Shown: in pieces, positions 1 through 55,948 of the stretch
Numbering within the stretch: position 1 is the first letter of the stretch
Layout of the letters: each line of letters starts with the position of its first letter
Assembly: GCA_964501605.1 (NCBI GenBank)
Contig: CAZCTB010000065.1
Location: 1 to 55,948 of the forward strand
Origin: an uncultured Candidatus Peribacteria bacterium
GTDB lineage: Bacteria > Patescibacteriota > Gracilibacteria > Absconditabacterales > Absconditicoccaceae
Length of the DNA stretch: 55,948 nt
Direction: 5' to 3'
The notes under the pieces: generated by a model
What the model saw: the letters and a program-made list of their open reading frames with translations, nothing else
The model's database searches: none
Told to the model about the DNA's origin: nothing
Translations under genes and position numbers: made by a program

Positions 1-65
1 CACCTTTGCTATGAGCTATAGGCTATTAGTAATCAGCTAAATTTTATAACATAAAATTTATTAAG

Positions 66-401
66 ATGTGATTAATGCACTTAGAGTGAACAGAACAATT
101 TAAAAAAGAAGTACTAGAATTTGATTGAGTAGTACTTATAGATTTTTGGGCAGAACGATGTGGTCCATGTAGAATTTTAGGTCCAGTATTGGAAGAATTA
201 GCTGCAGATAATGAATGAAAAAATGTAAAAATTATCAAAGCTAATGTAGAAAGTCCAGAAAATTGACCATTGGCGCAAAGTTTTCAAGTGAGTTCTATTC
301 CAGCAGTATTTTTGGTAAACAAATGAGAGGTGGTAAAACCCCTTATTGGCGTAAATCCCAAAGATGTTTATCAAAAAGAAATAGATGCTTTGTTAGGTTA
401 A
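66..401 (+). CDS. trxA: Thioredoxin
   Basis: Table-25 translation gives ...VVLIDFWAE-[CGA]-CGPCRILGPVLEEL...IPAVFLVNKGEVV... This is the thioredoxin fold with a (W)CGPC active site whose W position is a CGA codon. Several in-frame TGA read as Gly. A hairpin plus T-run follows. Confidence 0.9.
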
Positions 402-426
402 ATACAAAATATTAAGTTCAATAAAA

Positions 427-455
427 AAATCCTGATTAATTTCGGGATTTTTTTT
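427..455 (+). terminator. Rho-independent terminator after trxA
   Basis: AAATCC...GGATTT stem followed by a T-run. Confidence 0.7.
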
Positions 456-651
456 ATAAATAAAGGTTTCAAAAACAACAAAATATTAGCTTGTACATAA
501 GACGAAATCACATCATTATTTTTTATTTTATTGTTTCTTATTTTATTTTCCTTGAAATTAAAAGGTGCATTAATAAACATATAACGAAACAACGTTGAAA
601 CATTTAAGCGATACCGCGTTGAAACACATATTTATCGTTATATTATTTATT

Positions 652-2949
652 ATGGCAAAAAATTTAGTAATAGTAGAGTCTCCAGCAAAATCCAATACTA
701 TAAAAAAAATACTTGGAAGTGATTTTGAAGTAAAAGCATCATACTGACATGTAGTAGATCTACCTCAAAAAAAAATATGAGTAGATGTACAAAATAATTT
801 TCAACCAGAATATGAAGTTAGTCCTGAAAAGAAAAAAACTATAGCAGAACTAAAAAAATATGCCAAACAAGCCGAAAAAGTATGGATTGCAACTGACGAA
901 GATCGTGAATGAGAGGCTATATGACGACATGTTACCAACGAATTATGACTTGATATCAAAAAAACAGCTAGAATAGTTTTTCATGAAATTACAAAAAAAG
1001 CCATAGAAAGTGCAGTAGCAAATCCTAGGACCATAGACATGAATTTGGTAGATGCTCAACAAGCTAGAAGGATACTTGATCGTCTTGTTTGATTTGAACT
1101 TTCTCCTGTTCTTTGGAAAAAAATTTCTAGATGACTTTCTGCAGGTAGGGTACAATCAGTAGCTGTTCGTGTGATAGTGGAGAGAGAAAGAGAGATAGAA
1201 AAATTTAAATCTGCCAATTTTTTCAAAACAATTTGAAATTTTATCGGACAATCAAAACAAGATTTTAATGCTACATTGGATATTGATTTTCAAAATATAG
1301 ATGATGTAAAATTATTTTTAGAAAATTGTAAGGATTCGGAATTTAAAATTTCTAGTATAGAGACAAAGCCTTGAAAAAAAACTCCATCAGCTCCATTTAC
1401 CACATCTACACTACAACAAGAAGCTAGTAGAAAATTGTGATTTTCGGTATCTCGTACTATGCAAGTAGCACAAAAATTATATGAGGCATGACATATCACA
1501 TATATGAGAACTGATTCTGTAAATTTATCTCAAGACGCCACCTCAGCTGCACAATCAGAAATCATAAAAAAATATTGAAAAGAATACTCTAATCCAACTG
1601 GATATAAATCTAAATCAAAATGAGCTCAAGAAGCACATGAGGCTATTAGACCAACTCATATGGAAAATGATCTAGCATGAGCAGATGCATCGCAAAAAAA
1701 ATTGTATGATTTGATACGAAAAAGGACTATAGCATCTCAAATGTCCCCAGCAAAAATAGAAAAAACAAAAGCTATCATAGATATCTTAAATAGCAAAAAT
1801 AAATTTATAGCAGAATGAGAGGTAATAAAATTTGATGGTTTTCTCAAGGTTTATATAGAGTGATTGGATGAAGAAAACGATGAGAATAGCTCTATGTTGC
1901 CAAAACTTGTAGAATGAGAAAAATTGGATATGCAACAAATTGTGAGTACAGAAAAATTTAAAAAACACCCACCAAGATATACAGAAGCAAGCTTGGTAAA
2001 AGAATTGGAAAAAAAATGAATTGGTCGTCCATCCACTTATGCGCCCACAATTTCTACAATACAAAAAAGATGATATGTGATTTTAGACAGTAGAACATGA
2101 GAAAAAATAGATTATTCAGAACTAACTTTAAAAAACAAAAGCATTTCTATAGATACAAAATCTCAAAATACTTGAGTAGAAAAAAATAAATTATTTCCTA
2201 CAGATATTGGAAGAACTGTTACAGATTTTCTTATGGAAAATTTCAAAGATATACTTGATTATAACTTTACTGCATCTGTGGAAGAGCAATTTGATAATAT
2301 TGCTACATGAGATATTAAGCGACAAAAAATGTTAGAAGATTTTTATTGACCTTTTCATTCTGAAGTAGAAAAAGCAGAGGGTGCAGAAAGGGCAAGTTGA
2401 GAAAGAATTTTATGAAAGGATCCGAAAACGTGAAAACCGCTTTTGGTTAGAATATGAAGATACTGACCATTAGTACAAATATGATCAGCTGACGATGAAG
2501 ACAAAAAATTTGCAAATATACCCGCATGAAAGACTATAGAAACTATAACATTAGAAGAAGCATTAGATTGTTTTAAATTGCCAAGGGAGGTTTGAAATTA
2601 TAAATGAGAAAAAATTATATCTGCAATAGGAAGGTTTTGACCATATCTAAAATATAAAAATATGTTTGTATCTATACCAAAAGATTCAGAATTAGATCCA
2701 CTTTATATTACACTAGAAGAATCAATTCCACTTATAGATGCAAAGATAGAATTTGAAAAAAACAAGTATATAAATGAGTTTGACAATAAAGGCAAAAAAA
2801 TTCAAATTTTGAATTGAAGATATGGACCATATATAAAGTATGAAAAGAAAAACTACAAGATACCAAAATGATGAAAAGATGCTACAGACCTAAAATTAAA
2901 AGATTGTTTAGAGATTATTAAAAACCAAGATAAGAAAAATAAAAAATAA
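652..2949 (+). CDS. topA: DNA topoisomerase I
   Basis: [73 protein letters not shown] and GRFGPYLKY. I scanned all 766 codons in frame and found no TAA/TAG, but many TGA. 765 aa. Confidence 0.94.
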
Positions 2950-2985
2950 TTGTTAATTATTAATGGTTGGTTGTTAATTTATCCA

Positions 2986-3020
2986 TTTTCAATTTTCAAT
3001 TTTCAATTTTCAATTCTCAA
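2986..3020. repeat. Tandem heptamer (TTTTCAA) x4 plus one degenerate unit
   Basis: Direct reading: ttttcaa ttttcaa ttttcaa ttttcaa ttctcaa, immediately upstream of the ATG at 3029. Confidence 0.9.
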
Positions 3021-3028
3021 TTAACTAT

Positions 3029-4021
3029 ATGTTACAAGTACGATACGAATATTTATCAGAATCTTATCCTAGATTTCGTGTTTACAAAATTCAGGAATGA
3101 GAAAAAATACAGCAATATATATTGCATGAAAATTTTAATAAAATCATAGAAAAGTCGTTTGATAATGATAAGTATGACCATACTTTTTTGCTTGATGAAA
3201 GCAGATTTTCTTTTTTTAGATTTGATATTTTTTTAGATAAAGAAAAACCTTTTTGTATACAAGATTTGCACGATATTACAGCAGAAAAAATGTCTTTTAT
3301 AGAAAACGAGAAAAATGCTGAATGAAAATTTCTTACCACGTATGTAGATAGTGTTTTTGTTGGTTGAGAAGAAAAAAAATTTGTTATAGGTGAGTCTGGG
3401 GAAATATTTTTTAGGCTTTATATAATTTATATTGATTCAAAATCTTTGAATCAGTTAAATTCTACCTATGGTAAAATAAGAGAAAAACAAAATATAAAAA
3501 TTCTTCCACAATCTTTTCATACAATGTTGTTTCTAAGAAATAATCTTAAAAGAGAAAATTTTTTATTACTTTATATTACAGAATCATCAGCAAAAATAAT
3601 AAAAATTACAAATAGTTTTTATGAATCAGTAAATGTTATAAATCTTTGATTGAATGCCCTTAAACAAATGTACAAAGACAATTGAATTTCACAATATCGA
3701 TATAAGGATTATGAAGAAATACAATCAAATGCTTTAGCTGAAAATTTAGTTATTGAAACTCTAGAATTTTTTTCTACATTATTTTTTTCTCGACTGGAAG
3801 AACAAAATTGTATAGGAAATGATATTTTTGTGATATCTCCAATTGTAAAAAATGGACATTTTATGGAGGTGTTTAATAGAAAGTATAGAGAATATACAAA
3901 TAATTATATAGTACCATTTCATTATTCTGACAAACTAGATACTTTCAACAGAGAGCGAGAACCTGATGGTATGGATACACTAATTTATTTAAATCGTGAA
4001 AAACCAAATTTGTCTTGTTAG
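3029..4021 (+). CDS. Hypothetical protein (330 aa)
   Basis: Three standard-code ORF pieces (3122, 3446, 3830) share one frame and are joined by TGA. The first ATG after the upstream TAA is at 3029. I recognise no family. Confidence 0.6.
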
Positions 4022-4159
4022 TTTTTAAAAAAAGATTTGTTTTAAATTTATTTATATTTTTTTTGATTGGTTTTCAGTTGAAAAATCACAAAAAATCTCT
4101 AATCTCAATTTATATTAGATTGAATAATCTAGTTTGTTTTATTGTTTAATTTTTTTGTT

Positions 4160-6313
4160 TTGGCTAGAAGAAAGTATAGTAGAAGAAAAAAGAAAACATT
4201 AATTCTAAATAAATATAAACTTTGAGTGGTTATGTTTCTCCTTTGATGATTGTATTTTTTTTCTTTATATCTGGCTAAATGATCTCCAATATTTGAAATA
4301 TTAACTAACTATGCTAGTGTGGTTTTTTGAGAAATATGATTAAATATATTTTTTGGTTTGTGTATGCTTGTTTGAATATTGATTATATCAAAGTGATATT
4401 TGATGAATCTTTTGATAAAACAATTTTTAGTTGTTATGGTTTTGGTTTCTTGAATAATTAATTTTCCAATTATAGACTGAGATATTGTCAAATATGAATC
4501 TTTTGGTTGATATATTTCTTGGCCTTTAATAGAACTTTTAAATATGATGTTTGGTTTTCAGGCTACTGCAGTAAAATCTTTTATAATTATTTTATTTGTT
4601 GGTTCTATAGTTCGAGTACTTTATACATTCAATTTTTCTATACCCAAAATAAATGTTAAATTTGAAAAATATAAAAGATCAAAATCTAAAAAAACAAATA
4701 GATCATCAAGATCTGATAGAGAAACAACAAATGCTATTGCAAAGAAAATAAATGAAACGAAACAAGATTTTGGTAAGCAAAATCCTAAAGAAGTTTCTCG
4801 TTCATTTATAAAAACTATGATTAAACAAAAAGCAGAAGAAAAGATTCAAGAAAGGAAGCCAAGGCCTATGATTAAATTTTCATGAGATAAGCCCACATTT
4901 GATATATCTTTGTTAAAGTCTAATGCAGGTGTAACAACTACAATAGACGAAAAATTTTTGATGGATAAAGCAAGATCTTTGCAAAGCAAACTTAAAGAAT
5001 TTAATGTGGCTATAAGTATTGAATGATTTGATCTCTGACCATCTATAGTACAAATTAGGGTTAAGCCAGAAGCTGGCATTGCTATATCCAAAATTGAGGC
5101 TCTTTCAAATGATATTAAATTATCTTTGAAATCTAAATCTCTTAGAATTATAGCACCAATTCCTGGTACTGATTCTGTTTGAATACAGTTACCAAACCCT
5201 AAACCAACAATTGTAAGAGTTTGAGATATGTTGAGTTCAAAAGAATTTCAACAAAGAATGAACAAATCTGATACCAATTTGACTTTATGAAAACAAATAG
5301 ACTGATCTATCATTACAAAAACCTTACAAGATATGCCTCATCTATTGGTAGCTTGAGCTACCTGATCAGGTAAGTCTGTATGAGTAAATGACTTTATATT
5401 ATCTCTTATGTATCAAAATTCTCCATCAGAACTAAAATTTTTGATGGTAGATCCAAAGCAAGTTGAACTAGAACTATATTCATGACTTCCATATATGCTT
5501 TGACCGATAGTTAGCGATCCTGATAAGGCATTGAAACTTCTTAAACGAGCAGTAGATGAGATGGAAAGAAGATATACATTATTAAAAGACAAAAGAGTAA
5601 AAAATATAGAAGAATATAACAAAAAAGTAATATCAGAAAAAATGTATCGTATAGTATTTGTAATAGATGAATTAGCAGATATGATGATGCAAAAAAACAA
5701 GAAAGAAGTAGAAAACGCTATTACGCGTATTGCACAAAAAGCTCGTGCTATATGAATTCATTTGATTGTTGCTACGCAAAGACCATCTGTAAATGTAATT
5801 ACGGGTCTAATTAAGGCAAATATGCCTACTAGAATAGCTTTTGGAGTAGTTTCAGAAATTGATTCAAGGACAATTCTTGGAAGAAAATGAGCTGAAGATT
5901 TGGTATGAAGATGAGATATGCTTTATATAGACCCAACCACAAAATGGCCGGTAAGAATACAGGCCCCATTCGTAGAAACTAGTGAGATAGAAAAGGTTGT
6001 AAAGACACTAAAGGACAAATATATGAGATGATTGTCAGAAGATGATATTTACAATCCAGAAATAATTAAAGCTCTAGAAAGTAAACTTGAAACAGCATGA
6101 TGATCTTATTCTGGATGAGGAAGTTGATCAGATGAAGAACTTATAGAAAAGGCAATACAGGTTATATCACAAACAAGAAAAGCATCAGCCACTTTATTGC
6201 AAAGAAAGCTTAATATTTGATTTGCTAGAGCGGCTAGAATTATGGATGAACTAGAAGATAGGTGAATTATTTGACCACAAGATTGAGCTAGAGCTAGAGA
6301 GATATTTATTTAG
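4160..6313 (+). CDS. ftsK: DNA translocase FtsK/SpoIIIE
   Basis: N-terminal TM region followed by the motor domain: LLVAGATGSGKSV (Walker A, both flanking Gly are TGA), [40 protein letters not shown], and a C-terminal gamma-like winged helix ([23 protein letters not shown]). The TTG start at 4160 ([12 protein letters not shown]) is inferred; the alternative is ATG 4232. Confidence 0.9.
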
Positions 6314-6328
6314 ATTTTTTTAAAACAT

Positions 6329-7156
6329 ATGATAAATGATATCAAAAAAATAAAAACTTCATGGTTAAATATTTTTATTGGATTTTGTGTTTTAACATTT
6401 GTCTTTATTATACAACAAAATTCTGCAAAAGCTGATACAATAATAGTAAAACCCCAATATTCTAGTAGTAGCATGACAGATTTTATAAGTCAAAAATCAT
6501 TAAATTTTTTGGATGAGAATATCAAAAAAGCTAAAATCAATTATCAAAACAATTTTGATATGAATTCAGATTATTCTTTTCAAAAATATATTTCTGATGA
6601 AAACTTATTGAATAATAAAAAATATAAACCATCAGATTTGGTTCAAATAGATACTGAATACATAGTAAATAGGGCTGGTAGACCATTTTTACGTCAACCT
6701 GCACAAATAGCGTTTGAAAAACTAGCTAAAAAATTTAATGAAGATTTAAAAAAAAACTTATATCTTGTTAGTGCCTATAGAACATATAGAGATCAAGCAA
6801 CACTTTTTGAATGATGATGTTCTTCCACTAGGTGTGCAAAAATATGATGAAGTGAGCATCAATTGTGATTAGCTGTAGATATTCATCTTGCTACAAAAAA
6901 TTGATATAATATTTTATGATGAGACAATTTAGATTGGTTGAATGGAAATGCGTATAAATATTGATTTATAAATACATATCGTAAATGAGCAAAAATAGAC
7001 TGAAAGATGAAAGAAGTTCGACATTGGAGATATGTTGGGATACCTTTGGCTACAGAGCTTTACAAAAGGGATATGAGTTTCGCAGAGTATTATAATACCA
7101 CTGTCATTCCGACCGAATACCGCAGTATTGCGGTAGTAGCGGAGGAATCCCTTTAA
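6329..7156 (+). CDS. Peptidase M15 / VanY-like D-alanyl-D-alanine carboxypeptidase with signal anchor
   Basis: SAYRTYRDQATLF, SEHQLGLAVDI, WLNGNAYKYGFINTY and EV-[CGA]-HWRYVG (family consensus EPWH.RYVG). The last ~17 codons and the stop lie inside a GTCATTCC...GGAATCC repeat copy. Confidence 0.85.
7103..7151. repeat. GTCATTC-family palindromic element, variant copy, forming the 3' end of the M15 peptidase CDS
   Basis: gtcattccgaccgaataccgcagtattgcggtagtagcggaggaatccc. Preceded by ataatacca-ct, as in the copy at 9909. Confidence 0.7.
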
Positions 7157-7237
7157 AGTGAATGCAAAAAAGATATTTCCCCATCATTATACTTAGTCGA
7201 GATGATAATTGTTGTTTATATTATAATTAAGTAAAAA

Positions 7238-7810
7238 ATGACAGACAAAGATTTACAAGACAAACTTGAACAAGCTGAAAAAGAAAATAAAAAAAAATCA
7301 AAATCAAAAAAAGAAAAAAAACTACAAGAAAAAATTGAAAAATTTCAAAAAGAATATGATGAACAGACAGAAATGCTCAAAAGAGCACAACATGATTACA
7401 TTAATCTTAAATTTGATTTTGATAGGTTTCAAAAACAAGTAGAAGAAAAAGAAAAAGAAAGTGAATTAAATTCATTAATTTCTAGTGTTAAAAAGTTTTT
7501 ACCATTTGTAGAAGATTTAAGAAAGTCTTTGGATAATATACCAAAGGATAAAAAATCAGAACCATTGGCTCAATGAGTACAGCTTGTTTATGACAATTTT
7601 TTGAAAACTCTAGAGTGAATGAATATAAAACAAATAGAAGCTGTATGATTGGAGCCAGACTCAGCATTACACGAGCCAGTTTCAGTCCAGCCAGTAGAGG
7701 ACAAAAAAATGAAATGAAAAATAGTACAAGAATTTGAAAGATGATTTGTTTATAAAAAAGATAATAAGCAAGTAGTGTTAAATACCTCAAAAGTAATAGT
7801 AGGTCAATAG
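7238..7810 (+). CDS. grpE: Nucleotide exchange factor GrpE
   Basis: K/E-rich coiled N-terminus, then LKRAQHDYINLKFDFDRFQKQ...FLPFVEDLRKSL...HEPVSVQP...VLNTSKVIVG. 190 aa. Confidence 0.88.
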
Positions 7811-7863
7811 TGTTTTGTTGTTATACGAAAAATAGAATAATCTAAAAATTAATATAATAAGAA

Positions 7864-7894
7864 AAAGGGCTGGAAATAATCCAGACCTTTTTTT
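7864..7894. terminator. Bidirectional hairpin terminator between convergent grpE and the 7893-8126 gene
   Basis: GGgCTGG-aaataat-CCAGaCC flanked by an A-run and a T-run. Confidence 0.65.
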
Positions 7895-8126
7895 AATTTT
7901 TTACTTGGAATAGTTCTCTTCCAAGTATTGTAAACAATATTCCAACACAACAAAAGAATATAATTTCTCCATATGTGTAGCCATTTTTGGACCAAGGTCC
8001 AATTAGTGTGTTTAAAATAAATCCAATTCCGGACAGCATTAGCAACGCTCCGGTTAATTTTGTTATAAACCATGCTAAACTATCACTAATATTAGTGATA
8101 GATTTTTGAATTTTCCTTTTTTTCAT
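7893..8126 (-). CDS. Small membrane protein (77 aa)
   Basis: Intact ORF with no TGA and two predicted hydrophobic helices (LAWFITKLTGALLMLSGIGFIL, IIFFCCVGILFTIL). Confidence 0.6.
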   Translation of the reverse strand: MKKRKIQKSITNISDSLAWFITKLTGALLMLSGIGFILNTLIGPWSKNGYTYGEIIFFCCVGILFTILGRELFQVKN

Positions 8127-8224
8127 ATTATTTTATTTTTGTTAATTTTTATTATAACAAATATTTGTATTAAGTCAAACAATATTTCACTTGAAAAAAT
8201 ATACTTTAAAAATACAAAAAAATT

Positions 8225-9904
8225 ATGGATCAGACAATAATAAATAATATACCAAATAAGCCATGAATATATCTTTTTAAAGACAAAAAAGACAATATTC
8301 TTTATATTTGAAAAGCAAAAAATCTCAAAAATAGAGTATCTCAATATTTCAATCCAAATTCAGTACGAAAACAAGATATGTTGAATAAGGCAGATACGGT
8401 AGATTTTTTTGTTGTAAAAACAGAATCTGAGGCTTTGTATTTGGAGGATAATTTAATTAAAAAAAACCAGCCACCATTCAACAATATGCTTAAAGGTTCA
8501 AATAGTTATGCTTATATAAAAATTACAAATGAAGATTTTCCACAAATATTTATCACTAGAAATAAAATCAAAGATTGATCAAAATATATTTGACCAAAAC
8601 ATAATACAATTGAACTCAAAAAATTCTTACAATATTTGAGATATATTATCAAACGAAGATGATGTAAAAAAACCCAATTTAATCAATGAAAAGTTTGTTC
8701 TGATTATCATTTTTGATTGTGTAATTGATGGTGTTTAGTTAATGCCCCGCTTATGAATGAGGGTCAGGGGGGGGCAAAAAAACTAAACCCACCTTCGCTA
8801 CGCTCTTCCTCCCTTCAAAAGGGAGGTACGTATGAAAGTGCGAAAAAAGAATATTCAGATATTATAAAACTAATAGAACAATTTTTCAGATGAAATACAA
8901 AACCAGTTGAAAAAGAGATAAAGCTCCAAATCCAAAAAGCGGTCAATGAAGAAAACTTTGAACGAGCGACTAGATTAAGAGATATTTATTTACAGATAGC
9001 AAATCTTACAGAAAAACAGACTGTAGTACTACCAAAGAGCATTTCATGATACATTTGCCAGATTAAAGAAATCTCAGGTTGGTTTGTTTATATTGTGTTA
9101 AATTTTTACGAATGAAAAATAATTGACGTAATTATCAACAAACAAAACAAAAATGATGGAGATGAAAATTCTGTACTATCGGTACTGGGTTCTGAGCTAT
9201 GAAATTTAGAAAAGATTGATTCAGATAATCATATTGTTTTAAAAAATCCAAAAGTTAAGTTAAACAAAACACAAACCAAAGAAATTTTATCTCTTATGGA
9301 TTGATTTATAGATTCGTATATTATCACACAATCATTTAAAGACGAAAATTTGTTAAATGATATTTTAAAAGACATTCAATCAAAATATAAGCTGAATAAT
9401 TTTCCATATCATATGGAGTGTGTAGATATTTCACATCTTTGATGATCACGAACTAGTGGTGGATTGTCATGATTTTTATGATGAATACCAAATTACAAGT
9501 TATATCGTAAATATAAAATTAATGCCAAAGCATCTAATGATTATGAGGCTTTGAAGGAAGTGATTACAAAAAGATTTAAAGACAAGGAAGACTTGCCAGA
9601 TTTATTTATTCTGGATTGATGAAAAGGTCAGTTGTGAATACTCAAAGATTTTTTACAAGAAAACTGGTTCAAAAAAATATTCGATAAAGTAGACTTTGTC
9701 TCTCTTGGTAAATGATCAGCTAGAAAAACATGATGAAAAATTAAATGAGAAAAAGAAAAAATATTCTATTTCGATTCAGAGATGAGAATTCAAAATATTG
9801 ATTTAAAATATGATCAATCAGATAAAACTATAGTAAAATTACGTGATGAAGCTCATAGATTTGCTAATTCTTACAGAAAAACTCAGATGAAGAAGTGACT
9901 ATAA
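8225..9904 (+). CDS. uvrC: Excinuclease ABC subunit C
   Basis: N-terminal GIY-YIG ([29 protein letters not shown]), UVR motif (ENFE.ATRLRDIY), and VDISHLGGS / LRDEAHRFANSYRK. Carries an in-frame GC-rich insert at 8744-8829. Confidence 0.9.
8744..8829. repeat. GC-run hairpin element inserted in frame in uvrC
   Basis: ccccgcttatgaatgagggtcaggggggggcaaaaaaactaaacccaccttcgctacgctcttcctcccttcaaaagggagg. Contains the hairpin CCTCCCTT-caaa-AGGGAGG. It is far more GC-rich than its flanks and interrupts the conserved C..G.C region. Confidence 0.75.
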
Positions 9905-9908
9905 TACT

Positions 9909-9975
9909 GTCATTCTGAGCGGAACAAGGTGAAGTCGAAGAATCTAGTGTTTGTATATACTATTTTAAAAACGCT
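9909..9975. repeat. GTCATTCTGAG-family element, left half only
   Basis: gtcattctgagcggaacaaggtgaagtcgaagaatctagtgtttgtatatacta matches the left arm and core of the 36726-36837 copy. No right arm is present. Confidence 0.75.
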
Positions 9976-10280
9976 ACCGCGGTAATGTTACTTTTGCCAC
10001 ATTGAGCCGCAAAAGTAACCAAAAAGTCCCTAGTTTAAAATTGCAGTCATACTTTAGTTTTGTAATATTGTGTACGAGTACGGAAAATTTCGCATAGGCT
10101 CAATTTTTAAATTATTATTATAATGTTTGTTGGGTAATTCTAATGAGCCTTACAAATGCAATCTTAAACTTTTAATTTGATACACCAAAAAGGTGTGATG
10201 TCAACACTTATCACTGTTTCGTGCGGTGGTTTTTTGATAATTCAAATTTTCTGAATATAATTAGATAGATTGATGATTTA

Positions 10281-11843
10281 GTGGTTAAAAAATCGATGAT
10301 ACAAAGAGAAAAATTTATAGCACTATTGATTGTATTGTTTGCATGGACTGCATTCCTTTTTAGTGATGCTATATTTTCTGCTAAAGAGGAAAATAAAAAC
10401 CCACCATCAAGTATTAAAAATTTAGTATTCGATACTTCACTTCAAAAGGGTGATACTTTAAATAATCATTCATCTGCTAGTGAGTTTGAATCACAAGTTG
10501 GAAAATTAGATACACAAAACGAATTGTCACAACTTACAAAAACAGTAAGTGAAAATTTAGAAAACTGAATAAATTCAGCAAAGATGAAAATAAAAGATAT
10601 AAATAATTGAATCAAGGATCTTGATTTGTTGGAAAAAATATATCAAAAAGACAAAAATCCAGATGTTCTCAAAATATTGTTACAAAATTTGGTAGAAGAG
10701 TATCAATTTGAAAAAGCAAAAACATATATATCAGATATAAATATATTTGATGACAAAATAATAGAAGCAAAAACATATATATATACTTATATTAATTCTC
10801 TATCTATAATAGACAACAATAGTATGGATAAATTTATGTCTTTTGTAGATCAAATGAGATACAAATCTTTAATTAGTTCAGATGACTATATTTTTTACCA
10901 ATGATTAGCCAAAATTTGGAAAAAAGATTATGAATGAGCAAGTATTTTATTCAAACAAATTAATTCACCAATATATACAAATTTTATATCACAAATAGAT
11001 AGTGCTATAGAAAAATTTAACAAACAAAAATGAGTACCTTGATATTATAAAGATTCTTTGATAGCCTTGACTGCTCTCAAAAATTGATATTTTTCTTTGG
11101 CTAACAAATTGGCTGTTAGTTCTGTATTGCAAAACTGAGAATATGTATTACCAAATCAGATATTGGCATATTCAAATTTTCTTACAAATAATCGAGAAAA
11201 ATCTATAGAAAATTTTTATGAATTAGTAGAGATAGATAGTGAAAATCAAGATAAGTATAATTTTTATATATGAGTATCTCACTATCGAGCAGGTCAATAT
11301 CAAGAATCTATTTGAATATTATCTAAACTTTTAAATAACTCTAAATATAAAACAGATTCTTATAGATATTTATTATTGAATTATAAAGCATTGGAAAATG
11401 AATCAAAAATGGTTCAAGTTCGACAGAAGTTATTATGACAAGACAATTTACAAGAGTCAGATTTTAAAACATACTATGATTATGTTTTTTATAGACCGTT
11501 TTCACAAGATTCAAAATATACAATTTATTCAAAACACAAACAACTTTCATATGATTTTGTAAGTATCTGTTATCAAGATTTTTGAGAAAAAAATGATACA
11601 TGTTTATATGGTGAGATTTGATTGGATGTAATAAATGAAAGTCGACATAGTGTCCAAAATTGACTACTTTATTTAGCAGAAAATTACCCACAATCACATA
11701 TATTTCAAGCATTATGAGATTATTACAAATCTCAAGGTTTAGATGATAAAGCAAAAACTTACTACTTAAAAGCAGTAAGTTTGAGTGACAATACTTCACA
11801 AAAAAATATAATTGAAAATAAAATTATTTCTGAGTTAGACTAA
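10281..11843 (+). CDS. Membrane-anchored helical-repeat (TPR-like) protein, hypothetical
   Basis: Two ORF pieces in one frame plus a TGA-joined remainder. N-terminal TM helix (FIALLIVLFAWTAFLF), then repeated Y/A/L-rich helical pairs. The GTG 10281 or ATG 10296 start is uncertain. Confidence 0.65.
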
Positions 11844-11853
11844 GCCGCGAGTT

Positions 11854-12663
11854 TTATATCTTTTCATTTTTTTCATTTTTTGTATCTAATTTTATTGCTT
11901 TAGTTTCTTCTCATTCTTTTGTGTTATTTGTTTTTTCTTTTTTATTGGATTTTTCTAATTCTTCTATATTTTTTTTTAATTCAATAATTTCTTCCTCTTT
12001 CTTTTTTAAATCATTGTCTCATTTTTTTGTGTCTTCCTCTTTCATTTTAATATTTTTCTTAGTTTCTTCTTTTTCAGATTTTTCTTTATCAATAGTTCTT
12101 TCTTCTTTTTTCTCATCATTTTTCTTTTCACTTTCTTTGCTATTTTCTTTTTCAGATTTTTCTTCTTTTGATATTTTTTTTATTTTTTTAGGTCATATAG
12201 ATTTTCATTTTTTAAACTGTAATTTTTCAAACCAATTATTTAATTTTAGTCATCTTGTATTTAAATGATTATAAGAAAAGTCAGATATTGGTTTTTTGGA
12301 AAAAACTCTACCAAAAGTTGATTTTCGTGCATTTTTTACAGTATTTACACCAGTATTCCATGTGTTTACTACACCATTTACTATAGGCTGTATCGTAGTT
12401 CTTACGGCTCATTCCAATGCAGTTCATCCTGCTATGATTGGACTTAGTGGTATATTCATTGCTTTATGATACCATTTACCATGGTTCCAAGCTCCCAGCA
12501 AAACATCTTTTACTCTTTTGGCTGTATCAGCAGCAATTTCGCATCACTCTTTTCACATTGTTTTTAAAGTAACAAACAAATCTGTAGCCGTTGTTACGGT
12601 TGTTCATCATAATCTAATTGGCATAGCGAGAGTATTTCAAGCTCTATTTATAGTATTTCACAT
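11854..12663 (-). CDS. Hypothetical protein with K/E-rich C-terminus (269 aa)
   Basis: Minus-strand ATG at 12663 to TAA at 11854, exactly 270 codons. The plus-strand F/S-rich ORF 11921-12268 is its antisense. Confidence 0.6.
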
Positions 12664-12745
12664 AATAAAAATTTAAATCTAAACACAACTATTATAAACA
12701 AAAAAAACAGATTGTCAAATTATTTAATATGTTATTTCACAAAAT

Positions 12746-12774
12746 TTGACAAATAAAAGTTTTTATACTATAAT
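12746..12774 (+). promoter_or_regulatory. Sigma-70-type promoter (TTGACA-17-TATAAT)
   Basis: ttgaca at 12746-12751, a 17-nt spacer, and tataat at 12769-12774. Nearly identical to the promoter at 17048. Confidence 0.7.
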
Positions 12775-12796
12775 ATATAAGAGAAATTTATTTATT

Positions 12797-13822
12797 ATGT
12801 ATTTTATAATGACTAATAAAGTAGCTGCAGACACATCAAAAGGCGTAAACAATTCTTCTAATAGTGAAGATAAGTTTTCGTTGTATCAATTGAAAAATAT
12901 GGATAACACAATAGAAAATAGATCTAAATTGTCTGAACATCCTGACGATGATTTAGAAAATATAAAAATGGAAGCTATAGATTCTGAAAATTATGAAGTT
13001 GCAGCAATTATTAGAGATACTTTGAATGACAAGAAAAATAAAATTCAAGAAGAAAATAATAAAGAATTCAAAGATAATCTAGAGACTAACAAAAAAGAAA
13101 ATAAAGAAGAGCAGCATAACGAGGTAGAAAAATTAAAAGCTCAACTTGAAGAAAAAGACAAAAAAATTGATTCTTTTGGTAAAAGATTAAAAGAAATAGA
13201 GGAAAAACTAGAAAAAAACAAATCTGAAAATACAGCAAAATTAGATGATTTATTGAAAGCAAAAAATTCTTGAGATACAGAAAAAGTAAAAAAACTTGAG
13301 GCAGAAATCAAAGAGCTTAAAGAAGATAAGGCGAATTGGAAAAAAGAAACTTTAAAATATCCAGGATGAGATTTAAGAACATTGAGAACTAAGCGAATTA
13401 AAGGATGAATTACATTCGATTCTTCTAAGACAGAAAAAGGAAGAAAATTAGAGATGAACCTAAATAAACTTTGATTAGTAAAAAATTTACGTTCTCGTAG
13501 AAAGCTAAATAAGACAATCAGAAAATTTAATGATATAGGTAATGATCCAAAAAAATGAATTATTTATATTATGTCCAAAGCAAACAAACGTCAATGATGA
13601 ATTGTTAGATCAGAGTTTAAAAAAATATGGAATACTTTAACTATTAGAGATGCAGACAAATTTGATGAAGTATTTAATAAGCAAAAAAAGAAATTTATTG
13701 ATGACTTGTTCGGCAAAATTTGAACTAATGCTGATACAAGAGATACAAAAATAAAAGAATCAATAACAAAAAGAATAGATTACTATCAAAAAGCTTATAA
13801 GAAAAAAATGATAACAGTTTAG
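12797..13822 (+). CDS. Coiled-coil hypothetical protein (341 aa)
   Basis: Frame continuous through TGA codons. E/K-rich heptad-like middle. The start was moved downstream of the promoter that the ORF track read as coding. Confidence 0.65.
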
Positions 13823-13874
13823 AAACGTTTCATTGTTGAAACGTTTAAACGCTTTATATTTAAATATTAAAAAA

Positions 13875-14159
13875 ATGAAAACACTAAAAGAGACAGTAGA
13901 CTATATACACAATTATATGACTGAATATGAAAAATGATGAGAAGTCATAGAAAAAGATGTATTATATGACATGATGGAAGAAGAATTGCTGGATACTGTA
14001 GAATGAGTTTTGACAGAAGAAGATATGAAAAATTGGGTGAATAGTAAAGATGATACATATTTGGACAAAATATTAAATGAAAGATTGGAAAATTATCCTG
14101 GTCTTTTGGAAGATATCAAAAACGATATTTTGAATGATTATGTTTTGGGTGAGGAATAG
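13875..14159 (+). CDS. Small acidic protein (94 aa)
   Basis: ATG to TAG, 95 codons with TGA as Gly. Similar in size and charge to the 21064-21372 product. Confidence 0.55.
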
Positions 14160-14180
14160 TTTTATTTATGTATAGCTGTT

Positions 14181-16862
14181 ATGATAAATTATGATTCTAC
14201 ATTAGATAAATTAAGAGATATTGATGGTAAGATAAATAATCTTAATAATTTAGATGAATTAAATAGTATAATATCTAGGAGAGTATGAGATTTATATTCA
14301 GTATTATCTAGTAATAACTTTTTTGTAAATGATGAAGTTTATAGGGAAATAGATAATTTAGAATCAAGGTTAAGTGTATGATGATCATTAGTTACGGAAG
14401 CTCAAACGGAGATATCAAGACTAGTAACAGAGAGAACAGCATTACCTACATGAGCAACATCAAACACAAGAAGAGCTGAGATATGAAGAGAAATTTGAAA
14501 GCTTTTACGTATTACATGATGAACAGAAGCTGCACCATGAGATTGATCTACAACCAGGATACAAGATAGACACAATGATTACAATAATATAAAAGTTGCT
14601 AAAGATAGTTTTAATATAAATAATACATTAACTGATTACAATCATACTTTATGAGTTGCTAGCACATATGCAAATTTAAATGCAGTAGGAAAATTTGCAT
14701 GCACACCAACAAATTGATTCCATTTTTTTGAAGATAATTGAAATAGAGTCAATGCATCTTCATGATCATATACATTTAAAATGAAATTAGATGACGGAAC
14801 TGAATGAGATGTAAAAGTAGAAGGTATATCTATAGTAGGTAATGATATACAAATAACAAATAATTTAAAATTTACACCATCAAATATTGATTATTCTAAA
14901 CCATTAGAAGTTATTATATGATGAGTATATGAAAATGTTGGTTGAAATTGAATAAATGTTATTCATACAAAAAAATTAAAAATAAATATAGATAATCCAG
15001 AATTCTTAGATGAAGAAGATGATCGTGAAGAAGAATTTGATAATTATAACAATTCTGGATCATGAAATAGGATATCTAATCACTTGTCTACTAGATACAG
15101 TTCTGATTTACATAAATTAGAAAGGAAGGCGCTGGAAAGTGCTATGAAAAACTGAGATTGACCAAAATATGATAAATTGACAGACGAACAAAAAGAACAA
15201 TTGTATCAACACATAAGAGGATTGCCGCATCCTTCTTTATGATGAAATTTTTTTGATACGTTAAATTCTTCTATGCATTTAGATAATTATGATTATTTTA
15301 AGTCTCGATTTACAGATGATGATAGAGATTGGAACAAAGACATTAAAAATATATCTTCAAAAAGAAAATACAATGATTTTATACATAATAATTTAGAATT
15401 AAAAAGTACTGAATATATAAGTACATCATTAGATGGGGCACTTACTAAATCTTTACCTATAAACAGATTTTTGAAATGAGAATTAACTAAGTTTTTAGAT
15501 AGAATAGATAGAAATAAACAAGACACTAATGTGCATAGTAGAATAGATTCAGATTTAGATAATGATGATCATAAGATGGATAAGTGACCGCGATCATTAT
15601 TGTATCCAAGAGATAAAAATTATATGAGATTTTTCTCAAATAAAACAATAAATTTGGAAAATCAAAAAGTTAAAATAAACACAAACACAGCGCCAGAAGA
15701 TTTAAATAATTTAGAACCAGTAAAATATAACTTACAATTGGATGTTAGTGGAAAAAATAGATTGAAAGCCACTATTAATATTGATTGAGAGAAAAAACCT
15801 ATTGTAATAAAAGCTTGAGATTCTTCATCTTTAGTTAGGAGAATAATGAAAAATTCCAGTATTTGTCAAGGTAAGGTAAGAGCTCACATAGGATTTAATG
15901 TATATAAGTCTATGATTCAAATGGCAAAAGACAGCGATATTAGCTTAAAATATCGTGATTCTTGAAATCATATAAATGAATTAGATATAGATGAAAAATG
16001 AAATATTGCATTATATGATATAGATGACTGGACTAATCGTGGTACAACAAATAAGAGATTAACTAATGTTGTTTTTGATCAGCAAATGTTTGAAAATACA
16101 AATGATTTTAATCAACCTTGATATAATTGAAGTTTAAGACAATGAATCGACGAATTATCTTATCATTTTAATTCTGCAATGAATGTAGTACATGATCAAT
16201 ATAGAAGCTGAATTAAAAGAAAATTTTTATGATTGATGAGTTCTCCTAGTAAGTCTAGGTTGCCAAGTTCTGTTTGGTTAAGTCCAATAAAAAAGCTTAT
16301 TAATATTCGTACAAATACTAATTTCGATTTTGATACAACAATTGATGTCTGAGGAAAAAGTATAAGTGTTTCATTTAAGAAAAACAAGTTTACCATAAAT
16401 ATGGATTGATTAAAAAAACCATTATCTGGTAAAGATTTAGGTAAATTACTGGAAAAAAGACAATGAAGAGTTAGAGTCTTTGATTGAATGGAAAGAGATA
16501 TAGTGGAGTGAGTTTATGTGTCTATGATAGAGAAACTTAGAACCAATTCAAAAATAGCTCGTAGTAATTTTTGAGTAATGGATGATGTTACACAAAATAT
16601 GTATATTTTAGATGATGATTGAAATTTTGGAATAATTTCTTCTGAAAAATTGGATACAGAATGAAATCCTATGCACAAAAAAATAAAAAAATGATATTGA
16701 GTTTTAAGTAAAGATAAAATTTCTCATATTTGATATGAAGTATTGGATGAAAAGGAGACAAAAGAACTTATGAAAAATCCATTTCTGATGCAAAGATTTG
16801 TAAAAGCCATGAATTCTAGAATGTGATTTTGAGAATCTATGAGAGCTTTATTTAATAAATAG
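14181..16862 (+). CDS. Large orphan protein (893 aa)
   Basis: I counted codons from 14181 into ORF pieces 15273 and 15600 in the same frame. No TAA/TAG until 16860. A terminator follows. Confidence 0.75.
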
Positions 16863-16882
16863 TTTTTTATAAAAATATCAAA

Positions 16883-16910
16883 AAATCCAACGATTTGCTT
16901 GGATTTTTTT
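16883..16910 (+). terminator. Rho-independent terminator
   Basis: AAATCCAA-cgatttgc-TTGGATTT plus a T-run. Confidence 0.7.
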
Positions 16911-17047
16911 AATTTTTTTGAATAGGCCAGGTATAAAAAATATTTTGCGATACAGAAAAAGTCTTCTAAAATTTGTAGATTTTTCTTTAAAAAGACGTTT
17001 TGTTAGTTTTTTGATAGAAATATGGATAAATTTTCATGTGTGAAAAT

Positions 17048-17076
17048 TTGACAAAAAAAGTTTTTTCGATTATAAT
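17048..17076 (+). promoter_or_regulatory. Sigma-70-type promoter (TTGACA-17-TATAAT)
   Basis: ttgaca at 17048-17053, a 17-nt spacer, and tataat at 17071-17076. Confidence 0.7.
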
Positions 17077-17121
17077 TATGATATAAATTTTAAATTGTAT
17101 TTTAATTATTATATTTTTCAA

Positions 17122-20100
17122 ATGTCTACTGGTAAATTTCAAATCCTTTCAAATCAAGAAAAAGTGAGATCTTCGTCTAATAATGTTTCTTGAGCCGAAT
17201 TTATAAAAAAAGCCAAAGAAGAACTTTTAGAATCCTTTAGCAAAACAAATGATATTGCTAATAGGAACAATTTATCTAAAAAACTTTCTGAAAAAATTTG
17301 AGATGAATGATATCCTAAATGATATGTTATGTTTTGAGGAAAAAGAGTTAGAATTGATTGAAAAAAGTTTCAATCTTTTAAAGCTTTGTATGATGAAGTA
17401 AATAAAGAGCAAGACGAGTCTATAAAAAACAAGAAGCTGGATGATTTAAATCGTGATTTTGCAGAAAGACTTATATTAGATTCTGGTAGTATGATAGAGT
17501 TTGGTTATGATGATAATTTTGAAGGAGGATTATCGGCAGAACAAGAAGCTAAAAAAACATTTGAAAAATTAAATAAATTAGATGATTACAAGGATAAAAT
17601 AGAGCGAGCAAAAAAAATACTTGGAGATGAAACACATTTTGTAGTAAAACGAACCGAAGAACAAATTAAAATATTTAAGGCTATGGAAAAGGTAGCTAAT
17701 GAAGAGTGAGTAGATGTTTCTAATGATAAAGGAATAGAGGAAAAAACAAAAGAAAACAATGAGAATATCCAGAAAATGGAAACATTTGACCCCAAGAATG
17801 AGTGGGGAAAGGAACATAGAGAAGGTAAAGACAAAAAAATATCTGAATTAAAAGAAAAATTAGAAAATGCTGAAGAAAAAAATGAAGAATTAAGAAAAAA
17901 AACTAAAGAATTAGAAAAAATTTTATGAAAAAATAAAAGATCAAACAAAGAATCTAAAGTAGAATCTTTGGAAAAGGTAAATTTGGAAAAATTGGTTAAT
18001 AGAGATAATTTGGCTGATGCTATATATAAGATTAGAGCTAATAATAAATATCCAGTGGGTTCTATAGAAATTAGATCTTGAATATTTTTGGATATAAGAA
18101 AAGAGCCACACTACAATGAATACAAGGAAAAATATATAGAAGCTAAAGGTAATGATGCTAGACTGAAGGATTTAGATACTGAACTTGCAGAACATATTAT
18201 ACTGGGTAATCCAAAAATGGTACCTAAAGATCAGCAATATTATATACAAATAAATAATGATAATAATAAAAAAACTGAAGAAGAGTTGGTTCAAGAATCT
18301 TTGAAATGCAGAGATTCTTTGATAAACCAATGATACAATGTTGAATATATGGTACACGAAGAAAAGTTAGAGATAAACATAAAAGAAAAGGAAAGAAAAG
18401 AAAGAGAACTTCAAGAAATGATTGAGGAAGAAAAAAGACAGCTTAAAAAAATAGAAGAATTAGAGTCTGAGTTAGATTCAAAAAGATTGTATGTAGATGA
18501 AAAAGATAGAGTAGCTAAACAAGAAGAATTAAGAAAATTAAAGATTAAGTTAGATTGACTACAAAGAGATATCTCTATCTTGTTAAAAGAAATTGAAGAA
18601 ATTACGAAACCATGAAAAAGACATCATATTATTAGACAAAAGAAACAAAAAGAATTAACTCCTTATGAAGAAGAGGATATTATACCAAAAAAAGCACTAG
18701 AAATGGATACTGTAATATCTGATATGTGAACAGATGTTCATAGAGAAAGGGTTTCATTGGAAACAGAAGAGGAGCTTAGAGATAGATACAAATGACTGGC
18801 TCGATATAATATACCTATGAGATGATATCTTTTCTTATCTAGATGAGCAAAAAGAAAAAGAATGATAAAACAAAAAATGAAAGCAATGGCAGGGAAAGCA
18901 TTTGCTTGAGACCAATGATTAAATGAAAAAACTGGAGATGCTTCGGATCGTCATGAGTTAGAAATGCAACATAAATTATCTGAAGTGAAAAAGGCTAATT
19001 CAGTTACACTACAAAATCCTTTGGTCAATAATTTATGTAAAGATTATTTAAATTGAATTGTAAATGATAGTAGTTTTCAAACACAATTTAATGCCATAGT
19101 AGATAATGACAGCAATATACAATCCATATTAAAATGACAAAAAATAACACATATATGAACAAATATATTATTGAAGTTAAAACAACAAAAAGCCAAAATG
19201 GATTTAATGAATAAAGTGGATACTGAATTAAATCAATATTTTGTAAACAATAATCAAGTTCATATCAACAATATAAATAAAGAAATAGAAAATTACATAA
19301 AGTTGTATCAAACAAATCCAGACTTTATGAAAGATTATCAAGATTTGATAAACAATGTTCCTTGATCAAGAAATAAATTACAATTGTATTTTCAACATCA
19401 AAAGGCCACTATGAAAATGCAAGTAGAAAATATAAAAATGAATATGAATATTTTGGTAAAATGAAAATCTGCTTATCAAATAGACAATAAAGATCGCCAA
19501 AAGTGACGGATGTATAAACTAGGAAATAAGTTAGATAAATTACCACGATGGGTGCAAACGGCTGGGTTTGTTTGAGTTTCTGTATGAACATGATTATTGA
19601 CTTGATGACTATGAACTTTTGCGGCAGCAGCAATTACTACTTGAGTGACAGCATCTTCTGTGTGAGCATTGAATGCAATCAAAAAACGAACACATCATAC
19701 CAAAGAACAAAATACTCATGAGAAAAATGTAGTAACTGATAATAAAAATGAACAAGCAAGAATAGCTGAACGACAAAATCAAGCATTAAATGGTAAATGG
19801 TACAAACGAAAAACATATAAAGCAAAAAGGCAATTAGCTCTTTATGATCAAACAACACAAGAGAATATTCAGATAGCAAATACAATTAGTGATGCTATTA
19901 CTGATTTGTCGTCAAAAATAGGTACATTGGATGCTAAAGAAGATAATTATATGAAAAAAAATCTAATAGAATGACGAGCTCGTTTCAAATATTATAGAGA
20001 AACTGGACACAATTTCTTGGCATCAAATGAAAAAGAACAAATAGAAAAAGATATGAAAAGATTGGAGAAATCTTTGATATTGTGATCAGGTAAGTTATGA

Positions 20101-21015
20101 AAAAATCTTAATGATATTGAAACAATGCAAGCTAGAGATGATTTATGATGAAATATTACTTATGATAGTATACAAAAAGATTTAAAAAATAGTTATGATA
20201 AATCGTTGATTCAATTCAAAAGAGAAAGAAGAAATTTAGCTATAAAGTATTGAGTATGAACTGCAGCAATGTCTGCTGGTATGTCAATTGGTATGCAATA
20301 TCTTATGTGAACATGAGTTTTTGCAAAATGAGAACCAGGAACTCCAGGTGCTGCATTTACAGAGTGAGCAAAAGAAAATTTTGAATTATGAAAACATAAT
20401 TTGTTAGATATTTGAACTCAAAATAATATTTATAACACTTGAACAGATGTTTTAAATGATCCTAGACTTGTAGCTGGTTCTGAAATTAATGTTGCGTTTT
20501 GAGCTGGTACTGATGCTACTGCTGTAATTCCATGAAATTTAACTTCAGCAGATTATAGTACAAAATTAACTGAAGTTATATCTAATATAAAATCTATGTG
20601 ATTGAGTCCTGATATGGAAAAACAATTTATAGATGTTATAAATGCAGAACCATGGAAGGCTGGTTGGTCAGCTAACTTTACAAATGACACTCTTCATGGG
20701 ATGAGATCTGCTGAATTTATAGAACAGACAGCAAGAGCTTTTGCAGATTCATGAAGGACTGATTTGGTAGTAAAGTTTGCATATGATAGTAGTTTAGATA
20801 TAGTGTGAAAAAATATGAACAATGTAGCTGAAAGAGTGGTTAATGCCACATATAATATAGAAACTCCAGATATACCTTGAAAACCATGAAGTAGTCGATG
20901 AAGGTTTTTAGTTGCTCCATTATTCTTTAATACATTTAAGGATAGAGTTAAGGTAGATGAAAAAAAAGATGTAAAAAAGGATGATATTAATAAAAATTGA
21001 GCTAAAAAACAATAA
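17122..21015 (+). CDS. Giant orphan membrane-associated protein (1297 aa)
   Basis: Six ORF-track pieces share the frame. I scanned every in-frame triplet from 17122 to 21015 and found no TAA/TAG. Long coiled-coil region plus two Gly/Ala-rich hydrophobic segments (GFVGVSVGTGLLTGGLGTFAAAAITTGV; GVGTAAMSAGMSIGMQYLMGTGVF). Confidence 0.78.
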
Positions 21016-21063
21016 AAATATATCTATTATAATAAAGATTTTATAAAATAAATATATAAAAAA

Positions 21064-21372
21064 ATGAACAATATTTCACAAAAATTTCAAGAACAATTCT
21101 TAGATGAATTATTAATGGGAGCTTGATTTGAAGAATCTGATTTAGATCTTTTAAAAGAAGATTTAAGACCAATTCTTCAAGAGAGAATAATGTTGAATAT
21201 TTATAGAGAAACAAATGAAGATCAGCAAAAAATGATTTCTAATTTTTTGGAAAAATGAGAGCATGATAAAATGACAAGTTATTTAAATTCTATAATTCCT
21301 AATTTTGATGATTTTTTAATGGAAATTTATGCTCAATTTGAAGATGAATATCTAGAAAATATGTGAAAATAA
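21064..21372 (+). CDS. Small acidic protein (102 aa)
   Basis: ATG to TAA in frame with TGA as Gly. A terminator follows. Confidence 0.55.
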
Positions 21373-21396
21373 TAATTAAATATATTATAAAACATA

Positions 21397-21426
21397 AAAT
21401 CCAACAATCTTTGTTGGATTTTTTTA
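21397..21426 (+). terminator. Rho-independent terminator
   Basis: AAAATCCAACAA-tc-TTGTTGGATTTT plus a T-run. Confidence 0.75.
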
Positions 21427-21480
21427 TTCAAATAATTATACTTCAAATTATAAATTTTCAATTATCAATCATCGAGTATA

Positions 21481-22212
21481 ATGATATACAACCCATATGA
21501 TCACTACTTCAACAAAGCAAAACAGCAATGATACAAAGCTCGTAGTGCTTTCAAACTAGAAGAAATTCAAAATAAATTTAAGCTTATCGACAAAAACACT
21601 AAAACAGTTTTGGATATATGATGTGCTCCAGGTAGCTGGATGCAATACACCTCTTGATTACTTACTTCTATGAAAGTTCAAGATTTTCAAATTATTTGAT
21701 TTGATATCAAGGAAAGTACAGTAAATTTGCCAAACGTATATACATATGTACAAGATGTTACAGATGTTGAAAAGATAGAGAAAATATTGAAGTCTCATCA
21801 AATTGAATCATATTGTCATTCTGAGCAAAGCGAAGAATCTATTAATCATAAAATGGATTCTTCACTACATTCAGAATGACAAGTTAATGTTAATTTAAAG
21901 TCACAAGTCGAATTTAATTCAAAGTTACAAAAAGGAGTAGATTTTATCCAGTCTGATATGGCTCCAGATACTATCGGAAACAAATCTATTGACGCTATGC
22001 GTTCTATAGGATTGTTGGAAGATACTTTGCAAATATACAAAAAATATCTAAAGCCAGACTGAAGGTTTGCTATTAAGATATTTATGTGACCTGGATTTGA
22101 AGAGTTTGTTTCCAGTCTCAAAAAAGAGTTTTGACCAAAAAATATCAAGATATTCAAACCCAAAGCTTGTCGTAGTATCTCCAAAGAAACATACGTGCTA
22201 AAAATTAGCTAA
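21481..22212 (+). CDS. rlmE: 23S rRNA 2'-O-ribose methyltransferase RlmE/FtsJ, carrying an in-frame palindromic insert
   Basis: YKARSAFKLEEI, VLDIGCAPGSWMQY, FIQSDMAPDTIGN, GRFAIKIFMGPGF and KPKACRSISKETYVL. A 66-bp element lies at 21815-21880. Confidence 0.85.
21815..21880. repeat. GTCATTCTGAG...CAGAATGAC palindromic element (66 bp, 22 codons) inside rlmE
   Basis: gtcattctgagcaaagcgaagaatc-tattaatcataaaatg-gattcttcactacattcagaatgac, read in frame as CHSEQSEESINHKMDSSLHSEG. Confidence 0.85.
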
Positions 22213-22240
22213 TAAACAGCCGCTTTATTGTTTTTTAATC

Positions 22241-22318
22241 ACCCCAACCCCTCTTTGAGAAAGAGGGGCTTGCAAATAGATTGTTTCCCCTCTTTATCAA
22301 AGAGGGGACTAAGGGATG
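22241..22318. repeat. Twin GC-run hairpins (CCCCTCTTT-N3-AAAGAGGGG) x2, intergenic
   Basis: cccctctttgagaaagagggg and cccctctttatcaaagagggg lie about 30 nt apart between rlmE and ychF. Confidence 0.8.
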
Positions 22319-22350
22319 ATTATATCAAATTTTATAAAATAAAATAATCT

Positions 22351-23457
22351 ATGAAAATCTGAATTGTTTGACTTCCAAACGTATGAAAATCTACACTGTT
22401 TAATGCTTTGACCAACTCTTATTCTGCACCAGCAGAAAATTTCCCATTTTGTACTATAGAACCAAATGTGGGTATAGTGGATGTTAAAGATCCTAGGGTA
22501 GATAGTCTATCAGAAATATCAAAATCCAAAAAAACTATTTATGCAAATATAGAATTTGTAGATATAGCTGGATTGGTTCGTGGAGCAGGGAAGTGAGAGT
22601 GACTTTGAAACAAATTTTTGTCTTACATACGTGAAGTAGATACTGTTGTTCAAGTCTTACGTTATTTCAAGGACACAGATGTGGTACATGTTGAATGAGA
22701 AATTAATCCAATAAGAGATATTGAAATTATCAATACAGAATTAATTTTTTCAGATCTTGAAAAAATTGATAGATTACTTCCACCATTACAAAAAAAGGCT
22801 CAAACTACTTGAGACAAAAATTACAAAAAAGAAGCTGAAATATTGGAAAAAATAAAAACAACATTAGAACAAAATAAGCTTGCAAATAGCATTATCGATG
22901 ATTTATCCGACGAAGATATTAAATTAATCAAATCTTATTGATTTTTAACTATTAAACCCTTTATATATGCGATAAATATTGGTCAAGATGACATACCAAA
23001 CAAAGAACAGATTGAAAAAGAATTACAATCCAAAATAGATGCGCCAATAGTTTTGGTTTGTGCAAAGATAGAATCTGAGATGATGGGTATGTCCAAAGAT
23101 GAAAAAATAGAGTTTGTATCAGAACTACTTGAAATAGACAATGTAGATCATATCCCTACATTAGATGATTTGATTTCACTGGCTTTTGATACTGTTTGAT
23201 TGATGTATTATTTTACCACATGAGAAAAAGAGACTAGAGCATGGACAATAAAAAAGTGATCTACAGCTCCACAGGCAGCTTGAGCTATACATACAGATTT
23301 TGAAAAATGATTTATTAAAGCTGAAATAACAAAATACCAAGATTTTATAGATGCTTTATGACGATCAAAAGCAAAAGAGAAATGAAAAGTTAGACTTGAA
23401 TGAAAAGAATATATAGTACAAGATTGAGATATTATAGTTTTTAAATTTAATGTTTAA
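22351..23457 (+). CDS. ychF: Ribosome-binding ATPase YchF
   Basis: [21 protein letters not shown] (three Gly are TGA), [23 protein letters not shown], the TGS-like C-terminus [24 protein letters not shown]. 368 aa. Confidence 0.94.
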
Positions 23458-23597
23458 TTATTTTAAAGATATTAATTATTCAACTTTATAATTTTAAAAG
23501 TATTTTCTTTAAAATTGCTTGACATTATATTTCTAATTCTTATATATATTGTATTAACTGTGAAAACAAAACTTTTACAAATTTAAATGTTAAAAGA

Positions 23598-24689
23598 ATG
23601 AATTTCCACGTAAAAATGGACGATAAAAAAATCAAAGTAGATATAGAGTCTACAAATCTTAAGGACATTTTGATATACTGTAAACCTAAAGAAAGGTTGG
23701 TTCTTATGAAGAAGTTTTGATTAAATTGAGAAAAATGAATACCTCTTCAAAGAATTGGTAAAGAATATAATCTTACTAGAGAAAGAATTAGGCAAATTGA
23801 AACTCAAGCTTTGATGAGATTTAGAAGATTAATAGTTTGAAATCAAACTTATATGGAAGTCTTACAAGAAGCTAAAAAAACTCTAGATTCTCACGGAGGA
23901 TTCTTGGTTGAAGATATAATCATATCAAAACTTGTAAACAAAAATATGTTTAAATTTACAAGACAAGAGCTAAAATTAATACTAGTTTCAGATTTTGATG
24001 TTTCTTTCTTAAAAAGAAATAAATATATCAACAAATCATTCTACTTAGAACCATTATACGAAGATATGCTTACAAAAATGGTGTTATTTATTCAGGACCA
24101 TTTTACAAAGAGAAATAAAAGCCAAGACTTGTATGAATTCGTAGGATTATTAAAAGAAGATTTTGCAAAAGATTTCAAAGAAATAGGATATTTAAAAAAC
24201 GATTTATTCTATATAAATTTTTTTGAATCTATTAGAGATATATCTGTATTTGACTGAAAAATTGGATTACCAACATTTGAAGATGTAAATCCTAAAACTA
24301 TTAAATTAAAAATTCTTTATACTATGAGAAGGATTAATAAACCTATTCATTATCAAGAATTACCTACAAAAATAGTAGAATGGTTCCCAAATAAGTCTGT
24401 AAAATTAAATACTGTTCACAATGAGTTAGTAAAAAACAATGACATATTTGTAAATTTGTGACTTTGAATATATGGTTTAAAAGAACGATGATATAAGTGA
24501 GGACAAGTAAAAGACATTTTAGTTAGAATATTTGAAAAACATAAAAGACCAATGAACGTAAAAGAATTATGCAAAGAAATGTTAAAAGAAAAGATGGTAA
24601 GTCCAAATACAGTTATGTTAAATCTACAAAAGTACAAAGATATGTTTACTAGAGTAGAAAAAGGAGTTTACGAATTAAAAAATAAGTAA
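23598..24689 (+). CDS. Sigma-70 region-4 HTH protein with a C-terminal HARE-HTH-like domain
   Basis: N-terminus: ERLVLMKKFGLNGEKGIPLQRIGKEYNLTRERIRQIETQALMRFRR. C-terminus: INKPIHYQELPTKIV...LGLGIYGLKE-[CGA]-GY. Confidence 0.7.
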
Positions 24690-24714
24690 GTAATAATATA
24701 AAATACAGCCCTAA

Positions 24715-24746
24715 AAAATCACAGACCGGAAAGCCTGTGATTTTTT
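24715..24746 (+). terminator. Rho-independent terminator
   Basis: AATCACAG-accggaaagc-CTGTGATT plus a T-run. Confidence 0.7.
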
Positions 24747-25136
24747 AATATAAGTCGTATTTATTTTTTTATTCTATATCTCCTAGCTCTTTTCACAAAA
24801 AATATGCTATTGCTATTCTAATTAACACTATCAATCATAGTGCATAAAGTTGATTCATCTCTGTATTTAATACTGATTTAATTATATCAGCAATAATTAT
24901 AAAGTCCAATCAGAGTAAGATATATCATCAAAGTAGTACTCTTATATCATTCTGATATTTATGGGAATTTAATTCTTTTATAAACATACTTTTGCAAAAC
25001 TTTATAACTGATTTTACAAAACCAATTATTATTACCAAAATTCATGATATATATATTATATTGGTTATTATATTCAAAATTAATTGTGAACTATTCAAAA
25101 ATATATCTATCATTTTTATTTTATTATAAAATAAAT

Positions 25137-28100
25137 TTAGTCTAAATTAATATTAATAACTTTGCATTTTCAACTATCTACATCATCTTTTATTTTTTTA
25201 TATTTTATTGAATATTTCATTTTACCATCATCGTATTTCACTGTTACTTTATCATTTGGCCTAATTTTTGTTTTTTCATTTATTTTTTCTATTTTTCATC
25301 TTTCATTATTCACTTTTCACTGATTATCATCTATTTCAAAAACCTCAAATCCATCTTCATCTTCAAAAATCATCTCTCTTTTGTCTCTTGTTTTGTTTTT
25401 ATTATGTTCTGATTCAGCTAGTTTCACCATTTCCTTTAAATTTCAACTTACTTTAGATAATTTTGATAAAAACTCTTTATCTCATTTTTTTTGGTTTTCC
25501 ATTATTAATTTTACTGCTTCGTCTTGTTTTTTAATTGACTCAAAATCAACATTTAATATATAAGATGTAGAATCATGCTTAAAGTTGTATATAAGGTTTT
25601 GAAACTTTTCAAAAGACTCTTTTTTATACACAACCAATGGGTCTTGTTGTGCATATCACATAAATCCAACCTTATCTCTCAAATATTGCATATCATCAAT
25701 ATGTTTTACCCAAAGTTTATCTATATGATAAAGTAATACATCTTTAAATATTTGATACAATCTTTCATCATCTATTTTTTTGAATCAACTCTCAATATGT
25801 TTTTTTAGGTTACTTATTATTTTAGATTCTAAATCACTTAAACCAATTCATTCCCATTCGTCAGCAGTTTTTTTGTCTAATTTAATATTGAATTCTTTTA
25901 CAAAAGTTTCCAAAAATTGAACGTTATTTTGTTTAAGACGCTTTGCTTCCAATATTTTAGTTTCTATTATCATAGAAATGTTGTTTATAAAATCTTCTTT
26001 TGTTTCTTTTATAAAAGTTCTTTTTAGTTCTTCATCTAACTCACTTCCAAGTATTTGATCTCTTTTTTTATATATTCTTTGTCTTTGTTTGTCAATTACA
26101 CTATCATAATCAAACAAGTGTTTTCTTATTCCAAAATGTCGAGCCTCTAGTTGTTTTTGAGCTCTTTCTATTGAGTTAGTAAATTGTTTTTGAGTTAATT
26201 CTAAATTTTCTAAATCTTCATTTTTCATCAACATAGATGCCATGCCCATTATTTTTTCTCATCACATTTTTCTCATTATTAAGTCATCTAATGCCACATA
26301 GAATACTGATTTACCAGGATCTCATTGTCTTCAAGATCTACCTCTAAGCTGATTATCTATTCTTCTTGAATCATGTTTTTCTGTACCCAAAACAAATAAT
26401 CCATACTGTATATTTTTACTTATAGTTGGTACATTTATTCATTCAACATTTTTAAAATATACCTTAGCAAATACCTCTGTATTTTTTTTTCTTTTTTGGT
26501 AAAAATTTATAGTAAATTTCATTTTATTTAACTTTACTCGTCATTTTTCTGCTTTTCTTATTGTTTCTTCATTTAGCTTAAATTCTTTTTCTAGTGCATC
26601 CATAGTCAATTCAAATTCTTTATCAGAATATATTTTAAATTCTATATTCCAACTTCATATATTTTTCTTAACTCGTTTTATATAGTTTTCAGAAAGTTTT
26701 TCATTTAGTCCATTTTCTAACTTTATATCAGTACCTCTTCATGCCATATTTGTAGCTACTACTACAGATTTGAATTTACCTCAATTTCATACAATACTAG
26801 CTTCTTGTTCATGAAATTTAGCATTCAAAACATAGTGATTTATGCTGTCTTTTTCTAATACCTTACTAAGGTATTCACTAGTAGAAATATTAGATGTACC
26901 AATTAACATTGGTTGTCCTATTTCATGATAGAATTTAATATCTTCTTTTACAAATTTCCATTTTGCATTTTGATTAAAATAAACTTTATCATGTCGATCT
27001 ACCCTTATTATTGGTTTATTTGTAGGAATTTCCAATGTATCTAATTCGTATATTTTATTAAATTCTTCTCATTCAGTGATTGCGGTACCAGTCATACCTG
27101 CTAGCTTTTTAAATTGTTTGAAAAAGTTTTGATATGTTATAGTTGCCATTGTTTGAGACTCCCTCTTTATTTCTACACCCTCTTTTGCTTCTATGGCCTG
27201 ATGTAATCATTCACTAAATCTTCTTCCTTGCATTGTTCTACCTGTATGTTCATCCACTATCAAAACCTCTCCATCTTTTACGATATATTCTTTATCTTTT
27301 TCATATACAGCTCTAGCTCTAAGTGCATTTTCTATATGATGAATTTCTTCATATCATACATCTTTATATAAATTTTCTACACCAAGCATTTTTTCTAATT
27401 TATTTATTCATTCTCCGCTTAATGATACAGTTTTAGTTTTTTCATCTATATAATAGTCTCCATCTTCAATATTTTCTTTTTTTGCTTCCTCATTTAAAAG
27501 TTCATATAATAAACCTTTACTTATTTTTTTCTTTTCTTTACAAGGTTTTAATGTTTGAACTATTTTTGAATAATGTAAGTATTTTTCTGTTGGTTCTTCT
27601 CTAGCTTCAGAAATAATTAGGGGAGTTCTAGCCTCATCTATCAATATAGAGTCTATTTCATCTACTATAGCATAATTTAATGGCCTTCGTGTTAAAACTC
27701 TTTTATCTATATTTTTTACCAAATTATCTCTCAAATAATCAAATCATAATTCACTATTTTCTACATAAGTAATATCTTTTTCATATTCTCATTTTCTATT
27801 TTGTACTGGTACGCCCTTTACTACACAACCGACACTTAATCCAAGTCGATCATACAGATGTCACATCCATTCAGCATCACGAGATGCTAAGTAGTCGTTT
27901 ACTGTTACTACATGTACTCCCTTACCTGATAATGCATTTAAATATACTGGTAGAGTAGCAACTAAAGTTTTACCTTCTCATGTTTTCATTTCTGCTATTT
28001 TACCTTGATGCAAAATTATTCATCATATTAATTGGACATCATAAGGTATCATATTCCATTCTAATTTATCTCACTTTACTTCGTATGTTTTTCCAGACAT

Positions 28101-28334
28101 TCTTTTACATGCTTGTTTTACTATAGCAAAAGCTTCTGGTAATATACCATTTAAAGTTTCTCACTTTTCTTGAATTCTTTTTTTAAATTCTTTAGTTTTT
28201 TCTTTTATTTTATCATCAGAAAGTTTATCATAATTTTTATAAAAATGATTAATTTCTCTTACAGTTATTTCTAGTTTTGCAATCTCTTTGGCAGTATAAT
28301 CTCCACCAAAAACTTTTTGAATTCGTTCTAACAT
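25137..28334 (-). CDS. secA: Preprotein translocase ATPase SecA
   Basis: [101 protein letters not shown] and [13 protein letters not shown]. 1066 codons; I checked the C-terminal 240 codons triplet by triplet. Confidence 0.93.
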
Positions 28335-28552
28335 TACAATATTTAAATTAATACTTAAAATATATTTTTTACAATATTTTCTTATAAGAAAATAAGAAAA
28401 TAAAGCAAGAAATAAAAATCAAATATATAACAACAAAAGCTTATTATATAGGATTTAATGTTGTTATTTCAATTTGCTTTTCTATCAAACATTGTTATAT
28501 AAAAGTATGATGAATGTTTTGTTGAAAATTTAAATATTGTATACTCAAATAA

Positions 28553-29071
28553 ATGAAAAGATTAAAAACAAACGCTATGATATTTGTGGTAGCAGTACTA
28601 TTGTCTATAGTGCTTTTTTATACAAGTAAAAATCCGGATCTATTTTCTGCAAGTATTCTTTCATTGCAAGATGCAGAAACTATCAAAGCAAAAAGCCGAG
28701 ATGTATGATACAAAAACGAATGAAATATATTAGATACATTTTTGTCAGACAAACTTCAAAATATCAGTAATATAACTTTTTCAATTATATATGATCAAGA
28801 CAACACGAATTTAAAGTTAGAAAAATTTGATTGCCAAACAAATTATGAAATATTATCAAGTGAAGAAGGTTCAATTGTAATTAAATTTACAAATTTTTCT
28901 GGTATAGATTATGATTATCAGCAAAGCTTGTTTGAACTACCTTTCAACTGACAGATGTCTAAGGTTTTGATTAGTGAAGGTATGGCAAATTTATTCAATT
29001 GAGAAAATAAAAATTTATCAATTTGATTATTAAATAGTGATGATGTAGATTATCACCAAACTTTTAATTAA
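28553..29071 (+). CDS. Hypothetical secreted or membrane-anchored protein (172 aa)
   Basis: N-terminal hydrophobic anchor (AMIFVVAVLLSIVLF). ORF piece 28742 is in frame. Confidence 0.55.
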
Positions 29072-29084
29072 GAAATATTAAAAA

Positions 29085-30701
29085 ATGAAAAAGCTTTACC
29101 CAAGGTTTTTATTAAGATTATCTTTGTTTTTTGCTTTATTTATTTGATTCACATTTGCAGAAGACCCAGATGCTTTTTTGGTTCAAGTAGAACCAAGTAG
29201 TTTTGGTGTTTCTGAATCTATAGATGTTACAATTAGCGCAGTTAAGAGTTGAATAATAGTAAAGGATTATATATGAGATGTATTTATAGAAGTAGAATGA
29301 TTAATGCCAGATGATTATGTTGTACCTAGTGATGGCTTGTATTCTTTTCTTATACAAGATCAATGAATAAAGTTATTTTCAAAATGATTAGAAATAAAAA
29401 AACCTGGTACATACAATCTTAAAGTATCAGATATTATAGATGAAACAGTTATGTGAGAGACTACGGTTATCGTTGGTAACGCATGATGAAACTCAAATTT
29501 AAAAGAAGTTGATATAACATCACCAACTGATGGTAGCACAGAAAGGAGTTCTGCAACCAATATTATTTGATCTAGTTCAAATTTACCAAATTCTCCAGTA
29601 GAAATATATTTGAACAACGAATCAGTAGCTAATTGACACACCGATTCTCAATGAAATTTTAATGTTTATATTCAGTGATTACAAGAATGACAAAATCAAA
29701 TACAAGCTAAAATTACAGATATCAGTGATATTGTTTTGTGAGAATCTGATGTTATTGTTTTAAATTATGAATCATTTTCCGATGGTATATACAATTCAAT
29801 AGAAATTTTACCATCCAATAATATAAAACAGTGAGACAAGGTCTCCTTCAACATTTATACTTCAGAAGAAGTTACTTCTTGAGAGTTGGAGTTTAGCGAC
29901 AATCAAAAATTTCCTTTAGATAGATTGTCTCCTTGAGTATTTAATAAAGATGTGGTTTTGACTTCACAGGGTAGTATAGATATTTCTTTGTCTCTTGTTG
30001 TTGATGGTAATAGTGAATATTATGAAGATGTAGCAAATATATTTGTTCAACAAAATGATTCCATATCAAATATTAGATTCCACTCTGTATGAGTAGATGG
30101 TACTTCTGTAAATGTTTCTTGGGATCCTATTTGAGATGCTCCAAAATATAGAATATCTTATGGTACAGATAGAAATAGTTTACAAAAAACTGTAGATGTA
30201 AACTCTACACAAGTTTTAGTAGAAAATATACAATCAAACACTGTTTACTATTTTCAGATATTACCACTAGATGAATGACTTCATGCTTCTTGAGAGCCAT
30301 CAGAAGTGGTTGAATATAACCCAAAAGAAGTTTATTCTTCTTGTGTTGTGAAATGAATTATAGTTACATCAGAAAAAATAGGAGATAAATATTATCTCAC
30401 GCGAGATGATGTTGAAAATGTTACAAAATATGAAGTATACAAATCAGAGCGAGAAGATATGTCTGATATGAAAAAAGTATGAGAGACAACAGAAACTAGG
30501 TTTGAATATAATTTTAATAAATATGCTGAAAGTGATCAATATGCTTATTATCAAGTTGAGGCTATATGTTCAGATTGATCAAGTGTAACAATAGATGAGG
30601 CAAAAGAAGTTAAAGTATGACCATTTGAAAATACTTTATTAGTTATAATTATAGCTTTTTTCTTTTATAGTATATATAGGCTTTACAAAACAGCAGATTA
30701 A
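29085..30701 (+). CDS. Cell-surface protein with Ig-like and fibronectin type III-like repeats and a C-terminal TM anchor
   Basis: Signal peptide (LSLFFALFIGFTFA), beta-rich repeats, two FN3-like units (SVNVSWDPIGDAPKYRISYG; YYLT-[CGA]-DDVENVTKYEVYKSE), and a C-terminal LLVIIIAFFFYSIY. Confidence 0.72.
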
Positions 30702-30738
30702 AAAATTATAAATTTATCTTATAGTATTATTTTTTATT

Positions 30739-33636
30739 ATGAATAAATTCCCTAAAAAATATAATTATCAAAACACAAAATTAATAAAAGAAAATTGAAA
30801 TAAATGGAAAAACATTGATTCTACACTATTTCCAGCTGATAAAAAATTACATCCTGGTTGTATATTTTCTTTGTACTATCAAGATTTGTTTAAAGAACTA
30901 TATAATTTACAAAATAAGTATTTTAATCCAAACTTATCTTTTTGACTTTCTTCAGATTTTTATTCTAAATTAAATAATCCAAATATTAATTTGAAACACA
31001 TTGAATCTCAGGTTTTTGGTCAAATTAAACAAAACAAAAAATTTGTAAATAAGCTTTGACTTTGATTCAACTTAGATTGAGATATGTTCGTTTATTCAGA
31101 AAAATTTAATCGTTATATAAGAAAGGTTTTTGTTGAACTTTATAATAAATGATCTATTTCTCTTAAAAAAGAAACAATTAATCGAAGTAAGGATTATCAA
31201 ACAAACTTATTCAAAAATAATATAAATGTTAAAGAACAAAAAACAAAAGAATATATATTAAAATATTTCATAGATTCAAAAGGACATGCATTAACTGTCC
31301 CCACAACTAATCTAGAAACTATATTTGCAGATGTTTGAGTAGCTGTAAACCCACAAGATAAAAGATACAAGAAATTAATATGACAAAGTGTGATTGTCCC
31401 CATAACAAATAAAATTATACCAATAATTTGAGATGAGAGTATTGATTCATTTAAATGATCTTGAGTTTTTAGAATAACGCCTGGTCATGATCAGTATTGA
31501 TTAGAGCTTGCACAAAAACATAATTTACCCACAAATATATATGCTATAGATGTTCATGGTAAATTTACAAAAAACGCATGAGAATTTGCTTGAAAGTCTG
31601 TGGAAGATTTTTTTGATAATATAGTAAAATACATAGATGATATATGAAATTTAGAGTCTAAAAACAACGTTTTAGTAAAACAAAATTTTGATGTACGTAC
31701 ATGAGAGAAGTTAGATAGTATCACATTGGATCAGCGAAGTATTAATTATTCTTATTCTTTAGATTATCTTTTACAAAAATTTTCAGATCAAAGAATATCT
31801 TGTTTACCATTAGATTCACAAGAAAATATAATATCTTTATTGGAAGAAAAAAAATCAGTAAATATTTCTAATAAGTCCACAAAATGAGTTTTAGTTCCTA
31901 TAGTAAACTCACACAAATGAGAAACTTTCCCAATAAATGACGATATAGTTCTAGATAGATACAAGATTTCAAAAACAAAAAGAACTTTAACTCTAACTTT
32001 GATTATATTAAATTTGATTTTAGACAATCATTTATCTTGCTCTTTTACTATTGAAGAACTAATTGACGCTCTTTTTTCTGTGGATTTATCTTGAAAAAAA
32101 ACAAAAATAGAAAGATATATAGACATATATAAAACTGAATCAAAGATCAAAACAGAATATAAAAAATGATTAAAGGAAATAGAAAAATTGGTGTGAAAAC
32201 TAAAAAAAGATAGTGAAAATATCAAAATAATTTTAGATTTATTAAAAAATTCTTTTGCTATAAAACTTGATTGAAATAATATCTATTTAGATTTTTCATC
32301 TATATTTGCCAAAAGAGATATATTAGAGCTACAAAGAGAGGATGGGTTTAACAAATCATTTATAGATAGTGTGCGATTTTTGTACAAAAATAATTTATCA
32401 AAAGATTTTTGATCTTATGAAAATATAAAAAATAAAAAATGATTATTTTTTACATGATTAGATGAAAAAGATTTTGTTTTAAATACAATGCTTTTATCGT
32501 TGGAATATTCAAAAAATTTATTATTTTCTTCATTGTTTTTTCATCCTATATTGATTGATATAAATCAAAAAAAGATAGTAAATAATAATTCTAGATTTTT
32601 GATAAAAGATTTTTGAGAAAATCTTAGCATATATTGACCAGATGTTATGAGGCTAGTTCTATTATTGTGAGAAAAAGAATTAAATAACACAAAATTTGAT
32701 ACATATACAGCACAACAATATAGCAATTTGTTAAATAAAATTTGGAATGCATATAGGTATGTTTATAAAAAACATATAGAATGAAAAAAAGAAATTAATA
32801 TAAAAAAAATAATAAAAAAAATAAAATTTGATATTACAAGCTATGATCTTCGAATAATACATGATATAAAGACATTAATAGATGATTTTGAATATCAGTT
32901 CTGAGAAAACAAAATTTTACCACTTTGAAAAAAGGTTATTAATTTTATAAAAGAAAATCTTTGTGATAAATATTTAGAATCTACAAAACTATATTCAGAC
33001 AACAACACTCCAGAAGTTATGATGTTGTCATTTGCCATTTTACTAAAGCTTGCAAAACCATATATTCCTTTTTTTATATCTCATTTAGAGTCTATATTGA
33101 AGATAAACCGAGAAGGTTATGATGTTTTTGAATTTAAAAACTTTGAATTAAAAGAAAAAAATTATAAAATAAATTTGTTAATGGATATAGTAGATAAACT
33201 AAAGAACATAAAATTAAAAATCTGATTAAAAAAGCATCAACATATAGACATATTTGTACAGGCTAATCCTGATTTTTTGGATTTTTTAATACAGAATGAA
33301 GATTTATTAAAATCACTTGTTAAAATATGAGATATTAGATGTGTTAGATTACATGAGGATGTACCAAGTTGATATCAAATAGACAATGTGATAAATATAA
33401 ATATATGAGCAAAAAGAATTTCAGAACAAATAGAAATAAAAAAAGATATTTTGTTAGATTTAAAAGAAGAGTATGAAAACAAAAAAGAACATATACAACA
33501 TCTAAAGTCTTTAATGGCATCTATTTCTCAATCAGGTAATGAAGATGCTTTATCTCAAAAGAAAAAAGAGATACAAAACTTACAAAAAGAAATAGATGAT
33601 TTGGATTTTGAAATTAGTAAGCTTAAAGCAAAGTAA
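30739..33636 (+). CDS. Valyl-tRNA synthetase homologue with degenerate HIGH/KMSKS signatures (965 aa)
   Basis: ValRS editing-domain block: [64 protein letters not shown]. DQ-[CGA]-S matches QWF. Has the C-terminal coiled coil typical of ValRS. All triplets scanned, no TAA/TAG. Confidence 0.75.
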
Positions 33637-33658
33637 AAATCATAGTTTTATTTTTATT

Positions 33659-33755
33659 GGTAACGAAGAATCTAGTTCTTTGATATATTATATTTCTATA
33701 TATAATAGATTCTTCGCAGGCCTGTCTATAACGGACTGACAGGTTTAGAATGATA
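33659..33755. repeat. GTCATTCTGAG-family element, divergent full-length copy
   Basis: Core cgaagaatctag...tagattcttcgcagg shared with the 36726 and 9909 copies. The right arm (ttagaatgata) is interrupted by the hairpin cctgtc-tataacggac-tgacagg. Confidence 0.7.
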
Positions 33756-33783
33756 ATTTAATAGTTAAGTTCTTAATATAAAA

Positions 33784-33816
33784 ACCCCACTCTCTTGGAA
33801 TGGGGCCATATTTTTT
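33784..33816. terminator. Bidirectional terminator hairpin
   Basis: CCCCA-ctctcttggaa-TGGGG with T-runs on both strands, between convergent genes. Confidence 0.6.
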
Positions 33817-33848
33817 AGTTTTTGTTGGCTAGATTAATATATTTTTAA

Positions 33849-34748
33849 TTATTCACTAGCTTTTAAATTTTCTATTTCTTCTATAAATTTTTCTGGAGGA
33901 TAAGCACCTGGTATAAGTACAAATTTACCAGTCACTTTATCTATTATTACATTACCTGGAGTACCTGAAACATTAAATAATTGTCTTCCTTCATTAGATT
34001 GACTATTTACTTCTTCAGTGTATCTTCCTTCTTCAATACATTCTTTCATATCTTTTTTATTTAATCAAACTTCATCTGCAATATCTAGTAATGAGTCTAC
34101 GTCTATATTACCTTCGTATGCAAAGGTTTCTTCAATAAGATTGAAATATTCTTTTTTTGTACCCAACTCTCATGCACAAACAATTCATTCTCATAATTTT
34201 GCAGCTGCACCGTGTACAATAAAATTTCTAAAAACAGCATTCACTTCTGTAGGATATTCTTCCAATACTGAATTTATAGTACCTTGATCAGATTGTGTTT
34301 TACAGTAGGGACACAAGAATTCTGAGTATTCTAAAATAGTAAATCTAGCGTTTTCATCACCATGTATTGGTGTTGAGGCTTTTATTTCTTCCAATTTTAC
34401 TATCAAGTCATTATTTTTTTCTCAATCTTCTAACGGTATATCATCATTTTCATTTTCTTCCAATATTTCTACATCTCACAAAGGATCTTGATCTGTGTTT
34501 TCATTCATTTCCATTTCTGCCATATTAATCTGAGCTAATGCTTGATCAATAGCAGCACCTTGTTGTTCTTTGTAAGAATCAGAATTGTAAAGTTCTTTTA
34601 CTAATTCCATATTTTCTACACCACCAACTTTTATTGTTTCCAAATACAAAGCACTATCTTTTTTGAAAAAAGAAAGTAAATTTAGAATCAACATTATCAA
34701 TAATATTGCAATTACTGCAATATAATAGTTTTTTTTGTTTTCTATCAT
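33849..34748 (-). CDS. DsbA-family thiol:disulfide oxidoreductase with N-terminal membrane anchor
   Basis: Three ORF pieces in one frame; both junctions checked and contain TGA only. FTILEYSEFLCPYCKTQ (CxxC), VSGTPGNVII, and the TM helix YYIAVIAILLIMLILNLL. Confidence 0.85.
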
Positions 34749-34778
34749 TTCTTTAAATAATTATTAATTAAAATTTTA

Positions 34779-35147
34779 TTATTGTGCTATAAATTGTTGT
34801 ATAGCAGCAGTTTGTTGTTCCTTATAAACATCTGATTCATAAAGATCCATTACTTTTTCAAAATTTTCTTGTCATCCAACTTTCATTTTTTCTAATTCTA
34901 ATGCAGAACCTTGTTTTGTAAAGTTTAATATACCAAAAACTAGGTTTAACAACAACAATACAACAAAGATAATTGTCATTATAGACATACAATTTTTTCA
35001 TTTTTTTGTTTTTTTTGTTTCTACAATTACATTTTTTTTAGGACTTGTAGTTTTTTTAGTAGCAACACTTTTTGTTGCTGTTTTTTTCTTTGCTACTGGT
35101 TTTTTAGTATTAGTAGCAGTTTTTTTTGTGGTTTTTTTTACTGGCAT
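34779..35147 (-). CDS. Small membrane protein (122 aa) paralogous to the N-terminal module of the DsbA-like gene
   Basis: K/T-rich N-terminus, a TM helix, then LELEKMKVGGQENFEKVMDLYESDVYKEQQTAAIQQFIAQ, compared with YLETIKVGGVENMELVKELYNSDSYKEQQGAAIDQALAQ in the neighbour. Confidence 0.6.
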
Positions 35148-35311
35148 AATGAAATTTTAAAAAATATAAAATTTATTTACATACTAACTTATATAATTAA
35201 CAATTTATATATATAAATCAAACAAATCTTGTTTTATGTATGGTGTTTTTGTTTGACAAAACAAATAAAAACAAACAAACCACTTAGCTAAAATAGATAT
35301 AATTATATAGT

Positions 35312-36640
35312 TTATTTTTTGACAAAAAGTTCACTAAATTTTGTTTTATTATTTTTATACAATCTACTTAAATATCCAGACAATAAACCAAATGGTATAA
35401 AAAATAAATAATTTACCATACTATCCTCAAATACATGTAGAAATAGTCCAATGAATAGTAATAAACTTCGTCACATATATAATCTTTGCCAATGTAATAA
35501 TGCCATTTCTTCTTCTGCAGATCTATTTCATTTGTCAAATTCTAATTTGATATTTTTAAATATTAATAATATTTGAAATATTACTATTGCCCAAATTATA
35601 AATCATACTGTACCAATATCTAACATTATTTGCATAAAATAATTTTCTGGCAACATGTTTCATTCATGATGTATTGCAGGTCATGATGTTCATAATCAAT
35701 GTCATAGTGGGTTGTTTATTATTTCTCAAATATATCATAATTTAGCAGTTACATGTCCTATTGTGGATTCATATTTCAATAAACTCAGTCAGATTATTCA
35801 CAATATTAATCAAACTAATATTCATACAGAAATTTTCTTATTTTTTTTAATTCGATTTTTTGTTAACAATACAAATATCAAAACCATACCAATTATAGCT
35901 GCTCTAGATAGAGTAAGCGCAATTGCAAGTATTCGCAATAATACAAACAAAATATTTAAGTTTTTGAAAGGATTTTTAATTATGTTTGTAATTTTTTTTA
36001 TTCAATTTCATCGCCATAAAAGTATTAATGGTAAAAATGCTACTAATAAATATCCATAATTGTTTGGTCCAGAAAATAATCATTGCCATCTAGTTGTTCA
36101 TTCAAATCCTGTTAGATAGTAAATTGGAGGATTAGCTCCAAAATAAAAATCATCAAATTTTCCATATCCTATGTTCATAAATATTTCTGGTTTTATTATT
36201 TTCATAATTTGCCAAAGAAAACCAAACAATACAATTCATATCAAAAAATACTGAAACCAGTTTATTTGTTTCTTGTTTAGCTTTTTCAATCATACAAATC
36301 ATACAAAACTTGCAGTCAAAAATATTAGCAAATAGAAAAATCAATATTTTATACCTATCATCATGTTGCTAATAGATTGTCATGCTAGCAAAGATATTCA
36401 TAAAGAAAATAGTATTAATACCACAAATCGTATTCGTACATTTTTCCATTTTTTCAAACAATCTTTTACTTTTTTTAAGTTTCATACAAAAGCTGCCAAC
36501 ACAAAAATCAGCCACAACAAATCTCTTATCAAAGATATAATTATTTGTGATTCTCATCAAAGTATTCCATATCACACTACAGTTACGATTATATGATAGA
36601 GTGCTATTAGTCACAAAAATCCTCACAAAAACTTTTGCAT
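35312..36640 (-). CDS. O-antigen ligase / Wzy_C-family polytopic membrane protein
   Basis: GLFSGPNNYGYLLVAFLPLIL, LTLSRAAIIGMVL, GHGLGTSGPA and ENYFMQIMLDIGTVGFI. I scanned all 443 codons and found no TAA/TAG. The ORF-track pieces in this region are off-frame artefacts. Confidence 0.82.
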
Positions 36641-36725
36641 ATAACTTGCTTGAAAAAGATATAAAAACAAATATAACAATTTTATATATACTATGTTATA
36701 ATGTACAGTTTTAAATTGCATCTGT

Positions 36726-36837
36726 GTCATTGCGAGTTGACTGTCATTCTGAGTGGAACGTAGTGGAATCGAAGAATCTAGTGTTTTGATATACTACGTT
36801 TCTATTTGTAATGGATTCTTCGCAGGCTCAGAATGAC
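36726..36837. repeat. GTCATTCTGAG-family palindromic element, full-length copy (MITE-like)
   Basis: gtcattgcgag..gtcattctgagtggaacgtagtggaatcgaagaatctagtg....ggattcttcgcaggctcagaatgac. Terminal inverted repeats lie in a divergent promoter region. Confidence 0.85.
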
Positions 36838-36914
36838 CCTAGCATTGTTGTCTGGTTTTGTACAGCACAGTGACAATTACAATTAGCATATTATTATTCT
36901 CACAAAAAAAAACA

Positions 36915-37880
36915 ATGAAAAATAAATTGACAGTCATTATAGCAACTAGACCAAATATTCAAAATATTAAATGAATATTTCATTCTTTGGATATTCAGAC
37001 TTTTCAATATTTTAAAGTAATACTTTTGATAGATACAAAACTCCAAAAAGAGGAGTTTGAAAATCTTAAAAAAGAAGCTCTAAAATGATTAAAAAACATT
37101 TCAAAAAAAATCAAATTTGTGTCCAATGTAAATACAGATTTCAAACCACAAAACTGAGTAAGTTATGTTAGAAATTATGGTATCAAATTAGCTGACACAG
37201 ATTTTATAAACCTTTTTGATGATGATGAATTGTTTGATTCAGATTATCTACAGACATCTTTTGATCTTTGGCATGAAATTAAAGGTTGAAAAACCCCCCT
37301 TAAAAAGGGGGGTAGGGGGGGTTGATTTATTCTGGTTCCCACGCTTATGTTTAGAAAAACTTGAGAAATACAAAGCCAATGATTCGACTATTATAATTTT
37401 TGGACATCTAGACCACATGCTTTGTGGCTCAAAGAAAATCAAAAATTATCACAAATCCAAATGTATTCTTGAAACTCTCTTTTTGGTCCGACAAAAATAT
37501 TTCAAGAAGTTTTATTCGATAAAAATCTTGATTTTGTCTATGAAGATTTGGAATTTACATACAGAATATACAAAGCATGATATCCTATTTTTGTCACAAG
37601 TGAATTACTGTTGTACCACATGGAAAGAGATAAAACATTATTAGAACATGCCCGAGTTTGATCTAAATTTGCAGCATATAGAAAAGCAAAGCATAGAATA
37701 TTGTTTGTTAGAAAAAATTGAACATTATTACAAAAAATAAAATTTTATTTACTTGGATTTCGAGCTCAACCTCTTCGACTAAGTTTCAAAATTATTCGTT
37801 ATTGAAAAAAAAGAGAGATATTACCTCTCATATTTTCTTTGTATCATGGGACTTGGGATGGGTTGATTTGTAAAAAATAA
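36915..37880 (+). CDS. Family 2 glycosyltransferase with an in-frame GC-run insert
   Basis: LTVIIATRPN, FINLFDDDE, FGPTKIFQEVLFDKNLDFVYEDLEFTYRIYKAGYPIF. Frame verified codon by codon across 37200-37440. The 142-aa standard-code ORF 37216-37644 is in the wrong frame. Confidence 0.82.
37293..37322. repeat. GC-run hairpin element in frame in the GT2 gene
   Basis: accccccttaaaaaggggggtagggggggt, read as TPLKKGGRGG. Followed by cccacgcttatg, which resembles ccccgcttatg at the uvrC insert. Confidence 0.7.
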
Positions 37881-38092
37881 TTACAGTTTTTTAAAAAGAC
37901 TAACCAATGATTGTTTTAAAAAAGTATTAGAACAACATTATACGATTTATTATTGCAATAAGTCAATATTTTGTTATAATTATAGTACAAAAACGAATTC
38001 AAAAAAAAACAATACTACAAAAATTGCAAAAATACTCAAATTACCTTATAATTAGTTATAAATAATTTTATATTTATTATTATTTTAAAAAA

Positions 38093-38974
38093 ATGACAAA
38101 ATTACCATTAAATGAACAAGCGAATTCAATTCGTAATATTACTTTTTCTAAAGATAAAGAAAAAGATCATGAAATTAAAAAAGAAATGATATCTGTTTTG
38201 AAGGAAAAGACAGATTATAAAAAAGATGAAAAAACTAGTAAAGCAAAAAGAGAGAGATGGGCAAAAATTAGAGATTTAGCTTGAGATGATCCAGAGAAGA
38301 TAAAACAATTAAAAGATGTTTTGTATACAGAAGAAGCAAAACAAGAAAAATCCGAATCCAAAGAAACACTTCTAGAAACAGCTCAATCAAAAAATAGAGA
38401 TAGTATGCTTTCTTATGCACAAGAAAAAGATACAGAACATGCTGAAAGGATAGCGGGGCGACTATGAACTATCAACGAACTTCGCGCGAAATGAATAATA
38501 AATGACTCATCAGAATGAGTAAATGTGAAAGGATTATGTTCATTTGCAAGTACAGAATCACATAATAAGGTCCTAGAGGAAAATTTCTGAAATAAAGTAA
38601 AAGAACCATTTGATTGGGAAAATCATGCGTGAAATAAATCAAAATTAAATACAGTTAGAAAAGATGATGTAGATAAAAAAATGAAGAAATGATTGAAGTG
38701 AAACTATAAATTAGGATCAAAAGAATTTATAGAGAATACACTATTTCCATGGATTGAACAGAAATTTGAATGAGTGAAAAATCAAGATGATAAATTATAT
38801 ATCTTACAACTAATCAATCCAGATCTATTTACACGATTATGGTTGGATAGTGTAGATTCCACTTGACATTCTCGCCAGGAAGTCAAATTGAGACGCAATG
38901 TAGACTATAGATTCTTCAATGAGTTCGACTATGTTTATATTAGATGAGTTCTTTTCTTGGTATGAAATGCATAA
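38093..38974 (+). CDS. DGR target (variable) protein, 293 aa
   Basis: The last 32 codons are the VR. The C-terminus ...FT-[CGA]-LWLDSVDSTGHSRQEVKLRRNVDYRFFNEFDYVYIRGVLFLVGNA resembles the end of C-type-lectin-fold DGR targets. Confidence 0.8.
38870..38964 (+). repeat. DGR variable repeat (VR)
   Basis: 95 nt that align without gaps to the reverse complement of 40773-40867. There are 16 mismatches, 15 of them opposite template adenines. Confidence 0.88.
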
Positions 38975-38986
38975 AAAATAATGGTT
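38969..38986 (+). repeat. 18-bp direct repeat, left copy (gcataaaaaataatggtt)
   Basis: Identical 18-mer at 40965-40982. This copy overlaps the target gene stop codon. Confidence 0.85.
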
Positions 38987-39090
38987 TACATACGAAAATG
39001 GAGCATATCCCTGCAGTATTGCGGGGTTTTCTTAGATGAAAAAACAGGATGTATTATTATCTCTTCATCCCTTTATCTCTTTTTGTGTTT

Positions 39091-39429
39091 TTAAGAGTGA
39101 CGATGTCGTCAAGTTAGTTGTTTTCCTATCGTCTCCATATGTGGCTGAAGTGAAACAAACTCTTCTAAAGAAATACAGTGTAAATCTCTCATCAATCTCA
39201 ATAAAATATGGATCAATTCTGTTTTTCATCTAGCTGTATCAAGATATCTTTTTCTATCCTCACGTTGTGTGTTTGCTTTGAAAATAAGAATAACCAATTG
39301 AGACGTTTCCTCAAAAATACTCTTTCAAAGAGTATTTTTGTAGTTTTTTGGCATCTTTTTCAATAAACGACTAACTGTAAGCAGTAGTTTATAGCATTCT
39401 TTGTACAGAGGTAGTTCAGTGTATAGCAT
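39091..39429 (-). CDS. DGR accessory variability determinant (Avd-like four-helix-bundle protein), 112 aa
   Basis: MLYTELPLYKECYKLLLTVSRLLKKMPKNYKNTLGKSIFEETSQLVILIFKAN...ELIHILLRLMRDLHCISLEEFVSLQPHMETIGKQLTG. Starts 19 nt after the RT stop. Exactly 113 codons. Confidence 0.72.
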
Positions 39430-39448
39430 ATCGATAGTGTATAAAAGA

Positions 39449-40666
39449 CTAAAAGTATTCTAGTTTTTTTCGTGACTTAATTTCTGCTTTGCGTAGTCTT
39501 CTAGTGCGAGGTATGACTTTTGTATATTTGTTTTTGCATATTATCTTATTTGCTAAAAATGGTGGCAATGACTGTAGTACTTTCTTTCTAATTTTGTATG
39601 AACTGTGATGTTTTATCATCCCTAAGTATGAGTTGATCATTGCTATCACTTTTTGTAATTTTTCGTATGTGTTTACATCTTTTGACGTGATTTTGCGGAG
39701 CTTTTGTTGCCAACGTCAAAGAGCCTTCTTTTGTATATACGTGCGATATGGCTTTATCACAGCACCACAGAACTGTACTCATTTACTATAGTGTTGGAGA
39801 TATATTTTTTTTGGATGTAGTGTCAGCTGAAGCTCTTGACTAAGAAAATTTCTGATAGATACGATACATGACTGTAAATATTCTTTATCAGGATGTACTA
39901 ATACAAAATCATCCATATATCTTCAGTAGTGGTGTATTTTTAATACACGTTTGATATACATATCTAATTCATGGAGATATACGTTTGCAAATAGTTGGCT
40001 AGTGAGATTTCCAATAGGTAATCATACTCATGGTGAACTATGAAAAAGAGATTTATCAGGAGGAAGTCATGATCGATTATCTACTGATCATACATGTTTG
40101 TAATCTTGTGTGGGATCATGATAAATAACATCTTTTAAGAGTTTTTCTCAATAAGTATATGGTAAATATGGATATTCATTATCCCAGTAGTCTTTATATT
40201 TTTCAATTTCTTTTAATAAAAGCCTTTCTAATATTTTTTTATTTATAGCCATAAAATATCATTTGATATCTAGTTTTAATATATAACAATTTTGTTGATA
40301 ATTCTGAGAACATGATCTAATATGCTTGTCTATACGATTTACACCAAAATGTGTTCATTTTCCGACTCTGCATGCATAATTGTCGTATATAAAAATTCTT
40401 TCAAAAAAAGGTGAAATGATAGTATATATGAGATGATGTACGATGCGATCACGTACATGAGCAGCGAAAATTTCCCTTTGTACTGGATCATATATGATGA
40501 AACAACGATATGTACTGATACAATATGTTTGGTTTTCTAATTCTCTTGTTAGTTTCAGTAATTCTTTTTCATGTTCTAGTTCAAAAGCAAGAATGCTTTT
40601 TGTAGACTTATTGCATCTTAGATTTTTCCAAGCTATGAATACATGATATAATAAAGTACTTTTCAT
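39449..40666 (-). CDS. DGR reverse transcriptase (405 aa)
   Basis: IYDPVQREIFAAHVRDRIVHHLIY, YACRVGKGTH, GLPIGNLTSQLFANVYL (the SQ-containing motif typical of DGR RTs) and YGRYMDDFVLV (YxDD). Two ORF pieces are in frame and joined by TGA. Confidence 0.92.
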
Positions 40667-40772
40667 GGTATATATTAGAATAATATAAGGATTAGAGACT
40701 TATAAAATTTTATTAAAAAAAAGAGTAGACTATTTCAATAACCTACTCAATTTATTCATCTCTAAGCGTTTT

Positions 40773-40867
40773 CATACCAAGAAAAGTCCTCATTTATTAT
40801 TATCATTGTTGTTCTCATTGAAGTTTCTATTGTTTACATTGCGTTTCAATTTGACTTTCTGGCGAGA
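40773..40867 (-). repeat. DGR template repeat (TR), sense on the minus strand, about 105 nt upstream of the RT start
   Basis: The sense strand reads tct cgc cag aaa gtc aaa ttg aaa cgc aat gta aac aat aga aac ttc aat gag aac aac aat gat aat aat aaa tga gga ctt ttc ttg gta tg. It is rich in AAY codons. Confidence 0.88.
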
Positions 40868-40964
40868 TATAAAGACATTGCTAGATTATTCTTATCTACA
40901 AACGTTCATACGAGAATAAATATGAATTAAGTACTACAGACAAAACGCCTGTGAATGTCTAAAC

Positions 40965-40982
40965 GCATAAAAAATAATGGTT
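40965..40982 (+). repeat. 18-bp direct repeat, right copy (gcataaaaaataatggtt)
   Basis: Identical to 38969-38986. Preceded by ...tgtctaaac, which reads ..C L N A stop, like the target's ..V G N A stop. Confidence 0.85.
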
Positions 40983-41159
40983 AATTTGTTCGGACTGAAG
41001 CCATATAGGTTAGAAATGTTTCTTTTGATCCTTGTCTAGCAAGAACTACCTTCAGTAACTGACTATGATAAGATATACAATTTATTATTTGTTTCAATAG
41101 AACTATTGTTCATGGTATTTATGCTTTCCTGATATTTAAAATAATAAAGTAAATTGTTG

Positions 41160-42158
41160 TTATTCCAGATTCCTCACCACCTCTTGCATTTTCAATATTT
41201 TCTTTTGATAAGGATATACTTTAGTTCTAGTTCACAAGAAATTAGATATCAAAAACAAATGCAATCTAGTACTGATAACTATTTCAGCTTTTGAAATTTT
41301 TGTAGCAAATTTTTGAAAATCTTCTTCTCGATCCAAAATTTCAAATCTATCTTCCATTTTACAAGTCTGTTTTATTCTTTTATAGTAATTCATATCACTA
41401 TAATCATCGTTTCTTCATTTGGCTACAGGCACATATAGTATCTTATATCATTCTTCCAAATAATATTTTATGTCCTTGATTATATCGTCCAAAAAATGTT
41501 CTCCATTTTTGTTTACATTTACTATGATATATTTTCATTTTTTCAATTTTTCGTTTTCCAATGCATGCCAATTGAAAGCAAAATAACTAGTATCCATAAA
41601 AAATTCTGCATTTTCAAATCCATATTTTTTCAGTTCATACACACTTTCCAGGTCTCTAGCGTATACATAACTTACTCTCTTCATTAAATAATCAAAAAGC
41701 TTTTTGTTCTTTTCTTTTTTTGGTACCTGTATTCCACCCATTAGATAAATGTTTGGTTTTTGTTTCAAACAAGGGAATATAGAAACCAATCGATACCAAT
41801 AAGTACTAGGTACCTCTTCAGTCAATATTTCTCCTCAACCAATTATTATACTATCTACTTCTTTATACTTTTTCAAAGTTCTGCTATTTTTATCTCTGAT
41901 GAATTTCCAAAAGGATCTAAATCATTTTGGTATTTCTCTCAAAAATGTAATATCTTCTATATCAGCAAACTGCACCAAAAATTTTTTTAACCAATTAATA
42001 TTGTAAGCAGATATATATATTTTCTTACCCTGTTCTTGTAATAACTGTATAGTTCCCAAAAGTATTATTTCATCTCACATGTTTTTGTAAGATCGATTAC
42101 CTACTATCAAAACCTTATCTCAATCTATTTTTAGTTCTTTACCTAGACCTAGATCCAT
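41160..42158 (-). CDS. Polysaccharide pyruvyl transferase (CsaB-like)
   Basis: VLIVGN.SYKNMGDEIILLG, DSIIIGGGEIL, VYARDLESVYELKKYG, ISTRLHLFLIS. 333 codons. ORF piece 41535-41825 is in frame. Confidence 0.78.
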
Positions 42159-42369
42159 TATGTTATTAAAAAGTTAAAAACTCAAAGTTAAAGGTCTTTT
42201 ATAAAGCCAATAACTTTTTTAACATATAGGAATTTCTAAATAAATACCTATACGCATATAAAACGACGTTAAACTTCTTTTGGAAGTTTTAGCGTCTTAT
42301 TTTATAAAATAAAAAAAATCGCTACGTGATAATAGCGATTTTATTGTGAAAGTCAAATTTCTCTATTTT

Positions 42370-44625
42370 TTAGTTTATTTCTATTTTCCCACCAGCGGAT
42401 TTTCGCCTAGAATTTAAGTATTCTACATAAGTTCATGATTTATTGTTTAAGTTTTGAGATATTTCTTTAAGAGTATTTCTAATTGGATTTGATCTGATAA
42501 CATCAGTGTCTCATCTTATATTTCGAACAGCATACCAATCTTCATTATTAAACTCTATATTACCTATACCAAATAACTTTTCACTAAAAGGATTTTCAGT
42601 TTTTGCTGTTTTGTTTTTAAATATATCTATTATTGTGTTACTTAAATTCATGGCATCAAAAAGTTCTTCATATGTATCAAACTTTATATCTAATCATTTA
42701 ATTTTTTTATTATATAGATCTAATTCGTTATTGTTTATCATTTCATCTAGTTTATAATTTTTATCGTCATCTTCTATCTCAATAAGTCACCTATTGGCCC
42801 ATTCTAAAATTTTATTGTCATTGAAATTTTCTTGATCATATTCTTGCGTCATTTCATACCAAGCTTTTTTATTTTTTGGTTTAAATCATTCTTCACTTAA
42901 TTTCATATTTACTCCAGATGTTACATTATTTATATATTCGTTTGTCTTGTTTGAGTCTAGCAAAGTTTTCTCATTGTCATTTCACGCTATCTTTTTTAAA
43001 TCATCTAAGTCATTTATTCAAAAACTGTTCAATCAGTTATTCAATATATCATCATCTTCTTTTATGACTTCTAAATTTTCTAATATCAACTCTTCTTTGT
43101 CTTTGTCCATATTAGAAGATTTTATATAATTTTTGTAATCATCAGAATCTATTTCAAATTTTCAATTTTTTTCTGTCAAAAAATCTCATTCTATCAGAGT
43201 ATTTATTGGTATTCATCACAAAGTTGCAACTGTAGTGTATTGTGGTTTTATATATTGTTCTACATTTTCTTCTTCTATATACATTTTTTCTGCGGTTTTT
43301 TTTGTATCAATAGTCTGTTTTTTTCAATCTATGTTAAATAAATCTTTACCAAAATTTGTAACCTTATCTACATTAAGTAAAGCCAACAATCATCATCCAA
43401 ACAAAGCAGTATCTCTTCGTTTGTTTTTTGTTCACTTTTTAGCAAACAATTTTTGTATAAATTTAAAACCAAGAAATATTGCTGTTCAGACCATTGCAAA
43501 TTTACCCAATTTTTTTACAGCTTCTTTTTGTTTTTCATTTTTTATTAGTCACATATCTTCTAGTTTGTCAGCTATGAATTCTCCAGATCTATCAAAAATT
43601 CAATTTTTTCTTCTACATACTTCTGGGTGTTTATTATAGTGATTATTGTATCACGAACTTGCATATTCATAATTATAATATCTTTTTCTTTTCGTAGTTA
43701 TATCCATATAAAGAGCAGGATTTTTTTTCATAATTTCTTCAAAATCTGCCTTATGTTTTGTATAAAATTTATTTTGACTAGGATTTTGAATATCTCCAGA
43801 TCGTACATCTTTTAGATATTGTTGAAATCCTTCTGCATCTTTATTCCACAGTTTTTTAAGAGTTGCATTCTTCATTATTTGATTGAACTCAAAATTATAC
43901 TCTGCAGCAATATTTTGGAATAATTCTTCTTTTCTAATATCTCCTATAGAATCTAGCATTGCAGGTATTTCTGCTGTATTCTTACCAGTAGTTACCATCT
44001 GTCTTACTTTTTCTAGTTGTTCTTTGTGAGACTTCATTTCTTCTATATAATCGACAAAATAGTCGACATTTGTGGTATAATTATAATTATTTAATTCTCT
44101 CTTTATACTTCTAAGTGAAGCTAAATCATCTTTTATTACTTGTTTAAATCTAACCTTGCTATATCTATTATCCCAAGGTTTTGGTGCTCTAGGTCGTTTT
44201 CTATTTTCTTGAAATCGATCTATCAAACTATTTATTTCCAAAATTAATGCTTCAGGATTTTTCTCTAGATTATTTTTTAGTTCATCAGCCTCTTTTTTTA
44301 CTTCCTCTTTCATTTTTAGTTCCTCTAGTAAATAAGAGTATTCAGCAGCAACCTCATTCTTTTGTTGTTCTTTTTCTATAAACGACATCAAAAGTTTGTT
44401 TTCAACATGAAATTTTTTTACTCTTTCTCATTTTTGATTTAGATCTAGGTATTCATCGCCCTCTTGTTCAAACAAAAATTCTTTACCATTTTTTTTTATA
44501 TCAACTTTTCAGTTTTTTAAATCATCAAAAAATTTGTCATTCAAATATCTTGGTAAGTCATGATACTTAAGTTCTTTACCCTTATCTATTTGTTCTTTTT
44601 CTTTTAGTACTTCTAAGCTATTCAT
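42370..44625 (-). CDS. Large orphan K/E/D-rich protein (751 aa)
   Basis: I scanned every minus-frame triplet from 42373 to 44622 and found no TAA/TAG. It contains the 246-aa ORF 43651-44391. The plus-strand F/S-rich ORFs here are antisense artefacts. Confidence 0.72.
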
Positions 44626-44749
44626 AATCAAATAGACTACTTATAAAACTCGTATATATCTATTATATTCATAAATTACTTTAAACAAAAAAAAACCAAG
44701 TATTTTTGGTATTTTACTTGGCATTTTGTTGTTTTTATGGTGTAGTATG

Positions 44750-45337
44750 TTATTTTTTTATAAGTTCTTTTTTAATTTTTTCAATATTAGCTTCATTTAG
44801 AGGATCTTTTATTATTCAAAATTCACCCATTAATAGAGCTAAAAATTTTAAAAGATTATCTTGATTTATTGGTATTTTATCATGATATTGTTTAGAAAGT
44901 TTTTTAATATAAGATATATATTCAGAAAAGCTAAGTTTGTTATATAAATCCCCAATTATATCATCAAAAAATCATGATAATTTATATGACTCGATTTCTT
45001 TTGGATAAAACGGCGCAAAAAATCAAACAATCATTATATTGTTGGTTGATTTTCTAAGATATGAAGTTTTTGTTCTAGTATCTATCACCTTAAAAAATGT
45101 CTCATATGTTGAGTTTATTAAATCATCATTTTTTATATTTTTTAACAAAAAAGATAAGAATTGTGCAATATTATTGTTTTTTCATTTATTTTTTTTGATT
45201 TCATCTTGTACTTTTTTTGCTTTTGCCGAATCTCATTGTACGCGTTTTATATCTTGTTCAGTGACTTTGTTGGTATCTTTTCTAACGCCTTCACCGGTGT
45301 CTATTCAGTCCATAGCTCATGAAATTTCATTTACCAT
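44750..45337 (-). CDS. Hypothetical protein (195 aa)
   Basis: ATG 45337 to TAA 44750, 196 codons with TGA as Gly. Lies directly downstream of the HD-domain gene. Confidence 0.55.
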
Positions 45338-45361
45338 TTTTTGTTTTTTAATTATAAAAAG

Positions 45362-46003
45362 TTATTTTAGATCTTTTATACCCCACACCTCATTATTCAT
45401 ATTTTCAAAAAAATCTACCATTATTTTGTGTTTTTTTTCAGCTAATTTTTTTCATGTTTTTGTAAACATCCTATCTTTTACTTTTTTTAATTTCACTTCA
45501 AATTCCCTGTATGCGGTGTCTTGAGGTCAATATTCTTTAGTGTTTTCTAGGTTTGTATCAATATCATTGTGTAGTTTTGCTCATACTTCATTTGCATACA
45601 TAAATGCTCTTCAAATTCAAACTGCTCATATACTGTCTAATTTATCTGCATCAAAAAGTATTTTAGCTTCTAAGCTCTCTGGTTCGTTTCATCTTCTAAA
45701 TCTATGTGTCATTATACAGTGTAATATTTTATTTTTCTTGCTATCTTCCATTCACAATTCAGACAAAATTTTGTCTGCCAATTTAGTTCCATATTCTGCA
45801 TGACATATTTTTCATTTAGTTTCGTGCTGTTTTTTCCTACCAATATCATGCATTAAGGATGATATTTGTAATATTTCTATATTTGCTCATTCTTTTTTTC
45901 ATATATGTAAACACATATCGTGTACTCTCATTGTATGATCTAGATCATGAGAATTGTTTCATCCAAAATATTTTTTTATTTTCTCTTTTATATGGTTTAA
46001 CAT
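45362..46003 (-). CDS. HD-domain metal-dependent phosphohydrolase
   Basis: HDLDHTMRVHDMCL, SSLMHDIGR, LHCIMTHRFR and ILFDADKLDSIGAVGIGRAF. 213 aa. Confidence 0.85.
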
Positions 46004-46342
46004 GCAATTATTAGTTAAACAAAAGTAAATTATAGACACATTTTTTTTATGGTTTTATGCTTGAATTTCAATGAGAATTATTTATATACATATCACCGCA
46101 ATTTTTGAGGACTATTTTTTTGAAAAATAGTAATTTAAAAAAACAAAACACTTGTTTGTACATAAAACGAAATGATCCCGAGTGATCTGGATTGTTTCTC
46201 ATTTTATATAGTGGAGAGGTGCCAGAGTGTGTCTAGATCATGCGAAAATAGCAAGCGCTAGCGTAGAAATTTTCGGATGAGAAAGTTATCCCGCAAAGCG
46301 GGAGTCGAAAAAGATATTTACGAAGCATCATTAATTTAAAGA

Positions 46343-46430
46343 GGAGAGGTGCCAGAGTGGTCGAACGGAGCTCACTGCTAACGAGTCGTCCTTTACGGGA
46401 CCGCGGGTTCGAATCCCGCCTTCTCCGCCA
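46343..46430 (+). tRNA. tRNA-Ser (anticodon GCU), CCA encoded
   Basis: GGAGAGG acceptor pairing with CTTCTCC, D-arm GCCAGAGTGGTCGAACGG, anticodon loop CT-GCT-AA, long variable arm CGTCCTTTACGGGACCG, T-arm GCGGGTTCGAATCCCGC, then GCCA. Confidence 0.88.
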
Positions 46431-46451
46431 TTAACATTTGCGATTACCAAT

Positions 46452-46505
46452 GGCTTTGTAGCTCAGTTGGTTAGAGCGCCCCGGTTCAAAGAACCGAGGG
46501 AAGTT
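46452..46505 (+). pseudogene. tRNA-like 5' fragment (copy A)
   Basis: The first 28 nt (ggctttgtagctcagttggttagagcgc) are identical to tRNA-Met at 46773. They are followed by a non-canonical 22-nt arm, ccccggttcaaagaaccgaggg, and no T-arm or acceptor 3' strand. Confidence 0.6.
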
Positions 46506-46536
46506 GGTAGTTCACATCTTAATTGTAGTATCTATA

Positions 46537-46782
46537 ATGATTAAGTGATTTGTTTATATATTGGAAATGAAAAATTGAAGATATTATATTTGAAGTACAA
46601 ACAATATAGAAAGAAGATTAGCAGAACATAATAGATGAATTGTAAAGTCCACAAAGAATAATAGACCATTAAAATTATTATTCAAAAAGGAATTTGAAGA
46701 TTATAGCTCTGCTTTAAAGAAAGAATTATCATTAAAAAAACAAAAAGACAGAAAGGCAGTAGAAAGATTTATGGCTTTGTAG
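46537..46782 (+). CDS. Small GIY-YIG nuclease-superfamily protein (81 aa)
   Basis: MIKGFVYILEMKNGRYYIGSTNNIERRLAEHNRG...NRPLKLLFKKEFEDYSSALKKELSLKKQKDRKAVERF. Its last four codons and TAG overlap the first 10 nt of tRNA-Met. Confidence 0.8.
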
Positions 46783-46846
46783 CTCAGTTGGTTAGAGCGC
46801 GCCTCTCATAAGGGCGAGGTCGGCGGTTCAAATCTGCCCAAAGCCA
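46773..46846 (+). tRNA. tRNA with CAU anticodon (elongator Met, or Ile2 if lysidine-modified); no encoded CCA
   Basis: GGCTTTG/CAAAGCC acceptor, GCTC-AGTTGGTTA-GAGC D-arm, CGCCT-CTCATAA-GGGCG anticodon arm, GGCGG-TTCAAAT-CTGCC T-arm. G1:C72 and the anticodon stem argue against an initiator. Confidence 0.85.
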
Positions 46847-46855
46847 AATTAAAAT

Positions 46856-46927
46856 GTTCAGTTGTTTAGAGCGTCCCGGTCTAAAGGACCGAGGAAGGTC
46901 GGGTTCTATTGGATTTGCCCAAAGCCA
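46856..46927 (+). pseudogene. Degenerate tRNA-like copy C (lacks the 5' acceptor strand; disrupted T-arm)
   Basis: gttcagttgtttagagcg + tcccggtctaaaggaccgagga + aggtcgggttctattggatttgcccaaagcca. The last 18 nt plus flank repeat the 3' end of tRNA-Met. Confidence 0.6.
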
Positions 46928-47115
46928 AATTAAGTTAAAAGTCAAACGTTTATAAGGTTTAAAGTTAATCTTATCTTACAAACTTTAAACTTAATAACTT
47001 TTAACTACATTAGTAGTCATTCGTAAAAAATATTTTATTATTCAAAACTTTATGAGTCAGAGTTTTGATAGTAATTACAACAAAAAATTATTTTAGATTA
47101 TTCAGAACCTTTATT

Positions 47116-47289
47116 ATGGCAAAAAAGAAAGGATGAAGAGTTACAGTAGCAATGCAATGTTCTATTTGTAAAAAAGTGAATTATTTCACTAGTATAAACA
47201 AAGCTATTACACCAAAATTAGAACAAAACAAATACTGTAAACAATGTAAAAAACACACACTACACAAATCTAGAGAAAAACTTAAATAA
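47116..47289 (+). CDS. rpmG: 50S ribosomal protein L33
   Basis: MAKKKGGRVTVAMQCSICKKVNYFTSINK...YCKQCKKHTLHKSREKLK. 57 aa with the CxxC...CxxC pattern. Confidence 0.9.
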
Positions 47290-47327
47290 TTCTCTATTTT
47301 TCATTTTAATATGTAAAATTATACTAA

Positions 47328-47813
47328 ATGTTGAAGATAAGATTAGCCAGACATGGTAGAAAAAAAGCTCCATTTTATCGTATTGTACTTACTGAGCACA
47401 CAAAACCAGCGCAATCTGGTTATAAATTAGTTTTATGACGATTTAATCCATTATCTCATACTATAGAGGCAAATGTAGAAGCAATAAAATGATGGATTGC
47501 AAAATGAGCACAACTTTCAGAGAGAGTAGCTAAACTACTTTTTGCTGAAACAAAAGACAAAATGTTTAAAGAATTTTTTGTAGAAAGAGAAAGAACAAAA
47601 TGAAAAGCAAAAGAACAAGAGAAAAAAGAAGATGCTGAAGCAAAAGTAAAAGAAGCAAAAGAAAAAGCTGAGGCTGCAAAAGTAGAGGAAGAACAAAAAA
47701 AGGCAGAAGAAGCTAATGAAGAAAAAGTAGAGAAAAAGACAGAGGAAGTTAAGGAAGAAACAACAAATGATTCACCAGAAGAAAAGAAAGAAGAAGAAAA
47801 TAAAAAAAATTAA
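47328..47813 (+). CDS. rpsP: 30S ribosomal protein S16 with a K/E-rich C-terminal extension
   Basis: MLKIRLARHGRKKAPFYRIVLTEH...LG-[CGA]-FNPLS...WIAKGAQLSERVAKLL. Confidence 0.9.
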
Positions 47814-47848
47814 TCTATTCTTTTTTAACATTTTAAAATTTCAAATAA

Positions 47849-48274
47849 ATGCCCGAGTCTTATGGTACTAGTGCAATACAAAACGTGATTTTAATAATAT
47901 TAGCAATAGTAATAATTGCTATATCTGTTTGAAGTATATATGCTTTTATACGTGCTATATTACTTTTTATATTTTCTCAAGGTAAAGAGGAAAAAATAAA
48001 AAAAGCGTGGAATAGTATCAGATTTATGATTATGTGAATATTTCTTACTGTTCTTTTATTATTTATGTTTCCTTTGGTTTTCAAACGAATGTGATTAGAA
48101 GATTACGAAGAATATAGTGCAAAAAATATATTCAATAAAGCTTGAGAGCTCTTAGAAAAGACACTTCAAATAAAAGATGTTGTAAAAGAAAGTCAACAAG
48201 AAAATCAATATCGTGATCAGCTTTATTATGACGATGATTTTAAAGAAAACTATTATGAAGACTATAGTTTATAG
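47849..48274 (+). CDS. Small membrane protein (141 aa)
   Basis: Codon count verified from 47849 to TAG 48272-48274. Two hydrophobic helices and an acidic Y-rich tail. Confidence 0.6.
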
Positions 48275-48353
48275 TGCTTTAAGATTTTATTGACAAAAGC
48301 TAAACAAACATTAGAGTATATATTAATAGTATTTATATTTTTCATCAAAAAGT

Positions 48354-48938
48354 ATGGCTAAAAAATCAAAAGCATCGAAAAAGCTGGTGAAATTATTACA
48401 TAAATTCAATAGGTATGACAAACGTGAAAAATGGTTTGTTGTTTATCTTATTGTTCTTTTATTTTGTCTTTTATTTTTTCCAATAATAAAAGTAACCTCA
48501 CTTAGAGGTGCTTGATGATATTGAGTTTGGTTAGTTTCAGGTGTTTATTTTAAAACTATGATGATTGTTTTTGTTTCTATGATAATTTTGTTGTGATGGA
48601 ATTTGAGTTTTAAGTTTAAAAATATTTTATTATCATATTTTTGATGAAGAAACAACGATTCTTTGATAAACTTTTTATTTTTGTTTATAATAACTACATC
48701 ATTTTTTGCAATTACCGATACTATAAATGTTGCTGCATGAGTTACATCAAGGGTTGTTGTTTCAGGTTGATGAAAGTTTATTCAACTATTATTATTGATT
48801 TGAATAGTTCTTACTTTAGTATCAGTTATTAAATCAGCAAAAGAAACTGGTAAAAAGACAAAAATAATAAATATGGTAGATGATGAACATAGTAAAGATT
48901 CTCACAAAGAGGATATTAAAAAATGATTATTTGAATAA
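48354..48938 (+). CDS. Polytopic membrane protein (194 aa)
   Basis: Four hydrophobic segments. TGA as Gly is required. A terminator follows. Confidence 0.6.
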
Positions 48939-48958
48939 TTTCAAAAAAATAAATATTC

Positions 48959-48989
48959 AAAAACGTTCCAAGTAGAACGTTTTTTTTTA
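48959..48989. terminator. Hairpin terminator between convergent genes
   Basis: AAACGTTC-caagta-GAACGTTT plus a T-run. Confidence 0.7.
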
Positions 48990-49020
48990 TATTAAGTATA
49001 GTTTATAACTAATGTTTTAG

Positions 49021-51921
49021 TTATTCTAGAAATTGTTTTATAGGTTCAGGAATTGTTTGACTATATACTATAGACATATCTAGATCCCATAAAACAGCTT
49101 TTATTTTATCATCAATCATTAAATCATTTGCATAGTCAGAAAAAGCACAAGGACAAGAAAGACATTCAGTCGTTGTTATTGGAGATTGGTTTTCATTGTT
49201 GTCTATGTTTTCAAATCAATAATTAAAACTTCAATAGTTAAAGTCTCACAAAACGCAGTTATTGTTTGCTCATATTTCTGGACAACCATCAAAATCTTCT
49301 ATACCATTATAATTTTCTGGTATTAAAGGACACATATCCAATTCATCTGGTATTCAATCTCAGTCAGTGTCTATTATATTGTTTTTTTCATTATCTCAAT
49401 TATTAAAATATTTTCCATCACATGTGTCTCACCATCAATTATTATTTAAGTCCATTTGATTTTTATTGTCTACCGTAGGACAATTATCTAACCCACATAT
49501 ATTATTATGCATAGAAATTATATCTCGATTTATATTATCCATATTTATACTACAATCTTCATTTTCATATTCTATCAGACCAATTAAATTTGTCATACCA
49601 TCTCCATCAATATCATCGTCACATATATCAGGGATTCAGTCTCAATCCATATCACACTTAAATTGATCCAATGTTCAATTTAGTTTAGCTTCCATACATA
49701 TATCCTTTTTTGTAATAGCAACAGTTCAAATAGTACTAAGATCTATACACTCATCGACAAAAACAGAGTTTTTAGGATAATATATTCATTCTTTATTGTA
49801 TTTAAAATCAAATTTTTTAGGCCACTCATTAAGTTCTTTATCATATATTTCTGTTTTGTCTTCGTTATATTTATTTATCATCATTATGTTTTGTGGTATA
49901 TATCATATATTTTTTATTTCAAAATTAGTATCTTCAAAATAGTTTCATACAAGACTATTTATAGCTGTTTGTATACCATATGATCTTTCCAAAAATTCAT
50001 CTCTTACATATATTGTCAAAAAATTTTGTATTTCTTGATTGTTTTTTAATATTATTTTTTGTGTGATTACACGCGGACCAGAAACCTCATATATATGAAC
50101 CATTTCCAAATTATTGTTTTTTTCTATTTCTTCATTTCACCAATTTCGTTGTATTTCTTTTATATCTTTTTTTTCTATTCAATTTAATTTTGTAGATATT
50201 TTTATACTTTGTCATTTTTTTGGAGCAATATTATTTGCTTCAATTTTCGTAGCCAGTTCATTTTCTCACACAGACAACAACATATTTGCCACCGCTATTA
50301 TCTTTCAGTTTTTAAATCACTTTACTGTGATCATTGTGCTTTTTTGATCTCTAAATATTTTTGTAATCTCGTTTGTATCAAATCTTTCTACAATATTACC
50401 ATCTCAAAAATTCCATTCAAATTTGTCAAATAATCCTTTTTTATCTACTTTAAAATTTACTTCTAAAGGTAAGCGTCAAGCAATTTTATTTGCATCAATT
50501 TGTAAACTATGATTTTCTAATATATTTTTTCCAACTAATATTTTTGTAGAAGCATAGGCTTCATTGTTTATTCCAGTTGCACTAGATCTAATATTATATA
50601 GTCCATTTTCCAAAAAAGTATGGCTTACTTTTTTTCAAATTGCTGTATTTCAATCTCAAAAATTTCGATTTACATCTCATATTATTTCTCATTTTGTTAC
50701 AGCTTCAAAATTTACAGTTACAGGTGCTGTGGTTGTAAGTCCTTCTGTTTTTATGTACATTCATAGATAATTTTGACTATCTTCACAAGCATCTCATATT
50801 CCATTGTTATTACTATCTTTTTGATCTTTATTTGGCACAAATAGACAATTATCCATTCATTCTTCCCATTTAGAAATCACAATTCTTCATAGTTCATCAA
50901 CTATTCATATTGGATTTAAAATTCAGTCACCATCTATATCTTCATCACACACATCTCCAATTCCATCACCATCTGTATCTTTTTGACTTGGATTATAATG
51001 GTTTGGACAACTATCATTCAGATTGTCCATAGGATCACAGTCGTAGTTTTGATCAAAAGAACAATCAATTATTTTAAACAAATTGTACAAAGTTTTCAAC
51101 ACATACTCTCATTCTACCAATTCATGTATTTGTCAGTCTTCAAATTTTTCATGTTCTACAATATTATTATCATACAATATGTTTAATTCTGAAACTGGCC
51201 AATATCATTGTACAATTTCTCAAAATGTTTGCATACCACATTTTTCTAAATTAAACATACAATATTTCATGTATGCTTGCATAGAGTTTTCATTTGGTAG
51301 TATTCCAGACATATTTTCAATAGCATATTTATTTATTGTTTTTCTATCATCTTCATTCAAATTTTCCTCTGGATAAGATCATGGATTCAAGTTTTGCATC
51401 CAGTTTTGTATTTCTATCCAATTTGTTAAATAATTTTGATATACATATTGATCTGCAATGTTCAAAACTACTTGTAAAAATTCTCAAATAGTTGTATTTC
51501 TATTACCACAAAACTTTCCATCACATATTGGGCTTATTCATTCAGGATATCATCTCATCCAAGTATTATCTCACACATAAGCTACACAATAATAATAGCT
51601 TTGACTATTATAAATTCCACCATTATATCATATGTCATCAAAATCTTTTCATGGCAAATTGGTAAAATCGCTCCATCGAGGATTGATATATTTATCTATC
51701 ATCCATTGAGGAGTATTTACACAGTCTTGACAATTTACTGCATTCAAAAGTCTTGTTAGTTCATATCTAGATACTTGATCGCTTTCTATTATCTCATCTA
51801 CTGGTATACCAGTTTGTCTAAGATTATCCAAGAATCATTCATAATTACCAAAACTAATTCCAAAAATAGAAAAACTAATGAACAATATAAATATTCATTT
51901 CCAAATTTTTTTAAATTTCAT
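49021..51921 (-). CDS. Large secreted protein (966 aa) with thrombospondin type-3-like Ca-binding repeats and PKD-like domains
   Basis: Signal peptide (IFILFISFSIFGISFG). [33 protein letters not shown] and further DxDxDG...C repeats. PKD-type motifs VN-[CGA]-NFGDGNT and FEWNFGDGN. I scanned all 967 codons and found no TAA/TAG. Confidence 0.8.
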
Positions 51922-52050
51922 TTTTAATAAAAGTTTCTTTGTCATTAGCTTTTCAGTGAAATAAAAAGCTAATATAATTATACTTAAAATACAAAATAAA
52001 ACCTAAAAAATGATTTTAAAACACAACAAAAGGTTGACTTTTTATAATGT

Positions 52051-53412
52051 TTATTTTTTATAAAGTATTTTACTACCAATATCTAACTCTTCTGACTCTC
52101 AATAAGCTCATTCTACTTGATCCAAGTTGATCTCATCATAACTATCTATTTCTGGAGCATGAAGCCATGGACGAATAATAATTGTTGGATTTTCTTCAGT
52201 TCATTTAAATCACATTATATATCCCAAAGTGTGTTTATTGTGTAGGGAACGGTCGCGACCGTTCCTTACATCCAATATTTTTTTTATTTTCTTAAATCTT
52301 TGTCTTATGATTTTATCATCCACCTTGTTTTCTAATTTACTAGAATCTGCCAATGGTTCATCATGATATTCAAACAAAGCAACATTATCAAAATTATATC
52401 ATTTTACAAACTCACACAATTCATCAAAATTTTCCTCAGTCTCTCATGGAAATCATACGATAATATTTGTCCTCACAAATTTGGTTTCAAAGTTTTTGTC
52501 TATAAACTCTAGTAACTTGTATATATGCTTTTGATCATAAAATCTTCACATATTCTTCAAAATATTTGAGCTAATATGTTGTAGTGGTATATCAAAATAT
52601 GGTATAAATCTTTTGAAACTTTTCAATTTTTCCAATTGATTCAAGGTCAAAATATCTGGATATAGATATAATATTCTATACATAAAATCTCATTCAATCT
52701 TTTCTATTTCTTCAAGTAATTCAAAAAGCATCGATTTTCCATATAAATCTATCCCATATCTATTTGTGTCTTGAGCAATCAAAATAATTTCTTCTATTCC
52801 TGAGTCTATCATATTTTTTACTTCCTGCAAAACTTCCTCTATGGGCAAAGATTTTTGCTTTCCTCTAATTTTGGGGATAATACAAAACGAACAAGAATTG
52901 TTGCATCATTCAGCGATTTTTAGATACTCAAATTTATATTCAGCATTTGTATAAGCTCTCACTCCCTTGTATATAGGACTATCTCCAAACAATTTACTAT
53001 CATATCATTTTATTAGATTTTCTATAGAAATATCGTTCCAATCATCCCAAGAAATCAAATGAATATTTGTGTGTTCCAATATATTTTTCCATATTTTTTT
53101 TTCTTCTTCATCTATTTTTGCCTTATCCAAATTTGCAAAATAATACAATCCACATCACAATAAATATATTGTTTTATTTTCTATCAACAAACTTTCTATC
53201 GTTTCAAACATCTCATATCTACCACTAGATATAAAACCACAAGTATTCAAAAATACATATTCTACATCTTGTGCGTATGGGTCAGTAGAATAGTTGATCT
53301 CATAGTTTGGATTGTTATTTGCCAATCCAAAAATATTTCATAGTAGAAATTGTGTATCCACTAGATTCTTGTTGCAACCAAGATTTATAAATGCGAAATT
53401 AAATTTTTTCAA
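52051..53412 (-). CDS. rimO: Ribosomal protein S12 methylthiotransferase RimO (radical SAM MTTase)
   Basis: [63 protein letters not shown] and a TRAM-like C-terminus. TTG start: a TAA lies two codons upstream. All codons scanned. Confidence 0.85.
52246..52265. repeat. Perfect 20-nt GC-rich palindrome inside rimO
   Basis: ggaacggtcgcgaccgttcc, read on the minus strand as part of V-RNGRDRS-L, between the radical-SAM and TRAM regions. Confidence 0.85.
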
Positions 53413-53578
53413 AGCTTATTTTGATATAAAATAAATAAAATAAGATGTGAAAAGTTTCACAAAAAAACTTTTCCGTCGCATTTATCCCGCTGAATAGCGC
53501 TTGTCCTTTGCGTAGTCAAAGGGGAATAGGAAATATTTGAATTTCCTATGTGATAAGAAAAGACCAAAAGACTCTTAT

Positions 53579-54589
53579 TTATTGCAAAATAATCTCTTTC
53601 AATTTTTTTTCTAACTTCTCAACTTCTAATATATCTTCTTGATCCGCTTGTATAGCTTCTTGTTTTTTTCTTTTATCATCAAAATCATAATATATTTTTC
53701 ATACAATTTCTTGCATTTTTTTGTTGGATATACTTCATTTATGGTCTAATATATTTTTGTTGTTTAGTTCTATAATTTTATCTATATTTTCTCTCCAAAA
53801 TGAAATAGTAATATCTTTTTGATTTTTTGCTCTCAACTCTGCTGTTTCCAAAAACACCATTACAAAACGATTTAAACTATCGATTTCTTCTTCATTGAGA
53901 TAGTTTTTGGCTATATATACATCTTCTTTTCTTACAATACTTCATTTCCAATTTGTAAGAGACATATTTAGTTTTGTACTATCTGCACGTTCTACGATAA
54001 TTTCTGCAGCTGTTTTACCCGTAATAGCATATAATATTTTATTTTGTGTTTCAGCAAAAAACATTTGTGTAGATTTATCTGTTTTATCATAATCACTACT
54101 TAATTTAAATAGATCTCTCACTTTTTGATAAAATCTTTTTTCAGAGGAACGGATATCACGAATTTTTGCCAACAATTCATCAAAATAGTCTATTCTTCCA
54201 TCTGGATTTTTTAGTCTTTCTGTATCTATGACAAATCATTTTTTCATATATTCTTCTAAATTTTCATTTGCCCATTGTCTAAATTGGATACCTCTTTTAC
54301 TTTTTACTCTAAATCATATTGCCAATATCATTGGAAGAGAATAAAAAGTAACATTATAATTTTTCCCATCAGAGGCAGTTGTCAAGTAATCCTTTACAAC
54401 TGATTTTTGGCTTAATTCTAACTCTTTAAGGATATTTATAATATGTAAGCTTATATTTTGTTTAGAGGTGTTAAAAAGTTCTGCAATCTGGTTTTGATTC
54501 ATCCAAACATTCCCATCTTTGGCAAACAAAGAAACAGCAGATTTTCAATCAACAGTATTATAGATTATGATATTATTTTCTTGTGACAT
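53579..54589 (-). CDS. RhuM-family protein (336 aa)
   Basis: VWMNQNQIAELFNTSKQNISLHIINILKE, GFRVKSKRGIQFRQWANENLEEYM, RSSEKRFYQKVRDLF and AETQNKILYAITGKTAAEII. Frame and stop (53579-53581) verified triplet by triplet. Confidence 0.78.
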
Positions 54590-55017
54590 AGTACTTTTTT
54601 ATAACTAAAGTAGTTCTACTATAAAAAACTCCTTTCTTTTGTCAATCTTTTTTTGATAGTGTAAAACTATTTTGTGACACAATGTTTTTTGATTGGTTTG
54701 TAATGATAAAATTACTCTTGAAATATTAAATTTTTTGGATAATCTTACATACAGAGCATTAGTGCTAATTTATTTAGATAATAGAGATATTATGAATACT
54801 ACAATTTTGAATAAACAAAAAACGCCGAATAACTAAGTTACACGACGAAATTTCTTATTAGGTAATCATTAAGCAGAGCATCTTATAAGTTTTAGACAAC
54901 TATTTACAAGAGCAAGATTATATTGTTTTAATACATGGTGTTTTCTATCTTCACTATATGTATTTGGTAGGCGGTAAATCAAAAGATGAAAACTTTTAGA
55001 ATTTAAATTAGAATAAG

Positions 55018-55302
55018 ATGATTGAAATTAAATGTATAAATAAGCAACCTAGAGATAATTATTGGGAAAGAATTACTCATGTGGGATGAATGAGTACGAA
55101 TTGAGTTCATTGGAAATTTACTCAAGAAGAAGTAATATCAATTATAGAAAGTTGAAAATACAGCTTTTATGTTAATGTTTGAGGCAATAAAGTTAATGTT
55201 ATTGTAGCAAAAAGTAGATTTGAAAACAAATACATTAAAACCGAGGCAGATGATAAAGAACCAAACAACCTATTGTCTTTGCCTGAGTGTAAAAGCCAAT
55301 AA
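55018..55302 (+). CDS. DUF3892-like small protein (94 aa)
   Basis: ITHVGG....WKFTQEEVISIIESGKYSFYVNVGGNKVNVIVA...YIKTEADDKEPNNLLSLPEC. A terminator follows. Confidence 0.7.
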
Positions 55303-55313
55303 AAATAAAGATA

Positions 55314-55337
55314 AAAAGAGCCGAAAGGCTCTTTTTT
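55314..55337 (+). terminator. Rho-independent terminator
   Basis: AAAGAGCC-gaaa-GGCTCTTT plus a T-run. Confidence 0.75.
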
Positions 55338-55446
55338 ATTTTTCGTCAAGAAAATTTTAGGAAGTAGAAGTAGCACACATTAGGTCGATAAATCGACGAA
55401 AAGGGATCCCGCACTACTGCGGGACAGGTTTAGTGATTTGTTTGAT

Positions 55447-55948
55447 TTAATTATTTCAATTATATCTTAAATTAAATATATAGTCCCTATTTTCATTTTT
55501 ATCATGATAATAGATTGATATAGTCGGAAAATGGATTCATTTTTGTTCTAAAGCTCTGTTTATTTCCTCGTCTGATTTTTGGAATATCCATTTATGAAGA
55601 CTTAAAGGTAATTTAAATGATAATTTATAATTATTATCTTGATCAATTTGTTTTGGTGTTATTGTCCAAATCTTACCGTTATCTCAAATATCCCAAGTAA
55701 TTTTTATATTATGAGTTGGTTTATTTTTAGCATAGTTTAAAAATTCTACCGGATTATCCGCTTTTAACAACAACATGAATCATCACTTACTCATACCTAC
55801 GAATAATTGATTGTATGCTTCGAGAACCGAATCAAAAAGTTCATTACAGAATCACAATCATTCTTCATTATTAGGATGTTGTATGTTTTGATTTCACCAT
55901 CCAAATTTATGGCGTATATATTTTCTGATTTTCTTAATTTCCTCTTTA
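55447..55948 (-). CDS. Hypothetical protein, 5'-truncated by the window edge
   Basis: The open minus frame (TGA as Gly) runs from the window end to TAA at 55447-55449, 167 codons. No family recognised. Confidence 0.45.

Follow-up and report, generated by a model that had tools for sequence, protein, structure and literature searches.

CGA, and very rarely CGG, very probably read as tryptophan in an Absconditabacterales contig that also uses UGA for glycine

The DNA examined here (the window) is the entire 55,948-nucleotide stretch of contig CAZCTB010000065.1 (positions 1-55,948; assembly GCA_964501605.1), which carries genes for a thioredoxin, TopA, FtsK, a VanY/M15 peptidase, UvrC, YchF, SecA, a ValRS-like protein, an O-antigen ligase and ribosomal protein S16. 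The top matches of SecA, TopA and one clade-restricted protein were annotated as Candidatus Absconditabacterales/SR1, and the source is an uncultivated member of the Absconditabacterales (candidate division SR1, Patescibacteria), as an earlier note on this sequence had guessed. The GC content is 27%. Open reading frames collapsed under translation table 11, and 92.6% of the window was coding when only TAA and TAG were taken as stops. Under this reading TGA is a sense codon throughout positions 1-55,948, with 619 in-frame occurrences that make up 64% of the glycine codons. Alignment with relatives placed window TGA opposite TGA (896 pairs), GGA (141), GGT (95), GGG (20) and GGC (17); the contig therefore uses code 25, in which UGA encodes glycine.

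The earlier note had also proposed a second change, CGA to tryptophan. The 11 CGA codons and one CGG that it cited were all present at their coordinates and strands, and with TGA as a sense codon all 12 lay in frame within long open reading frames. A mechanical call gave 81 in-frame CGA/CGG codons in the window. Two plus-strand CGA triplets (40863-40865 and 40911-40913) were dropped because they fall in a spurious mechanical reading frame (40689-40919), which overlaps the non-coding template repeat of a DGR at 40770-40867. This left a genuine set of about 79 codons in some 30 genes, spread over positions 156-51678. CGA and CGG together made up 44% of the window's tryptophan codons when so read, compared with 37-54% in the nearest relatives, and raised the tryptophan content from 0.63% to 1.12%. 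AGA accounted for 74% of the arginine codons other than CGA/CGG.

We compared these positions with homologues from organisms that use the canonical code. Seven of the 16 alignable CGA codons occupied conserved tryptophan columns, located in thioredoxin, TopA (three), FtsK, VanY and ValRS. Tryptophan columns make up about 1% of all protein columns, so this number is far beyond chance. Three further codons occupied phenylalanine/tyrosine columns (SecA, S16 and UvrC), and at about six alignable sites canonical homologues carried Q, E, K, N or other residues (for example SecA 27687, SecA 26139 and YchF 23362). No CGA was found on a conserved arginine column among the alignable sites. Across 78 canonical SecA proteins the arginine share was 4% at the CGA columns versus 64% at AGA columns, and the invariant arginines named in the earlier note are encoded by AGA or CGT, as it had stated.

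The tryptophan columns, all encoded on the plus strand, included catalytic or structurally essential positions. The CGA of the thioredoxin active site W-CGPC (156-158) aligned with W in all three PDB homologues and was also CGA in relatives A and C, and that of the VanY/M15 motif E(P/V)-x-H (7019-7021) aligned with the W of EPWH in all four PDB homologues; both had been claimed as invariant tryptophans. The same claim for TopA held at EAIG-x-H (925-927) and LYDLI-x-KRTIASQM (1717-1719), where the E. coli and M. smegmatis structures both have W. It held in part at GDIK-x-QKMLEDFY (2320-2322), where E. coli has W but M. smegmatis has R. Relative B carried TGG at 1717 and 2320. Among 119 clade TopA proteins the 925 column contained 45 W and 74 R with no other residue; the counts were 82 W and 36 R at 1717, and 52 W and 67 R with nothing else at 2320. 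A ValRS-like protein has CGA in TIN-x-S (31183-31185), which aligned with the tryptophan that T. thermophilus ValRS carries in VN-W-CP. Its second CGA, in LDQ-x-S (31735-31737; the QW-F site of the earlier note), aligned with no solved structure and was CGA in all relatives. FtsK, which was absent from the earlier list, provided a further strong tryptophan site: the CGA at 5546-5548 (LKLLK..., ALR-W-xVxEMERRY) matched W in three of three alignments with P. aeruginosa and E. coli FtsK.

In SecA (minus strand) the CGA of YD-x-LGL (27846-27848) fell at the aromatic position that had been predicted: of 78 canonical SecA proteins, 58 have F there and two have W. Relatives C and H had TGG, and the clade column read W 70, R 48 and F 1. 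On the plus strand, the S16 codon (LG-x-FNP, 47439-47441) likewise sat at an aromatic column as proposed (F, F, F and T in PDB S16 proteins; TGG in relative F), and that of the UvrC endonuclease domain (DISHLGGS-x-T, 9449-9451) aligned with Y in T. maritima UvrC and with CGA in relatives. At YchF 23362-23364 (plus strand) relatives B and C had TGG while canonical YchF has E, so tryptophan there is clade-specific. The same applied to SecA VLT-x-RPL (27687-27689, minus), where Q is invariant in canonical SecA (78/78), relatives C and H had TGG and the clade column read R 62 and W 47; the site therefore represents a clade-specific Q-to-W change. SecA LEA-x-HFGIRK (26139-26141, minus) was TGG in relatives B, C and H and CGG in relative A, with a clade column of W 67, R 45 and M 7.

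At other sites the comparison was internal or restricted to the clade. The CGA at the Trp of a PKD domain (VN-x-NFGDG, 50665-50667, minus; Pfam PKD/PKD_4 match) was TGG in relative D, and in the PKD unit that follows within this protein, FEWNFGDG, the W is encoded by TGG. Similarly, an FN3-like unit with CGA at its conserved Trp position in YLT-x-D (30402-30404, plus; CGA in relatives) adjoins a unit of the same protein whose translation has TGG at the equivalent place (VSWDP), the Pfam fn3 match covering this adjoining unit. Both tandem comparisons had been drawn in the earlier note. A Sigma70_r4/HARE-HTH protein contains CGA in YGLKE-x-G (24486-24488, plus), just upstream of a HARE-HTH match (residues 303-338) that scored 24.9 bits, below the cutoff of 25.9; all three relatives had CGA, which is uninformative, and tryptophan here is a plausible reading. 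In a Wzy_C-like O-antigen ligase (weak match, residues 262-318) CGA lies within a predicted transmembrane helix (NILFVLL-x-ILAIALTL, 35933-35935, minus) by its translation context; relatives had CGA at this site and relatives B and D had TGG at neighbouring CGA sites. The only in-frame CGG, in a large clade-restricted protein (19507-19509, plus), had been dismissed as uninformative; it was TGG in relatives A and C and is informative after all.

The window was also aligned at the codon level with eight related genomes, which covered 71 of the 81 mechanically called codons. TGG was present in at least one relative at 36 of these sites, an arginine codon at one, and CGA/CGG alone at 29, which are uninformative. 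Window CGA (207 pairs) stood opposite CGA (123), TGG (61), CGG (6), Tyr (6), Lys (4) and Arg (1) codons; reciprocally, window TGG (213 pairs) stood opposite TGG (119), CGA (63) and CGG (3). None of the 309 AGA and 43 CGT sites (844 and 109 pairs, respectively) aligned to CGA, CGG or TGG in the eight relatives, and CGA differed from AGA in alignment to TGG (Fisher P = 2.8e-47). A tryptophan codon was retained in relatives at 54/67 CGA sites and 58/71 TGG sites, an equal level of conservation. For SecA and for TopA we also surveyed about 119 homologues from the clade. At window CGA sites the TopA columns held no residue but W and R apart from a single L, whereas in the SecA columns W and R predominated alongside occasional K, M and F; no W was observed at AGA, CGT or AGG columns. 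The R in these database columns is a mistranslation of CGA/CGG, the proteins being table-25 translations. CGA and CGG thus act as synonyms of UGG, fully apart from the arginine codons AGA, AGG, CGU and CGC.

The single arginine codon was found at a variable SecA column (26994-26996, minus), the only window CGA/CGG site with such a codon in any relative. Relatives A and C had CGA and B had TGG, these being the three closest, while the two most distant, G (L001) and H, had AGA and ATG; in canonical homologues this column holds N, H, Y or E. This site and UvrC 8963, which was CGA in both covered relatives, had been listed as places where the evidence was not unanimous. The columns do vary or differ in distant homologues, but this does not speak for arginine, and tryptophan at these sites is clade-specific.

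The conserved tryptophan columns of canonical homologues and the interchange of CGA with TGG among relatives are two independent lines of evidence, and judged from sequence the code very probably differs from the standard one twice, with UGA read as glycine and CGA (plus very rare CGG) as tryptophan. That CGA still encodes arginine, the clade having exchanged many tryptophans for arginine, is very improbable and effectively refuted. The R in clade database proteins would seem to favour it, but it comes from translating the same codons with table 25; this leaves the R found in canonical homologues at a few columns (M. smegmatis TopA and, as a minority, SecA 732). It would place arginine in WCGPC, EPWH and other invariant tryptophan sites, with such arginines encoded solely by CGA/CGG and never by AGA, and it would require columns to switch between W and R without constraint, seldom taking another residue and never K. 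The canonical columns, the codon pairing and the TopA clade columns all contradict this.

An incomplete reassignment, in which CGA is decoded ambiguously or inefficiently, mostly as tryptophan with some arginine, is unlikely but deserves more weight. It draws on the AGA found in one relative opposite a window CGA, on the decoding tRNA not having been recovered in the window or the relatives' DNA scanned, and on the statement of the authors of PMC8629427 that experiment alone can exclude ambiguous translation; no peptide or aminoacylation data on the reassignment were found in the literature examined. Against it, CGA occupies catalytic or structurally essential tryptophans in thioredoxin, VanY, TopA and FtsK, supplies with CGG nearly half of the tryptophan codons at sites conserved as well as those with TGG, and is kept apart from AGA and CGT across all of their aligned pairs; substantial arginine misincorporation at about 0.5% of residues would be costly. 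Correction in RNA, or an assembly or sequencing artefact, is the least probable explanation, and no supporting point was found for it. C-to-U editing would turn CGA into UGA, which is glycine here, yet opposite window CGA relatives have TGG rather than GGN or TGA (TGA in 1 of 207 pairs). Assemblies made independently from different samples also had the same CGA codons at the corresponding positions, which argues against an artefact.

Reading CGA and CGG as tryptophan has a precedent in this clade. Reassignment of both codons in Absconditabacteria was predicted with Codetta (Shulgina and Eddy, eLife 2021, PMC8629427), as the earlier note had correctly stated; on sequence grounds the change is real here, but it has been known for the clade, as a prediction, since 2021. 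In that paper's source table CGA was assigned to Trp in at least 8 Absconditabacterales genomes; among these 8, tRNAs with anticodon UCG were listed in 7, CCG in 6, GCG in 7 and ACG in none. A scan of the window found no tRNA(UCG), as had been stated, and no tRNA(CCG); scanning about 190 kb of DNA from relatives yielded neither, and a targeted pattern search of metagenomes gave nothing but organellar contigs and others that do not use code 25. The tRNA step of the mechanism therefore rests on PMC8629427. From that work, CGA and CGG would have tRNAs of their own (anticodons UCG and CCG), in which the tryptophan discriminator G73 would be present and A20, an identity element for arginine, missing; TrpRS rather than ArgRS would consequently charge them. 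CGU and CGC would remain arginine through tRNA-Arg(GCG), because the lineage is without an inosine-forming tRNA-Arg(ACG), which would read CGA too; relative L001 has a tRNA-Arg(GCG) with A20. Very low GC probably made CGA/CGG rare and open to capture, with later spread by synonymous change from UGG.

The window shares with the published Absconditabacteria system its clade, codons, new meaning and conserved-Trp-column evidence, as well as UGA as glycine, low GC, AGA as the dominant arginine codon and very rare CGG. Nothing essential differs, and the window represents another member. The support here comes from CGA/TGG interchange among close relatives, whereas PMC8629427 used Pfam column statistics, and the CGA/CGG share of tryptophan codons in the window and its nearest relatives is near the upper end of, but within, the range implied by the paper's table. 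Anaerococcus and RFN20 Bacilli (Onthovivens) are also low-GC bacteria in which a codon of the arginine CGN box was captured for tryptophan (PMC8629427, PMC13092985), presumably, as here, via a Trp-type tRNA whose anticodon changed at a single base. In those lineages CGG alone changed and CGA stays arginine via tRNA-Arg(ICG); in the window CGA is the main reassigned codon, and it was reassignable because this lineage uses tRNA-Arg(GCG) with no ACG/ICG tRNA. CGG to Gln in Peptacetobacter and unassigned CGG in Mycoplasma capricolum likewise involve a rare CGN codon altered under AT pressure but differ in outcome, and CGA is unaffected (PMC8629427). Table 25 (SR1/Gracilibacteria; Campbell et al. 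2013 and Rinke et al. 2013, cited in PMC8629427) shares with the window UGA as glycine, here very heavily used, but keeps CGA/CGG as arginine, and its application would mistranslate about 79 tryptophans of the window as arginine. Annotation pipelines still render CGA and CGG wrongly as arginine in proteins of this clade.

The window was compared with eight related genomes (about 190 kb of DNA in all, SecA identity 57-90%). SecA, TopA and a 752-aa clade-restricted protein (42370-44640) were used as lineage queries, with CGA masked as X. These searches returned matches at 40-97% identity (57-97% for the best ones) from sources named Candidatus Absconditabacterales, candidate division SR1 or 'Gracilibacteria', and synteny with several Absconditabacterales/SR1 MAGs was conserved. 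The best matches of the three proteins and the shared gene order confirm the placement in Absconditabacterales guessed in the earlier note. The GC content of the window was 26.9% (55,948 bp) and its ORFs under translation table 11 were short and broken up. Long ORFs extended over 92.6% of the window once TAA and TAG were the sole stops; this coverage appeared only with TGA readthrough, and TGA is thus a sense codon. In the relatives, TGA of the window was paired with TGA (896), GGA (141), GGT (95), GGG (20) or GGC (17), almost never with TGG. We therefore rejected translation table 4 (UGA = Trp) in favour of code 25 (UGA = Gly). TGA is the majority glycine codon of the window (619 TGA versus 355 GGN, a share of 64%); the nearest relatives had a share of 55-60%, and those at greater distance 26-35%. 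Codon counts were taken from a mechanical set of 46 ORFs with TAA/TAG stops, which contained 80 CGA, 1 CGG and 104 TGG codons in frame, together with 380 AGA, 60 AGG, 61 CGT and 14 CGC. Two of the CGA triplets fall in a spurious ORF (40689-40919) that overlies the template repeat of a diversity-generating retroelement, leaving about 79 genuine CGA/CGG codons.

The proposal that CGA encodes Trp had cited eleven CGA codons and one CGG, each of which was found in the sequence at its coordinate and on its strand. X-masked proteins of the window were aligned to solved structures; SecA was also aligned to 78 distant bacterial genes. This canonical panel arose as a by-product of a SecA-based search of genome contigs, in which two code-25 relatives and the 78 canonical bacteria were all that was found. 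Tryptophan was found opposite CGA in thioredoxin at 156 (W-CGPC, 3/3 canonical homologues), in TopA at 925 and 1717 (both E. coli and M. smegmatis), in FtsK at 5546 (ALR-W-xVxEMERRY, 3/3), a site missing from the original list, in VanY at 7019 (EP-W-H, 4/4) and in a ValRS-like protein at 31183 (VN-W-CP). At TopA 2320, E. coli has W and M. smegmatis has R. The residues were F in 58/78 and W in 2/78 canonical SecA proteins at SecA 27846, F, F, F and T at S16 47439, and Y at UvrC 9449. The other alignable sites, which include SecA 26139 (Q, H or R), SecA 26994 (a variable column) and YchF 23362 (E), had different residues in canonical homologues. Overall, 7 CGA codons lay in conserved-W columns and 3 in aromatic columns, and conserved-R columns had none. 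Among canonical SecA proteins, the proportion of Arg was 4% at CGA columns versus 64% at AGA columns. Taken alone against distant homologues, SecA would show only that CGA is 'not Arg', rather than that it is 'Trp', because most of its CGA sites lie in columns that are non-Trp in canonical SecA. One of these, residue 216 (27687-27689), is an invariant Gln in 78/78 canonical SecA proteins (MVQRPL) and has become Trp, encoded by CGA or TGG, across the whole clade. The invariant arginines said to be encoded by AGA or CGT also held, namely SecA DEARTP and RGRSGRQGDPG, FtsK ATQRPS and TopA DREGE, the last with CGT.

Orthologues from the eight relatives were then compared codon by codon, using ORFs with TAA/TAG stops and reading the paired codons after alignment. 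Masking both CGA and CGG as X kept the alignment from favouring an Arg or a Trp reading. This analysis revealed that the 207 pairs involving window CGA comprised CGA (123), TGG (61), CGG (6), Tyr (6), Lys (4) and Arg (1) among their partners. Window TGG gave the reciprocal pattern (213 pairs; TGG 119, CGA 63, CGG 3). No TGG, CGA or CGG was paired with window AGA (844 pairs) or CGT (109 pairs), and the difference between CGA and AGA in alignment to TGG was highly significant (Fisher test, p = 2.8e-47). The relatives covered 71 of the 81 mechanically called CGA/CGG codons; 36 of these sites were matched by TGG in one or more relatives, 29 by CGA/CGG only, and a single site, SecA 26994, by an Arg codon (AGA in the distant relative L001). 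An apparent pairing of AGG with CGA was discarded as a one-residue offset beside a genuine CGA codon. Where relatives carried a codon other than one for Trp, the replacement was mostly Tyr or Phe. The CGG at 19507, previously set aside as uninformative, proved otherwise, with TGG in both relatives covering the site. CGG is thus also a Trp codon, on thin data comprising the one window CGG and few CGG pairs.

Public protein sequences, which are translated with CGA as Arg, were examined as alignment columns using 119 SecA and 119 TopA clade relatives. The three TopA CGA columns contained 50% W and 50% R, and the seven SecA CGA columns contained 40% W and 35% R with some K, M and F. Columns of AGA, CGT and AGG contained R and K, and W was absent from them in both proteins. 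Columns restricted to W and R are abnormal as a substitution pattern; they mark a pair of synonymous codons with one member mistranslated. Clade database proteins (P0002-P0240), including NCBI-annotated SecA and TopA, show Arg at CGA and CGG codons, a systematic annotation error that gives rise to these columns.

Taken together, the conserved-W columns, the interchange of CGA with TGG in relatives and its failure to interchange with Arg codons bear out the reading of CGA as Trp; the codons CGA, CGG and UGG are synonymous, the first two being separated from the Arg codons. The alternative that CGA keeps its standard Arg decoding, which table 25 as implemented assumes, has in its favour the R in M. 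smegmatis TopA, but is contradicted by the canonical homologues, the codon pairs within the clade and the W/R columns of the databases, and is effectively refuted. A Trp code confined to CGG, with CGA left as Arg, is the arrangement of Anaerococcus and RFN20, where only CGG changes; in contrast, CGA is the main reassigned codon of the window and behaves as Trp, and this variant was rejected. C-to-U RNA editing, invoked as a means of restoring Trp at CGA codons, is refuted: editing would convert CGA to UGA, a Gly codon here, whereas the relatives carry TGG, and the same CGA codons recur in independent assemblies. Low-level ambiguous decoding of CGA, in favour of which stands the one AGA in L001, is in our view very improbable.

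The reassignment to Trp is well supported in the window and already known. The precedent named in the earlier note was correct, since Codetta predicted the reassignment for Absconditabacteria in 2021 (PMC8629427), and it was restated in 2026 (PMC13092985). A 2026 tool paper still handles the clade simply as table 25. No experimental confirmation was found in the literature searched. The authors of PMC8629427 propose that low GC made CGA and CGG rarer and capture possible, and that U34 wobble ties the fates of the two codons. The window has low GC, uses CGN codons sparingly and relies chiefly on AGA for Arg. Counting CGA and CGG as Trp raises its Trp content from 0.63% to 1.12%, and the two codons make up 44% of its Trp codons. 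Their share was 37-54% in the nearest relatives, while an oral SR1 relative at greater distance had 22%; these values are approximate, that ORF set being unfiltered.

The decoding tRNA, predicted to be a tRNA(UCG) and/or tRNA(CCG) of Trp identity (G73, no A20), was sought with ARAGORN. Only tRNA-Ser(GCU) and tRNA-Met(CAU) were identified in the window, in agreement with the earlier observation that it carries no tRNA(UCG), and no tRNA(UCG) or tRNA(CCG) was detected in about 190 kb from the eight relatives. The tRNAs in this DNA comprised tRNA-Arg(GCG), a nine-tRNA array and Leu, Met and Ser tRNAs. The tRNA-Arg(GCG) of the code-25 relative L001 (15241-15314) has the Arg identity element A20, which fits a CPR-style system that reads CGU and CGC with no need of an inosine tRNA; in the window, CGT pairs with CGT, CGC or AGA, and CGT and CGC behave as Arg codons. 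The array (L207 505-1793, GCA_023228925.1) lies beside the S20 gene, some 8 kb upstream of TopA, and encodes Val, Glu, Asp, Thr, Asn, Leu, Gln-CUG, Met and Gln-UUG tRNAs, with UCG/CCG anticodons in 0/9. According to PMC8629427 (fig4-data1), tRNA(UCG) and tRNA(CCG) are present in most Absconditabacterales genomes, tRNA(ACG) is absent, and tRNA(GCG) reads CGU and CGC. The supplements of PMC13092985 and PMC8629427 contained no clade tRNA sequences. We also searched metagenomes with a tRNA pattern in which a UCG anticodon was combined with a T-loop and a Trp-like D-arm lacking A20. At least 120 matches were obtained, and no code-25 contig was found among the matches listed. Those with low GC and TGA readthrough were mitochondrial, other organellar or code-4 contigs: the contigs L092 and L096 are mitochondrial genomes with nad, cox and atp genes, and the tRNA-dense matches were organellar. 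A further match, L192, was rejected as a code-4 element because its tRNA(UCA) and tRNA-Trp(CCA) are almost the same in sequence. This unrelated contig of 22% GC, which may stem from an organelle or a phage, carries 23 tRNAs in 2 kb (5757-7788), with adjoining tRNA(UCG) and tRNA(GCG) genes.

We considered how CGA might have come to occupy nearly half of the Trp codons of the subclade. Under the UGA = Gly code, an abundant tRNA-Gly(UCA), expected to be plentiful because UGA makes up 64% of Gly codons, could wobble-read UGG, and a CGA codon for Trp would be safe from this misreading as Gly. If so, selection, and not neutral codon capture, would have driven the spread of CGA after its capture for Trp. 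We regard this scenario as unlikely. CGA was not preferred over TGG at the most conserved Trp sites tested. The conserved-Trp sites used each codon about equally often, and a Trp codon was conserved in relatives to the same extent at CGA sites (54/67) and TGG sites (58/71).

Several other features of the window were observed. The ValRS-like gene (30739-33636) is extremely divergent; its product matched the class I catalytic domain only weakly (tRNA-synt_1, 31.6 bits, profile positions 107-251 of 414) and Anticodon_1 at 29.7 bits, has a degenerate KMSKS region (KKIVNNNSRF) and no aligned HIGH motif, and is kept in relatives at 48-83% identity. The protein may be a synthetase paralogue that has degenerated or taken on another role. 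Two adjoining very large proteins of 894 aa and about 1298 aa (14160-21015) are conserved only in the clade, where the relatives' copies lack Pfam annotation; 10 of the CGA/CGG codons of the window lie in the second. A complete diversity-generating retroelement spans 38066-40867. It consists of a target ORF (38066-38974, plus strand) holding the variable repeat (38870-38967), a bAvd accessory gene (39091-39459, minus strand), a reverse transcriptase (39449-40699, minus strand) and a non-coding template repeat (40770-40867). Over 98 nt, the two repeats differ at 16 positions, and the template has A at 15 of them. The pair was found by blastn and was missed by a direct-repeat search because it is inverted.

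Sense-codon reassignments are very rare in bacteria, and the window provides a clean, independently checkable case; its scientific novelty is low, the reassignment having been published for the clade in 2021. Its consequence lies in annotation. Table 25 as implemented reads CGA as Arg, whereas CGA in the window is Trp. Public pipelines using table 25 or 11 thus show about 0.5% of clade residues as Arg instead of Trp, which amounts to roughly 79 mistranslated residues in this 56-kb window, among them the active-site Trp of thioredoxin and conserved tryptophans of TopA, FtsK, VanY and SecA. This error harms homology searches, structure prediction and peptide identification in Absconditabacterales.

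Follow-up and report, generated by a model that had tools for sequence, protein, structure and literature searches.

Palindromic repeats that lie in frame within genes are a known kind of event. In-frame insertions of REPs, tolerated in loops, have already been published, as has the equivalence of REPs to some Rickettsia palindromic elements (RPEs) (PMC3733652, PMC6006769). REPs have also been reported to stabilise mRNA and to terminate transcription (PMC6006769). The sequence GCGNAGC forms an extraordinarily stable DNA mini-hairpin, and such mini-hairpins have been described from single-strand initiation sites that primase recognises (PMC13037366). Here we describe repeats built on hairpins of this type in a 55,948-nt stretch of DNA (the window). 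We found no description of this repeat family in the literature searched. Rfam gave no match at gathering score for the window and 14 loci with canonical elements, and its sub-threshold matches were only to generic hairpins (miRNA precursors).

The host belongs to the Absconditabacterales and uses code 25. ORFs of at least 100 aa total 12 kb under table 11 versus 77 kb with TAA and TAG as the only stops (summed over all six frames, overlaps counted), and TGA codons align with conserved Gly, for example in DIGCAPGSW. On these totals and alignments the recoding of TGA to Gly is confirmed; the earlier note had called the genome recoded.

RESULTS

A dispersed family of palindromic repeats

A structure-aware scan for arms with at most one mismatch found 6 arms in the window versus 0.3 in shuffles, and GTCATTCTGAG with at most one mismatch occurs 5 times where 0.89 would be expected. 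The dispersed palindromic repeat family is real. It consists of 6 intact arms at 4 loci and one degenerate copy (Table 1). The earlier note had listed five copies, and all five loci were recovered at or near the places it gave, but several extents and classes had to be corrected. The copy once taken as full length (36726-36837, ~112 bp) is a doublet preceded by an extra solo box, whose CAT is the first ATG of a minus-strand ORF at 35312-36730. As single-stranded DNA this doublet folds with z = -4.8 (plus strand) and -4.0 (minus strand), and it is 84-86% identical to the copies at 33655-33721 and 9906-9962. The copy at 33659-33755, also described as full length, has intact inner boxes (CGAAGAATC and GATTCTTCG) but no left terminal box, a decayed right box (TTTAGAATGAT) and an extra hairpin, CCTGTC..GACAGG; its folds have z = -4.5 and -4.7. 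For the copy placed at 9909-9975 the start relative to uvrC stands, but it is a single arm, with loop similarity to the 36743-36837 copy extending to ~9962; it has orthologous copies in relatives L129 and L128. Since all window copies examined are orthologous in relatives, there is no direct sign of recent movement.

Table 1. Coordinates of the repeats and of the two genes that contain them
Feature	Position	Strand	Remarks
VanY/M15 peptidase gene	6329..7156	+	Pfam VanY E = 6e-16, residues 121-237
Single arm at VanY/M15 gene end	7103..7149	+	GTCATTCCGAC..GCGGAGGAATC
Single arm	9909..9944	+	starts 5 nt past uvrC stop (9904)
rlmE, FtsJ family	21481..22212	+	intact, 243 aa; Pfam FtsJ E = 2e-39
In-frame doublet within rlmE	21815..21880		66 nt; codons 112-133
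Left arm of rlmE doublet	21815-21839	+
Right arm of rlmE doublet	21856-21880	-
Rest of rlmE insertion	21881..21936	+	encodes QVNVNLKSQVEFNSKLQKG
Degenerate copy	33659..33755		between convergent genes
Solo terminal box GTCATTGCGAG	36726..36736	+	directly upstream of 36743-36837 doublet
Complete doublet, REPIN-like	36743..36837		95 nt; between divergent genes
Left arm of 36743-36837 doublet	36743-36778	+
Right arm of 36743-36837 doublet	36814-36837	-

The arm is the conserved unit

The element had been defined by its terminal inverted repeats; it is instead a doublet of self-folding hairpins, with covariation within arms. Each arm opens with 5'-GTC and closes with C-3'. Between these, the two strands of a 5-bp stem enclose an inner hairpin that has GA on either side; this hairpin is either a mini-hairpin of the d(GCGNAGC) type or longer and variable. 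Arms are ~25-60 nt in size and occur singly or as inverted doublets, in which the two arms can pair with each other too. In the arm alignment every foot reads GTC, with A as the first stem base, and GTAG, GTGG and CGTC are absent there.

Complementary stem triplets were found in 53 of 68 arms taken without pre-selection, against an expectation of 1/64, and involved 7 pair types. A formal count over 20 arms gave 98.6% paired positions with 3 of 7 pairs compensatory; none of 500 shuffles scored as high, and slid controls were 23-46% paired. Moreover, the L128 orthologue of the arm downstream of uvrC carries a compensatory stem change, with ATTTT/AAAAT replacing ATTCT/AGAAT. These alignments show that the arm hairpin is kept by compensatory changes, both across phyla and between orthologous copies. 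In addition, the two arms of one element may differ in stem (ATTCT/AGAAT with ATCCT/AGGAT) while each remains self-complementary, and hence the conserved unit is the arm and not end-to-end pairing.

This arrangement bears directly on whether the repeats are classical MITEs, that is, deletion derivatives of a DDE-type IS that move by cut-and-paste after recognition of their terminal inverted repeats in double-stranded DNA. Full copies of 66-95 nt with 10-11-bp terminal inverted repeats, folding as long hairpins, would suit such an origin. However, self-complementary yet different stems within one element would not, and arms often occur alone (at 7103 and 9909, and at many other places among the matches listed). 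Neither complete copy has a target-site duplication (flanks TATT/AAGT and GACT/CCTA), and no IS or transposase bounded by these boxes was found among the neighbours of 240 listed loci. We consider a MITE origin very unlikely.

An old doublet translated within rlmE

RlmE matches PDB entries 1EIZ and 6JP6, and its AF2 model superposes on 1EIZ with TM 0.85. The doublet within the gene folds with z = -6.4 and, if TGA = Gly, its translation, which begins at codon 112 (nt 21814), is CHSEQSEESINHKMDSSLHSEG. Its description as a 66-bp, 22-codon copy holds as to length, the two arms and the frame, but compared with empty rlmE alleles the whole insertion is 42 codons. The first ~19 nt of the remainder look like a decayed counterpart of GTTCATTGAAAATGAC, the second mini-palindrome of orthologues L001 and L007, as suggested by DNA aligned by eye.

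The insertion is common to 5 rlmE orthologues, at the same codon and with in-frame interior indels. The closest relatives are empty at the site, reading IKQ/VDFI, and L004 and L005 have no copy; outgroup RlmE proteins (Gracilibacteria, Peribacteria and other SR1) also lack the peptide. Because outgroups and nearest relatives are without it, the segment is an insertion, as the earlier note had proposed, and the orthologue alignment dates the copy as old and vertically inherited, with no recent hop. Residues 106-152 fall outside the segments aligned to FtsJ and Trm7. In the AF2 model residues 114-149 have pLDDT <50 while the remainder of the fold is confident, which predicts that the insert occupies a disordered loop ahead of the strand ending at the catalytic D159.

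That no insertion took place, the peptide being ancestral and palindromic by chance or the gene a pseudogene, is scarcely credible. The peptide does recur in several RlmE orthologues, but only within an Absconditabacterales sub-clade, whereas the earlier note would have counted its presence in distant lineages against an insertion, and the DNA of the segment has the same boxes as the intergenic copies. A segment modelled as disordered also argues against ancestral protein. Nor is rlmE a pseudogene: the ORF is intact and the catalytic K25, D159, K199 and E236 are all retained.

The reading frame used in the doublet is hydrophilic (HSE..SEES...DSS..SEG) and ends in TGA, so that it is open only because TGA = Gly here. 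On this frame and code, the doublet is shown to be translated through.

Constraint on the boxes and a possible use to the host

In the rlmE copy, the terminal boxes are 96.2% identical among the orthologues, versus 66.7% at synonymous third positions. Boxes evolving so much more slowly than synonymous sites indicate a constraint on the nucleotide sequence as such. One candidate is a benefit to the cell, in which the folded hairpin would stabilise mRNA 3'-ends or terminate transcription, as reported for REPs, or would act on single-stranded DNA as an SSB-excluding or priming signal akin to the mini-hairpins of the phage G4 and ssiA origins, and the genic copies would be by-products. Such a role is consistent with this conservation, with orthologous copies kept with compensatory change, with the copies directly past uvrC and between convergent genes, and with the mini-hairpins at primase-recognised sites. 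However, a terminator or priming signal has no obvious use within the rlmE or peptidase ORF, the doublets are symmetric on both strands, and the mini-hairpin core is often degenerate in this AT-rich genome (GCAAAGC and ATGTAGT, for example). The repeats are also patchy in close relatives, as the two without the rlmE copy illustrate, and several sub-families are stacked in clusters (L190), which resembles proliferation. Overall, we think a host-serving element unlikely.

An arm as the tail of a peptidase

Orthologue alignment shows that the arm at 7103-7149 makes up the final 17 codons of the VanY/M15 ORF, giving the tail peptide VIPTEYRSIAVVAEES(L). The earlier note had assigned the stop to this copy as well; the stop (7154-7156) lies 5 nt past the arm end. 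The arm is of the subtype GTCATTCCGA..GGAGGAATC, with a 21-nt extra segment that contains a perfect 7-bp hairpin (TACCGCA-GTAT-TGCGGTA), and although solo it folds exactly according to the arm model (z = -5.6). By this alignment and fold, one arm is shown to have been recruited to form the peptidase's C-terminal tail. Only two genic copies, those in rlmE and M15, are solid.

Distribution and candidate enzymes

An exact 25-nt motif has at least 120 matches in GTDB genomes, with many phyla among the matches listed, and again at least 120 in IMG/VR contigs. Such matches show the motif to be widespread in bacteria and viral contigs and not special to CPR genomes, for which the repeats had been called unusual.

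A possible mobilising enzyme was found in relatives. The RAYT-like gene of L129 (1924-2484) matches PF01797 and NF047646, 'REP-associated tyrosine transposase', with E = 8e-12; the NF047646 score of the RAYT-like protein, 45 bits, is below the cut-off of 80, and the sole PDB match of the L129 protein is TnpA-REP (4ER8). In a close syntenic relative the RAYT-like Y1 gene lies ~2 kb to the left of the window's edge, and there is none within the window. Arms occur in the 3' flank of the gene in L129, L130 and L134 only; for most RAYT-like genes of relatives the flank contains another palindrome family or none. In L187 and L190, arms form BIME-like clusters at a distance of 1.2-1.5 kb from RAYT-like genes, with at least 11 arms in the L190 cluster. 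Arm density near RAYT-like genes is ~0.065 per kb, not above the ~0.107 per kb of the window, and an HMM search of ORFs in ~2 Mb around 240 listed arm-bearing loci gave one weak Y1 match. Moreover, proteins of the closest clade have Cys at the position that aligns with Tyr115, the catalytic residue of E. coli TnpA-REP, and some of them have a degenerate HUH motif. From these comparisons the RAYT-like Y1 gene of relatives is a weak lead. ORFs within 400 nt of arms at 120 listed genome loci contain no recurrent neighbour family.

Small free-standing GIY-YIG nuclease cassettes could be another source; the arms would then be footprints or recognition sites that flanked mobile GIY-YIG genes or were their targets, and that remained after gene loss. 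Small GIY-YIG ORFs lie between arms in L037 and L187, in L012 an arm lies 42 nt past the end of a GIY-YIG ORF, and the window encodes a GIY-YIG protein at 46537-46782. However, no arm adjoins this last gene, the ~2 Mb around the 240 listed arm loci yielded only 3 GIY-YIG genes, one of them 5.8 kb from the arm, and self-folding, covarying arms are unlike GIY-YIG homing sites. This origin seems to us quite unlikely.

DISCUSSION

We suggest, with a confidence somewhat better than even, that these repeats are REP/REPIN-like copies made of self-folding arms and spread by a trans-acting enzyme, with a genic doublet in rlmE and an arm serving as the tail of M15. According to this explanation, arms would act as folded single-stranded DNA recognised in trans, most likely by a Y1 HUH (RAYT-like) protein such as the close syntenic relative encodes, and this enzyme would spread or excise them without target-site duplication. 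One doublet entered the RlmE loop long ago and is translated, and genic copies would persist only if they are in frame and in tolerant loops or tails.

Several described systems share part of these features. Bacterial MITEs such as Correia elements and Coxiella QMITEs are also short, non-autonomous elements with inverted ends, whose fusion to ORFs can change the ends of proteins. In contrast, the arms here fold individually, and neither a target-site duplication nor a parent IS was found at the loci described above.

Bpu elements, 36-nt interspersed hairpin repeats of Cycas and Ginkgo mitochondria, have the consensus AAGGTTATCCCTTTCCTGAGCGTAGCGAAGGGAAGG, with an identical 14-nt core, TGAGCGTAGCGAAG, that sits within a complementary stem (CCTTTCCT / AGGGAAGG) arranged as in the bacterial arm (PMC8297867). 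They too are high-copy dispersed repeats. However, they have no GTC...C foot and a longer stem; they carry AAGG terminal direct repeats, which bacterial arms lack, and a Bpu10I site; and they are organellar, from gymnosperm mitochondria, with no doublets reported. The resemblance may be convergence on the GCGNAGC mini-hairpin and not common descent.

RPEs were the comparison drawn in the earlier note, and as behaviour it is apt: palindromic repeats lie in frame in conserved genes of a small genome and are translated, the encoded peptide stays outside the functional core and leaves the fold undisturbed (here rlmE and the M15 tail), and insertions are inherited by descendant lineages. The likeness to RPEs is drawn from their description, and the host is one of the Absconditabacterales and not of the Rickettsia lineage to which RPE-1 to RPE-10 belong. 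RPEs are 100-150 bp and belong to one genus, whereas the elements here are 25-95 nt and not lineage-specific, with two solid genic copies, and their read-through depends on a reassigned stop codon.

Compared with REPs/REPINs, the arms differ in their foot, GTC(A) instead of GT[AG]G or CGTC, and in constant bases shared by many phyla and viral contigs, REPs having been described as specific to a species. Copy number is modest, 6 in 56 kb (one contig) against >100 REPs per genome, and the association with RAYT is weak, with Cys at the catalytic-Tyr position of the nearest RAYT-like proteins. In other respects the likeness is close. The unit is a short imperfect palindrome with conserved unpaired foot bases and covarying stems, and by covariation and the 7103 fold it is a hairpin within the 20-65 nt described for REPs. 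As in BIMEs, units occur singly, as inverted doublets (36743-36837, 21815-21880 and many others among the listed matches) and in clusters. Target-site duplications are absent at the two complete copies, arms lie beside a RAYT-like gene in some relatives, and REP copies too lie in frame within genes, where loops tolerate them (PMC3733652, PMC6006769).

Genetic code and repeat copies in the window

The window is a complete contig of 55,948 nt, has a G+C content of ~27% and reads TGA as a sense codon. Open reading frames of 100 aa or more total 12 kb with table 11 versus 77 kb with TAA and TAG as the sole stops (six frames, overlaps counted), and conserved glycines match TGA codons in alignment, for example in DIGCAPGSW of RlmE. 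Source-named homologues of the window RlmE and M15 proteins assign the organism to Candidatus Absconditabacterales / SR1.

The window has 5 occurrences of GTCATTCTGAG with at most one mismatch versus 0.89 expected, and 12 of the inner box GAAGAATCTAGTG versus 2.0 expected. A repeat finder paired 33655-33721 with 36761-36827 (84% identity) and 9906-9962 with 36740-36796 (86% identity). Moreover, a structure-aware scan for the constant bases and a complementary 5-bp stem, again allowing one mismatch, returned six arms (single self-folding units; see table) versus 0.3 in shuffles. Hence, all five loci previously described are real, but two descriptions as 'full length' need correction, the copy at 33659-33755 being truncated on its left side and decayed on its right.

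The box AATGAC includes ATG (window 36726-36730; L132, a locus from another genome, about 4986-5010), and thus ORF calls can acquire apparent starts and extended N-termini from arms. Such apparent starts or extensions are seen in ORF 35312-36730 of the window and in rsmH of L132. For annotation, arms are a source of spurious starts, spurious tails and 'hypothetical' peptides (VILSEAK, HSERSEES, LRFAQND) in many genomes.

Coordinates of arms, candidate genes and neighbouring elements
Feature	Sequence	Positions	Strand	Remarks
Six arms	window	7103, 9909, 21815, 21880(-), 36743, 36837(-)		arm scan
BIME-like arm pile-ups	L190; L187	4950-5690; 4620-5145		three stem sub-families ATTTC/GAAAT, ATCTC/GAGAT, ATTCT/AGAAT
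RAYT-like Y1/HUH gene	L129	1924-2484	-	186 aa, matches PF01797
Small GIY-YIG nuclease gene	window	46537-46782		81 aa; 3' end overlaps tRNA-Met 46772-46847
Second palindromic family CCCC(T)C..N..GGGG	window	37294-37321, 8745-8840, 22242-22307, 33785-33805		
Diversity-generating retroelement	window	38093-40867		target gene 38093-38974, variable repeat 38870-967
Avd-like gene of retroelement	window	39091-39429		Pfam bAvd
Reverse transcriptase of retroelement	window	39449-40666		RVT_1
Template repeat of retroelement	window	40770-40867		

Fold and distribution of the arm

A scan of GTDB, one genome per species, with the pattern GTCATTCTGAG-N(3-33)-GAAGAATC gave at least 120 loci spread over many phyla, and the matches listed include Chloroflexota, Acidobacteriota, Bacteroidota, Nitrospirota, Verrucomicrobiota, Firmicutes, Campylobacterota, Omnitrophota, Cyanobacteria-related groups and several CPR lineages. 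At least 120 loci were also found in IMG/VR with this pattern. The arm family is widespread and no CPR peculiarity, contrary to the earlier view that its presence in a CPR genome was unusual.

Among the 148 matches listed, inverted partners are common, and solo arms are common too. The stems often differ between the two arms of one element, each arm being self-complementary; stem pairs among these matches are ATTCT/AGAAT on the left and ATCCT/AGGAT, ACCCT/AGGGT, ATGCT/AGCAT or ACTCT/AGAGT on the right. The segment between GAG and (C)GAAG is CGNAGC in 56 of the 148 arms listed, and in the others a perfect hairpin that is longer and arbitrary in sequence. Of 68 arms not pre-selected by the search pattern, 53 carry stem triplets that are complementary, with seven pair types. 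In addition, for 20 arms of 25 nt placed on the structure ...(((((..((...))..))))). 98.6% of cells were paired, and three of seven pairs showed compensatory changes; none of 500 shuffles reached this pairing, and slid controls were 23-46% paired. Self-complementarity and covariation thus show that the arm is a hairpin, comprising GTC, stem, GA, a G-C closed mini-hairpin, GA, stem and C.

GCGNAGC is an 'extraordinarily stable' DNA mini-hairpin with a Tm of 76.5 °C, known at single-strand initiation sites (PMC13037366). The GCGNAGC core of the arm points to a possible role as single-stranded DNA. Among RNA motifs, a hammerhead-like ribozyme was ruled out by the absence of the CUGAUGA core from the arm, and a k-turn by the absence of the 3-nt bulge. 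Rfam gave no match at the gathering score for the window and 14 canonical loci, and nothing specific at the E-value threshold for two elements. Literature searches with the boxes as DNA and with the peptides that arms encode returned only primers or noise, except for a match to Bpu, a mitochondrial repeat, in Cycas. If really undescribed, the arm family would be a structured repeat of very wide distribution, present in bacteria as well as in phage-like contigs.

The insertion in rlmE

The reading of the rlmE copy as an in-frame insertion in an intact gene, neither pseudogene nor ancestral sequence, held up. RlmE is intact (Pfam FtsJ, E = 2e-39), with K25, D159, K199 and E236 invariant. Its residues 106-152 lie outside the segments that align with FtsJ of E. 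coli and Trm7 of yeast, and loop length at the insertion site varies among 25 relatives. An ancestral peptide, which the earlier note had weighed, would agree with its presence in orthologues of five lineages (window, L001, L006, L007 and L212), where the element lies at the identical codon, after I-x-P-Y/C. However, it is absent from Gracilibacteria, Peribacteria and other SR1, and also from the two closest relatives (homologues P0002 and P0007, loci L004 and L005), in all of which IKQ joins VDFI directly.

Presence of the insert is patchy on an NJ tree, and the interiors of the five copies differ by in-frame indels. Independent insertion in each lineage is less likely, since the window and L001 copies have in common an interior loop sequence (CTATTAATCATAAAATGG vs CTATTAAACATAAATTGG) that the other copies in the window do not have. 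This shared loop indicates that the rlmE copies are orthologous and originate from one old insertion, which some lineages have since lost or deleted. On these sequence comparisons, the rlmE copy is old and not recently mobile. Across the five orthologues, identity is 96.2% in the terminal boxes versus 66.7% at synonymous third positions of flanking codons (79.6% for flank nucleotides overall), which indicates some constraint or conversion acting on DNA or RNA itself. The rlmE case offers a dated natural experiment, in which one insertion persisted while the lineages diverged substantially (RlmE about 75-80% identical), its ends frozen and its interior drifting by in-frame indels.

As to whether the insert forms a loop, the AlphaFold model of RlmE (mean pLDDT 78, pTM 0.77) is confident save for residues 114-149, between helix 96-105 and strand 153-158, which are predicted to be disordered (pLDDT <50, without secondary structure); the model input was the database sequence, in which TGA codons are read as Trp, and confidence may be slightly lower for this reason. 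The model can be superposed on FtsJ 1EIZ, with a TM of 0.85 by target length, and on MRM2. The insert enters where the strand begins, and catalytic D159 is at the far end of this strand; in a Rossmann fold, this presumably places the insert on the side remote from the active site.

All five variants stay in frame and lack TAA and TAG, which argues for translation of the insert over its removal. The frame used in rlmE reads HSEQSEES...DSSLHSE, and then TGA. With the standard code, this frame stops inside the right terminal box and one of six frames is open (hydrophobic, VILSKAKNLL...); with code 25, the hydrophilic frame is one of three open frames. Judged from these frames, read-through in rlmE depends on the reassigned stop codon. 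This is a concrete effect of a changed genetic code: an element that would end a gene at TGA in the standard code becomes a harmless hydrophilic loop in code 25.

Arms at other genes

The M15 peptidase ends in ...EYYxTTVIPT(K/E)VEESL and a stop in close relatives and in ...TTVIPTEYRSIAVVAEESL and a stop in the window, and more distant homologues stop about five residues past EYY. The DNA of this tail is one arm, which in L129, a syntenic relative of the window, reads GTCATTCCGAC-CAAAGT-GGAGGAATC. These aligned termini confirm that the copy at 7103 forms the M15 tail. The window arm has 21 extra nucleotides relative to L129, including a perfect 7-bp hairpin within the arm, which is of the variable inner hairpin type found across phyla.

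The arm 3' of uvrC is orthologous in L129 and L128, and its stem is ATTTT/AAAAT in L128 vs ATTCT/AGAAT in the window, a compensatory double change. Between uvrC and the next gene, a non-coding sequence (9975-10296) shows good conservation in L129 and partial conservation in L128, includes a hairpin GTTACTTTTGC..GCAAAAGTAAC and has no match in Rfam. Further candidate genic copies in the relatives L132, L133, L191 and L208 were left uncounted, as they may be start-codon or genetic-code ambiguities.

Candidates for the mobilising enzyme

The best available model is a REP/REPIN-like ssDNA hairpin, and we tentatively suggest that a Y1 enzyme would handle the folded single-stranded arm DNA in trans. 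In L129, a gene resembling RAYT (TnpA-REP, the Y1/HUH enzyme of REP/REPIN repeats) lies ~2 kb upstream from thioredoxin, the gene that starts the window, and three arms (1775-1912) are in the first 150 nt of the 3' flank of this RAYT-like gene. The best NCBIfam match of its protein is 'REP-associated tyrosine transposase' (E = 8e-12, 45 bits, below the cut-off of 80), and its sole PDB match is TnpA-REP 4ER8 (E = 0.023). The family has 72 homologues and is conserved in Absconditabacteria and Gracilibacteria. In the closest clade, Cys aligns with the E. coli TnpA-REP catalytic Tyr, and HUH histidines are lost in some members. Among 80 metagenomic RAYT-like loci, arms flank the gene in few, the rest having a second palindrome family or nothing, and arm density around RAYT-like genes showed no enrichment.

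Clustering of ORFs within 400 nt of arms at 120 GTDB loci gave no recurrent family, and an HMM search of 240 GTDB and IMG/VR loci for RAYT-like and GIY-YIG proteins gave one weak Y1 match and three GIY-YIG genes. Hence, adjacency points to no partner gene. In L037 and L187, arms lie on both sides of a small GIY-YIG gene, and in L012 one arm follows such a gene, but these genes are otherwise rare near arms; these three are homologous to the small nuclease gene of the window. In L190, about 700 nt hold at least 11 arms from three sub-families. The pile-ups in the metagenomic contigs L190 and L187 are 1.2-1.5 kb downstream of RAYT-like genes. The defined fold and invariant bases of the arm offer a ready handle toward finding its enzyme.

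Neighbouring elements

Copies of the second palindromic family are in frame within a GT2 glycosyltransferase gene (KTPLKKGGRGGG) and uvrC (..NPPSLRSSSLQKGG..), and intergenic directly 3' of rlmE and near the arm copy at 33659-33755. In L131-L133 and L136, RAYT-like genes are followed by related palindromes, and one such palindrome fills the rlmE loop of L210, where the sequence is a different palindrome from the arm, CCCCCTTGGTGAGGGGG. The window also contains a diversity-generating retroelement, in which 15 of 16 differences between template and variable repeats are at template adenines.

Comparison with known systems

By its structure, the arm element falls among REPs and REPINs: the arm self-folds with invariant unpaired bases at its foot, arms occur solo, as inverted doublets and in clusters, and the elements have no target-site duplication. 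However, the arm tag is GTC instead of the GT[AG]G or CGTC of REPs, and the constant bases are conserved across phyla. Moreover, unlike in REPs and Rickettsia palindromic elements (RPEs), read-through needs a reassigned stop codon. The earlier observation is largely right. The analogy with RPEs drawn earlier is apt for behaviour, but the structure, with self-folding arms and inverted doublets, is that of REP/REPIN. Published work already covers in-frame REPs within genes and their tolerance at loop positions, and equates RPE-4 and RPE-6 with CGTC-tagged REPs (PMC3733652; PMC6006769), and thus the phenomenon is not new.

Bpu is a 36-nt repeat of Cycas and Ginkgo mitochondria, which has a 14-nt core TGAGCGTAGCGAAG and flanking complementary stem geometry as in the bacterial arm (PMC8297867). 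This is a resemblance, and no membership is claimed. A possible, although rather doubtful, wider reading is that the arm represents an unnamed cross-phylum class of ssDNA hairpins, in which constant bases would be read by a putative conserved trans-acting enzyme and selection would act at the nucleotide level even within essential genes, the change of TGA to Gly having opened the hydrophilic frame and widened the range of colonisable genes. If Bpu of gymnosperm mitochondria is related, this class may even extend across domains.

Follow-up and report, generated by a model that had tools for sequence, protein, structure and literature searches.

Candidate dispersed hairpin repeats in frame in uvrC and a glycosyltransferase gene of an Absconditabacterales genome

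Hairpin loci in an AT-rich, code-25 genome

The DNA analyzed here is a stretch of 55,948 nucleotides (56 kb, hereafter the window) from a bacterium of the Absconditabacterales/SR1 lineage. It has about 27% GC overall (23-31% across the window), in agreement with an earlier sequence-only reading that had judged the genome AT-rich by eye. TGA encodes Gly (code 25), and TGA positions coincide with conserved Gly residues in UvrC orthologues. Within the window, runs of at least five G or C are confined to elements at three loci: uvrC, a GT2 glycosyltransferase gene and one intergenic spacer. The same three loci hold all of the intact pyrimidine-arm hairpins, four in number, where 30 Markov shuffles gave 0.2 on average and never more than 1. 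The hairpins and G/C runs described in the sequence-only reading are found where it had placed them. It had also held that both genes keep their frame, and this is true only under TGA = Gly. The UvrC insert is flanked on either side by the domains identified with Pfam: GIY-YIG (residues 13-83), UVR (230-253) and the UvrC RNase H domain (386-547). The features are listed in Table 1.

Table 1. Host genes and repeat units in the window (Y, pyrimidine; R, purine).
Feature	Coordinates	Strand	Parts	Basis
uvrC, host of the dimer	8225..9904	+		559 aa under code 25; Pfam and orthologues
uvrC left unit, decayed	8745..8774	+	Y arm CCCCGCTT 8745-8752; loop ATG; R arm AATGAGGG 8756-8763; loop TCA; G-rich third arm G8 8767-8774	intact in L004
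uvrC dimer centre, A-rich CAAAAAAACT	8775..8784	.		GGGGGTTCAAAAAAA(A)CAAAACCCACC centre also in intergenic composites (L183, L193)
uvrC right unit, long form	8785..8826	-	box AAACCCACC 8785-8793 (minus-strand third arm GGTGGGTTT); 14-nt linker 8794-8807; hairpin CCTCCCTT-caa-AAGGGAGG 8808-8826	mirror arm, GGTGGGTT mirrors AAGGGAGG 8/8 (G.GC / T.AT rule); L004 match; 19-mer and box at other loci
Decayed fifth unit, in TPR-protein gene 10296-11843	10397..10450	-	AAACCCACC ... CTTCAAAAGGG	intact in L001
Intergenic unit 1	22237..22268	-	box AATCACCCC 22237-22245 (minus-strand third arm GGGGTGATT); AA; hairpin CCCCTCTTT-gag-AAAGAGGGG 22248-22268	9/9 positions mirror AAAGAGGGG (G.GC and A/T.AT rule)
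Intergenic unit 2	22286..22321	+	hairpin TCCCCTCTTT-atc-AAAGAGGGGA, also written (T)CCCCTCTTT-atc-AAAGAGGGG(A), 22286-22308; loop CTAA; third arm GGGATGATT 22313-22321	8/9 positions mirror R arm
GT2 glycosyltransferase gene, host of the single unit	36915..37880	+		321 aa under code 25; Pfam Glycos_transf_2; orthologues
GT2 unit, short form	37293..37323	+	Y arm ACCCCCCTT 37293-37301; loop AAA; R arm AAGGGGGG 37305-37312; loop TAG; third arm GGGGGGTT 37316-37323 (extended hairpin ACCCCCCTT-aaa-AAGGGGGGT 37293-37313, then G7 37315-37321)	mirror arm 8/8; site empty in L007, dimer in L005

The repeat in uvrC extends over 8745-8826. The linker from the Cys motif to AKKEY measures 35 aa, versus 10 aa in the closest empty-site orthologue, so the net gain is about 25 codons and not about 29 as first estimated. 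An 84%-identical uvrC orthologue (L004) keeps the left unit whole (CCCCCATT-atg-AAGGGGGG-tca-GGGGGGTT); identity to it is 24/30 for the left unit and 41/42 for the right one. The motif cccNcgcttatg, previously thought to be common to uvrC and GT2, matches once only, at 37338-37349, and the resemblance is coincidental: the GT2 stretch encodes VPTLMF, which orthologues without the insert also conserve, and in uvrC CCCCGCTT-ATG is what decay has left of the left unit's first arm and loop, which read CCCCCATT-ATG in L004.

The GT2 insert is only about 8 codons long, and its unit translates as TPLKKGGRGGG. The orthologous site is empty in one relative (L007, protein P0122) and carries a full dimer in another (L005, P0123). 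Compared with a third (L006), the unit is identical at 29/31 positions and its flanks at 86/100 and 82/100. The two intergenic units fold together as a single long palindrome (-26.9 kcal/mol, z = -7.9), no T tail was found at this pair, and unit 1 has a counterpart in L082 (AAACCCACCCCAA-CCCTCCCTT-aaa-AAGGGAGGG). The product of the gene with the decayed fifth unit contains TPR repeats detected with Pfam; the orthologous site in L001 (12110-12178) holds an intact in-frame AAACCCACC-hairpin-CCTCCCTT-caa-AAGGGAGG.

Architecture and conservation of the unit

All copies share one order: the C/T arm comes first, a 3-nt loop separates it from the G/A arm, and a G-rich arm with the mirror sequence of the G/A arm completes the unit. 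The consensus is CCYCYCTT for the pyrimidine arm and AAGRGRGG for the complementary purine arm. The second G-rich arm is reached through a short loop or, in the long form, through an interposed small covarying hairpin or a 14-nt linker. Units stand singly in GT2 and as inverted dimers in uvrC (head-to-head, left unit decayed) and in the 22.2-kb spacer (tail-to-tail). The mirror correspondence listed in Table 1 extends to the left uvrC unit of L004 (8/8). What the three loci have in common goes deeper than the sequence-only reading saw: at each, an adjacent G run or an opposite-strand C-rich box mirrors the purine arm.

The mirror relation recurs beyond the window. Among 335 non-redundant pyrimidine-arm hairpins, the flanking box was only a mirror of the arm in 106 and only a direct repeat in 11 (81 versus 3 with the core CCTCCC, 25 versus 8 with other cores). 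The box covaries with the arm, CCTTCCC occurring with CCC(T/A)TCC and CCCCTC with C(A/T)CCCC, and it was one-sided in 97 of 136 genome hits. Intact copies gave DNA fold z-scores of -4.5 to -7.9, computed with ViennaRNA, which considers Watson-Crick hairpins only. By its sequence, the unit has the class II purine-motif architecture of potential intrastrand triplexes, as in BoxC/PIT/TM elements. The published ITxF search allows a single mismatch at most in a stem of 8-15 nt, and its loops are 1-6 nt long (PMC4666352). The GT2 unit (loops 3 and 3) and the intergenic units (3 and 2; 3 and 4-5) lie within these bounds; the right uvrC unit, with its second loop of 14 nt, and many long-form copies with a loop hairpin exceed the loop range. 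The triplex reading is weakened by these second loops, since they are longer than those for which triplex formation was shown.

Between relatives, the uvrC insert has pS 0.09 and pN 0.10, and the remainder of the gene pS 0.51-0.56 and pN 0.05-0.08. The inserted peptide is unconstrained and neutrally evolving, with dN/dS about 1. Intact units are identical at 70/73 bases versus 342/400 in their coding flanks (p = 0.013) and so exceed the neighbouring codons in conservation at the DNA level, few sites underlying the low synonymous divergence. Recombination tracts could also explain that low divergence, because other stretches of uvrC, such as 9737-9820, are just as identical as the insert.

Dispersal and possible routes of spread

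Alignment with orthologues revealed empty sites for both UvrC (P0004, P0006 and others) and GT2 (P0122, P0125-P0127). Related SR1 genomes hold near-identical copies in spacers and in unrelated genes, where the 19-mer, box and A-rich centre are matched at the DNA level. The same composite lies within an IF-2B gene and, in opposite orientation, within a ComEC gene; L001 has an empty uvrC site, yet carries copies after topA and in its TPR gene. In AT-rich contigs the majority of copies are intergenic. The genic ones occupy linkers of variable length without breaking the frame, where they read as loops rich in Pro, Leu, Lys and Gly, and old copies decay to ordinary coding sequence. In other lineages a different repeat family fills the same two sites in uvrC and GT2. 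Because of the empty-site orthologues and the copies elsewhere, the loci are best read as dispersed-repeat insertions, in frame in variable linkers. The central proposal of the sequence-only reading, one G/C hairpin family tolerated in frame in uvrC and GT2 with intergenic relatives, is borne out by the same evidence. Overall, we give a probability of roughly three in four to the loci representing a short DNA repeat, dispersed and of non-coding type, with BoxC/PIT/TM-type architecture.

It is hardly credible that assembly errors, or ordinary protein loops peculiar to the lineage, account for the segments. Linker length is indeed variable in all lineages, but loops would not account for DNA-level copies in spacers and other genes, and the same inserts were recovered in independent ENA and JGI assemblies. 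Insertion is also preferred over ordinary loops because GC makes up about 60% or more of the inserts but 27% of the genome.

The sequence-only reading had further suggested that the homopolymer runs could give phase variation, making uvrC and GT2 contingency genes in which the elements are kept for slippage switching. There is a G8 run inside uvrC, and C6, G6 and G7 runs inside GT2; runs of such length are slippage-prone in other bacteria. However, the runs of relatives differ by substitution, with no indel (G8C versus G6TTC in uvrC, G7 versus G6A in GT2), every recovered orthologue is in frame, and units also occur intergenically and decayed, so that we find this explanation improbable.

A role in RNA (terminator, attenuator or mRNA stabiliser) would fit the stability of the hairpins, the TTTTT that follows the reverse complement of the GT2 unit, and plain copies elsewhere in which an A run, hairpin and T run resemble bidirectional terminators (L009, L017, L020). 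Nevertheless, units point either way with respect to the host gene (uvrC dimer, GT2, ComEC), the intergenic pair is without T tails, PIT elements have shown no promoter or terminator activity, and a terminator within uvrC would be harmful; we consider such a role very improbable. A scan of the window and ten copy-bearing loci at Rfam gathering thresholds returned only tRNAs and an unrelated RAGATH-28, leaving the module unmatched.

As dispersed repeats, the insertions would be translated passengers, to judge by frame conservation only. Selection would purge copies that are out of frame or in structured regions, and the shared "hot spots" would arise because of this presumed filter. The repeat may spread by copy-and-paste of a folded single-stranded intermediate. 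We tentatively favour, at slightly less than even odds, ectopic gene-conversion-like copying as the cell repairs replication stalls or breaks that the structure itself provokes; such copying would also re-homogenise copies.

The main alternative to this route, bearing on the spreading step only, is that the units are non-autonomous transposons of REPIN/MITE type, an unlinked HUH Y1/RAYT or IS200/IS605-like TnpA moving hairpin and box as single-stranded DNA. This is possible, if rather doubtful. It would suit the inverted-dimer architecture, the near-identical copies at many loci, and the many copies within one metagenome (PDWI01 contigs); the presence of the module across phyla and viral contigs suggests horizontal spread. 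On the other hand, a Pfam scan of ten window proteins identified no transposase or RAYT gene, the listed copies begin AAYCCC and lack a GTAG/CGTC head, and BoxC/TM elements were reported without transposon association (PMC4666352). The dimers end in inverted hairpins; neither a target-site duplication nor a clean empty-filled junction was definable, the flanks of the uvrC linker and of the L001 spacer having been replaced or having diverged. This result, like the scan of the ten proteins, also counts against the insertion reading as a whole.

The module, long form included, was found in many phyla and in viral contigs; an uncultured Rickettsiales bin also carries it (L075, L108, L121). A broader and unlikely reading is that of a structure-defined selfish DNA module, able to fold as an intrastrand triplex, which spans over ten phyla and phage contigs, has a long form that earlier searches did not cover, and is actively kept, as nucleotide sequence, in essential SR1 genes such as uvrC by recurrent structure-triggered break repair or gene conversion. 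If true, protein linkers would be heritable hot spots for successive replacement of repeat families.

Comparison with known repeats

In the annotation of code-25 genomes, the inserts make gene calls too long or break them up, and yield spurious "PLKKGG / SLQKGG" peptide similarity among unrelated proteins.

The closest structural parallel is the BoxC/PIT/TM group, for which class II motifs and BoxC/TM_ECO, inverted pairs included, have been defined (Holder 2015, PMC4666352). As in our repeat, a C-rich arm, short loop and G-rich arm are followed by a 3-nt loop and a mirroring second G-rich arm (class II). Both are multi-copy, dispersed and often in inverted pairs, with variable loops and conserved stems; neither has a known linked transposase, and both are associated with local sequence turnover. 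Against the triplex reading, in vivo footprinting of E. coli TM_ECO detected no triplexes. The TM_ECO/BoxC consensus is CCCTCNCCC-N3-6-GGGNGAGGG-N3-GGGNGAGGG, whereas the stems here are CCTCCCTT, CCCCCCTT and CCCCTCTTT, of the form CCYCYCTT/AAGRGRGG, the end triads being T.AT or A.AT. Instead of a proteobacterium, the host is a CPR bacterium with an AT-rich genome and code 25, the long form lies outside the 1-6 nt loops of ITxF, and the module also occurs in viral contigs. In E. coli MG1655, TM_ECO is located only between genes (PMC4666352), in contrast to the in-frame copies in uvrC, GT2, TPR, IF-2B and ComEC genes. The present repeat is a separate sequence family within the BoxC/PIT/TM structural class, and its cross-phylum long form would extend the known range of triplex-type repeats.

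REP/BIME/REPIN elements are likewise short, non-autonomous hairpin units of alternating orientation whose dimers fold as one long hairpin. They differ in having a GTAG/CGTC head, which the copies listed here lack, and in being extragenic and species-specific, whereas our stem-plus-box recurs across phyla; no RAYT gene was seen among the ten window proteins.

The GC clusters of yeast mitochondria are mobile GC-rich palindromes in a very AT-rich genome, optional between strains and tolerated in frame in the coding gene var1. They share with our repeat the GC-rich palindromic clusters in an AT-rich genome and the in-frame tolerance; they belong to a eukaryotic organelle, their sequences are unrelated and they are not known to have a mirror-repeat third arm.

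In behaviour, the repeat resembles the Rickettsia palindromic elements (RPEs; Ogata et al. 2000, reviewed in PMC10969869), short palindromic repeats of a reduced AT-rich genome. A sizeable fraction of RPEs lie in frame in unrelated housekeeping genes and are read as extra surface peptides (PMC10969869); here too, a palindromic repeat sits in frame in unrelated genes and is missing from orthologues. The likeness is one of behaviour, across different taxa: RPEs measure about 100-150 bp and are neither G/C-run nor mirror-repeat elements, and the unit here is about 30-45 nt with most copies intergenic. Our results link two literatures, on BoxC/PIT/TM triplex repeats, thought purely intergenic and of unknown origin, and on in-frame "selfish DNA in genes", of which Rickettsia has so far been the main documented example. 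Should the pattern hold genome-wide, SR1/Absconditabacteria would provide a second clear case of core proteins remodelled by repeats, and in this case the repeat has a defined non-B-DNA potential.

Hairpin units in the window

The G+C content of the window is 23-31%, and long ORFs, almost absent under translation table 11, are restored once TGA is read through. The TGA codons of uvrC sit at Gly positions of correctly translated SR1/Gracilibacteria orthologues, which identifies the genetic code as code 25. Relatives with a taxon name are labelled Absconditabacterales, candidate division SR1 or Absconditicoccaceae. The C-run/G-run hairpins reported by the sequence-only reading lie where it had placed them, and they form a real family. 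Across the 56 kb, runs of at least five G or C occur only at the sites in uvrC and in the GT2 glycosyltransferase gene, and four intact hairpins have a 5' arm made up entirely of pyrimidines, against 0.2 expected (Markov shuffles, maximum 1). The insert-spanning peptides would read ...NPPSLRSSSLQKGG... and ...TPLKKGGRGGG.... The same reading had also linked the two genes through a common 'cccNcgcttatg'; this link fell away, since the pattern has a single match in the window, the GT2 stretch encodes VPTLMF, conserved in orthologues without any insert, and the uvrC stretch represents the element's first arm in decayed form.

Features of the window (positions in nucleotides)
Feature	Position	Strand	Remarks
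uvrC	8225-9904	+	code 25; Pfam domains present
Hairpin dimer in uvrC	8745-8826
GT2 gene	36915-37880	+	code 25; Pfam domain present
Single unit in GT2	37293-37323
Spacer unit	22237-22268	-	intergenic
Spacer unit	22286-22321	+	intergenic
Unit remnant in TPR gene	10397-10450		decayed
First-family repeat (ACTGTCATTCTGAGCGGAAC...GAAGAATCTAGTG)	9906-9962, 33655-33721, 36740-36827
(CAATTTT)n	2977-3023		short tandem repeat, spacer downstream of topA
Diversity-generating retroelement	38093-40867
Reverse transcriptase	39449-40666	-	part of retroelement
bAvd-like accessory gene	39091-39429	-	part of retroelement
Variable repeat	38870-38967		3' end of gene 38093-38974 (+)
Template repeat	40770-40867		15/16 mismatches at template adenines
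tRNA cluster	46339-46930		ARAGORN and Rfam call tRNA-Ser and tRNA-Met only
Uncalled tRNA-like pieces	46458-46507, 46868-46906		GC-rich; odd 9-nt anticodon-like loops
GIY-YIG ORF	46537-46782		81 aa; between the tRNA-like pieces, abutting tRNA-Met
RhuM-family virulence-type protein	53579-54589		near window end
DUF3892 protein	55018-55302		near window end

The table also lists other features of the window, among them the RhuM-family and DUF3892 genes, which may belong to a mobile or defence island.

Filled and empty sites in relatives

Orthologues with empty sites exist for both UvrC and GT2, which bears out the proposal that the hairpins are insertions. The linker that joins the Cys motif (C-x-G-x-C) of UvrC to ..AKKEY splits the orthologues into two groups: it is short (12 aa or less) in 18 of the 36 sampled, as in P0004 (CNGWC-SKKIHSNKLQ-AKKEY), and carries inserts of several kinds in the other 18. 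The insert of the window is also found in P0002 (84% identical), a variant (VPLKKGE...SLIKGG) in P0003 and P0005, and the first-family repeat, a different family, at the same place in P0007, P0010, P0011, P0032 and P0055. At the DNA level, we compared filled uvrC sites (the window and the relatives' loci L004 and L003) with empty ones (L001 and L002). At the GT2 site, P0122 and P0125-P0127 have no insert, P0121 and P0124 share the short insert of the window, P0123 (locus L005) has a full dimer, and P0150, P0181, P0190 and P0196 have first-family inserts.

The uvrC site of L001 is empty, yet this locus has copies downstream of topA (3322-3440) and a further one in frame in the TPR gene (12110-12178), where the window retains a decayed remnant. 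Scanning metagenome contigs for exact words recovered complete composites in about 25 AT-rich contigs, mostly intergenic; an IF-2B family gene has an in-frame copy of the same composite, reading VPLMKGDQGGFKEQNPPVSLRSTTSLQKGG, and a ComEC gene another in the opposite orientation. The same inserts occur in independent ENA and JGI assemblies, so an assembly artefact is excluded. The repeat is dispersed and polymorphic; in variable linkers the reading frame is preserved, and copies decay with time; the inserts are presumably translated. The comparison of relatives gave no support for phase variation at the homopolymer runs.

First-family copies lie directly after the uvrC stop and directly upstream of GT2 in the window, and other SR1 lineages have this family in frame at the very linker positions of uvrC and GT2 that the hairpin units use (peptides ..SSLHSEWQ, VILSE..); in some cases, as in P0196, it is nested with such a unit. 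The UvrC alignment shows at least three more insertion hot spots in other lineages, at window aa ~430, ~452 and ~500 (after YRKYKI, before LPDLFILDGGKGQ and after GKGxARK), with repeat-like peptides in, for example, P0004, P0029, P0044, P0055, P0075 and P0104. In the topA spacer orthologous to that of the window, L001 has a full composite hairpin element in place of (CAATTTT)n.

Between the window and L004, the locus of an 84%-identical uvrC orthologue, the 28 codons of the uvrC insert have pS 0.09 and pN 0.10, against 0.51-0.56 and 0.05-0.08 in the remainder of the gene, a real but weak signal of synonymous-site conservation. The right unit is identical at 41/42 positions, the left at only 24/30; the GT2 unit matches L006 at 29/31, and its flanks at 86/100 and 82/100. 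Pooled, intact units are identical at 70/73 positions versus 342/400 in the flanks (p = 0.013). These values would fit a peptide free to change over a DNA motif kept or re-homogenised, which is suggestive only, because some other uvrC stretches are equally identical.

Unit architecture and taxonomic spread

All copies can be resolved into one unit, in which a 3-nt loop separates a pyrimidine arm (CCTCCCTT, CCCCCCTT or CCCCTCTTT) from the complementary purine arm, and a further arm, present on just one side, mirrors the purine arm. On the G-rich strand, the GT2 unit reads ACCCCCCTT-aaa-AAGGGGGG-tag-GGGGGGTT, the left uvrC unit (intact in L004) CCCCCATT-atg-AAGGGGGG-tca-GGGGGGTT, and the spacer units CCCCTCTTT-ctc-AAAGAGGGG-tt-GGGGTGATT and CCCCTCTTT-atc-AAAGAGGGG-actaa-GGGATGATT; the right uvrC unit, on the minus strand, reads CCTCCCTT-ttg-AAGGGAGG-(14 nt)-GGTGGGTT. 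From these layouts, the uvrC insert is a head-to-head pair around an A-rich centre, the spacer has two units tail to tail, and GT2 has one.

Among 335 non-redundant hairpins from all fetched loci, the flanking box (the third arm, C-rich on the other strand) is only a mirror of the arm in 106 and only a direct repeat in 11, and its non-C position moves along with that of the arm. Being a mirror repeat and not a complement, the box is no Watson-Crick partner of the purine arm, as an attenuator would require. A pyrimidine-motif triplex, our first idea, was set aside because the box often contains A (CCCACC); the opposite strand (GGTGGG) fits the purine motif with T.AT triads. A G-quadruplex or i-motif switch does not fit the AAAGAGGGG units, and the intergenic pair has no T tails, which argues against a terminator. 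Both second loops of complete composites are small perfect hairpins whose sequence varies from copy to copy, and the intact composite of L001 folds as five consecutive hairpins (z = -6.7).

Scans with the stem word alone revealed a widespread module composed of the box, an optional covarying hairpin and CCTCCCTT-N3-AAGGGAGG; the box was present in 97 of 136 matches. Its hosts include Oscillospiraceae, Gastranaerophilales, Dehalococcoidia, an uncultured Rickettsiales bin, Patescibacteria and others, and viral contigs of IMG/VR contain it as well; ORF context in the GC-rich ones was too noisy for use. The AT-rich Rickettsiales bin (E06__bin57, about 30% GC; loci L075, L108 and L121) has several copies of the module with box, hairpin and CCTCCCTT/AAGGGAGG, and tandem arrays of CCCTTCACAGGGGGG-type hairpins come after them.

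Mode of spread and known triplex motifs

The repeat may spread in copy-and-paste fashion as a folded single strand, and the route we favour, at a probability of about 45%, would be structure-provoked repair or gene-conversion copying. Spread by a trans-acting HUH enzyme ranks below it, as a somewhat less probable but serious alternative. The scan of 10 window proteins and the alignment of filled and empty flanks revealed neither a transposase nor a clean junction; no target-site duplication could be defined in that alignment, because the flanks were replaced or diverged. We tentatively retain repair or gene-conversion copying.

An Rfam scan that covered the window plus ten copy-bearing loci found no family for the repeat, and searches of the literature on SR1/Gracilibacteria palindromic repeats and on the literal sequence words found nothing relevant. 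The known BoxC/PIT/TM_ECO motifs have the consensus CCCTCNCCC-N3-6-GGGNGAGGG-N3-GGGNGAGGG, and their triads are G.GC and A.AT or T.AT; TM_ECO is multi-copy, often in inverted pairs, is not on mobile elements, acts neither as a promoter nor as a terminator, forms a triplex in vitro (none was detected in vivo), is tied to local instability, and in E. coli is always intergenic (Holder 2015, PMC4666352). Our units have the same architecture, that of a class II purine-motif intrastrand triplex, whose triads account for the alternation of A and T in the box: CCCACC corresponds to T.AT and CCCTCC to A.AT. They differ in stem sequence, host, long form and position inside genes, the last being a trait of Rickettsia palindromic elements. 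The family is best filed with the intrastrand-triplex (BoxC/PIT) class, as a variant that colonises SR1 coding linkers in the manner of the Rickettsia elements.

Follow-up and report, generated by a model that had tools for sequence, protein, structure and literature searches.

Can a protein with the body of a valyl-tRNA synthetase (ValRS) and worn signature motifs still charge tRNA-Val, and, if it cannot, why is its gene kept? This question is raised by a gene in the contig CAZCTB010000065.1 (55,948 nucleotides, analyzed as a whole and hereafter called the window) of an uncultured Candidatus Peribacteria bacterium belonging to the Absconditabacterales order.

30739..33636, + strand: gene of a putative ValRS-derived pseudo-synthetase, read with code 25 (35 TGA codons as Gly) and with CGA as Trp (5 codons)

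The ORF of 965 codons and a stop codon is open solely under code 25, and translation of this region with table 11 gave no ORF of 100 amino acids or more. The GC content of the host genome is 27%, and the chance of a 965-codon frame free of TAA and TAG at the contig's own composition is about 2e-30. The N-terminal sequence M..FPKKY matches up with the homologues in the alignment. A scan for promoters and terminators gave counts no better than those of shuffled sequences in this AT-rich DNA. In the databases, the gene is labeled as valyl-tRNA synthetase (one JGI record) or as 'class I tRNA ligase family protein' (NCBI). Neither label conveys that the protein is apparently unable to charge tRNA and that the genome's real valS lies elsewhere.

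The 965-residue product is indeed ValRS-like, as claimed in the original prediction, and the profile search and the structure prediction proposed there returned, respectively, valS matches far under the curated cut-offs and a ValRS fold. The best NCBIfam match is the valS model PRK05729 with 290 bits against a cut-off of 704, and TIGR00422 gives 250 bits against a cut-off of 612. The Pfam tRNA-synt_1 model matches with 30.7 bits at profile positions 107-250 alone. The AF2 model (pLDDT 88.3, pTM 0.82) finds Thermus thermophilus (Tth) ValRS as the top PDB match of Foldseek over the full length (1gax_A, E 7.6e-39). The predicted structure shows the full-length fold of a bacterial ValRS, with the same domain order as 1GAX: the Rossmann fold, CP1, the helix-bundle anticodon-binding domain, the junction domain, and the C-terminal coiled coil.

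Is the charging site intact? The motif positions were set by a MAFFT alignment with the canonical ValRS sequences of sister genera, and the following parts of the catalytic core were recognized.

30739..31188, + strand: N-terminal half of the Rossmann fold (residues 1-150), catalytically eroded, with 7 of 41 canonical-conserved columns kept
30832..30870, + strand: remnant of the HIGH signature (residues 32-44), PADKKLHPGCIFS, placed by alignment
31753..32613, + strand: C-terminal half of the Rossmann fold with insertions (residues 339-625), with 9 of 51 canonical-conserved columns kept and WCISRQ/WGH, DTWF, and ETGYD lost
31852..31908, + strand: remnant of WCISRQ..WGHRxPVW (residues 372-390), placed by alignment
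32542..32595, + strand: remnant of the HGL..KMSKS loop (residues 602-619), with K-I-V-N-N for KMSKS

It was found that HIGH, GTDHAG, WCISRQ/WGH, DTWF(SS), ETGYD, and KMSKS are all replaced. The HIGH signature PPPNVTGxLHxGHA corresponds to P-ADKKLHPGCI, whose K-L-H-P-G-C-I lacks HxGH; the second His is gone, and the first His is Asn in four members of the genus. WCISRQxxWGHRxPVW corresponds to VNISNKSTKGVLVPIV, and KMSKS to K612-I-V-N-N616, while the HGL..D motif ahead of KMSKS is also gone. The remnants of HIGH, WCISRQ/WGH, and KMSKS lie exactly where they had been placed by eye and called degenerate. The losses of GTDHAG, DTWFSS, and ETGYD had not been noticed before. In total, the catalytic core keeps 16 of the 92 columns that canonical ValRS conserves and has lost 76 (about 83%). 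Judged by this alignment, every motif that would bind ATP, valine, or adenylate is missing.

Does the genome have another valS? A search for a canonical copy, suggested along with the original prediction, revealed a second valS gene on another contig (G000:C22:2647-5046(-)), with the same genetic code and GC content as the window gene. This PRK13208-type gene scores 937 bits (cut-off 738) and encodes HIGH, KFSKS, TTRPE, and GDETD, with all the catalytic and editing motifs intact. Of 16 relatives examined, 14 have a whole PRK13208-type copy in which these motifs are all intact, and the same holds for what is assembled of the copies in the remaining two. Each further genome examined that has a degenerate copy also has a PRK13208-type copy or a full-length match to the PRK13208 model, except that G142 has a second canonical bacterial-type copy instead. 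Since the C22 valS is intact and the charging site of the window protein is lost, the window gene is, as far as its sequence tells, a non-charging ValRS paralog and not a divergent working enzyme.

I then place this paralog among its relatives. Degenerate and canonical copies were distinguished by their motifs on the fetched loci, because HMM scores overlap: sorting by score was rejected, as the clade profile gives canonical members 600-780 bits, in the range of divergent degenerate ones. In the tree, 28 degenerate sequences from 13 genera form one clade (SH-aLRT 100), which is sister to a canonical ValRS and nested within the order's own bacterial-type ValRS, although the monophyly of these long-branched sequences could partly be owed to long-branch attraction. 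Some genomes of the order show stages of such a change. Both types of ValRS, both seemingly intact, are found in G011 and G019; G024 keeps the charging site with an altered editing site; and G015 keeps HLGH and has lost KMSKS. The window gene lies among the genes for SecA, a hypothetical protein, an fn3 surface protein, and a DsbA-like protein.

29085..30701, + strand: upstream gene for an fn3-domain surface protein (Pfam fn3), 37 nt from the window gene and on the same strand

The fn3 neighbor is found upstream of the degenerate copies in the genus g1, G015, G018, and G020, and also upstream of the canonical valS of G023. Thus, the window locus appears to be the ancestral valS locus. The neighborhood gives no functional hint, the fn3 synteny informing orthology only, and neither an added domain nor a conserved partner gene was found by the Pfam scan and the neighborhood comparison. 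It had also been proposed that codon reassignment makes such a protein noteworthy. The use of CGA for Trp has already been published for Absconditabacteria (PMC8629427); it occurs in relatives with and without a degenerate copy and has no association with the degenerate ValRS. The proposed link was not borne out, because the degenerate ValRS marks a subclade only while the reassignment is wider.

Is the gene under selection? Against the closest relative (G001), dN/dS is 0.116 overall at a dS of 0.83, with 0.073 for CP1 and 0.20 for the N-terminal Rossmann half. Purifying selection acts on the window gene over its whole length. In 9 of 9 genus members, the frame is unbroken over about 960 codons, and full-length frames are open in relatives sampled from 13 genera. 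The protein evolves faster than the working copy, with identities of 51, 50, and 41% to G002, G004, and G007 versus 87, 79, and 75%. Averaged over the pairs of 18 clade representatives, the identity is 0.41 for CP1 and 0.19 for the Rossmann halves, where canonical copies have 0.50-0.62. Two marks of a pseudo-synthetase are found here: an intact synthetase of the same specificity in the genome, and purifying selection despite the lost motifs.

The best-conserved module is CP1, followed by the anticodon-binding domain.

31189..31752, + strand: CP1/editing domain (residues 151-338), with 26 of 43 canonical columns kept and dN/dS 0.073
31471..31512, + strand: putatively rewired editing-pocket segment R245-I-T-P-G-H-D-Q-Y-G254-L-E-L-A258, placed by alignment

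With the Tth ValRS residue numbers placed via the 1GAX alignment, it was revealed that the universal class Ia editing Asp (Tth D279) is Gly254, encoded by TGA. Tth K270 is Arg245 and Tth R216 is Asn191, so that the Thr-rich motif lacks both R216 and P217, while the pocket residues T194, T247, H250, and D251 are retained. Every member of the genus g1 has Gly (TGA, GGC, or GGT) or Ser at position 254. Compared with canonical ValRS, the pocket substitutions R245, G/S254, L255, and A258 recur over most of the degenerate clade, and R245, P248, H250, and A258 are at least 80% conserved among the 18 representatives. Thus, the predicted CP1 block is present and its fold is kept, but it is not fully canonical (D279 to Gly254, R216 to Asn191, and K270 to Arg245). 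Neither the Thr-rich motif nor the Asp anchor that define a canonical CP1 is intact, while the fold and most core residues remain; nor does the protein have the parent editing site's full set of catalytic and anchoring residues, as expected of a trans-editing deacylase, since most clade members have Gly or Ser as the anchor. This Asp holds the amino group of the substrate in class Ia editing domains, and its change to Ala lowers deacylation about 10^4-fold (PMC4861432). Standard editing by the window protein is unlikely because the anchoring Asp is replaced. The predicted QW-type motif is present, and its W333 is encoded by CGA. Since the CP1 pocket motifs are also eroded in three deep branches (g41, g47, and g44), a CP1-centered role cannot hold clade-wide.

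The remaining part of the protein comprises three domains.

32614..33123, + strand: helix-bundle anticodon-binding domain (residues 626-795), with NKIWNAxRY and CDKYLE..K kept and 18 of 29 canonical columns
33124..33432, + strand: C-terminal junction, the anticodon-stem-side domain (residues 796-898), from the AF2 model and the full-length Foldseek match to 1GAX
33433..33633, + strand: C-terminal antiparallel coiled coil (residues 899-965), AF2 helices 902-932 and 935-964, aligned with the canonical coiled coil

The Pfam Anticodon_1 model (PF08264) matches with 29.5 bits, above its cut-off of 25.1, and K667, W669, N670, and R673 are at least 80% conserved among the 18 representatives. The YGPDVMRL block and the C-terminal coiled coil were recovered as predicted, by the alignment and the two AF2 helices, respectively, while the Pfam coiled-coil model PF10458 gave no match. 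For the putative tRNA binding, I used the residues of 1GAX that I take to contact tRNA. With its anticodon-binding domain, its coiled coil, and CP1 retained, the protein may bind tRNA-Val without charging it. The second reading in the original prediction, a non-catalytic paralog that keeps tRNA binding or editing, is supported in broad terms: purifying selection maintains the CP1 fold together with the coiled coil and the motifs for anticodon binding, but standard editing is unlikely with the Asp replaced.

The explanation that I find fairly probable is that a native bacterial-type valS lost charging after a second ValRS had become available and was retained as a pseudo-synthetase, a putative tRNA-Val binder centered on CP1. 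The lineage's native bacterial-type valS may have ceased charging once a PRK13208-type ValRS was available; the charging site would have been lost because the second, intact ValRS does the charging. The former valS would then have been retained as a pseudo-synthetase in at least 13 genera. Judging from the sequence and the model, the window protein is probably kept as a tRNA-binding protein around a rewired proofreading domain. The anticodon of tRNA-Val would be read via the conserved helix-bundle motifs, the elbow touched by the coiled coil, and the 3' end taken into CP1, whose pocket may now be the main functional site. The pocket seems to be rewired and not decayed: Lys changed to Arg, the Asp anchor changed to Gly or Ser, and the adjacent Leu and Ala were fixed. 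What might such a pocket do? That it holds or senses the 3' end of tRNA-Val and performs no chemistry is plausible, although its chance is a little short of even. Hydrolysis of a non-standard acyl-tRNA that has no free alpha-amino group is rather unlikely but conceivable, and a non-tRNA role of the pocket is improbable. A stricter version, also tentative and rather doubtful, is a dedicated tRNA-Val factor whose sole working site would be a re-specified CP1 (Arg245, Gly/Ser254, Leu255, and Ala258) recognizing or hydrolyzing a 3' end without a free alpha-amino group.

The alternative that survives best, still an unlikely one, is a trans-acting deacylase, in which the rewired CP1 would clear acyl-tRNA-Val (for example, N-blocked or non-alpha-amino) beyond the working ValRS, with the tRNA brought in by the anticodon domain and the coiled coil. 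In favor of this, constraint is strongest on CP1, which retains T194, T247, H250, and D251, and the recurrence of R245, G/S254, L255, and A258 over most of the clade resembles a shift in specificity and not decay. Such a deacylase, however, would have to work without the Asp whose loss is so costly in homologues and without R216 and P217, and its pocket would be eroded in g41, g47, and g44; moreover, the PRK13208-type ValRS has its own intact editing site. A substitute for a lost tRNA hydrolase was considered and rejected: 23 of 24 relatives have Pth (PF01195), and the assembly of the one without it is 86% complete. The distribution of Dtd (PF02580) among the relatives is patchy and does not complement that of the degenerate ValRS. 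Thus, the distribution of Pth and Dtd leaves no vacant deacylase role.

It is distinctly improbable that the ValRS body is merely a frame for a non-tRNA role, such as a protein scaffold, a binder of another RNA, or a regulator. The persistence of the gene in the most derived branches, despite an eroded CP1 pocket and a partly eroded anticodon-binding motif, would fit such a role, as would the comparable LeuRS-I and LeuRS2 without known function (PMC9437257). The best-kept residues, however, belong to CP1 and to the NKxWNAxR motif of the anticodon domain and form no new surface, and neither a conserved partner gene nor an added domain was found. The first reading in the original prediction, a highly divergent ValRS that still charges tRNA-Val through non-canonical motifs, is hardly credible. 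It has the full-length fold and the purifying selection even in the Rossmann halves on its side, but it is refuted by the canonical valS on C22 (and the canonical copy or full-length PRK13208 match in the other genomes examined), by the joint loss of the ATP-, amino-acid-, and adenylate-binding motifs with most core columns, and by the low identity of the Rossmann halves in the clade. Least credible of all is a decaying pseudogene that has acquired no stop codons so far, as the fast evolution might suggest, given the dN/dS of about 0.12 and the frames open against chance in nine genus members and 13 genera.

Returning to the non-charging paralog as a pseudo-synthetase, the degenerate ValRS family is a clean natural experiment on the fate of an essential synthetase after the takeover by a second enzyme. 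In that experiment, the catalytic core drifts until its identity is down to 19%, the domains for proofreading and anticodon binding are conserved, and new pocket residues are fixed in most of the clade. The hosts have very small genomes, in which a protein of 965 amino acids is costly to keep. A ligand or an activity of the rewired CP1, if there is one, would make the protein a tRNA-handling factor of a new kind. No CP1-based trans-editing factor of class Ia was found in the literature searched. The re-specified CP1, if true, would give the first CP1-based trans-acting protein for tRNA quality control or sensing, widespread in Absconditabacterales.

How does the protein compare with known systems? 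Like bacterial-type ValRS, it has the CP1 core, the QW motif, NKxWNAxR, CDxYxE, and the YG.D..R block. Unlike them, it stays under the PRK05729 and TIGR00422 cut-offs, lacks the charging motifs, has Gly for the editing Asp and Arg for the Lys, and shares its genome with another ValRS. AlaX, ProXp/YbaK, and Dtd are free-standing proteins that derive from or are akin to the editing modules of aminoacyl-tRNA synthetases and act on tRNA (PMC7373986). The window protein resembles them in this kinship and in the apparent lack of charging; they are, however, single editing domains with intact catalytic residues, while the window protein is a full synthetase body with the key Asp replaced. LeuRS-I of Sulfolobaceae and LeuRS2 of Halobacteria are second LeuRS copies whose aminoacylation is lost or very low and which have been reported to bind tRNA; in LeuRS-I, adenylate formation is preserved and CP1 is disrupted (PMC9437257). 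As in these cases, the window protein seems, from its sequence, to be a full-length class Ia paralog selectively kept beside a working enzyme after the loss of charging. The differences are that those are archaeal LeuRS, while the window protein is bacterial, derived from ValRS, and encoded in a genome that reads TGA as Gly. In contrast to LeuRS-I, its adenylate site appears to be gone and its CP1 is the best-preserved part.

No ORF of at least 100 aa was found at 30000-34500 of the window under table 11. Under table 25, a single frame of 965 codons with 35 in-frame TGA codons spans 30739..33636 of the forward strand (the window gene). The chance of a frame this long without TAA or TAG is about 2e-30 at 27% GC. 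The start is sound because the N-terminus, M..FPKKY, aligns with those of the homologues. There are five CGA codons in frame, and those of W149, W333, and W705 fall at columns where at least 90% of canonical valyl-tRNA synthetases (ValRSs) have Trp, in agreement with the published CGA/CGG-to-Trp change of Absconditabacteria (PMC8629427). At codon 254 (window 31498-31500), one conserved Gly is written TGA, GGC, or GGT across the genus members; this interchange is direct internal support for TGA as Gly. In the window's own genome, 30 tRNAs were detected, one tRNA-Val(UAC) among them. ARAGORN found a tRNA with the anticodon CCG, 56 nt downstream of a tRNA-Trp(CCA) (contig C7, 7760-7962), and one with UCG (contig C70, 5434-5506), which would fit the published reassignment. 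The suspected tie of the window gene itself to codon reassignment was not supported.

The top NCBIfam matches of the window protein are valS models, all far under cut-off: PRK05729 gives 290 bits against 704, and TIGR00422 gives 250 bits against 612. Pfam finds only a tRNA-synt_1 fragment (30.7 bits, profile positions 107-250) and Anticodon_1. An AlphaFold2 model from an input alignment of 72 sequences is full-length and confident (pLDDT 88.3, pTM 0.82), and the closest PDB structure is the T. thermophilus ValRS with tRNA-Val (1gax_A, E 7.6e-39). As modelled, the complete ValRS architecture is present, including the C-terminal antiparallel coiled coil. At residues ~400-530 (window 31936-32328), a helical insertion of ~100-130 aa lies between the WGHRxPVW and DTWF positions and carries a conserved TLII.NLI.D motif. 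It is common to the canonical bacterial-type ValRSs of the order and the degenerate clade (the motif-eroded relatives of the window protein), and the T. thermophilus ValRS is without it.

Can this protein still charge a tRNA? When it was aligned with bacterial-type ValRSs from sister genera, the motif placements made by eye in the original prediction were all borne out, and a ValRS homologue with eroded class I motifs was confirmed. The HIGH position reads KLHPGCI, the WCISRQ..WGHRxPVW position VNISNKSTKGVLVPIV, and the KMSKS position KIVNN; GTDHAG, DTWFSS, ETGYD, and the HGL..D motif are lost as well.

Columns with at least 90% conservation among 75 canonical ValRSs, kept by the degenerate clade
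N-terminal Rossmann half: 7/41
C-terminal Rossmann half: 9/51
CP1 (editing domain): 26/43
Anticodon-binding helix bundle: 18/29

Given these motif losses and the low column retention, aminoacylation by the window protein would not be credible. When TIGR00422 was run against the assembly (988 kb, 95% complete), the window gene proved not to be the only valS of the genome; a far stronger match was found.

Contig C22, 2647-5046, reverse strand: second valS, PRK13208 type, 807 aa

This gene uses the window gene's code (21 TGA, 11 CGA/CGG), with several CGA/CGG codons at classic Trp sites, e.g., QWF, DTWF, and IPVWY. Its product passes the PRK13208 equivalog (937 bits against a cut-off of 738) and has the motifs PPPTVSGKLHIGH, KFSKS, TTRPE, and GDETD. 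The GC content of the contig is that of the genome. Orthologues with 74-87% identity occur in seven other genus members, and an eighth has a C-terminal fragment (92%). Among the PRK13208-type copies of 16 relatives, six checked motifs are intact in all 14 whole copies, and the checked motifs are intact in the assembled parts of the copies of G005 (cut by a contig end) and G018 (broken after ~residue 517). Judging from its motifs, the C22 protein is most probably a working ValRS. The reading of the window protein as a divergent but working ValRS is refuted by this second, intact valS and the lost charging motifs, which support the other reading, a non-catalytic paralogue. Of the order's 141 genomes, 57 have a PRK13208-type gene that passes the cut-off of its model. 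In one relative, G011, an intact bacterial-type valS shares a contig with the PRK13208-type gene; the two are arranged head to tail, ~0.5 kb apart.

G011, contig C172, 1801-4194 and 4715-7291: the valS pair (loci L032/L047)

In the window's own genome, class I synthetase model matches at contig C36, 6108-7190, contain 3-4 TAA stops; they are probably metS, and the stops may reflect a broken gene or a match crossing frames.

A pseudogene is ruled out by the dN/dS of 0.116 for the pair with G001, the nearest relative (79% aa identity, dS 0.83), and by the ~960-codon frame, which is intact in 9/9 genomes of the genus.

dN/dS against G001
Whole window gene: 0.116
CP1: 0.073
Anticodon-binding domain: 0.093
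Eroded N-terminal part: 0.20

The window protein evolves faster than the working ValRS; identities to the relatives G002, G004, and G007 are 51, 50, and 41% versus 87, 79, and 75%.

Regional identity (mean pairwise), 18 degenerate-clade representatives versus canonical copies
Rossmann halves: 0.19 versus 0.62 and 0.50
CP1: 0.41 versus 0.60
Anticodon-binding domain: 0.26 versus 0.49

In the degenerate clade, conservation reaches 80% or more at 42 of the 188 positions in CP1, versus 2-4% of those in the Rossmann halves. Its anticodon-binding domain conserves K667, W669, N670, and R673 (an NKxWNAxR motif) and also W705, Y745, E747, and K750.

The residues R216, T219, K270, T272, D276, and D279, which I take to line the ValRS editing pocket (1GAX), were located by a phmmer alignment of the window protein to 1GAX.

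Editing-pocket residues, T. thermophilus ValRS and window protein
R216: N191
T219: T194
K270: R245
T272: T247
D276: D251
D279: G254

The Asp at the D279 position forms a hydrogen bond to the substrate amino group in IleRS, ValRS, and LeuRS, and its replacement by Ala lowers deacylation ~10^4-fold (PMC4861432). The CP1 of the window protein is not canonical. Arg245 is at least 80% conserved among the 18 representatives, position 254 is Gly (TGA, GGC, or GGT) or Ser in all members of the genus, and Leu255 and Ala258 stand in place of the canonical Phe/Tyr and Gly. The changes are fixed, not scattered, and long-held new residues should not be expected of a pocket without use. In genera g41, g47, and g44, the pocket motifs are eroded as well, so the protein may have another role there.

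A public protein collection holds ~50 clusters of full-length relatives, one named 'class I tRNA ligase family protein' (NCBI) and one 'valyl-tRNA synthetase' (JGI). The order consists of a single family, and 141 of its genomes, at species level, were covered; with copies classed by motif at their loci, degenerate ones were found in 13 genera: g1 (that of the window organism), g8, g11, g13, g35, g40, g41, g44, g47, g51, g54, g57, and g58. In the tree, all 28 degenerate sequences fall into a single clade (SH-aLRT 100, stem 0.44), which long branches may help draw together. The clade is nested within the bacterial-type ValRSs of the order, adjoining the canonical enzyme of G023, and a smaller tree agrees. 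The shared derived pocket residues independently argue that the clade arose once. The degenerate copies of g1, G015, G018, and G020 and the canonical valS of G023 all have the same upstream neighbour, an fn3 surface-protein gene. Thus, the window gene is at the ancestral valS locus. The upstream gene in the window (29085-30701) encodes 538 aa with a signal peptide, an fn3 domain, and a C-terminal membrane anchor, and is better conserved in the genus (70-91% identity) than the adjoining degenerate ValRS.

Each checked genus with a degenerate copy also has a PRK13208-type enzyme or a full-length model match, except for the complete genome G142, which has a second, canonical bacterial-type copy and in which no PRK13208-type match at E <= 1e-100 was found. 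Thus, the enzyme that took over charging differs between lineages.

G142, contig C1, 153600-156850 and 834300-837600: degenerate and canonical bacterial-type ValRS (loci L073, L074)

What look like intermediate stages occur in several genomes. In G011 and G019, both ValRS types are present and intact. In G024, the bacterial-type ValRS combines an intact charging site (HVGH, GTDHAG, KFSKS) with an editing site in which Lys is changed to Thr and D276 to Asn (TTHPET and L-T-L-S-P-A-H-N-A-R-D), and coexists with a PRK13208-type ValRS (loci L060/L061; contigs C136 and C105); it could be an editing-defective stage. G015 has kept HLGH and lost KMSKS.

Ordinary editing of Thr-tRNA-Val is argued against by the loss of the amino-group anchor, and the working PRK13208-type enzyme can do so itself. 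The fixed pocket changes and the conservation of CP1 and the anticodon-binding domain favour a protein that would still dock tRNA-Val and whose functional site would be the rewired CP1 pocket. The pocket may hold the 3′ end only, or may hydrolyse some non-standard acyl group. No loss of Pth or Dtd complementary to the degenerate ValRS was found in the relatives, and neighbouring genes and promoter scans at the window gene were uninformative.

In the literature searched, neither a ValRS-derived pseudo-synthetase nor synthetase paralogues in Absconditabacteria were found to be described, which is not proof of absence. What is new is the ValRS-derived family with its conserved, rewired editing domain. 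The closest analogues in the literature are second LeuRS copies, LeuRS-I of Sulfolobaceae and LeuRS2 of Halobacteria, which bind tRNA-Leu, charge it barely or never, and have no known role (PMC9437257). LeuRS-I still makes the adenylate, and its CP1 is disrupted (PMC9437257), the opposite of the pattern in the window protein.

What the first reader, a model, noticed from the sequence alone, without database searches (positions are those of the whole stretch)
38093..40982. Complete diversity-generating retroelement: target/VR, Avd, RT and TR
A 95-nt VR forms the last 32 codons of the 293-aa gene (38870-38964). It aligns without gaps to the reverse complement of 40773-40867, the TR. Of 16 mismatches, 15 lie at TR-sense adenines (A to G or T), the hallmark of DGR mutagenic retrohoming. 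The one exception is a G to T in codon gga to gtt. The TR is packed with AAY codons: it encodes ..NVNNRNFNENNNDNNKGG.., while the VR reads ..NVDYRFFNEFDYVYIRGV... The adjacent 405-aa RT carries the DGR-type motif LPIGNLTSQLFANVYL and YMDDF. A 112-aa four-helix Avd-like gene follows the RT by 19 nt. GC-containing hairpins lie just downstream of both the VR (39009-39026) and, in sense orientation, the TR (GAGTAG..CTACTC, about 40722-40747). The VR ends ..GVLFLVGNA, like the GFR(L/V) tail of C-type-lectin-fold DGR targets. DGRs are known to be common in CPR bacteria. What is worth following here is the target itself, a K/E-rich protein of unknown function, in an organism with two codon reassignments: the TR contains TGA Gly codons.
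Basis: partly seen in the sequence, partly recalled or inferred. Interest (0 to 1): 0.85.

Follow-up and report, generated by a model that had tools for sequence, protein, structure and literature searches.

The report
Active DGR with target-complementary leader RNA
This is a complete, recently active diversity-generating retroelement in a recoded candidate-phyla bacterium. It mutates the tail of a protein of unknown fold, and its template RNA carries a conserved stretch complementary to the DNA right next to the site it rewrites.

Summary
VR 38870-38967 (+) matches TR 40867-40770 (-) without gaps, with 16 mismatches, 15 of them at TR adenines (p about 1e-5).

- **RT and Avd.** The RT's best solved relative is the Bordetella phage DGR RT. 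Avd passes Pfam's bAvd threshold.
- **Genetic code.** TGA=Gly and CGA=Trp are both supported in the window.
- **Activity.** Related metagenome loci carry identical TRs but VRs that differ almost only at TR-adenine positions, so the element has been active recently.
- **Target.** It belongs to a tiny orphan family. A confident model of its C-terminal domain matches no solved or viral fold, so the C-type-lectin suggestion is not supported.
- **New here.** The TR sits in a roughly 350-nt non-coding RNA unit, running from a promoter-like site through a 195-nt leader and the TR to a terminator hairpin. It is conserved in five lineages that sit in different genomic contexts.
- **Leader complement.** A 22-nt leader segment is the reverse complement of the 22 nt immediately after the VR. 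The two co-vary: six base pairs change on both sides, and cognate duplexes are the most stable.
- **Interpretation.** I propose, as inference only, that this segment addresses the RNA-linked cDNA to its target.

The DGR itself is a known kind; the layout and leader make it a new variant.

The parts
38093..38974 (+). Target gene, 293 aa (TGA=Gly, CGA=Trp). It has a K/E-rich helical N-terminal part and a conserved C-terminal domain of about 190 aa that ends in the VR.
   Evidence: Intact ORF only with table 25. Homologues end ...GLFLV(G/Q/K)N(A/V). AF2 model pLDDT 78.7, C-terminal domain about 90.
38870..38967 (+). Variable repeat (VR), the last 32 codons of the target.
   Evidence: 98-nt ungapped match to the TR; 15 of 16 mismatches at TR adenines.
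38965..38986 (+). VR-flanking segment ('DS', IMH-like), AAATGCATAAAAAATAATGGTT. It covers the last two codons, the stop codon and 12 nt of 3' UTR, and is complementary to the leader segment.
   Evidence: Direct repeat D4, 21/22 identical to 40961-40982. Duplex -26.4 kcal/mol, z -8. Co-varies with the leader.
39009..39036 (+). Hairpin CCCTGCA-GTAT-TGCGGGG plus T-run after the target. It looks like an intrinsic terminator and sits where the DGR hairpin is expected.
   Evidence: The stem differs but is kept in L001, L005, L179 and L187.
39091..39429 (-). Avd accessory protein, 112 aa.
   Evidence: Pfam bAvd 46.9 bits, cut-off 40. NCBIfam DivGenRetAVD 51.8 bits, below its cut-off of 80.
39449..40666 (-). 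DGR reverse transcriptase, 405 aa.
   Evidence: RVT_1. Best PDB match is BPP-1 bRT 8ub7, E 5e-35. IGNLTSQ and YMDD motifs. Relatives sit next to A-biased TR/VR pairs.
40715..40748 (-). Hairpin GAGTAGGTTATT-GAAA-TAGTCTACTC plus T8 just after the TR. It is terminator-like and sits where an Avd-binding stem-loop would be expected.
   Evidence: L088 and L180 have a different sequence at the same place but still a hairpin plus T-run.
40749..40769 (-). TR 3' flank (IMH*-like), AACGCTTAGAGATGAATAAAT.
   Evidence: It diverges from the VR flank right after the shared GAAA. It pairs only weakly with the leader segment: -14.4 kcal/mol, z -2.
40770..40867 (-). Template repeat (TR), A-rich with 10 AAY codons in the VR frame.
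   Evidence: 100% identical in L004 although the VR there differs.
40868..41063 (-). Non-coding leader of the TR RNA, about 195 nt. It comprises a 5' multi-helix domain, the segment complementary to the VR flank, and a two-hairpin domain closed by AGACAU/AUGUCU.
   Evidence: Conserved in W/L004, L001, L005/L181, L088 and L180, which lie in different genomic contexts. 18 pairs changed on both sides versus 8.5+-1.9 in shuffles. No long ORF. No Rfam family.
40961..40982 (-). Leader segment AACCATTATTTTTTATGCGTTT, the reverse complement of the 22 nt after the VR.
41070..41097 (-). Promoter-like TTGAAA-16 nt-TATCTT, ending 7 nt before the conserved GTCAG start of the leader.
   Evidence: A similar -35/-10 pair at the same distance is visible by eye in L001, L088 and L180. 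Promoter-like matches are not enriched in this AT-rich region, so the start site is inferred.

Best explanation
This is a complete diversity-generating retroelement (DGR) that has been active recently in natural populations.

How it works. A non-coding RNA of about 350 nt is made from the minus strand, running from a promoter-like site at about 41097 through the leader and the TR to a terminator hairpin at about 40715. The RT and Avd, encoded just downstream, copy the TR part into cDNA and misincorporate opposite template adenines. That cDNA replaces the last 32 codons (the VR) of the convergently oriented target gene. The result is a diversified surface patch on the C-terminal domain of a protein of unknown fold.

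Shown: the parts, the adenine-specific pattern, TR invariance combined with VR hypervariability between samples, and conservation and covariation of the leader RNA.

Inferred: the transcript ends and the biochemical steps, which are taken from the Bordetella phage model.

Further inference, my probability about 0.35-0.4. The 22-nt leader segment pairs with the sense strand immediately 3' of the VR, on single-stranded DNA at a fork or R-loop. It would then sit directly next to the place where the RNA-linked cDNA must anneal. That would mark the VR rather than the TR as the recipient, which is the role assigned to IMH.
For: Parts and pattern.
- VR/TR anatomy and adenine bias.
- RT closest to BPP-1 bRT; its relatives are DGR RTs.
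- Avd passes Pfam's threshold.

Activity.
- L005 and L181 are 99.6% identical outside the VR and have identical TRs, yet differ at 25 of 98 VR positions, 24 of them TR adenines (p 6e-11).
- The window and L004 share a 100% identical Avd-RT-TR-leader, yet differ at 19 VR positions, 17 of them TR adenines.
- Own-TR/VR pairs in L001, L004, L005, L180, L181 and the composite L088/L187 all show the same bias.

RNA unit.
- The leader is conserved in five lineages with different neighbouring genes.
- 90% of cells are paired. Eighteen pairs changed on both sides, against 8.5+-1.9 in shuffles and 2-6 in slid controls.
- A terminator-like hairpin is kept with a different sequence in other lineages.

Leader:VR-flank pairing.
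- Duplexes are -26 to -31 kcal/mol, z -6 to -8. The leader pairs with the TR's own flank at only -13 to -15, z above -2.
- Six of 22 pairs changed on both sides, against 1.7+-1.1 in shuffles, 0 of 500 reaching that.
- In the 5x5 cross matrix each leader binds its own lineage's flank best; W and L001 share the same leader sequence and are indistinguishable.
- The flank predicted from L088's leader was found in L187, an independent sample of the same lineage.
- A Peribacteria DGR (L009, RT 48% identical) has an 11-bp complement at the same place in a leader of the same architecture, 94 nt before the TR against 93 nt here.

Literature. The cDNA stays attached to the RNA and prefers to pair with the sense strand when that strand is single-stranded. 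How IMH is recognised remains open (PMC12875486).
Against: - No reads could be mapped, so variation within this population is not shown.
- The NCBIfam Avd score is below its cut-off.
- The RNA's folding energy is no better than that of shuffles, z -0.15.
- Only five lineages are available, and one of them is a composite of two samples.
- In an unbiased scan of 116 DGR loci the background z reaches -3.4, so L005 and L180 are not outliers by energy alone.
- The covariation count uses hand-excised segments joined by an artificial linker.
- L004 has lost the VR flank through a 44-nt deletion yet carries a diversified VR.
- Related leader-type DGRs L069, L070, L184 and L186 show no significant complement, and neither does BPP-1.
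- Transcript ends are inferred. No experiment bears on the pairing.
Confidence: 0.9

Rival explanations
1. The leader segment acts only in cis. It pairs with the TR's own 3' flank to close the TR into a loop, like the upstream:downstream 'cPRT Stop' duplex of the Bordetella phage DGR RNA. Its match to the VR flank would then be a by-product of IMH/IMH* homology.
For: RNAalifold pairs leader columns 106-122 with the TR 3' flank. GCGUUU:AAACGC is kept in all five lineages. Upstream:downstream duplexes were reported for 207 of 278 DGRs (bioRxiv 10.1101/2023.10.23.563531). The VR flank, the TR flank and the leader segment are visibly homologous.
Against: The cis duplex is weak: -13 to -15 kcal/mol, z -1.4 to -2.0. 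Its variable part is only 75% paired, with one pair changed on both sides. The same leader segment pairs with the VR flank at -26 to -31 kcal/mol, with six pairs changed on both sides. So selection appears to follow the VR flank, not the TR flank.
Confidence: 0.2
2. The pairing is RNA with RNA. The DGR RNA leader binds the 3' UTR of the target mRNA, between its stop codon and terminator, and regulates the stability or translation of the target transcript, as an antisense small RNA would.
For: The segment lies within the transcribed 3' end of the target, upstream of its terminator hairpin. The two single mismatches in the window and L001 are G-U compatible.
Against: The position, abutting the exact end of VR/TR identity, is what a homing function predicts and is not needed for regulation. 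The same position is kept in L180, where the intergenic region is only 36 nt. No expression data exist.
Confidence: 0.15
3. The two 22-nt copies are DNA-level direct repeats. They would be scars or substrates of the recombination that moved the Avd-RT-TR cassette next to the target, kept alike by gene conversion, with no role in the RNA.
For: They are direct repeats flanking about 2 kb. The unit sits in different genomic contexts. It is 100% identical between the window and L004 while the flanks are 74-97% identical, so it has moved or been exchanged.
Against: The right-hand copy is internal to the conserved leader, 80 nt from its end, not at a boundary. No integrase or transposase lies in the unit. 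Twenty-two bp is short for recombination-based homogenisation. In L009 the complementary pair lies on one strand only 150 nt apart, so it does not flank the cassette.
Confidence: 0.08
4. The element is a decayed DGR relic or a different retroelement such as a retron or a group II intron RT. The repeat pair would then be a chance or ancient duplication.
For: NCBIfam lists group II and retron models among the RT hits.
Against: Those scores are far below their cut-offs: 112 against 300, and 59 against 235. The bRT match is 27 orders of magnitude better than any group II RT. No Rfam intron or retron RNA is found. All ORFs are intact. VRs differ between near-identical genomes at TR adenines.
Confidence: 0.02

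Closest known systems
Bordetella phage BPP-1 DGR (mtd-avd-TR-brt), the prototype
   Same: It has an RT of the same clade (E 5e-35 to 8ub7) and an Avd. The TR/VR pair has adenine-only differences, the VR lies at the 3' end of the target, and a hairpin follows the VR.
   Different: The gene order is leader-TR-RT-Avd on one strand with the target convergent on the other. A 195-nt non-coding leader replaces the avd coding sequence upstream of the TR. BPP-1 has no significant complement between its upstream RNA and the VR flank (9 nt, p 0.12). The target is not Mtd-like. The TR is 98 nt against 134 nt.
DGRs of candidate phyla radiation bacteria (survey of Wu et al. 2018, PMC5758913)
   Same: The host is a CPR-type organism, the cassette is small, and the VR is C-terminal. 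DGRs are known to be common in these lineages, and cassette architecture varies.
   Different: That survey's commonest CPR architecture is TR-(avd)-RT. Here it is TR-RT-avd with a convergent target. The target family matches none of the families searched. A leader complementary to the VR flank was not found in the few DGR papers I read. I did not search for such a report systematically.
'cPRT Stop' duplex and Avd-binding stem-loop of the DGR RNA (Handa et al., bioRxiv 10.1101/2023.10.23.563531)
   Same: Sequence upstream of the TR can pair with sequence downstream of it, and a stem-loop follows the TR.
   Different: Here the upstream strand lies 93 nt before the TR, brought near it by a closed two-hairpin domain. 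It pairs far better with the VR's flank than with the TR's own flank.
Ca. Peribacteria DGR in locus L009 (CAZXON010000002.1)
   Same: The RT is 48% identical and the core is leader-TR-RT-Avd. The leader has the same architecture: a flank-complementary segment, then a closing helix around two hairpins, then the TR. An 11-bp complement to the sequence right after the VR ends 94 nt before the TR.
   Different: The target lies upstream on the same strand. The complement is shorter, and the target protein is different.

Membership tests
Diversity-generating retroelement (DGR) | Reverse transcriptase of the DGR clade with the (I/L)GxxxSQ motif | tested here: met
   LPIGNLTSQLFANVYL and YMDDF are present. 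The best PDB match is BPP-1 bRT, E 5e-35, against 1e-8 for group II RTs. Relatives at 43-51% identity sit beside A-biased TR/VR pairs in about 110 of 160 loci.
Diversity-generating retroelement (DGR) | Near-repeat pair whose differences fall at adenines of one copy (the TR) | tested here: met
   15 of 16 mismatches at TR adenines, p 1.4e-5.
Diversity-generating retroelement (DGR) | VR inside a protein-coding gene; TR non-coding and invariant | tested here: met
   The VR is the last 32 codons of the target. The TR frame has no ORF context. The TR is identical between the window and L004, and between L005 and L181, while the VRs differ.
Diversity-generating retroelement (DGR) | Accessory variability determinant (Avd) | tested here: met
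   Pfam bAvd 46.9 bits, above the cut-off of 40. NCBIfam DivGenRetAVD 51.8 bits is below its cut-off of 80.
Diversity-generating retroelement (DGR) | IMH / IMH* at the 3' ends of VR and TR, and a hairpin after the VR | tested here: inconclusive
   A 20-nt identical 3' segment is followed by diverging but related flanks. A hairpin lies at 39009-39026. Function cannot be tested from sequence. The segment is not GC-rich as in BPP-1.
Diversity-generating retroelement (DGR) | VR hypervariability in nature confined to TR-adenine positions | tested here: met
   Between samples: 24 of 25 differences (L005 v L181) and 17 of 19 (window v L004) fall at TR adenines, with the rest of the gene 99.6% and 96.9% identical. 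Within-sample read data were not available.
Diversity-generating retroelement (DGR) | Adenine-mutagenic cDNA synthesis by RT-Avd on the TR RNA | not testable with these tools
   Needs biochemistry or a reconstituted assay.
C-type-lectin-fold DGR target (Mtd / TvpA type) | Sequence membership of a CLec-type target family | tested here: not met
   No Pfam hit for the protein or for any of 7 family members. No PDB sequence hit for the protein or the family profile.
C-type-lectin-fold DGR target (Mtd / TvpA type) | Structural similarity of the VR-bearing domain to solved CLec targets | tested here: not met
   AF2 model pLDDT 78.7, C-terminal domain about 90. Foldseek best E is 3.4 against the PDB and 1.6 against BFVD. 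Caveats: the model had to use database translations with W at the 12 TGA codons and R at the 2 CGA codons, and no AlphaFold DB was on hand.
BPP-1-type DGR RNA elements | Duplex between sequence upstream and downstream of the TR (cPRT Stop) | tested here: inconclusive
   The invariant 6 bp GCGUUU:AAACGC is kept, plus a poorly kept extension. The duplex is no better than shuffles.
BPP-1-type DGR RNA elements | Stem-loop just downstream of the TR | tested here: met
   Hairpin 40748-40723. A hairpin at the same place with a different sequence occurs in L088 and L180. Avd binding is not testable.
Retron / group II intron | RT scoring above the family threshold, with the cognate RNA | tested here: not met
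   Group II 112 bits against a cut-off of 300; retron 59 against 235. No Rfam hit in the region.
Absconditabacterales genetic code (UGA=Gly; CGA/CGG=Trp) | In-frame TGA at Gly positions and CGA at Trp positions | tested here: met
   There are 628 in-frame TGA codons, and long ORFs appear only with table 25. TGA aligns with a Gly in a homologue (HAWN v HTGN). CGA aligns to the W of thioredoxin WCGPC and to an invariant W in RT relatives. The reassignment is described in PMC13092985.

The most novel reading that the evidence does not exclude
In this DGR lineage the target site is recognised by RNA. A 22-nt guide in the leader of the TR RNA would base-pair with the sense strand immediately 3' of the VR. 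Guide RNA followed by RNA-linked cDNA would then lie end to end on the single-stranded target, like an RNA-primed Okazaki fragment. This would give a physical basis for the IMH function, that is, the choice of the VR rather than the TR as recipient. That choice is still unexplained for DGRs. It would also make the homing step reprogrammable by changing the guide.
Probability: 0.35. Interest if true: 0.85.

Novelty: new variant of a known kind. Interest (0 to 1): 0.6.

Why it matters
DGRs are well described and common in candidate-phyla bacteria, so the element as such is not a surprise.

Two things go beyond a routine annotation. First, the diversified protein belongs to a very small family. 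Nineteen clusters were found among 1.84 billion representatives, and the members retrieved look recoded. Its confidently modelled variable domain matches no known fold, which would add a scaffold to the few that DGRs are known to diversify.

Second, how the mutagenised cDNA finds and replaces the VR is still open (PMC12875486). A conserved, co-varying complementarity between the TR RNA leader and the DNA abutting the VR gives a concrete, cheaply testable hypothesis for that step. If it holds, it also offers a handle for retargeting DGR-based mutagenesis tools.

Tried and rejected
- **Table 11 ORFs.** They fragment every gene, so I re-translated with table 25 and CGA=W in scripts.
- **Structure with the correct translation.** The first AF2 run, with 6 sequences, gave pLDDT 46 and was discarded. 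The second, with 19 sequences, was usable.
- **Rfam.** No family in the region at either threshold.
- **Remnant ORF hypothesis.** I tested whether the right-hand 22-nt copy ends a remnant ORF, or whether the leader is a decayed avd or a copy of the target. No ORF and no similarity beyond the 22 nt were found.
- **Generality of the complement.** An ungapped scan of 114 DGRs gave a maximum of 10 against 19 in the window. The energy scan shows a background tail. BPP-1 is negative. L182 is only marginal, p 0.02-0.03.
- **More family members.** Three IMG/VR scans, using two leader DNA patterns and the target profile, found only chance matches. The RT homologues P0014 and P0040 turned out to be canonical same-strand DGRs with other targets.
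- **Replication direction.** GC skew only tracks gene strand.
- **Palindrome inside avd.** The perfect 14+14 palindrome at 39312-39340 is not kept by compensatory change, so it is probably a coding coincidence.
- **Folding energy.** MFE stability of the RNA is no better than shuffles.


Full report
**1. The observation**

Read with table 11 the region is a litter of short ORFs. With TGA as a sense codon the window resolves into long genes. Three of them are a 293-aa gene at 38093-38974 (+), a 405-aa gene at 40666-39449 (-) and a 112-aa gene at 39429-39091 (-), 19 nt after it.

The last 98 nt of the plus-strand gene up to its penultimate codon (38870-38967) align without gaps to the reverse complement of 40770-40867. 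There are 16 mismatches. Fifteen are at adenines of the minus-strand copy (10 A>T, 5 A>G) and one is G>T, next to a mutated A. The repeat finder lists this as the longest inverted repeat in the region. A degenerate pattern of its 5' end occurs only at these two places in the window. With 44 adenines in 98 positions the bias has p = 1.4e-5. The repeat is 3 nt longer than stated.

**2. The proteins**

- The 405-aa protein has an RVT_1 domain and the motifs LPIGNLTSQLFANVYL and YMDDF.
- Among all PDB sequences its best match by far is the reverse transcriptase of the Bordetella phage BPP-1 DGR (8ub7, E 5e-35). The next matches, group II intron RTs, stand at 1e-8.
- Group II, retron and defence-RT models of NCBIfam score far below their cut-offs.
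- Scans of one genome per species and of JGI metagenomes returned 160 loci encoding relatives at 43-51% identity, from many phyla. A simple self-comparison found an adenine-biased repeat pair next to the RT in about 110 of them. The protein therefore sits inside the DGR RT clade.
- The 112-aa protein exceeds Pfam's bAvd threshold (46.9 against 40 bits). It stays below NCBI's stricter Avd model (51.8 against 80).

**3. The genetic code**

- The window has 628 in-frame TGA codons, 100 TGG, 78 CGA and 1 CGG.
- A TGA codon of the target corresponds to a standard Gly in a homologue.
- The CGA at codon 31 of the thioredoxin gene (66-401) aligns to the Trp of the WCGPC active site. The last four residues of my query there were mistyped, which does not affect the motif.
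- The CGA at RT residue 198 aligns to a Trp that is invariant in six relatives.
- Both reassignments are already described for Absconditabacterales (PMC13092985). This is context, not discovery.

**4. Is it active?**

I could not map reads, but related contigs from other samples serve the same purpose.

- The target has only about eight relatives in 5.8 billion proteins. Their contigs all show the same layout, and each has its own TR/VR pair with adenine-only differences.
- L004 (JGI 3300001336) has an Avd-RT-TR-leader stretch 100% identical to the window. Its VR differs from the window's at 19 positions, 17 of them TR adenines.
- L005 (NCBI) and L181 (JGI) are 99.6% identical over 840 nt of the target outside the VR and have identical TRs. 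They differ at 25 of 98 VR positions, 24 at TR adenines (p 6e-11).
- This is what ongoing mutagenic retrohoming produces. A relic would not look like this.

**5. The target**

- There is no Pfam, NCBIfam or PDB sequence match, for the protein or for a family profile.
- A profile search of 1.84 billion cluster representatives finds 19 proteins. The 13 whose sequences I retrieved are rich in the W that marks mistranslated TGA. Nearly all of these, and of the homologues found earlier, end ..GLFLV(G/Q/K)N(A/V) after a variable stretch.
- With those 19 sequences AlphaFold gives pLDDT 78.7. The N-terminal K/E-rich part is a set of long helices of modest confidence. The C-terminal 190 residues form an alpha/beta domain at about 90, with the VR forming its last strands.
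- Foldseek finds nothing with E below 1 in the PDB or in BFVD. The C-type-lectin suggestion is therefore not supported.
- Caveat: the tool only accepted database translations, with W for Gly at 12 sites, and no AlphaFold DB was available.
- The protein has no obvious signal peptide (sequence).
- Its N-terminal module recurs on other proteins with different, apparently also DGR-diversified C-termini (P0005 in L182; P0008).

**6. The TR is part of a conserved non-coding RNA**

Aligning the sequence upstream of the TR (minus strand) shows about 195 nt as well conserved as the TR itself. It begins at GTCAG (about 41063). The neighbouring genes differ between lineages: a polysaccharide pyruvyl transferase here, ribosomal proteins in L001, RhuM in L005/L181, AbiEii in L180, another gene in L088.

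- A TTGAAA-16-TATCTT promoter-like site ends 7 nt before it. Comparable hexamers at the same distance are visible in the other lineages. Such matches are not enriched here, so the start site is an inference.
- Just after the TR comes a hairpin plus T8 (40748-40715). L088 and L180 have a hairpin plus T-run there with unrelated sequence.
- RNAalifold on five lineages gives a consistent structure: a 5' multi-helix domain, a two-hairpin domain closed by AGACAU/AUGUCU, pairing of the constant 5' and 3' ends of the TR, and the terminal hairpin.
- 90% of cells are paired. Eighteen pairs changed on both sides, against 8.5+-1.9 in shuffles and 2-6 in slid controls.
- Folding energy alone is unremarkable (z -0.15), and Rfam has no matching family.
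- Upstream and downstream RNA around the TR is known to be essential in the BPP-1 element (bioRxiv 10.1101/2023.10.23.563531). Here the upstream part is a dedicated leader, not the end of avd.

**7. The unexpected part**

The repeat finder reported a 22-nt direct repeat, 38965-38986 and 40961-40982, 21/22 identical. The first copy starts at the last 3 nt of VR/TR identity and covers the last two codons, the stop codon and 12 nt beyond. The second lies inside the leader. On the TR RNA it reads as the reverse complement of the first.

- It is not a boundary of the unit, because the leader continues 80 nt beyond it. No ORF or wider similarity accompanies it.
- Both copies are present in L001 and L005/L181. 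In L180 (RT 59% identical) both have diverged, but together.
- On an alignment of the excised segments, 94% of cells pair. Six of 22 pairs changed on both sides, against 1.7+-1.1 in shuffles (0 of 500), and slid registers give at most 2.
- The duplex between leader segment and VR flank is -26 to -31 kcal/mol (z -6 to -8). The same segment pairs with the TR's own 3' flank at only -13 to -15 (z above -2).
- L088 has leader and TR but no VR on its contig, and I noted what its VR flank should be. L187, a contig from another sample whose VR matches L088's TR (15 of 16 mismatches at A), has a flank that pairs with L088's leader at -26.8 kcal/mol. That is the best partner in a 5x5 cross matrix, in which each lineage's own flank is the best partner for its leader. 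The exception is W and L001, which share the same leader sequence.
- A Peribacteria DGR (L009, RT 48% identical, target on the same strand) has an 11-bp complement at the equivalent place in a leader of the same architecture, ending 94 nt before the TR (93 nt here).

**8. Limits of that evidence**

- There are five lineages, one of them composite.
- In an unbiased scan of 116 DGR loci the window family tops the list (z -7.2 to -3.3), but the background reaches -3.4. The case therefore rests on position, covariation and cognate specificity, not on energy alone.
- Some relatives with the same leader type show no significant complement, nor does BPP-1.
- L004 has a 44-nt deletion that removes the flank and the stop codon.

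**9. Mechanism**

The established part, taken from the BPP-1 model, is this. RT-Avd copies the TR RNA into cDNA with errors opposite adenines, and the cDNA replaces the VR.

For the leader segment I favour an addressing role. The cDNA is antisense and, in BPP-1, stays attached to the RNA. It pairs preferentially with the sense strand when that strand is single-stranded (PMC12875486). The leader segment is complementary to that same strand, directly 3' of the VR. Guide RNA and cDNA would then lie end to end on the target. Only the VR, not the TR, has the matching flank. This is inference (probability about 0.35-0.4).

The rivals are as follows:
- a purely cis structural helix like the cPRT Stop duplex;
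- antisense regulation of the target mRNA;
- DNA-level repeats left by cassette movement.

The cis helix is the weakest-supported helix in the fold. The DNA-repeat idea fits the evident mobility of the unit, but not the internal position of the copy or the L009 arrangement.

**10. Verdict**

The kind is known and common in these bacteria. The orphan-fold target, the leader-TR-RT-Avd layout with a convergent target, and the co-varying leader/VR-flank complementarity make it a new variant that is worth an experiment.

Noticed in passing
window 39074-41500 versus L004: The Avd-RT-TR-leader stretch is essentially identical between the window and L004. The flanking genes are only 74-97% identical, for example about 17% divergence at 41500-42145. 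The DGR unit seems to have been exchanged recently between diverged strains. It also sits in unrelated contexts in L001, L005/L181 and L180 (next to PIF1 helicase, RhuM, AbiEii).
   Followed up: partly
L004:2955-2995 (equivalent to window 38965-39012): A 44-nt deletion between two TGCA microhomologies removes the VR flank, the stop codon and half of the hairpin. The target is extended by ..RSIAGFS. Under the addressing model this copy should no longer be diversifiable.
   Followed up: no
L001:8780-8871 versus L001:6865-6962: The TR is 6 nt (two AAY codons) shorter than its VR. This suggests slippage in the AAT-AAT run of the TR after the last homing event, or an indel made during homing.
   Followed up: no
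L005:4930-4935: The target has an in-frame stop codon (K*ETNES), whereas L181, 99.6% identical, has KSETNES. L005's target may be truncated or a pseudogene, yet its VR is diversified.
   Followed up: no
window 38093-38400; L182:7001-7852; P0008: The K/E-rich N-terminal module (..KRERW.KIR.LAGDD.EKI..LKDVLY..) recurs on proteins with other C-terminal domains that also look DGR-diversified. L182 has its own small DGR (RT 324 aa, no Avd seen) and lies next to T4SS-pilin and TraC-like genes. The module may be a shared docking or stalk part.
   Followed up: partly
window 66-401, codon 31 (156-158), and window-wide: CGA stands at the Trp of the thioredoxin WCGPC motif. There are 78 CGA and 1 CGG against 100 TGG in the window's ORFs, so nearly half of the Trp codons are reassigned CGA.
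   Followed up: yes
window 39027-39090: About 60 nt between the target's terminator hairpin and the end of avd (TTCTTAGATGAAAAAACAGGATGTATTATTATCTCTTCATCCCTTTATC) are conserved in L001, L005, L187 and partly in L179. Function unknown. A 65-aa table-11 ORF starting here runs antisense to avd and is probably spurious.
   Followed up: no
L009:3680-3837; L069, L184/L185, L186: Several CPR-type DGRs with a leader-TR-RT(-Avd) core share leader motifs (AGTAAAAGATCA, ACAAAG) and a two-hairpin domain closed by a helix just before the TR. This appears to be a conserved DGR leader RNA class. Rfam gave no family match for the window's own leader region; the other loci's leaders were not searched against Rfam.
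   Followed up: partly
window 39312-39340: A perfect 14+14 nt palindrome lies inside the avd coding sequence and was flagged as terminator-like. It is not kept by compensatory changes in L001 or L005, so it is probably a coincidence of coding.
   Followed up: yes
window 35312-37880 and 41160-42158: The DGR unit is inserted between a GT2 glycosyltransferase (with a large polytopic membrane protein upstream) and a polysaccharide pyruvyl transferase. That is, it lies inside a cell-surface polysaccharide locus.
   Followed up: partly
window 46343-46430 and 46772-46847: tRNA-Ser(GCT) and tRNA-Met(CAT) genes. No tRNA that would read UGA or CGA lies in this window.
   Followed up: no

What the first reader, a model, noticed from the sequence alone, without database searches (positions are those of the whole stretch)
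46452..46933. GIY-YIG nuclease gene wedged into a duplicated tRNA gene
An 81-aa GIY-YIG protein gene (46537-46782) is flanked by two identical 28-nt copies of the 5' part of a tRNA, ggctttgtagctcagttggttagagcgc, at 46452-46479 and 46773-46800. The downstream copy continues as an intact tRNA(CAU). The upstream copy is a stump. The nuclease ORF ends (..F M A L stop) inside the first 10 nt of the intact tRNA. A third, 5'-truncated degenerate copy follows at 46856-46927, and the tRNA 3' end plus flank (tgcccaaagccaaattaa) is also duplicated (46835-46852 and 46916-46933). This is the footprint expected if a nuclease-encoding selfish cassette invaded or copied itself at a tRNA gene with partial target duplication. 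Small stand-alone GIY-YIG genes are usually annotated as housekeeping unknowns, so a clear mobility scar is informative.
Basis: partly seen in the sequence, partly recalled or inferred. Interest (0 to 1): 0.65.

Follow-up and report, generated by a model that had tools for sequence, protein, structure and literature searches.

The report
tRNA-linked GIY-YIG nuclease cassette
A tiny nuclease gene sits between a working tRNA gene and broken copies of that tRNA whose anticodon arm has been swapped for a conserved hairpin; the same layout recurs at about ten different tRNA genes in several bacterial phyla, so it looks like an undescribed kind of tRNA-associated selfish DNA.

Summary
The window comes from an Absconditabacterales (SR1) genome that reads TGA as glycine. 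Under that code, 46537-46782 is an intact 81-aa GIY-YIG gene whose TAG stop is nt 8-10 of tRNA(CAU).

The flanking tRNA pieces are not passive scars. In stump A and stump C the 17-nt anticodon arm is replaced by a conserved bulged hairpin. Stump A's 5' part stays identical to the tRNA.

Relatives keep the same locus, and the GIY and S16 trees agree. The gene is under purifying selection (dN/dS about 0.1-0.25). Clean "empty" tRNA-Ser/tRNA(CAU)/rpmG sites are interspersed among filled ones.

The same module (stump, hairpin, small GIY-YIG gene, intact tRNA) occurs at Thr, Leu, Ile, Ala, Glu, Phe and Pro tRNA genes in other phyla. Most of those hairpins share a CCGA...TCGG core. In Chitinophagaceae-type contigs the module forms tandem arrays of varying copy number.

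Best reading: an ancient, vertically kept member of a tRNA-gene-associated selfish nuclease family, working like phage SegB, where breaks in tRNA genes lead to recombination, duplication and loss. Nuclease activity, target and hairpin role are inferred. I found no description of this in six literature searches.

The parts
46213..46309 (+). Upstream stump of tRNA-Ser. It has 17 nt identical to tRNA-Ser nt 1-17 (46213-46229 = 46343-46359), then a 59-nt insert, the hairpin TCCCGCAAAGCGGGA (46289-46303), and a T-loop-like GTCGAA ending at 46309.
   Evidence: (repeat D3). The stump is absent at the same place in L001, L005 and L023. The 113-nt insert has no other copy in the window or in the fetched loci.
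46343..46430 (+). Intact tRNA-Ser(GCU).
   Evidence: ARAGORN; Rfam tRNA 43.7 bits.
46450..46479 (+). Direct repeat copy 1: 'AT' plus tRNA(CAU) nt 1-28. This is the 5' part of stump A.
   Evidence: 100% identical to 46771-46800.
46452..46519 (+). Stump A ('A-type'). It has the acceptor 5' strand and D arm, a hairpin in place of the anticodon arm, a decayed variable loop and T-stem, and a T-loop remnant GTTCACATCT (46510-46519). There is no acceptor 3' strand.
46479..46500 (+). Hairpin A, CCCCGGTT-CAAAG-AACCG(A)GGG, with a bulged A and dG -11.9 kcal/mol. It replaces the 17-nt anticodon stem-loop.
   Evidence: It is conserved in L001 and L005.
46537..46782 (+). GIY-YIG nuclease gene, 81 aa under genetic code 25. 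It is a minimal Slx1-like/UPF0213-type catalytic domain. The stop TAG is tRNA nt 8-10.
   Evidence: Pfam 66.6 bits. Best PDB matches are 1ywl and 1zg2. Y17, R27, H31 and E63 are invariant in the family alignment. dN/dS is 0.08-0.25.
46773..46846 (+). Intact resident tRNA with anticodon CAU. ARAGORN calls it Met; a lysidine-type Ile2 tRNA is not excluded.
   Evidence: 67.4 bits.
46857..46927 (+). Stump C ('C-type'). It starts in the D arm (TTCAG...), has a hairpin in place of the anticodon arm, a T arm with a deletion, and an intact acceptor 3' strand and discriminator.
46874..46895 (+). Hairpin C, TCCCGGTC-TAAAG-GACCG(A)GGA, dG -11.2 kcal/mol. Relative to hairpin A it carries a compensatory T-A to C-G change.
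46913..46933 (+). Duplicate of the tRNA 3' end plus 7-nt flank. It matches 46832-46852.
   Evidence: repeat D4, 95% identity.

Best explanation
Region 46213-46933 is a tRNA-Ser/tRNA(CAU) operon occupied by one member of a widespread family of tRNA-gene-associated nuclease cassettes.

The repeating unit of the family is a minimal stand-alone GIY-YIG nuclease gene (about 80 aa, Slx1-like/UPF0213 type) joined to a tRNA-derived arm. In that arm the anticodon stem-loop is replaced by a conserved hairpin.

A crossover between the arm and a resident tRNA gene on the 5' side of the hairpin gives [5'-intact stump A]-GIY-[intact tRNA]. That is the layout here. A crossover on the 3' side gives [intact tRNA]-GIY-[3'-intact stump C], the layout in L007, L008, L015, L037 and L048. 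Exactly one functional tRNA always survives.

By analogy with phage T4/T6 SegB, the nuclease is inferred to break DNA inside tRNA genes. The stump breakpoints fall in the conserved D-loop and T-loop blocks. Repair by homologous recombination would then do four things:
- copy the cassette into empty alleles;
- generate partial and tandem duplications;
- keep stump flanks identical to the tRNA by gene conversion;
- allow clean loss through the 30-nt and 21-nt direct repeats.

The hairpin is inferred to be a cassette-borne functional element, most simply a binding or recognition site for the nuclease, or a site that keeps non-essential tRNA copies from being cut or used.

In this SR1 lineage the cassette is old, vertically inherited and still selected. 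It is not a recent invasion.

Shown: anatomy, synteny, empty sites, purifying selection, concerted evolution, hairpin conservation and covariation, recurrence at other tRNAs, and arrays of varying copy number.

Inferred: nuclease activity and target, the recombination route, and the hairpin's role.
For: Anatomy and identity of the gene.

Presence/absence. There are 18 loci without the cassette, and those with enough downstream sequence show the same tRNA-Ser/tRNA(CAU)/rpmG/rpsP synteny. Filled and empty sites are interspersed on the S16 tree. L026 and L030 keep C stumps without the gene.

Recurrence. Every relative of at least 40% identity matched over nearly its whole length lies within about 60 nt of a tRNA or tRNA-like unit, with hairpin stumps:
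- tRNA(CAU) in 9 distinct SR1 loci;
- Thr-CGU (L014, L016);
- Leu-UAA (L015, L052-61);
- Ile-GAU (L037);
- Ala-GGC (L038, L050);
- Glu-CUC (L039);
- Phe-GAA (L048);
- Pro-UGG (L062).
Sources.

Hairpin. It lies exactly between TAGAGCG and AGGTC in every stump and never in the intact tRNA. 24 of 31 hairpins share a CCGA...TCGG core, and the flanking pairs covary and are always Watson-Crick.

Concerted evolution. C stumps match their own tRNA 0/30 in L007, L008, L009, L011 and L012, while resident tRNAs differ by 1-12 of 30 between lineages. Stump A in the window matches 30/30.

Functional gene. dN/dS is 0.08-0.25 and the catalytic residues are invariant.

Segmental amplification. L007 has two GIY copies. 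Chitinophagaceae-type contigs carry 1 to at least 4 tandem units of 346 bp at the same locus in different samples.

Precedent. SegB cuts inside tRNA genes at a T-loop motif and drives recombination-dependent amplification of segB plus tRNA (PMC13096335).
Against: - Within SR1 the gene tree agrees with the host tree, the locus is always the same, and I found no second copy at another tRNA. So there is no direct evidence of movement in this lineage; repeated loss alone explains the empty sites.
- An 81-aa protein has no DNA-binding domain, so sequence-specific homing is not obviously possible.
- The intact tRNA persists next to the nuclease, which is awkward if the tRNA gene is the target.
- No close relative was found in 50,697 phage records. 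IMG/VR gave only two partial 35% protein matches and one contig (L062) carrying the module. No vector for transfer is known.
- More distant relatives lack an adjacent tRNA: L017/L018 at 41-43% identity over a partial match, and L042-45 at 42% identity.
- No cleavage, binding or transcript data exist.
Confidence: 0.55

Rival explanations
1. Domesticated or neutral resident. The GIY-YIG gene is an ordinary, vertically inherited small gene of the tRNA operon, for example a structure-specific repair nuclease like Slx1. The stumps are by-products of unequal recombination among tRNA repeats. Nothing at this locus is or was mobile, and the empty sites are simple losses.
For: - Same locus in all SR1 relatives.
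- GIY and S16 trees agree.
- dN/dS is 0.08-0.25.
- The closest solved structures are the housekeeping-type UPF0213 proteins.
- Dunin-Horkawicz 2006 regards prokaryotic Slx1-like proteins as mostly vertically inherited.
Against: - It does not explain why relatives at 40-57% identity sit at eight other tRNA species in other phyla with the same stump and hairpin design, down to the CCGA...TCGG core.
- It does not explain why the gene is dispensable in many close relatives.
- It does not explain the 346-bp unit that varies in copy number between samples.
Confidence: 0.25
2. RNA-level function. The stumps are tRNA-like cis elements of a polycistronic tRNA/mRNA transcript. The closed hairpin keeps a tRNA-like fold that directs or blocks RNase P/Z/E processing, stabilises the short mRNA, or lets the protein regulate its own message. 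Placing the stop codon inside the tRNA couples translation to tRNA processing. This can coexist with the main explanation.
For: - All units lie on one strand and no terminator-like site is predicted in the region.
- Compensatory changes, G-T pairs on the sense strand and a conserved bulge point to a folded single strand rather than a duplex palindrome.
- The stop codon lies in invariant tRNA triplets (nt 8-10, or the D-arm TAG) in many lineages.
- L008 stump C keeps acceptor and D stems through C-to-T changes that give G-U pairs.
Against: - Stumps lack one acceptor strand, so they are not RNase P/Z substrates as such.
- C-only and A-only stumps persist without any nuclease gene next to them (L026, L030, the tRNA-Ser stump).
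- Several relatives end the ORF before the tRNA (L014, L038).
- No transcript data exist.
Confidence: 0.2
3. Leftover attachment sites of integrase-type islands or prophages that once integrated into these tRNA genes.
For: Partial tRNA duplicates next to an intact tRNA are the classical signature of integrating elements (bioRxiv 10.1101/2022.07.05.498093).
Against: - There is no integrase. The neighbours are an HD-domain gene, rpmG and rpsP.
- The 'insert' is 321 bp.
- The main duplicate is the 5' part of the tRNA.
- The anticodon arm is replaced by the same hairpin in unrelated phyla.
Confidence: 0.02
4. Chance similarity or an assembly artefact of a repetitive tRNA region.
For: Repeats can be mis-assembled. 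L007 contains a run of N, and many Chitinophagaceae contigs break at this locus.
Against: - The same arrangement appears in independent assemblies from NCBI, ENA, JGI and Logan.
- A 30-nt exact repeat and a 20-nt hairpin pattern have 0 matches expected by chance.
- Orthologous stumps are conserved across WIN, L001 and L005.
Confidence: 0.01

Closest known systems
Phage T4/T6 SegB, a free-standing GIY-YIG homing endonuclease in the tRNA gene cluster (PMC2330249; PMC13096335)
   Same: - It is a GIY-YIG nuclease gene embedded among tRNA genes.
- It cuts inside tRNA genes, with a motif matching the T-loop.
- It causes recombination-dependent segmental amplification of nuclease plus tRNA, including truncated copies.
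- Its homologues are enriched next to tRNAs of many isotypes.
   Different: - SegB is about 220 aa with a DNA-binding part, and is phage-borne.
- This protein is 81 aa (catalytic domain only), chromosomal, and of the Slx1-like/UPF0213 clade. Matches to homing-endonuclease models are weak (NCBIfam 26.3 bits against a cut-off of 56).
- The sections of the SegB paper I read do not mention hairpin-substituted tRNA stumps.
Prokaryotic Slx1-like / UPF0213 stand-alone GIY-YIG proteins (EF2693 1ywl, BH0048 1zg2; the E. coli YhbQ type)
   Same: Best sequence matches among solved structures (E about 1e-7). Same size and the same minimal domain.
   Different: Those proteins are treated as housekeeping proteins of unknown function, with suggested roles in repair. 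The classification paper reports no link to tRNA genes or to repeats.
Integrase-mediated islands and prophages in tRNA genes
   Same: One intact and one partial tRNA copy flank the inserted DNA as direct repeats.
   Different: Those are kilobase elements with a tyrosine or serine recombinase, and they usually duplicate the 3' part. Here the insert is 321 bp, there is no recombinase, both 5' and 3' stumps are present, and the anticodon arm is replaced by a hairpin.
Group I introns with GIY-YIG homing endonucleases in tRNA anticodon loops
   Same: The heterology sits exactly at the anticodon arm of a tRNA-like sequence, next to a GIY-YIG gene.
   Different: There is no ribozyme: Rfam gave no intron hit at E<=10. 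The functional tRNA is uninterrupted, and the 'insert' in the stumps is a 16-28-nt hairpin.
Hairpin-ended elements (IS200/IS605, REP/RAYT) and OMEGA (TnpB/IscB) RNA-guided homing
   Same: They have conserved, sometimes bulged hairpins at element borders. In OMEGA, an element-encoded RNA directs a small nuclease to the empty site.
   Different: Those use HUH or RuvC-type enzymes. There is no evidence here for single-strand transposition or RNA guidance. This is an analogy only.

Membership tests
GIY-YIG nuclease superfamily | Match to the GIY-YIG catalytic domain model above the curated threshold. | tested here: met
   PF01541 scores 66.6 bits against a cut-off of 22.6, covering residues 3-72.
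GIY-YIG nuclease superfamily | Catalytic residues: Tyr of 'GIY', Tyr of 'YIG', Arg, His and Glu. | tested here: met
   The motifs are FVY(7) and YYIG(17). Y17, R27, H31 and E63 are invariant in 23 relatives, and Y7 is at least 90% conserved.
Prokaryotic Slx1-like / UPF0213 clade | Stand-alone minimal domain, closest to 1ywl/1zg2, without the C-terminal Asn of the UvrC/I-TevI lineage. | tested here: met
   Best PDB hits are 1ywl (9e-08) and 1zg2 (2.9e-07); I-TevI scores 0.069 and SLX1 0.3-1. No conserved Asn follows E63. The definition is taken from PMC1564403.
Free-standing homing endonuclease gene | Presence/absence polymorphism of the gene at an otherwise homologous locus. | tested here: met
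   18 empty loci; filled and empty sites are interspersed on the S16 tree.
Free-standing homing endonuclease gene | Site-specific cleavage of the allele that lacks the gene, followed by copying of the gene. | not testable with these tools
   This needs enzyme assays or crosses. Within SR1 the gene tree follows the host tree, so no transfer is visible.
Free-standing homing endonuclease gene | A DNA-binding module that recognises a long target. | tested here: not met
   The protein is 81 aa, and the whole length is the catalytic domain.
SegB / Seg-type phage endonucleases | Sequence membership in Seg or group-I-intron endonuclease models. | tested here: not met
   TIGR01453 scores 26.3 bits against a cut-off of 56.05. 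PHROG homing-endonuclease families match only at E of 1e-5 to 1e-6 over the catalytic core.
tRNA (for stumps A and C) | Cloverleaf with both acceptor strands and a 7-nt anticodon loop, scored by tRNA finders. | tested here: not met
   ARAGORN does not call them down to -ps80, and Rfam tRNA gives no hit at E<=10. Stump A lacks the 3' strand, stump C lacks the 5' strand, and both have a closed hairpin.
Integrase-type integrative element at a tRNA gene | A recombinase gene and kilobase-sized cargo between the direct repeats. | tested here: not met
   There are 321 bp between the repeats, holding only the GIY-YIG gene. The neighbours are HD, L33 and S16.
Group I intron in a tRNA gene | A ribozyme core interrupting the anticodon loop. 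| tested here: not met
   Rfam gave no intron family at E<=10 over 45900-47400, and the intact tRNA is continuous.

The most novel reading that the evidence does not exclude
The hairpin-bearing tRNA-like stumps are working partners of the nuclease rather than debris. The conserved CCGA...TCGG hairpin would be the handle bound by the 81-aa GIY-YIG protein. The flanking segments are kept identical to the resident tRNA, and as RNA or as folded single-stranded DNA they would supply the specificity that the domain-less protein lacks. That would make this a nucleic-acid-guided or structure-guided GIY-YIG nuclease that targets tRNA genes, comparable in logic to TnpB/IscB OMEGA systems.
Probability: 0.07. 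Interest if true: 0.95.

Novelty: new variant of a known kind. Interest (0 to 1): 0.72.

Why it matters
Stand-alone UPF0213/Slx1-like GIY-YIG proteins are common in bacteria and have had no assigned role since they were first catalogued. This result shows that at least one clade of them is tied physically to tRNA genes in four or more phyla. The tie has a defined architecture: one intact tRNA, stumps whose anticodon arm is replaced by a conserved hairpin, and frequent borrowing of a tRNA TAG as the stop codon.

That turns "function unknown" into testable questions:
- Does the protein cut tRNA genes or the hairpin?
- Does it drive duplication, homogenisation and loss of tRNA-linked DNA in cells, as SegB does in phage?

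It also matters for annotation. The stumps can be called as odd tRNAs (L013 'Val-GAC', L037 'tRNA-???'). The gene is invisible unless code 25 is used.

Cultured carriers exist (Terrimonas), so experiments are feasible.

Tried and rejected
- ARAGORN at relaxed thresholds and with introns, and Rfam at E<=10, did not score stumps A or C as tRNA or as any known RNA. A weak YrlA hit (24.9 bits against a gathering score of 69) only reflects tRNA-like D and T segments.
- The first profile for locus search failed because it was too divergent. A narrower one worked.
- The staggered-cut target-site-duplication idea was rejected. Stump A extends past nt 28 into hairpin and T-loop sequence. The segment TTTCAAAT(C/A)TTAA after it is conserved with the cassette even where the resident T-loop is TTCGAGT.
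- Phage origin: there are no close relatives in INPHARED. IMG/VR gave two partial 35% matches, and one 'viral' contig (L062) carries the module at tRNA-Pro.
- Promoter scan: the best hit (11/12) uses the T-loop remnant TTCACA (46511) as the -35 box and TATAAT (ending 46538) as the -10 box. The -10 box overlaps the ATG, so this promoter cannot serve the full ORF. I treat it as unproven.
- The 113-nt insert in the tRNA-Ser stump has no other copy in the window or the fetched loci.
- Six full-text literature searches found SegB and general work on tRNA fragments, but nothing on this architecture. The library is incomplete, so absence is not proof.
- My first mismatch table had an off-by-one error and was redone.
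Full report
**1.

The window is 26.9% G+C and uses genetic code 25. In the YchF ORF (22351-23457), 15 of 18 in-frame TGA align with glycine of H. influenzae YchF (PDB 1jal), including the P-loop glycines. The nearest relatives of the nuclease are annotated as Absconditabacterales (SR1).

Under this code, 46537-46782 is an intact 81-aa ORF. It has four TGA, so the table-11 ORF list misses it. It scores 66.6 bits on Pfam GIY-YIG with Gly at the TGA positions and 50.7 bits with Trp.

ARAGORN and Rfam find tRNA-Ser(GCU) at 46343-46430 and tRNA(CAU) at 46773-46846. The stop codon TAG (46780-46782) is tRNA nt 8-10.

The direct repeat is 30 nt long and exact: 46450-46479 = 46771-46800. The 3' repeat is 21 nt at 95%: 46832-46852 versus 46913-46933.

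Neither stump A (46452-46519) nor stump C (46857-46927) scores as a tRNA, even at relaxed settings.

**2.

Stumps A and C share a 45-nt middle part at 82% identity. In both, the 17-nt anticodon stem-loop is replaced by a bulged hairpin:
- A: CCCCGGTT-CAAAG-AACCG(A)GGG, 46479-46500
- C: TCCCGGTC-TAAAG-GACCG(A)GGA, 46874-46895

The folding energies are about -11 to -12 kcal/mol. The two differ by a compensatory T-A to C-G change. The pattern occurs only at these two places in 56 kb, with 0 matches expected by chance.

tRNA-Ser has a stump of the same design. Its first 17 nt are repeated at 46213-46229, followed by an insert, the hairpin TCCCGCAAAGCGGGA (46289-46303) and a T-loop-like GTCGAA. This stump is absent from the closest relatives.

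**3. Relatives: an old resident, not a fresh scar**

Proteins 79-85% identical lie in the same context in independent assemblies: HD gene, tRNA-Ser, stump A, GIY-YIG, tRNA(CAU), stump C, rpmG, rpsP.

A scan of species-representative genomes gave eight further distinct SR1 or 'Peribacteria'-labelled loci (L005, L007-L012; L006 is the same contig as L001). All have the gene between tRNA-Ser and rpmG.

The GIY-YIG tree agrees with the S16 tree. Pairwise dN/dS is 0.08-0.25. So the gene is functional and has been inherited vertically for a long time.

**4. Empty sites exist**

I scanned metagenomes for a tRNA-Ser 3' end followed within 3-33 nt by an intact tRNA(CAU). This gave 18 loci:
- None has a GIY-YIG ORF in the next 1.6 kb.
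- 16 have no stump at all.
- Those with enough downstream sequence continue into rpmG and rpsP (15 have an rpsP match).
- L023 is a relative of the window (about 90% identity around tRNA-Ser, 80% in rpmG) and has a clean empty site.
- L026 (84% identical to filled L008) and L030 keep C-type stumps without the gene.

On the S16 tree, filled and empty loci are interspersed. With congruent trees, repeated loss is sufficient to explain this. The 30-nt and 21-nt direct repeats give an obvious route to precise loss.

**5. The stumps are maintained**

In several lineages the C stumps are identical to their own resident tRNA over the last 30 nt (0/30 mismatches in L007, L008, L009, L011, L012). The resident tRNAs of different lineages differ by 1-12 of 30 in that same stretch. 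L010's lineage-specific AGGCC variable loop is shared by its tRNA and its stumps.

In the window, stump A is 30/30 identical to the tRNA on the 5' side of the hairpin. The hairpin itself is conserved across WIN, L001 and L005, but the variable-loop/T-stem part between the hairpin and the T-loop remnant has decayed.

So the flanks evolve in concert with the tRNA and the hairpin is kept. This is not the behaviour of a neutral scar.

**6. The same design at other tRNAs and in other phyla**

Relatives at 40-57% identity sit within about 60 nt of a tRNA:

| tRNA | Locus | Source |
|---|---|---|
| Thr-CGU | L014, L016 | Verrucomicrobiota |
| Leu-UAA | L015, L052-61 | Terrimonas; Chitinophagaceae-type contigs |
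| Ile-GAU | L037 | Patescibacteria |
| Ala-GGC | L038, L050 | (not labelled) |
| Glu-CUC | L039 | Patescibacteria |
| Phe-GAA | L048 | (not labelled) |
| Pro-UGG | L062 | G+C-rich IMG/VR contig |

In each locus there is one intact tRNA. Upstream copies keep the 5' end and stop in or near the T-loop. Downstream copies start in the D arm and keep the 3' end and its flank. Every stump has a hairpin exactly where the anticodon arm should be.

24 of 31 hairpins share the core CCGA...TCGG. The pairs flanking the core covary (T-A, C-G, G-C) and are always Watson-Crick. A second palindrome, CCTGCCTG..CAGGCAGG, sits in the D-loop position in both a Patescibacteria locus and the Terrimonas locus.

Two arrangements occur:
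- [stump A]-GIY-[tRNA], as in the window;
- [tRNA]-GIY-[stump C].

These are the two products expected from a crossover between a hairpin-bearing tRNA-like arm and the resident tRNA, on the 5' or the 3' side of the hairpin.

The ORF often takes its stop codon from invariant tRNA triplets. It uses nt 8-10 in the window and L050, and the D-arm TAG in L007, L015, L037, L039 and L048.

In Chitinophagaceae-type contigs the 346-bp unit [GIY + stump] is repeated one to at least four times after tRNA-Leu. Different samples carry different copy numbers at the same locus. L007 has two tandem GIY copies.

**7. What it resembles**

By sequence, the protein belongs with the stand-alone Slx1-like/UPF0213 proteins (1ywl, 1zg2). 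Dunin-Horkawicz et al. describe these as the minimal GIY-YIG form with no assigned role (PMC1564403).

By behaviour, the closest known system is phage SegB. SegB is a GIY-YIG endonuclease in the T-even tRNA cluster. It cuts inside tRNA genes at a motif matching the T-loop. It drives recombination-dependent segmental amplification of segB plus tRNA, and its homologues are enriched next to tRNAs of many isotypes (PMC2330249; PMC13096335).

The present protein is not a SegB family member. It lacks any DNA-binding domain.

Known sources of tRNA gene fragments are integrating elements and CRISPR spacers. Neither fits here: there is no recombinase, the insert is 321 bp, and the hairpin substitution is unexplained by them.

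**8. Most likely mechanism**

The cassette unit is the nuclease gene plus a tRNA-like arm carrying the hairpin. The inferred steps are:
1. The nuclease breaks tRNA-gene DNA at the conserved D-loop and T-loop blocks, where the stump breakpoints fall.
2. Homologous repair between arm and tRNA produces the two observed layouts.
3. The same repair produces duplications, arrays, homogenised flanks and clean losses.

The hairpin is conserved in sequence across phyla and travels with the gene. It is most simply a site recognised by the protein, or a device that keeps spare tRNA copies inert.

An RNA-level role in processing or regulating the short mRNA within a tRNA transcript is a compatible rival. 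Sense-strand G-T pairs and the conserved bulge favour a folded single strand.

For this SR1 lineage specifically, the data show persistence, rearrangement and loss, not recent movement.

**9. Verdict**

It is wrong in treating the repeats as a simple, informative recent scar.
- The architecture appears undescribed in six full-text searches, but the library is incomplete.
- I class it as a new variant of a known kind (tRNA-associated GIY-YIG selfish elements).
- Interest is 0.72.

Noticed in passing
whole window; tested on 22351-23457 and 46537-46782: The genome reads TGA as glycine (genetic code 25, SR1/Gracilibacteria type). 15 of 18 TGA in YchF align to Gly of a solved homologue. Nearly all long ORFs carry many in-frame TGA, so any table-11 gene call in this window is fragmented.
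   Followed up: yes
window 46213-46342: tRNA-Ser has its own upstream stump: 17 nt identical to its 5' end, a 59-nt insert, the hairpin TCCCGCAAAGCGGGA and a T-loop-like GTCGAA. There is no nuclease gene between stump and tRNA. It is absent in L001, L005 and L023. Its hairpin resembles the TCCCGA..TCGGGA type of other SR1 lineages more than this genome's own hairpin.
   Followed up: partly
window 46928-47012: An imperfect A+T-rich inverted repeat of about 80 nt (predicted dG -17.4 kcal/mol) lies between stump C and the rpmG upstream region. It is conserved in L001 and L005. The corresponding stretch is missing in the empty-site relative L023.
   Followed up: partly
window 46511-46538: The best sigma-70-like match in the region (11 of 12) uses the T-loop remnant of stump A (TTCACA) as the -35 box and TATAAT as the -10 box. 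The -10 box overlaps the ATG of the nuclease gene.
   Followed up: partly
window 39091-40699, minus strand: A reverse transcriptase (Pfam RVT_1, 55 bits) is followed by a bAvd-like four-helix-bundle protein (41 bits). This is the gene pair typical of a diversity-generating retroelement. I did not look for template or variable repeats.
   Followed up: partly
L052-L061 (for example L053 1-1380, L056): Chitinophagaceae-type metagenome contigs carry, after tRNA-Gly and tRNA-Leu(UAA), tandem arrays of one to at least four diverged GIY-YIG genes. Each gene is followed by a 5'-truncated tRNA-Leu copy with the hairpin GCCCCGATTTAATCGGGGT and a terminator-like stem. The period is 346 bp, and copy number differs between samples at the same locus.
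   Followed up: partly
L051 1462-1665: A tRNA-like gene (GCCCCCATAGCTTAGCGG...TGGGGGCA) has a complete second tRNA inserted in its D-loop, flanked by 20-nt inverted repeats. The inner tRNA has anticodon UUA, which ARAGORN calls 'tRNA-Stop'. It lies just downstream of a GIY-YIG gene of the same family.
   Followed up: no
L039 1475-1494 and L015 2134-2153 / 2263-2282: A second palindrome, CCTGCCTG(NN)CGGCAGGCAGG, occupies the D-loop position of upstream stumps in a Patescibacteria locus (tRNA-Glu) and in Terrimonas (tRNA-Leu). A related GCCTGCCGCAGGCA occurs near the locus in L030.
   Followed up: partly
L013 2419-2495; L008 2800-2885: Full-length hairpin-type tRNA-like units exist. L013 is called tRNA-Val(GAC) by ARAGORN, but its 'anticodon arm' CCCCGATGACATCGGGG is the family hairpin with a 3-nt loop. 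L008 stump C keeps acceptor and D stems through C-to-T changes that give G-U pairs.
   Followed up: no
L007 1695-1795; L030 downstream of the stump: Long A+T-rich inverted-repeat elements (..ACAGTTAACAGATAA.. / ..TTATTAGTTATTCACTGTTAG..) sit next to the tRNA locus in two SR1-type contigs. They may be small non-autonomous mobile elements.
   Followed up: no
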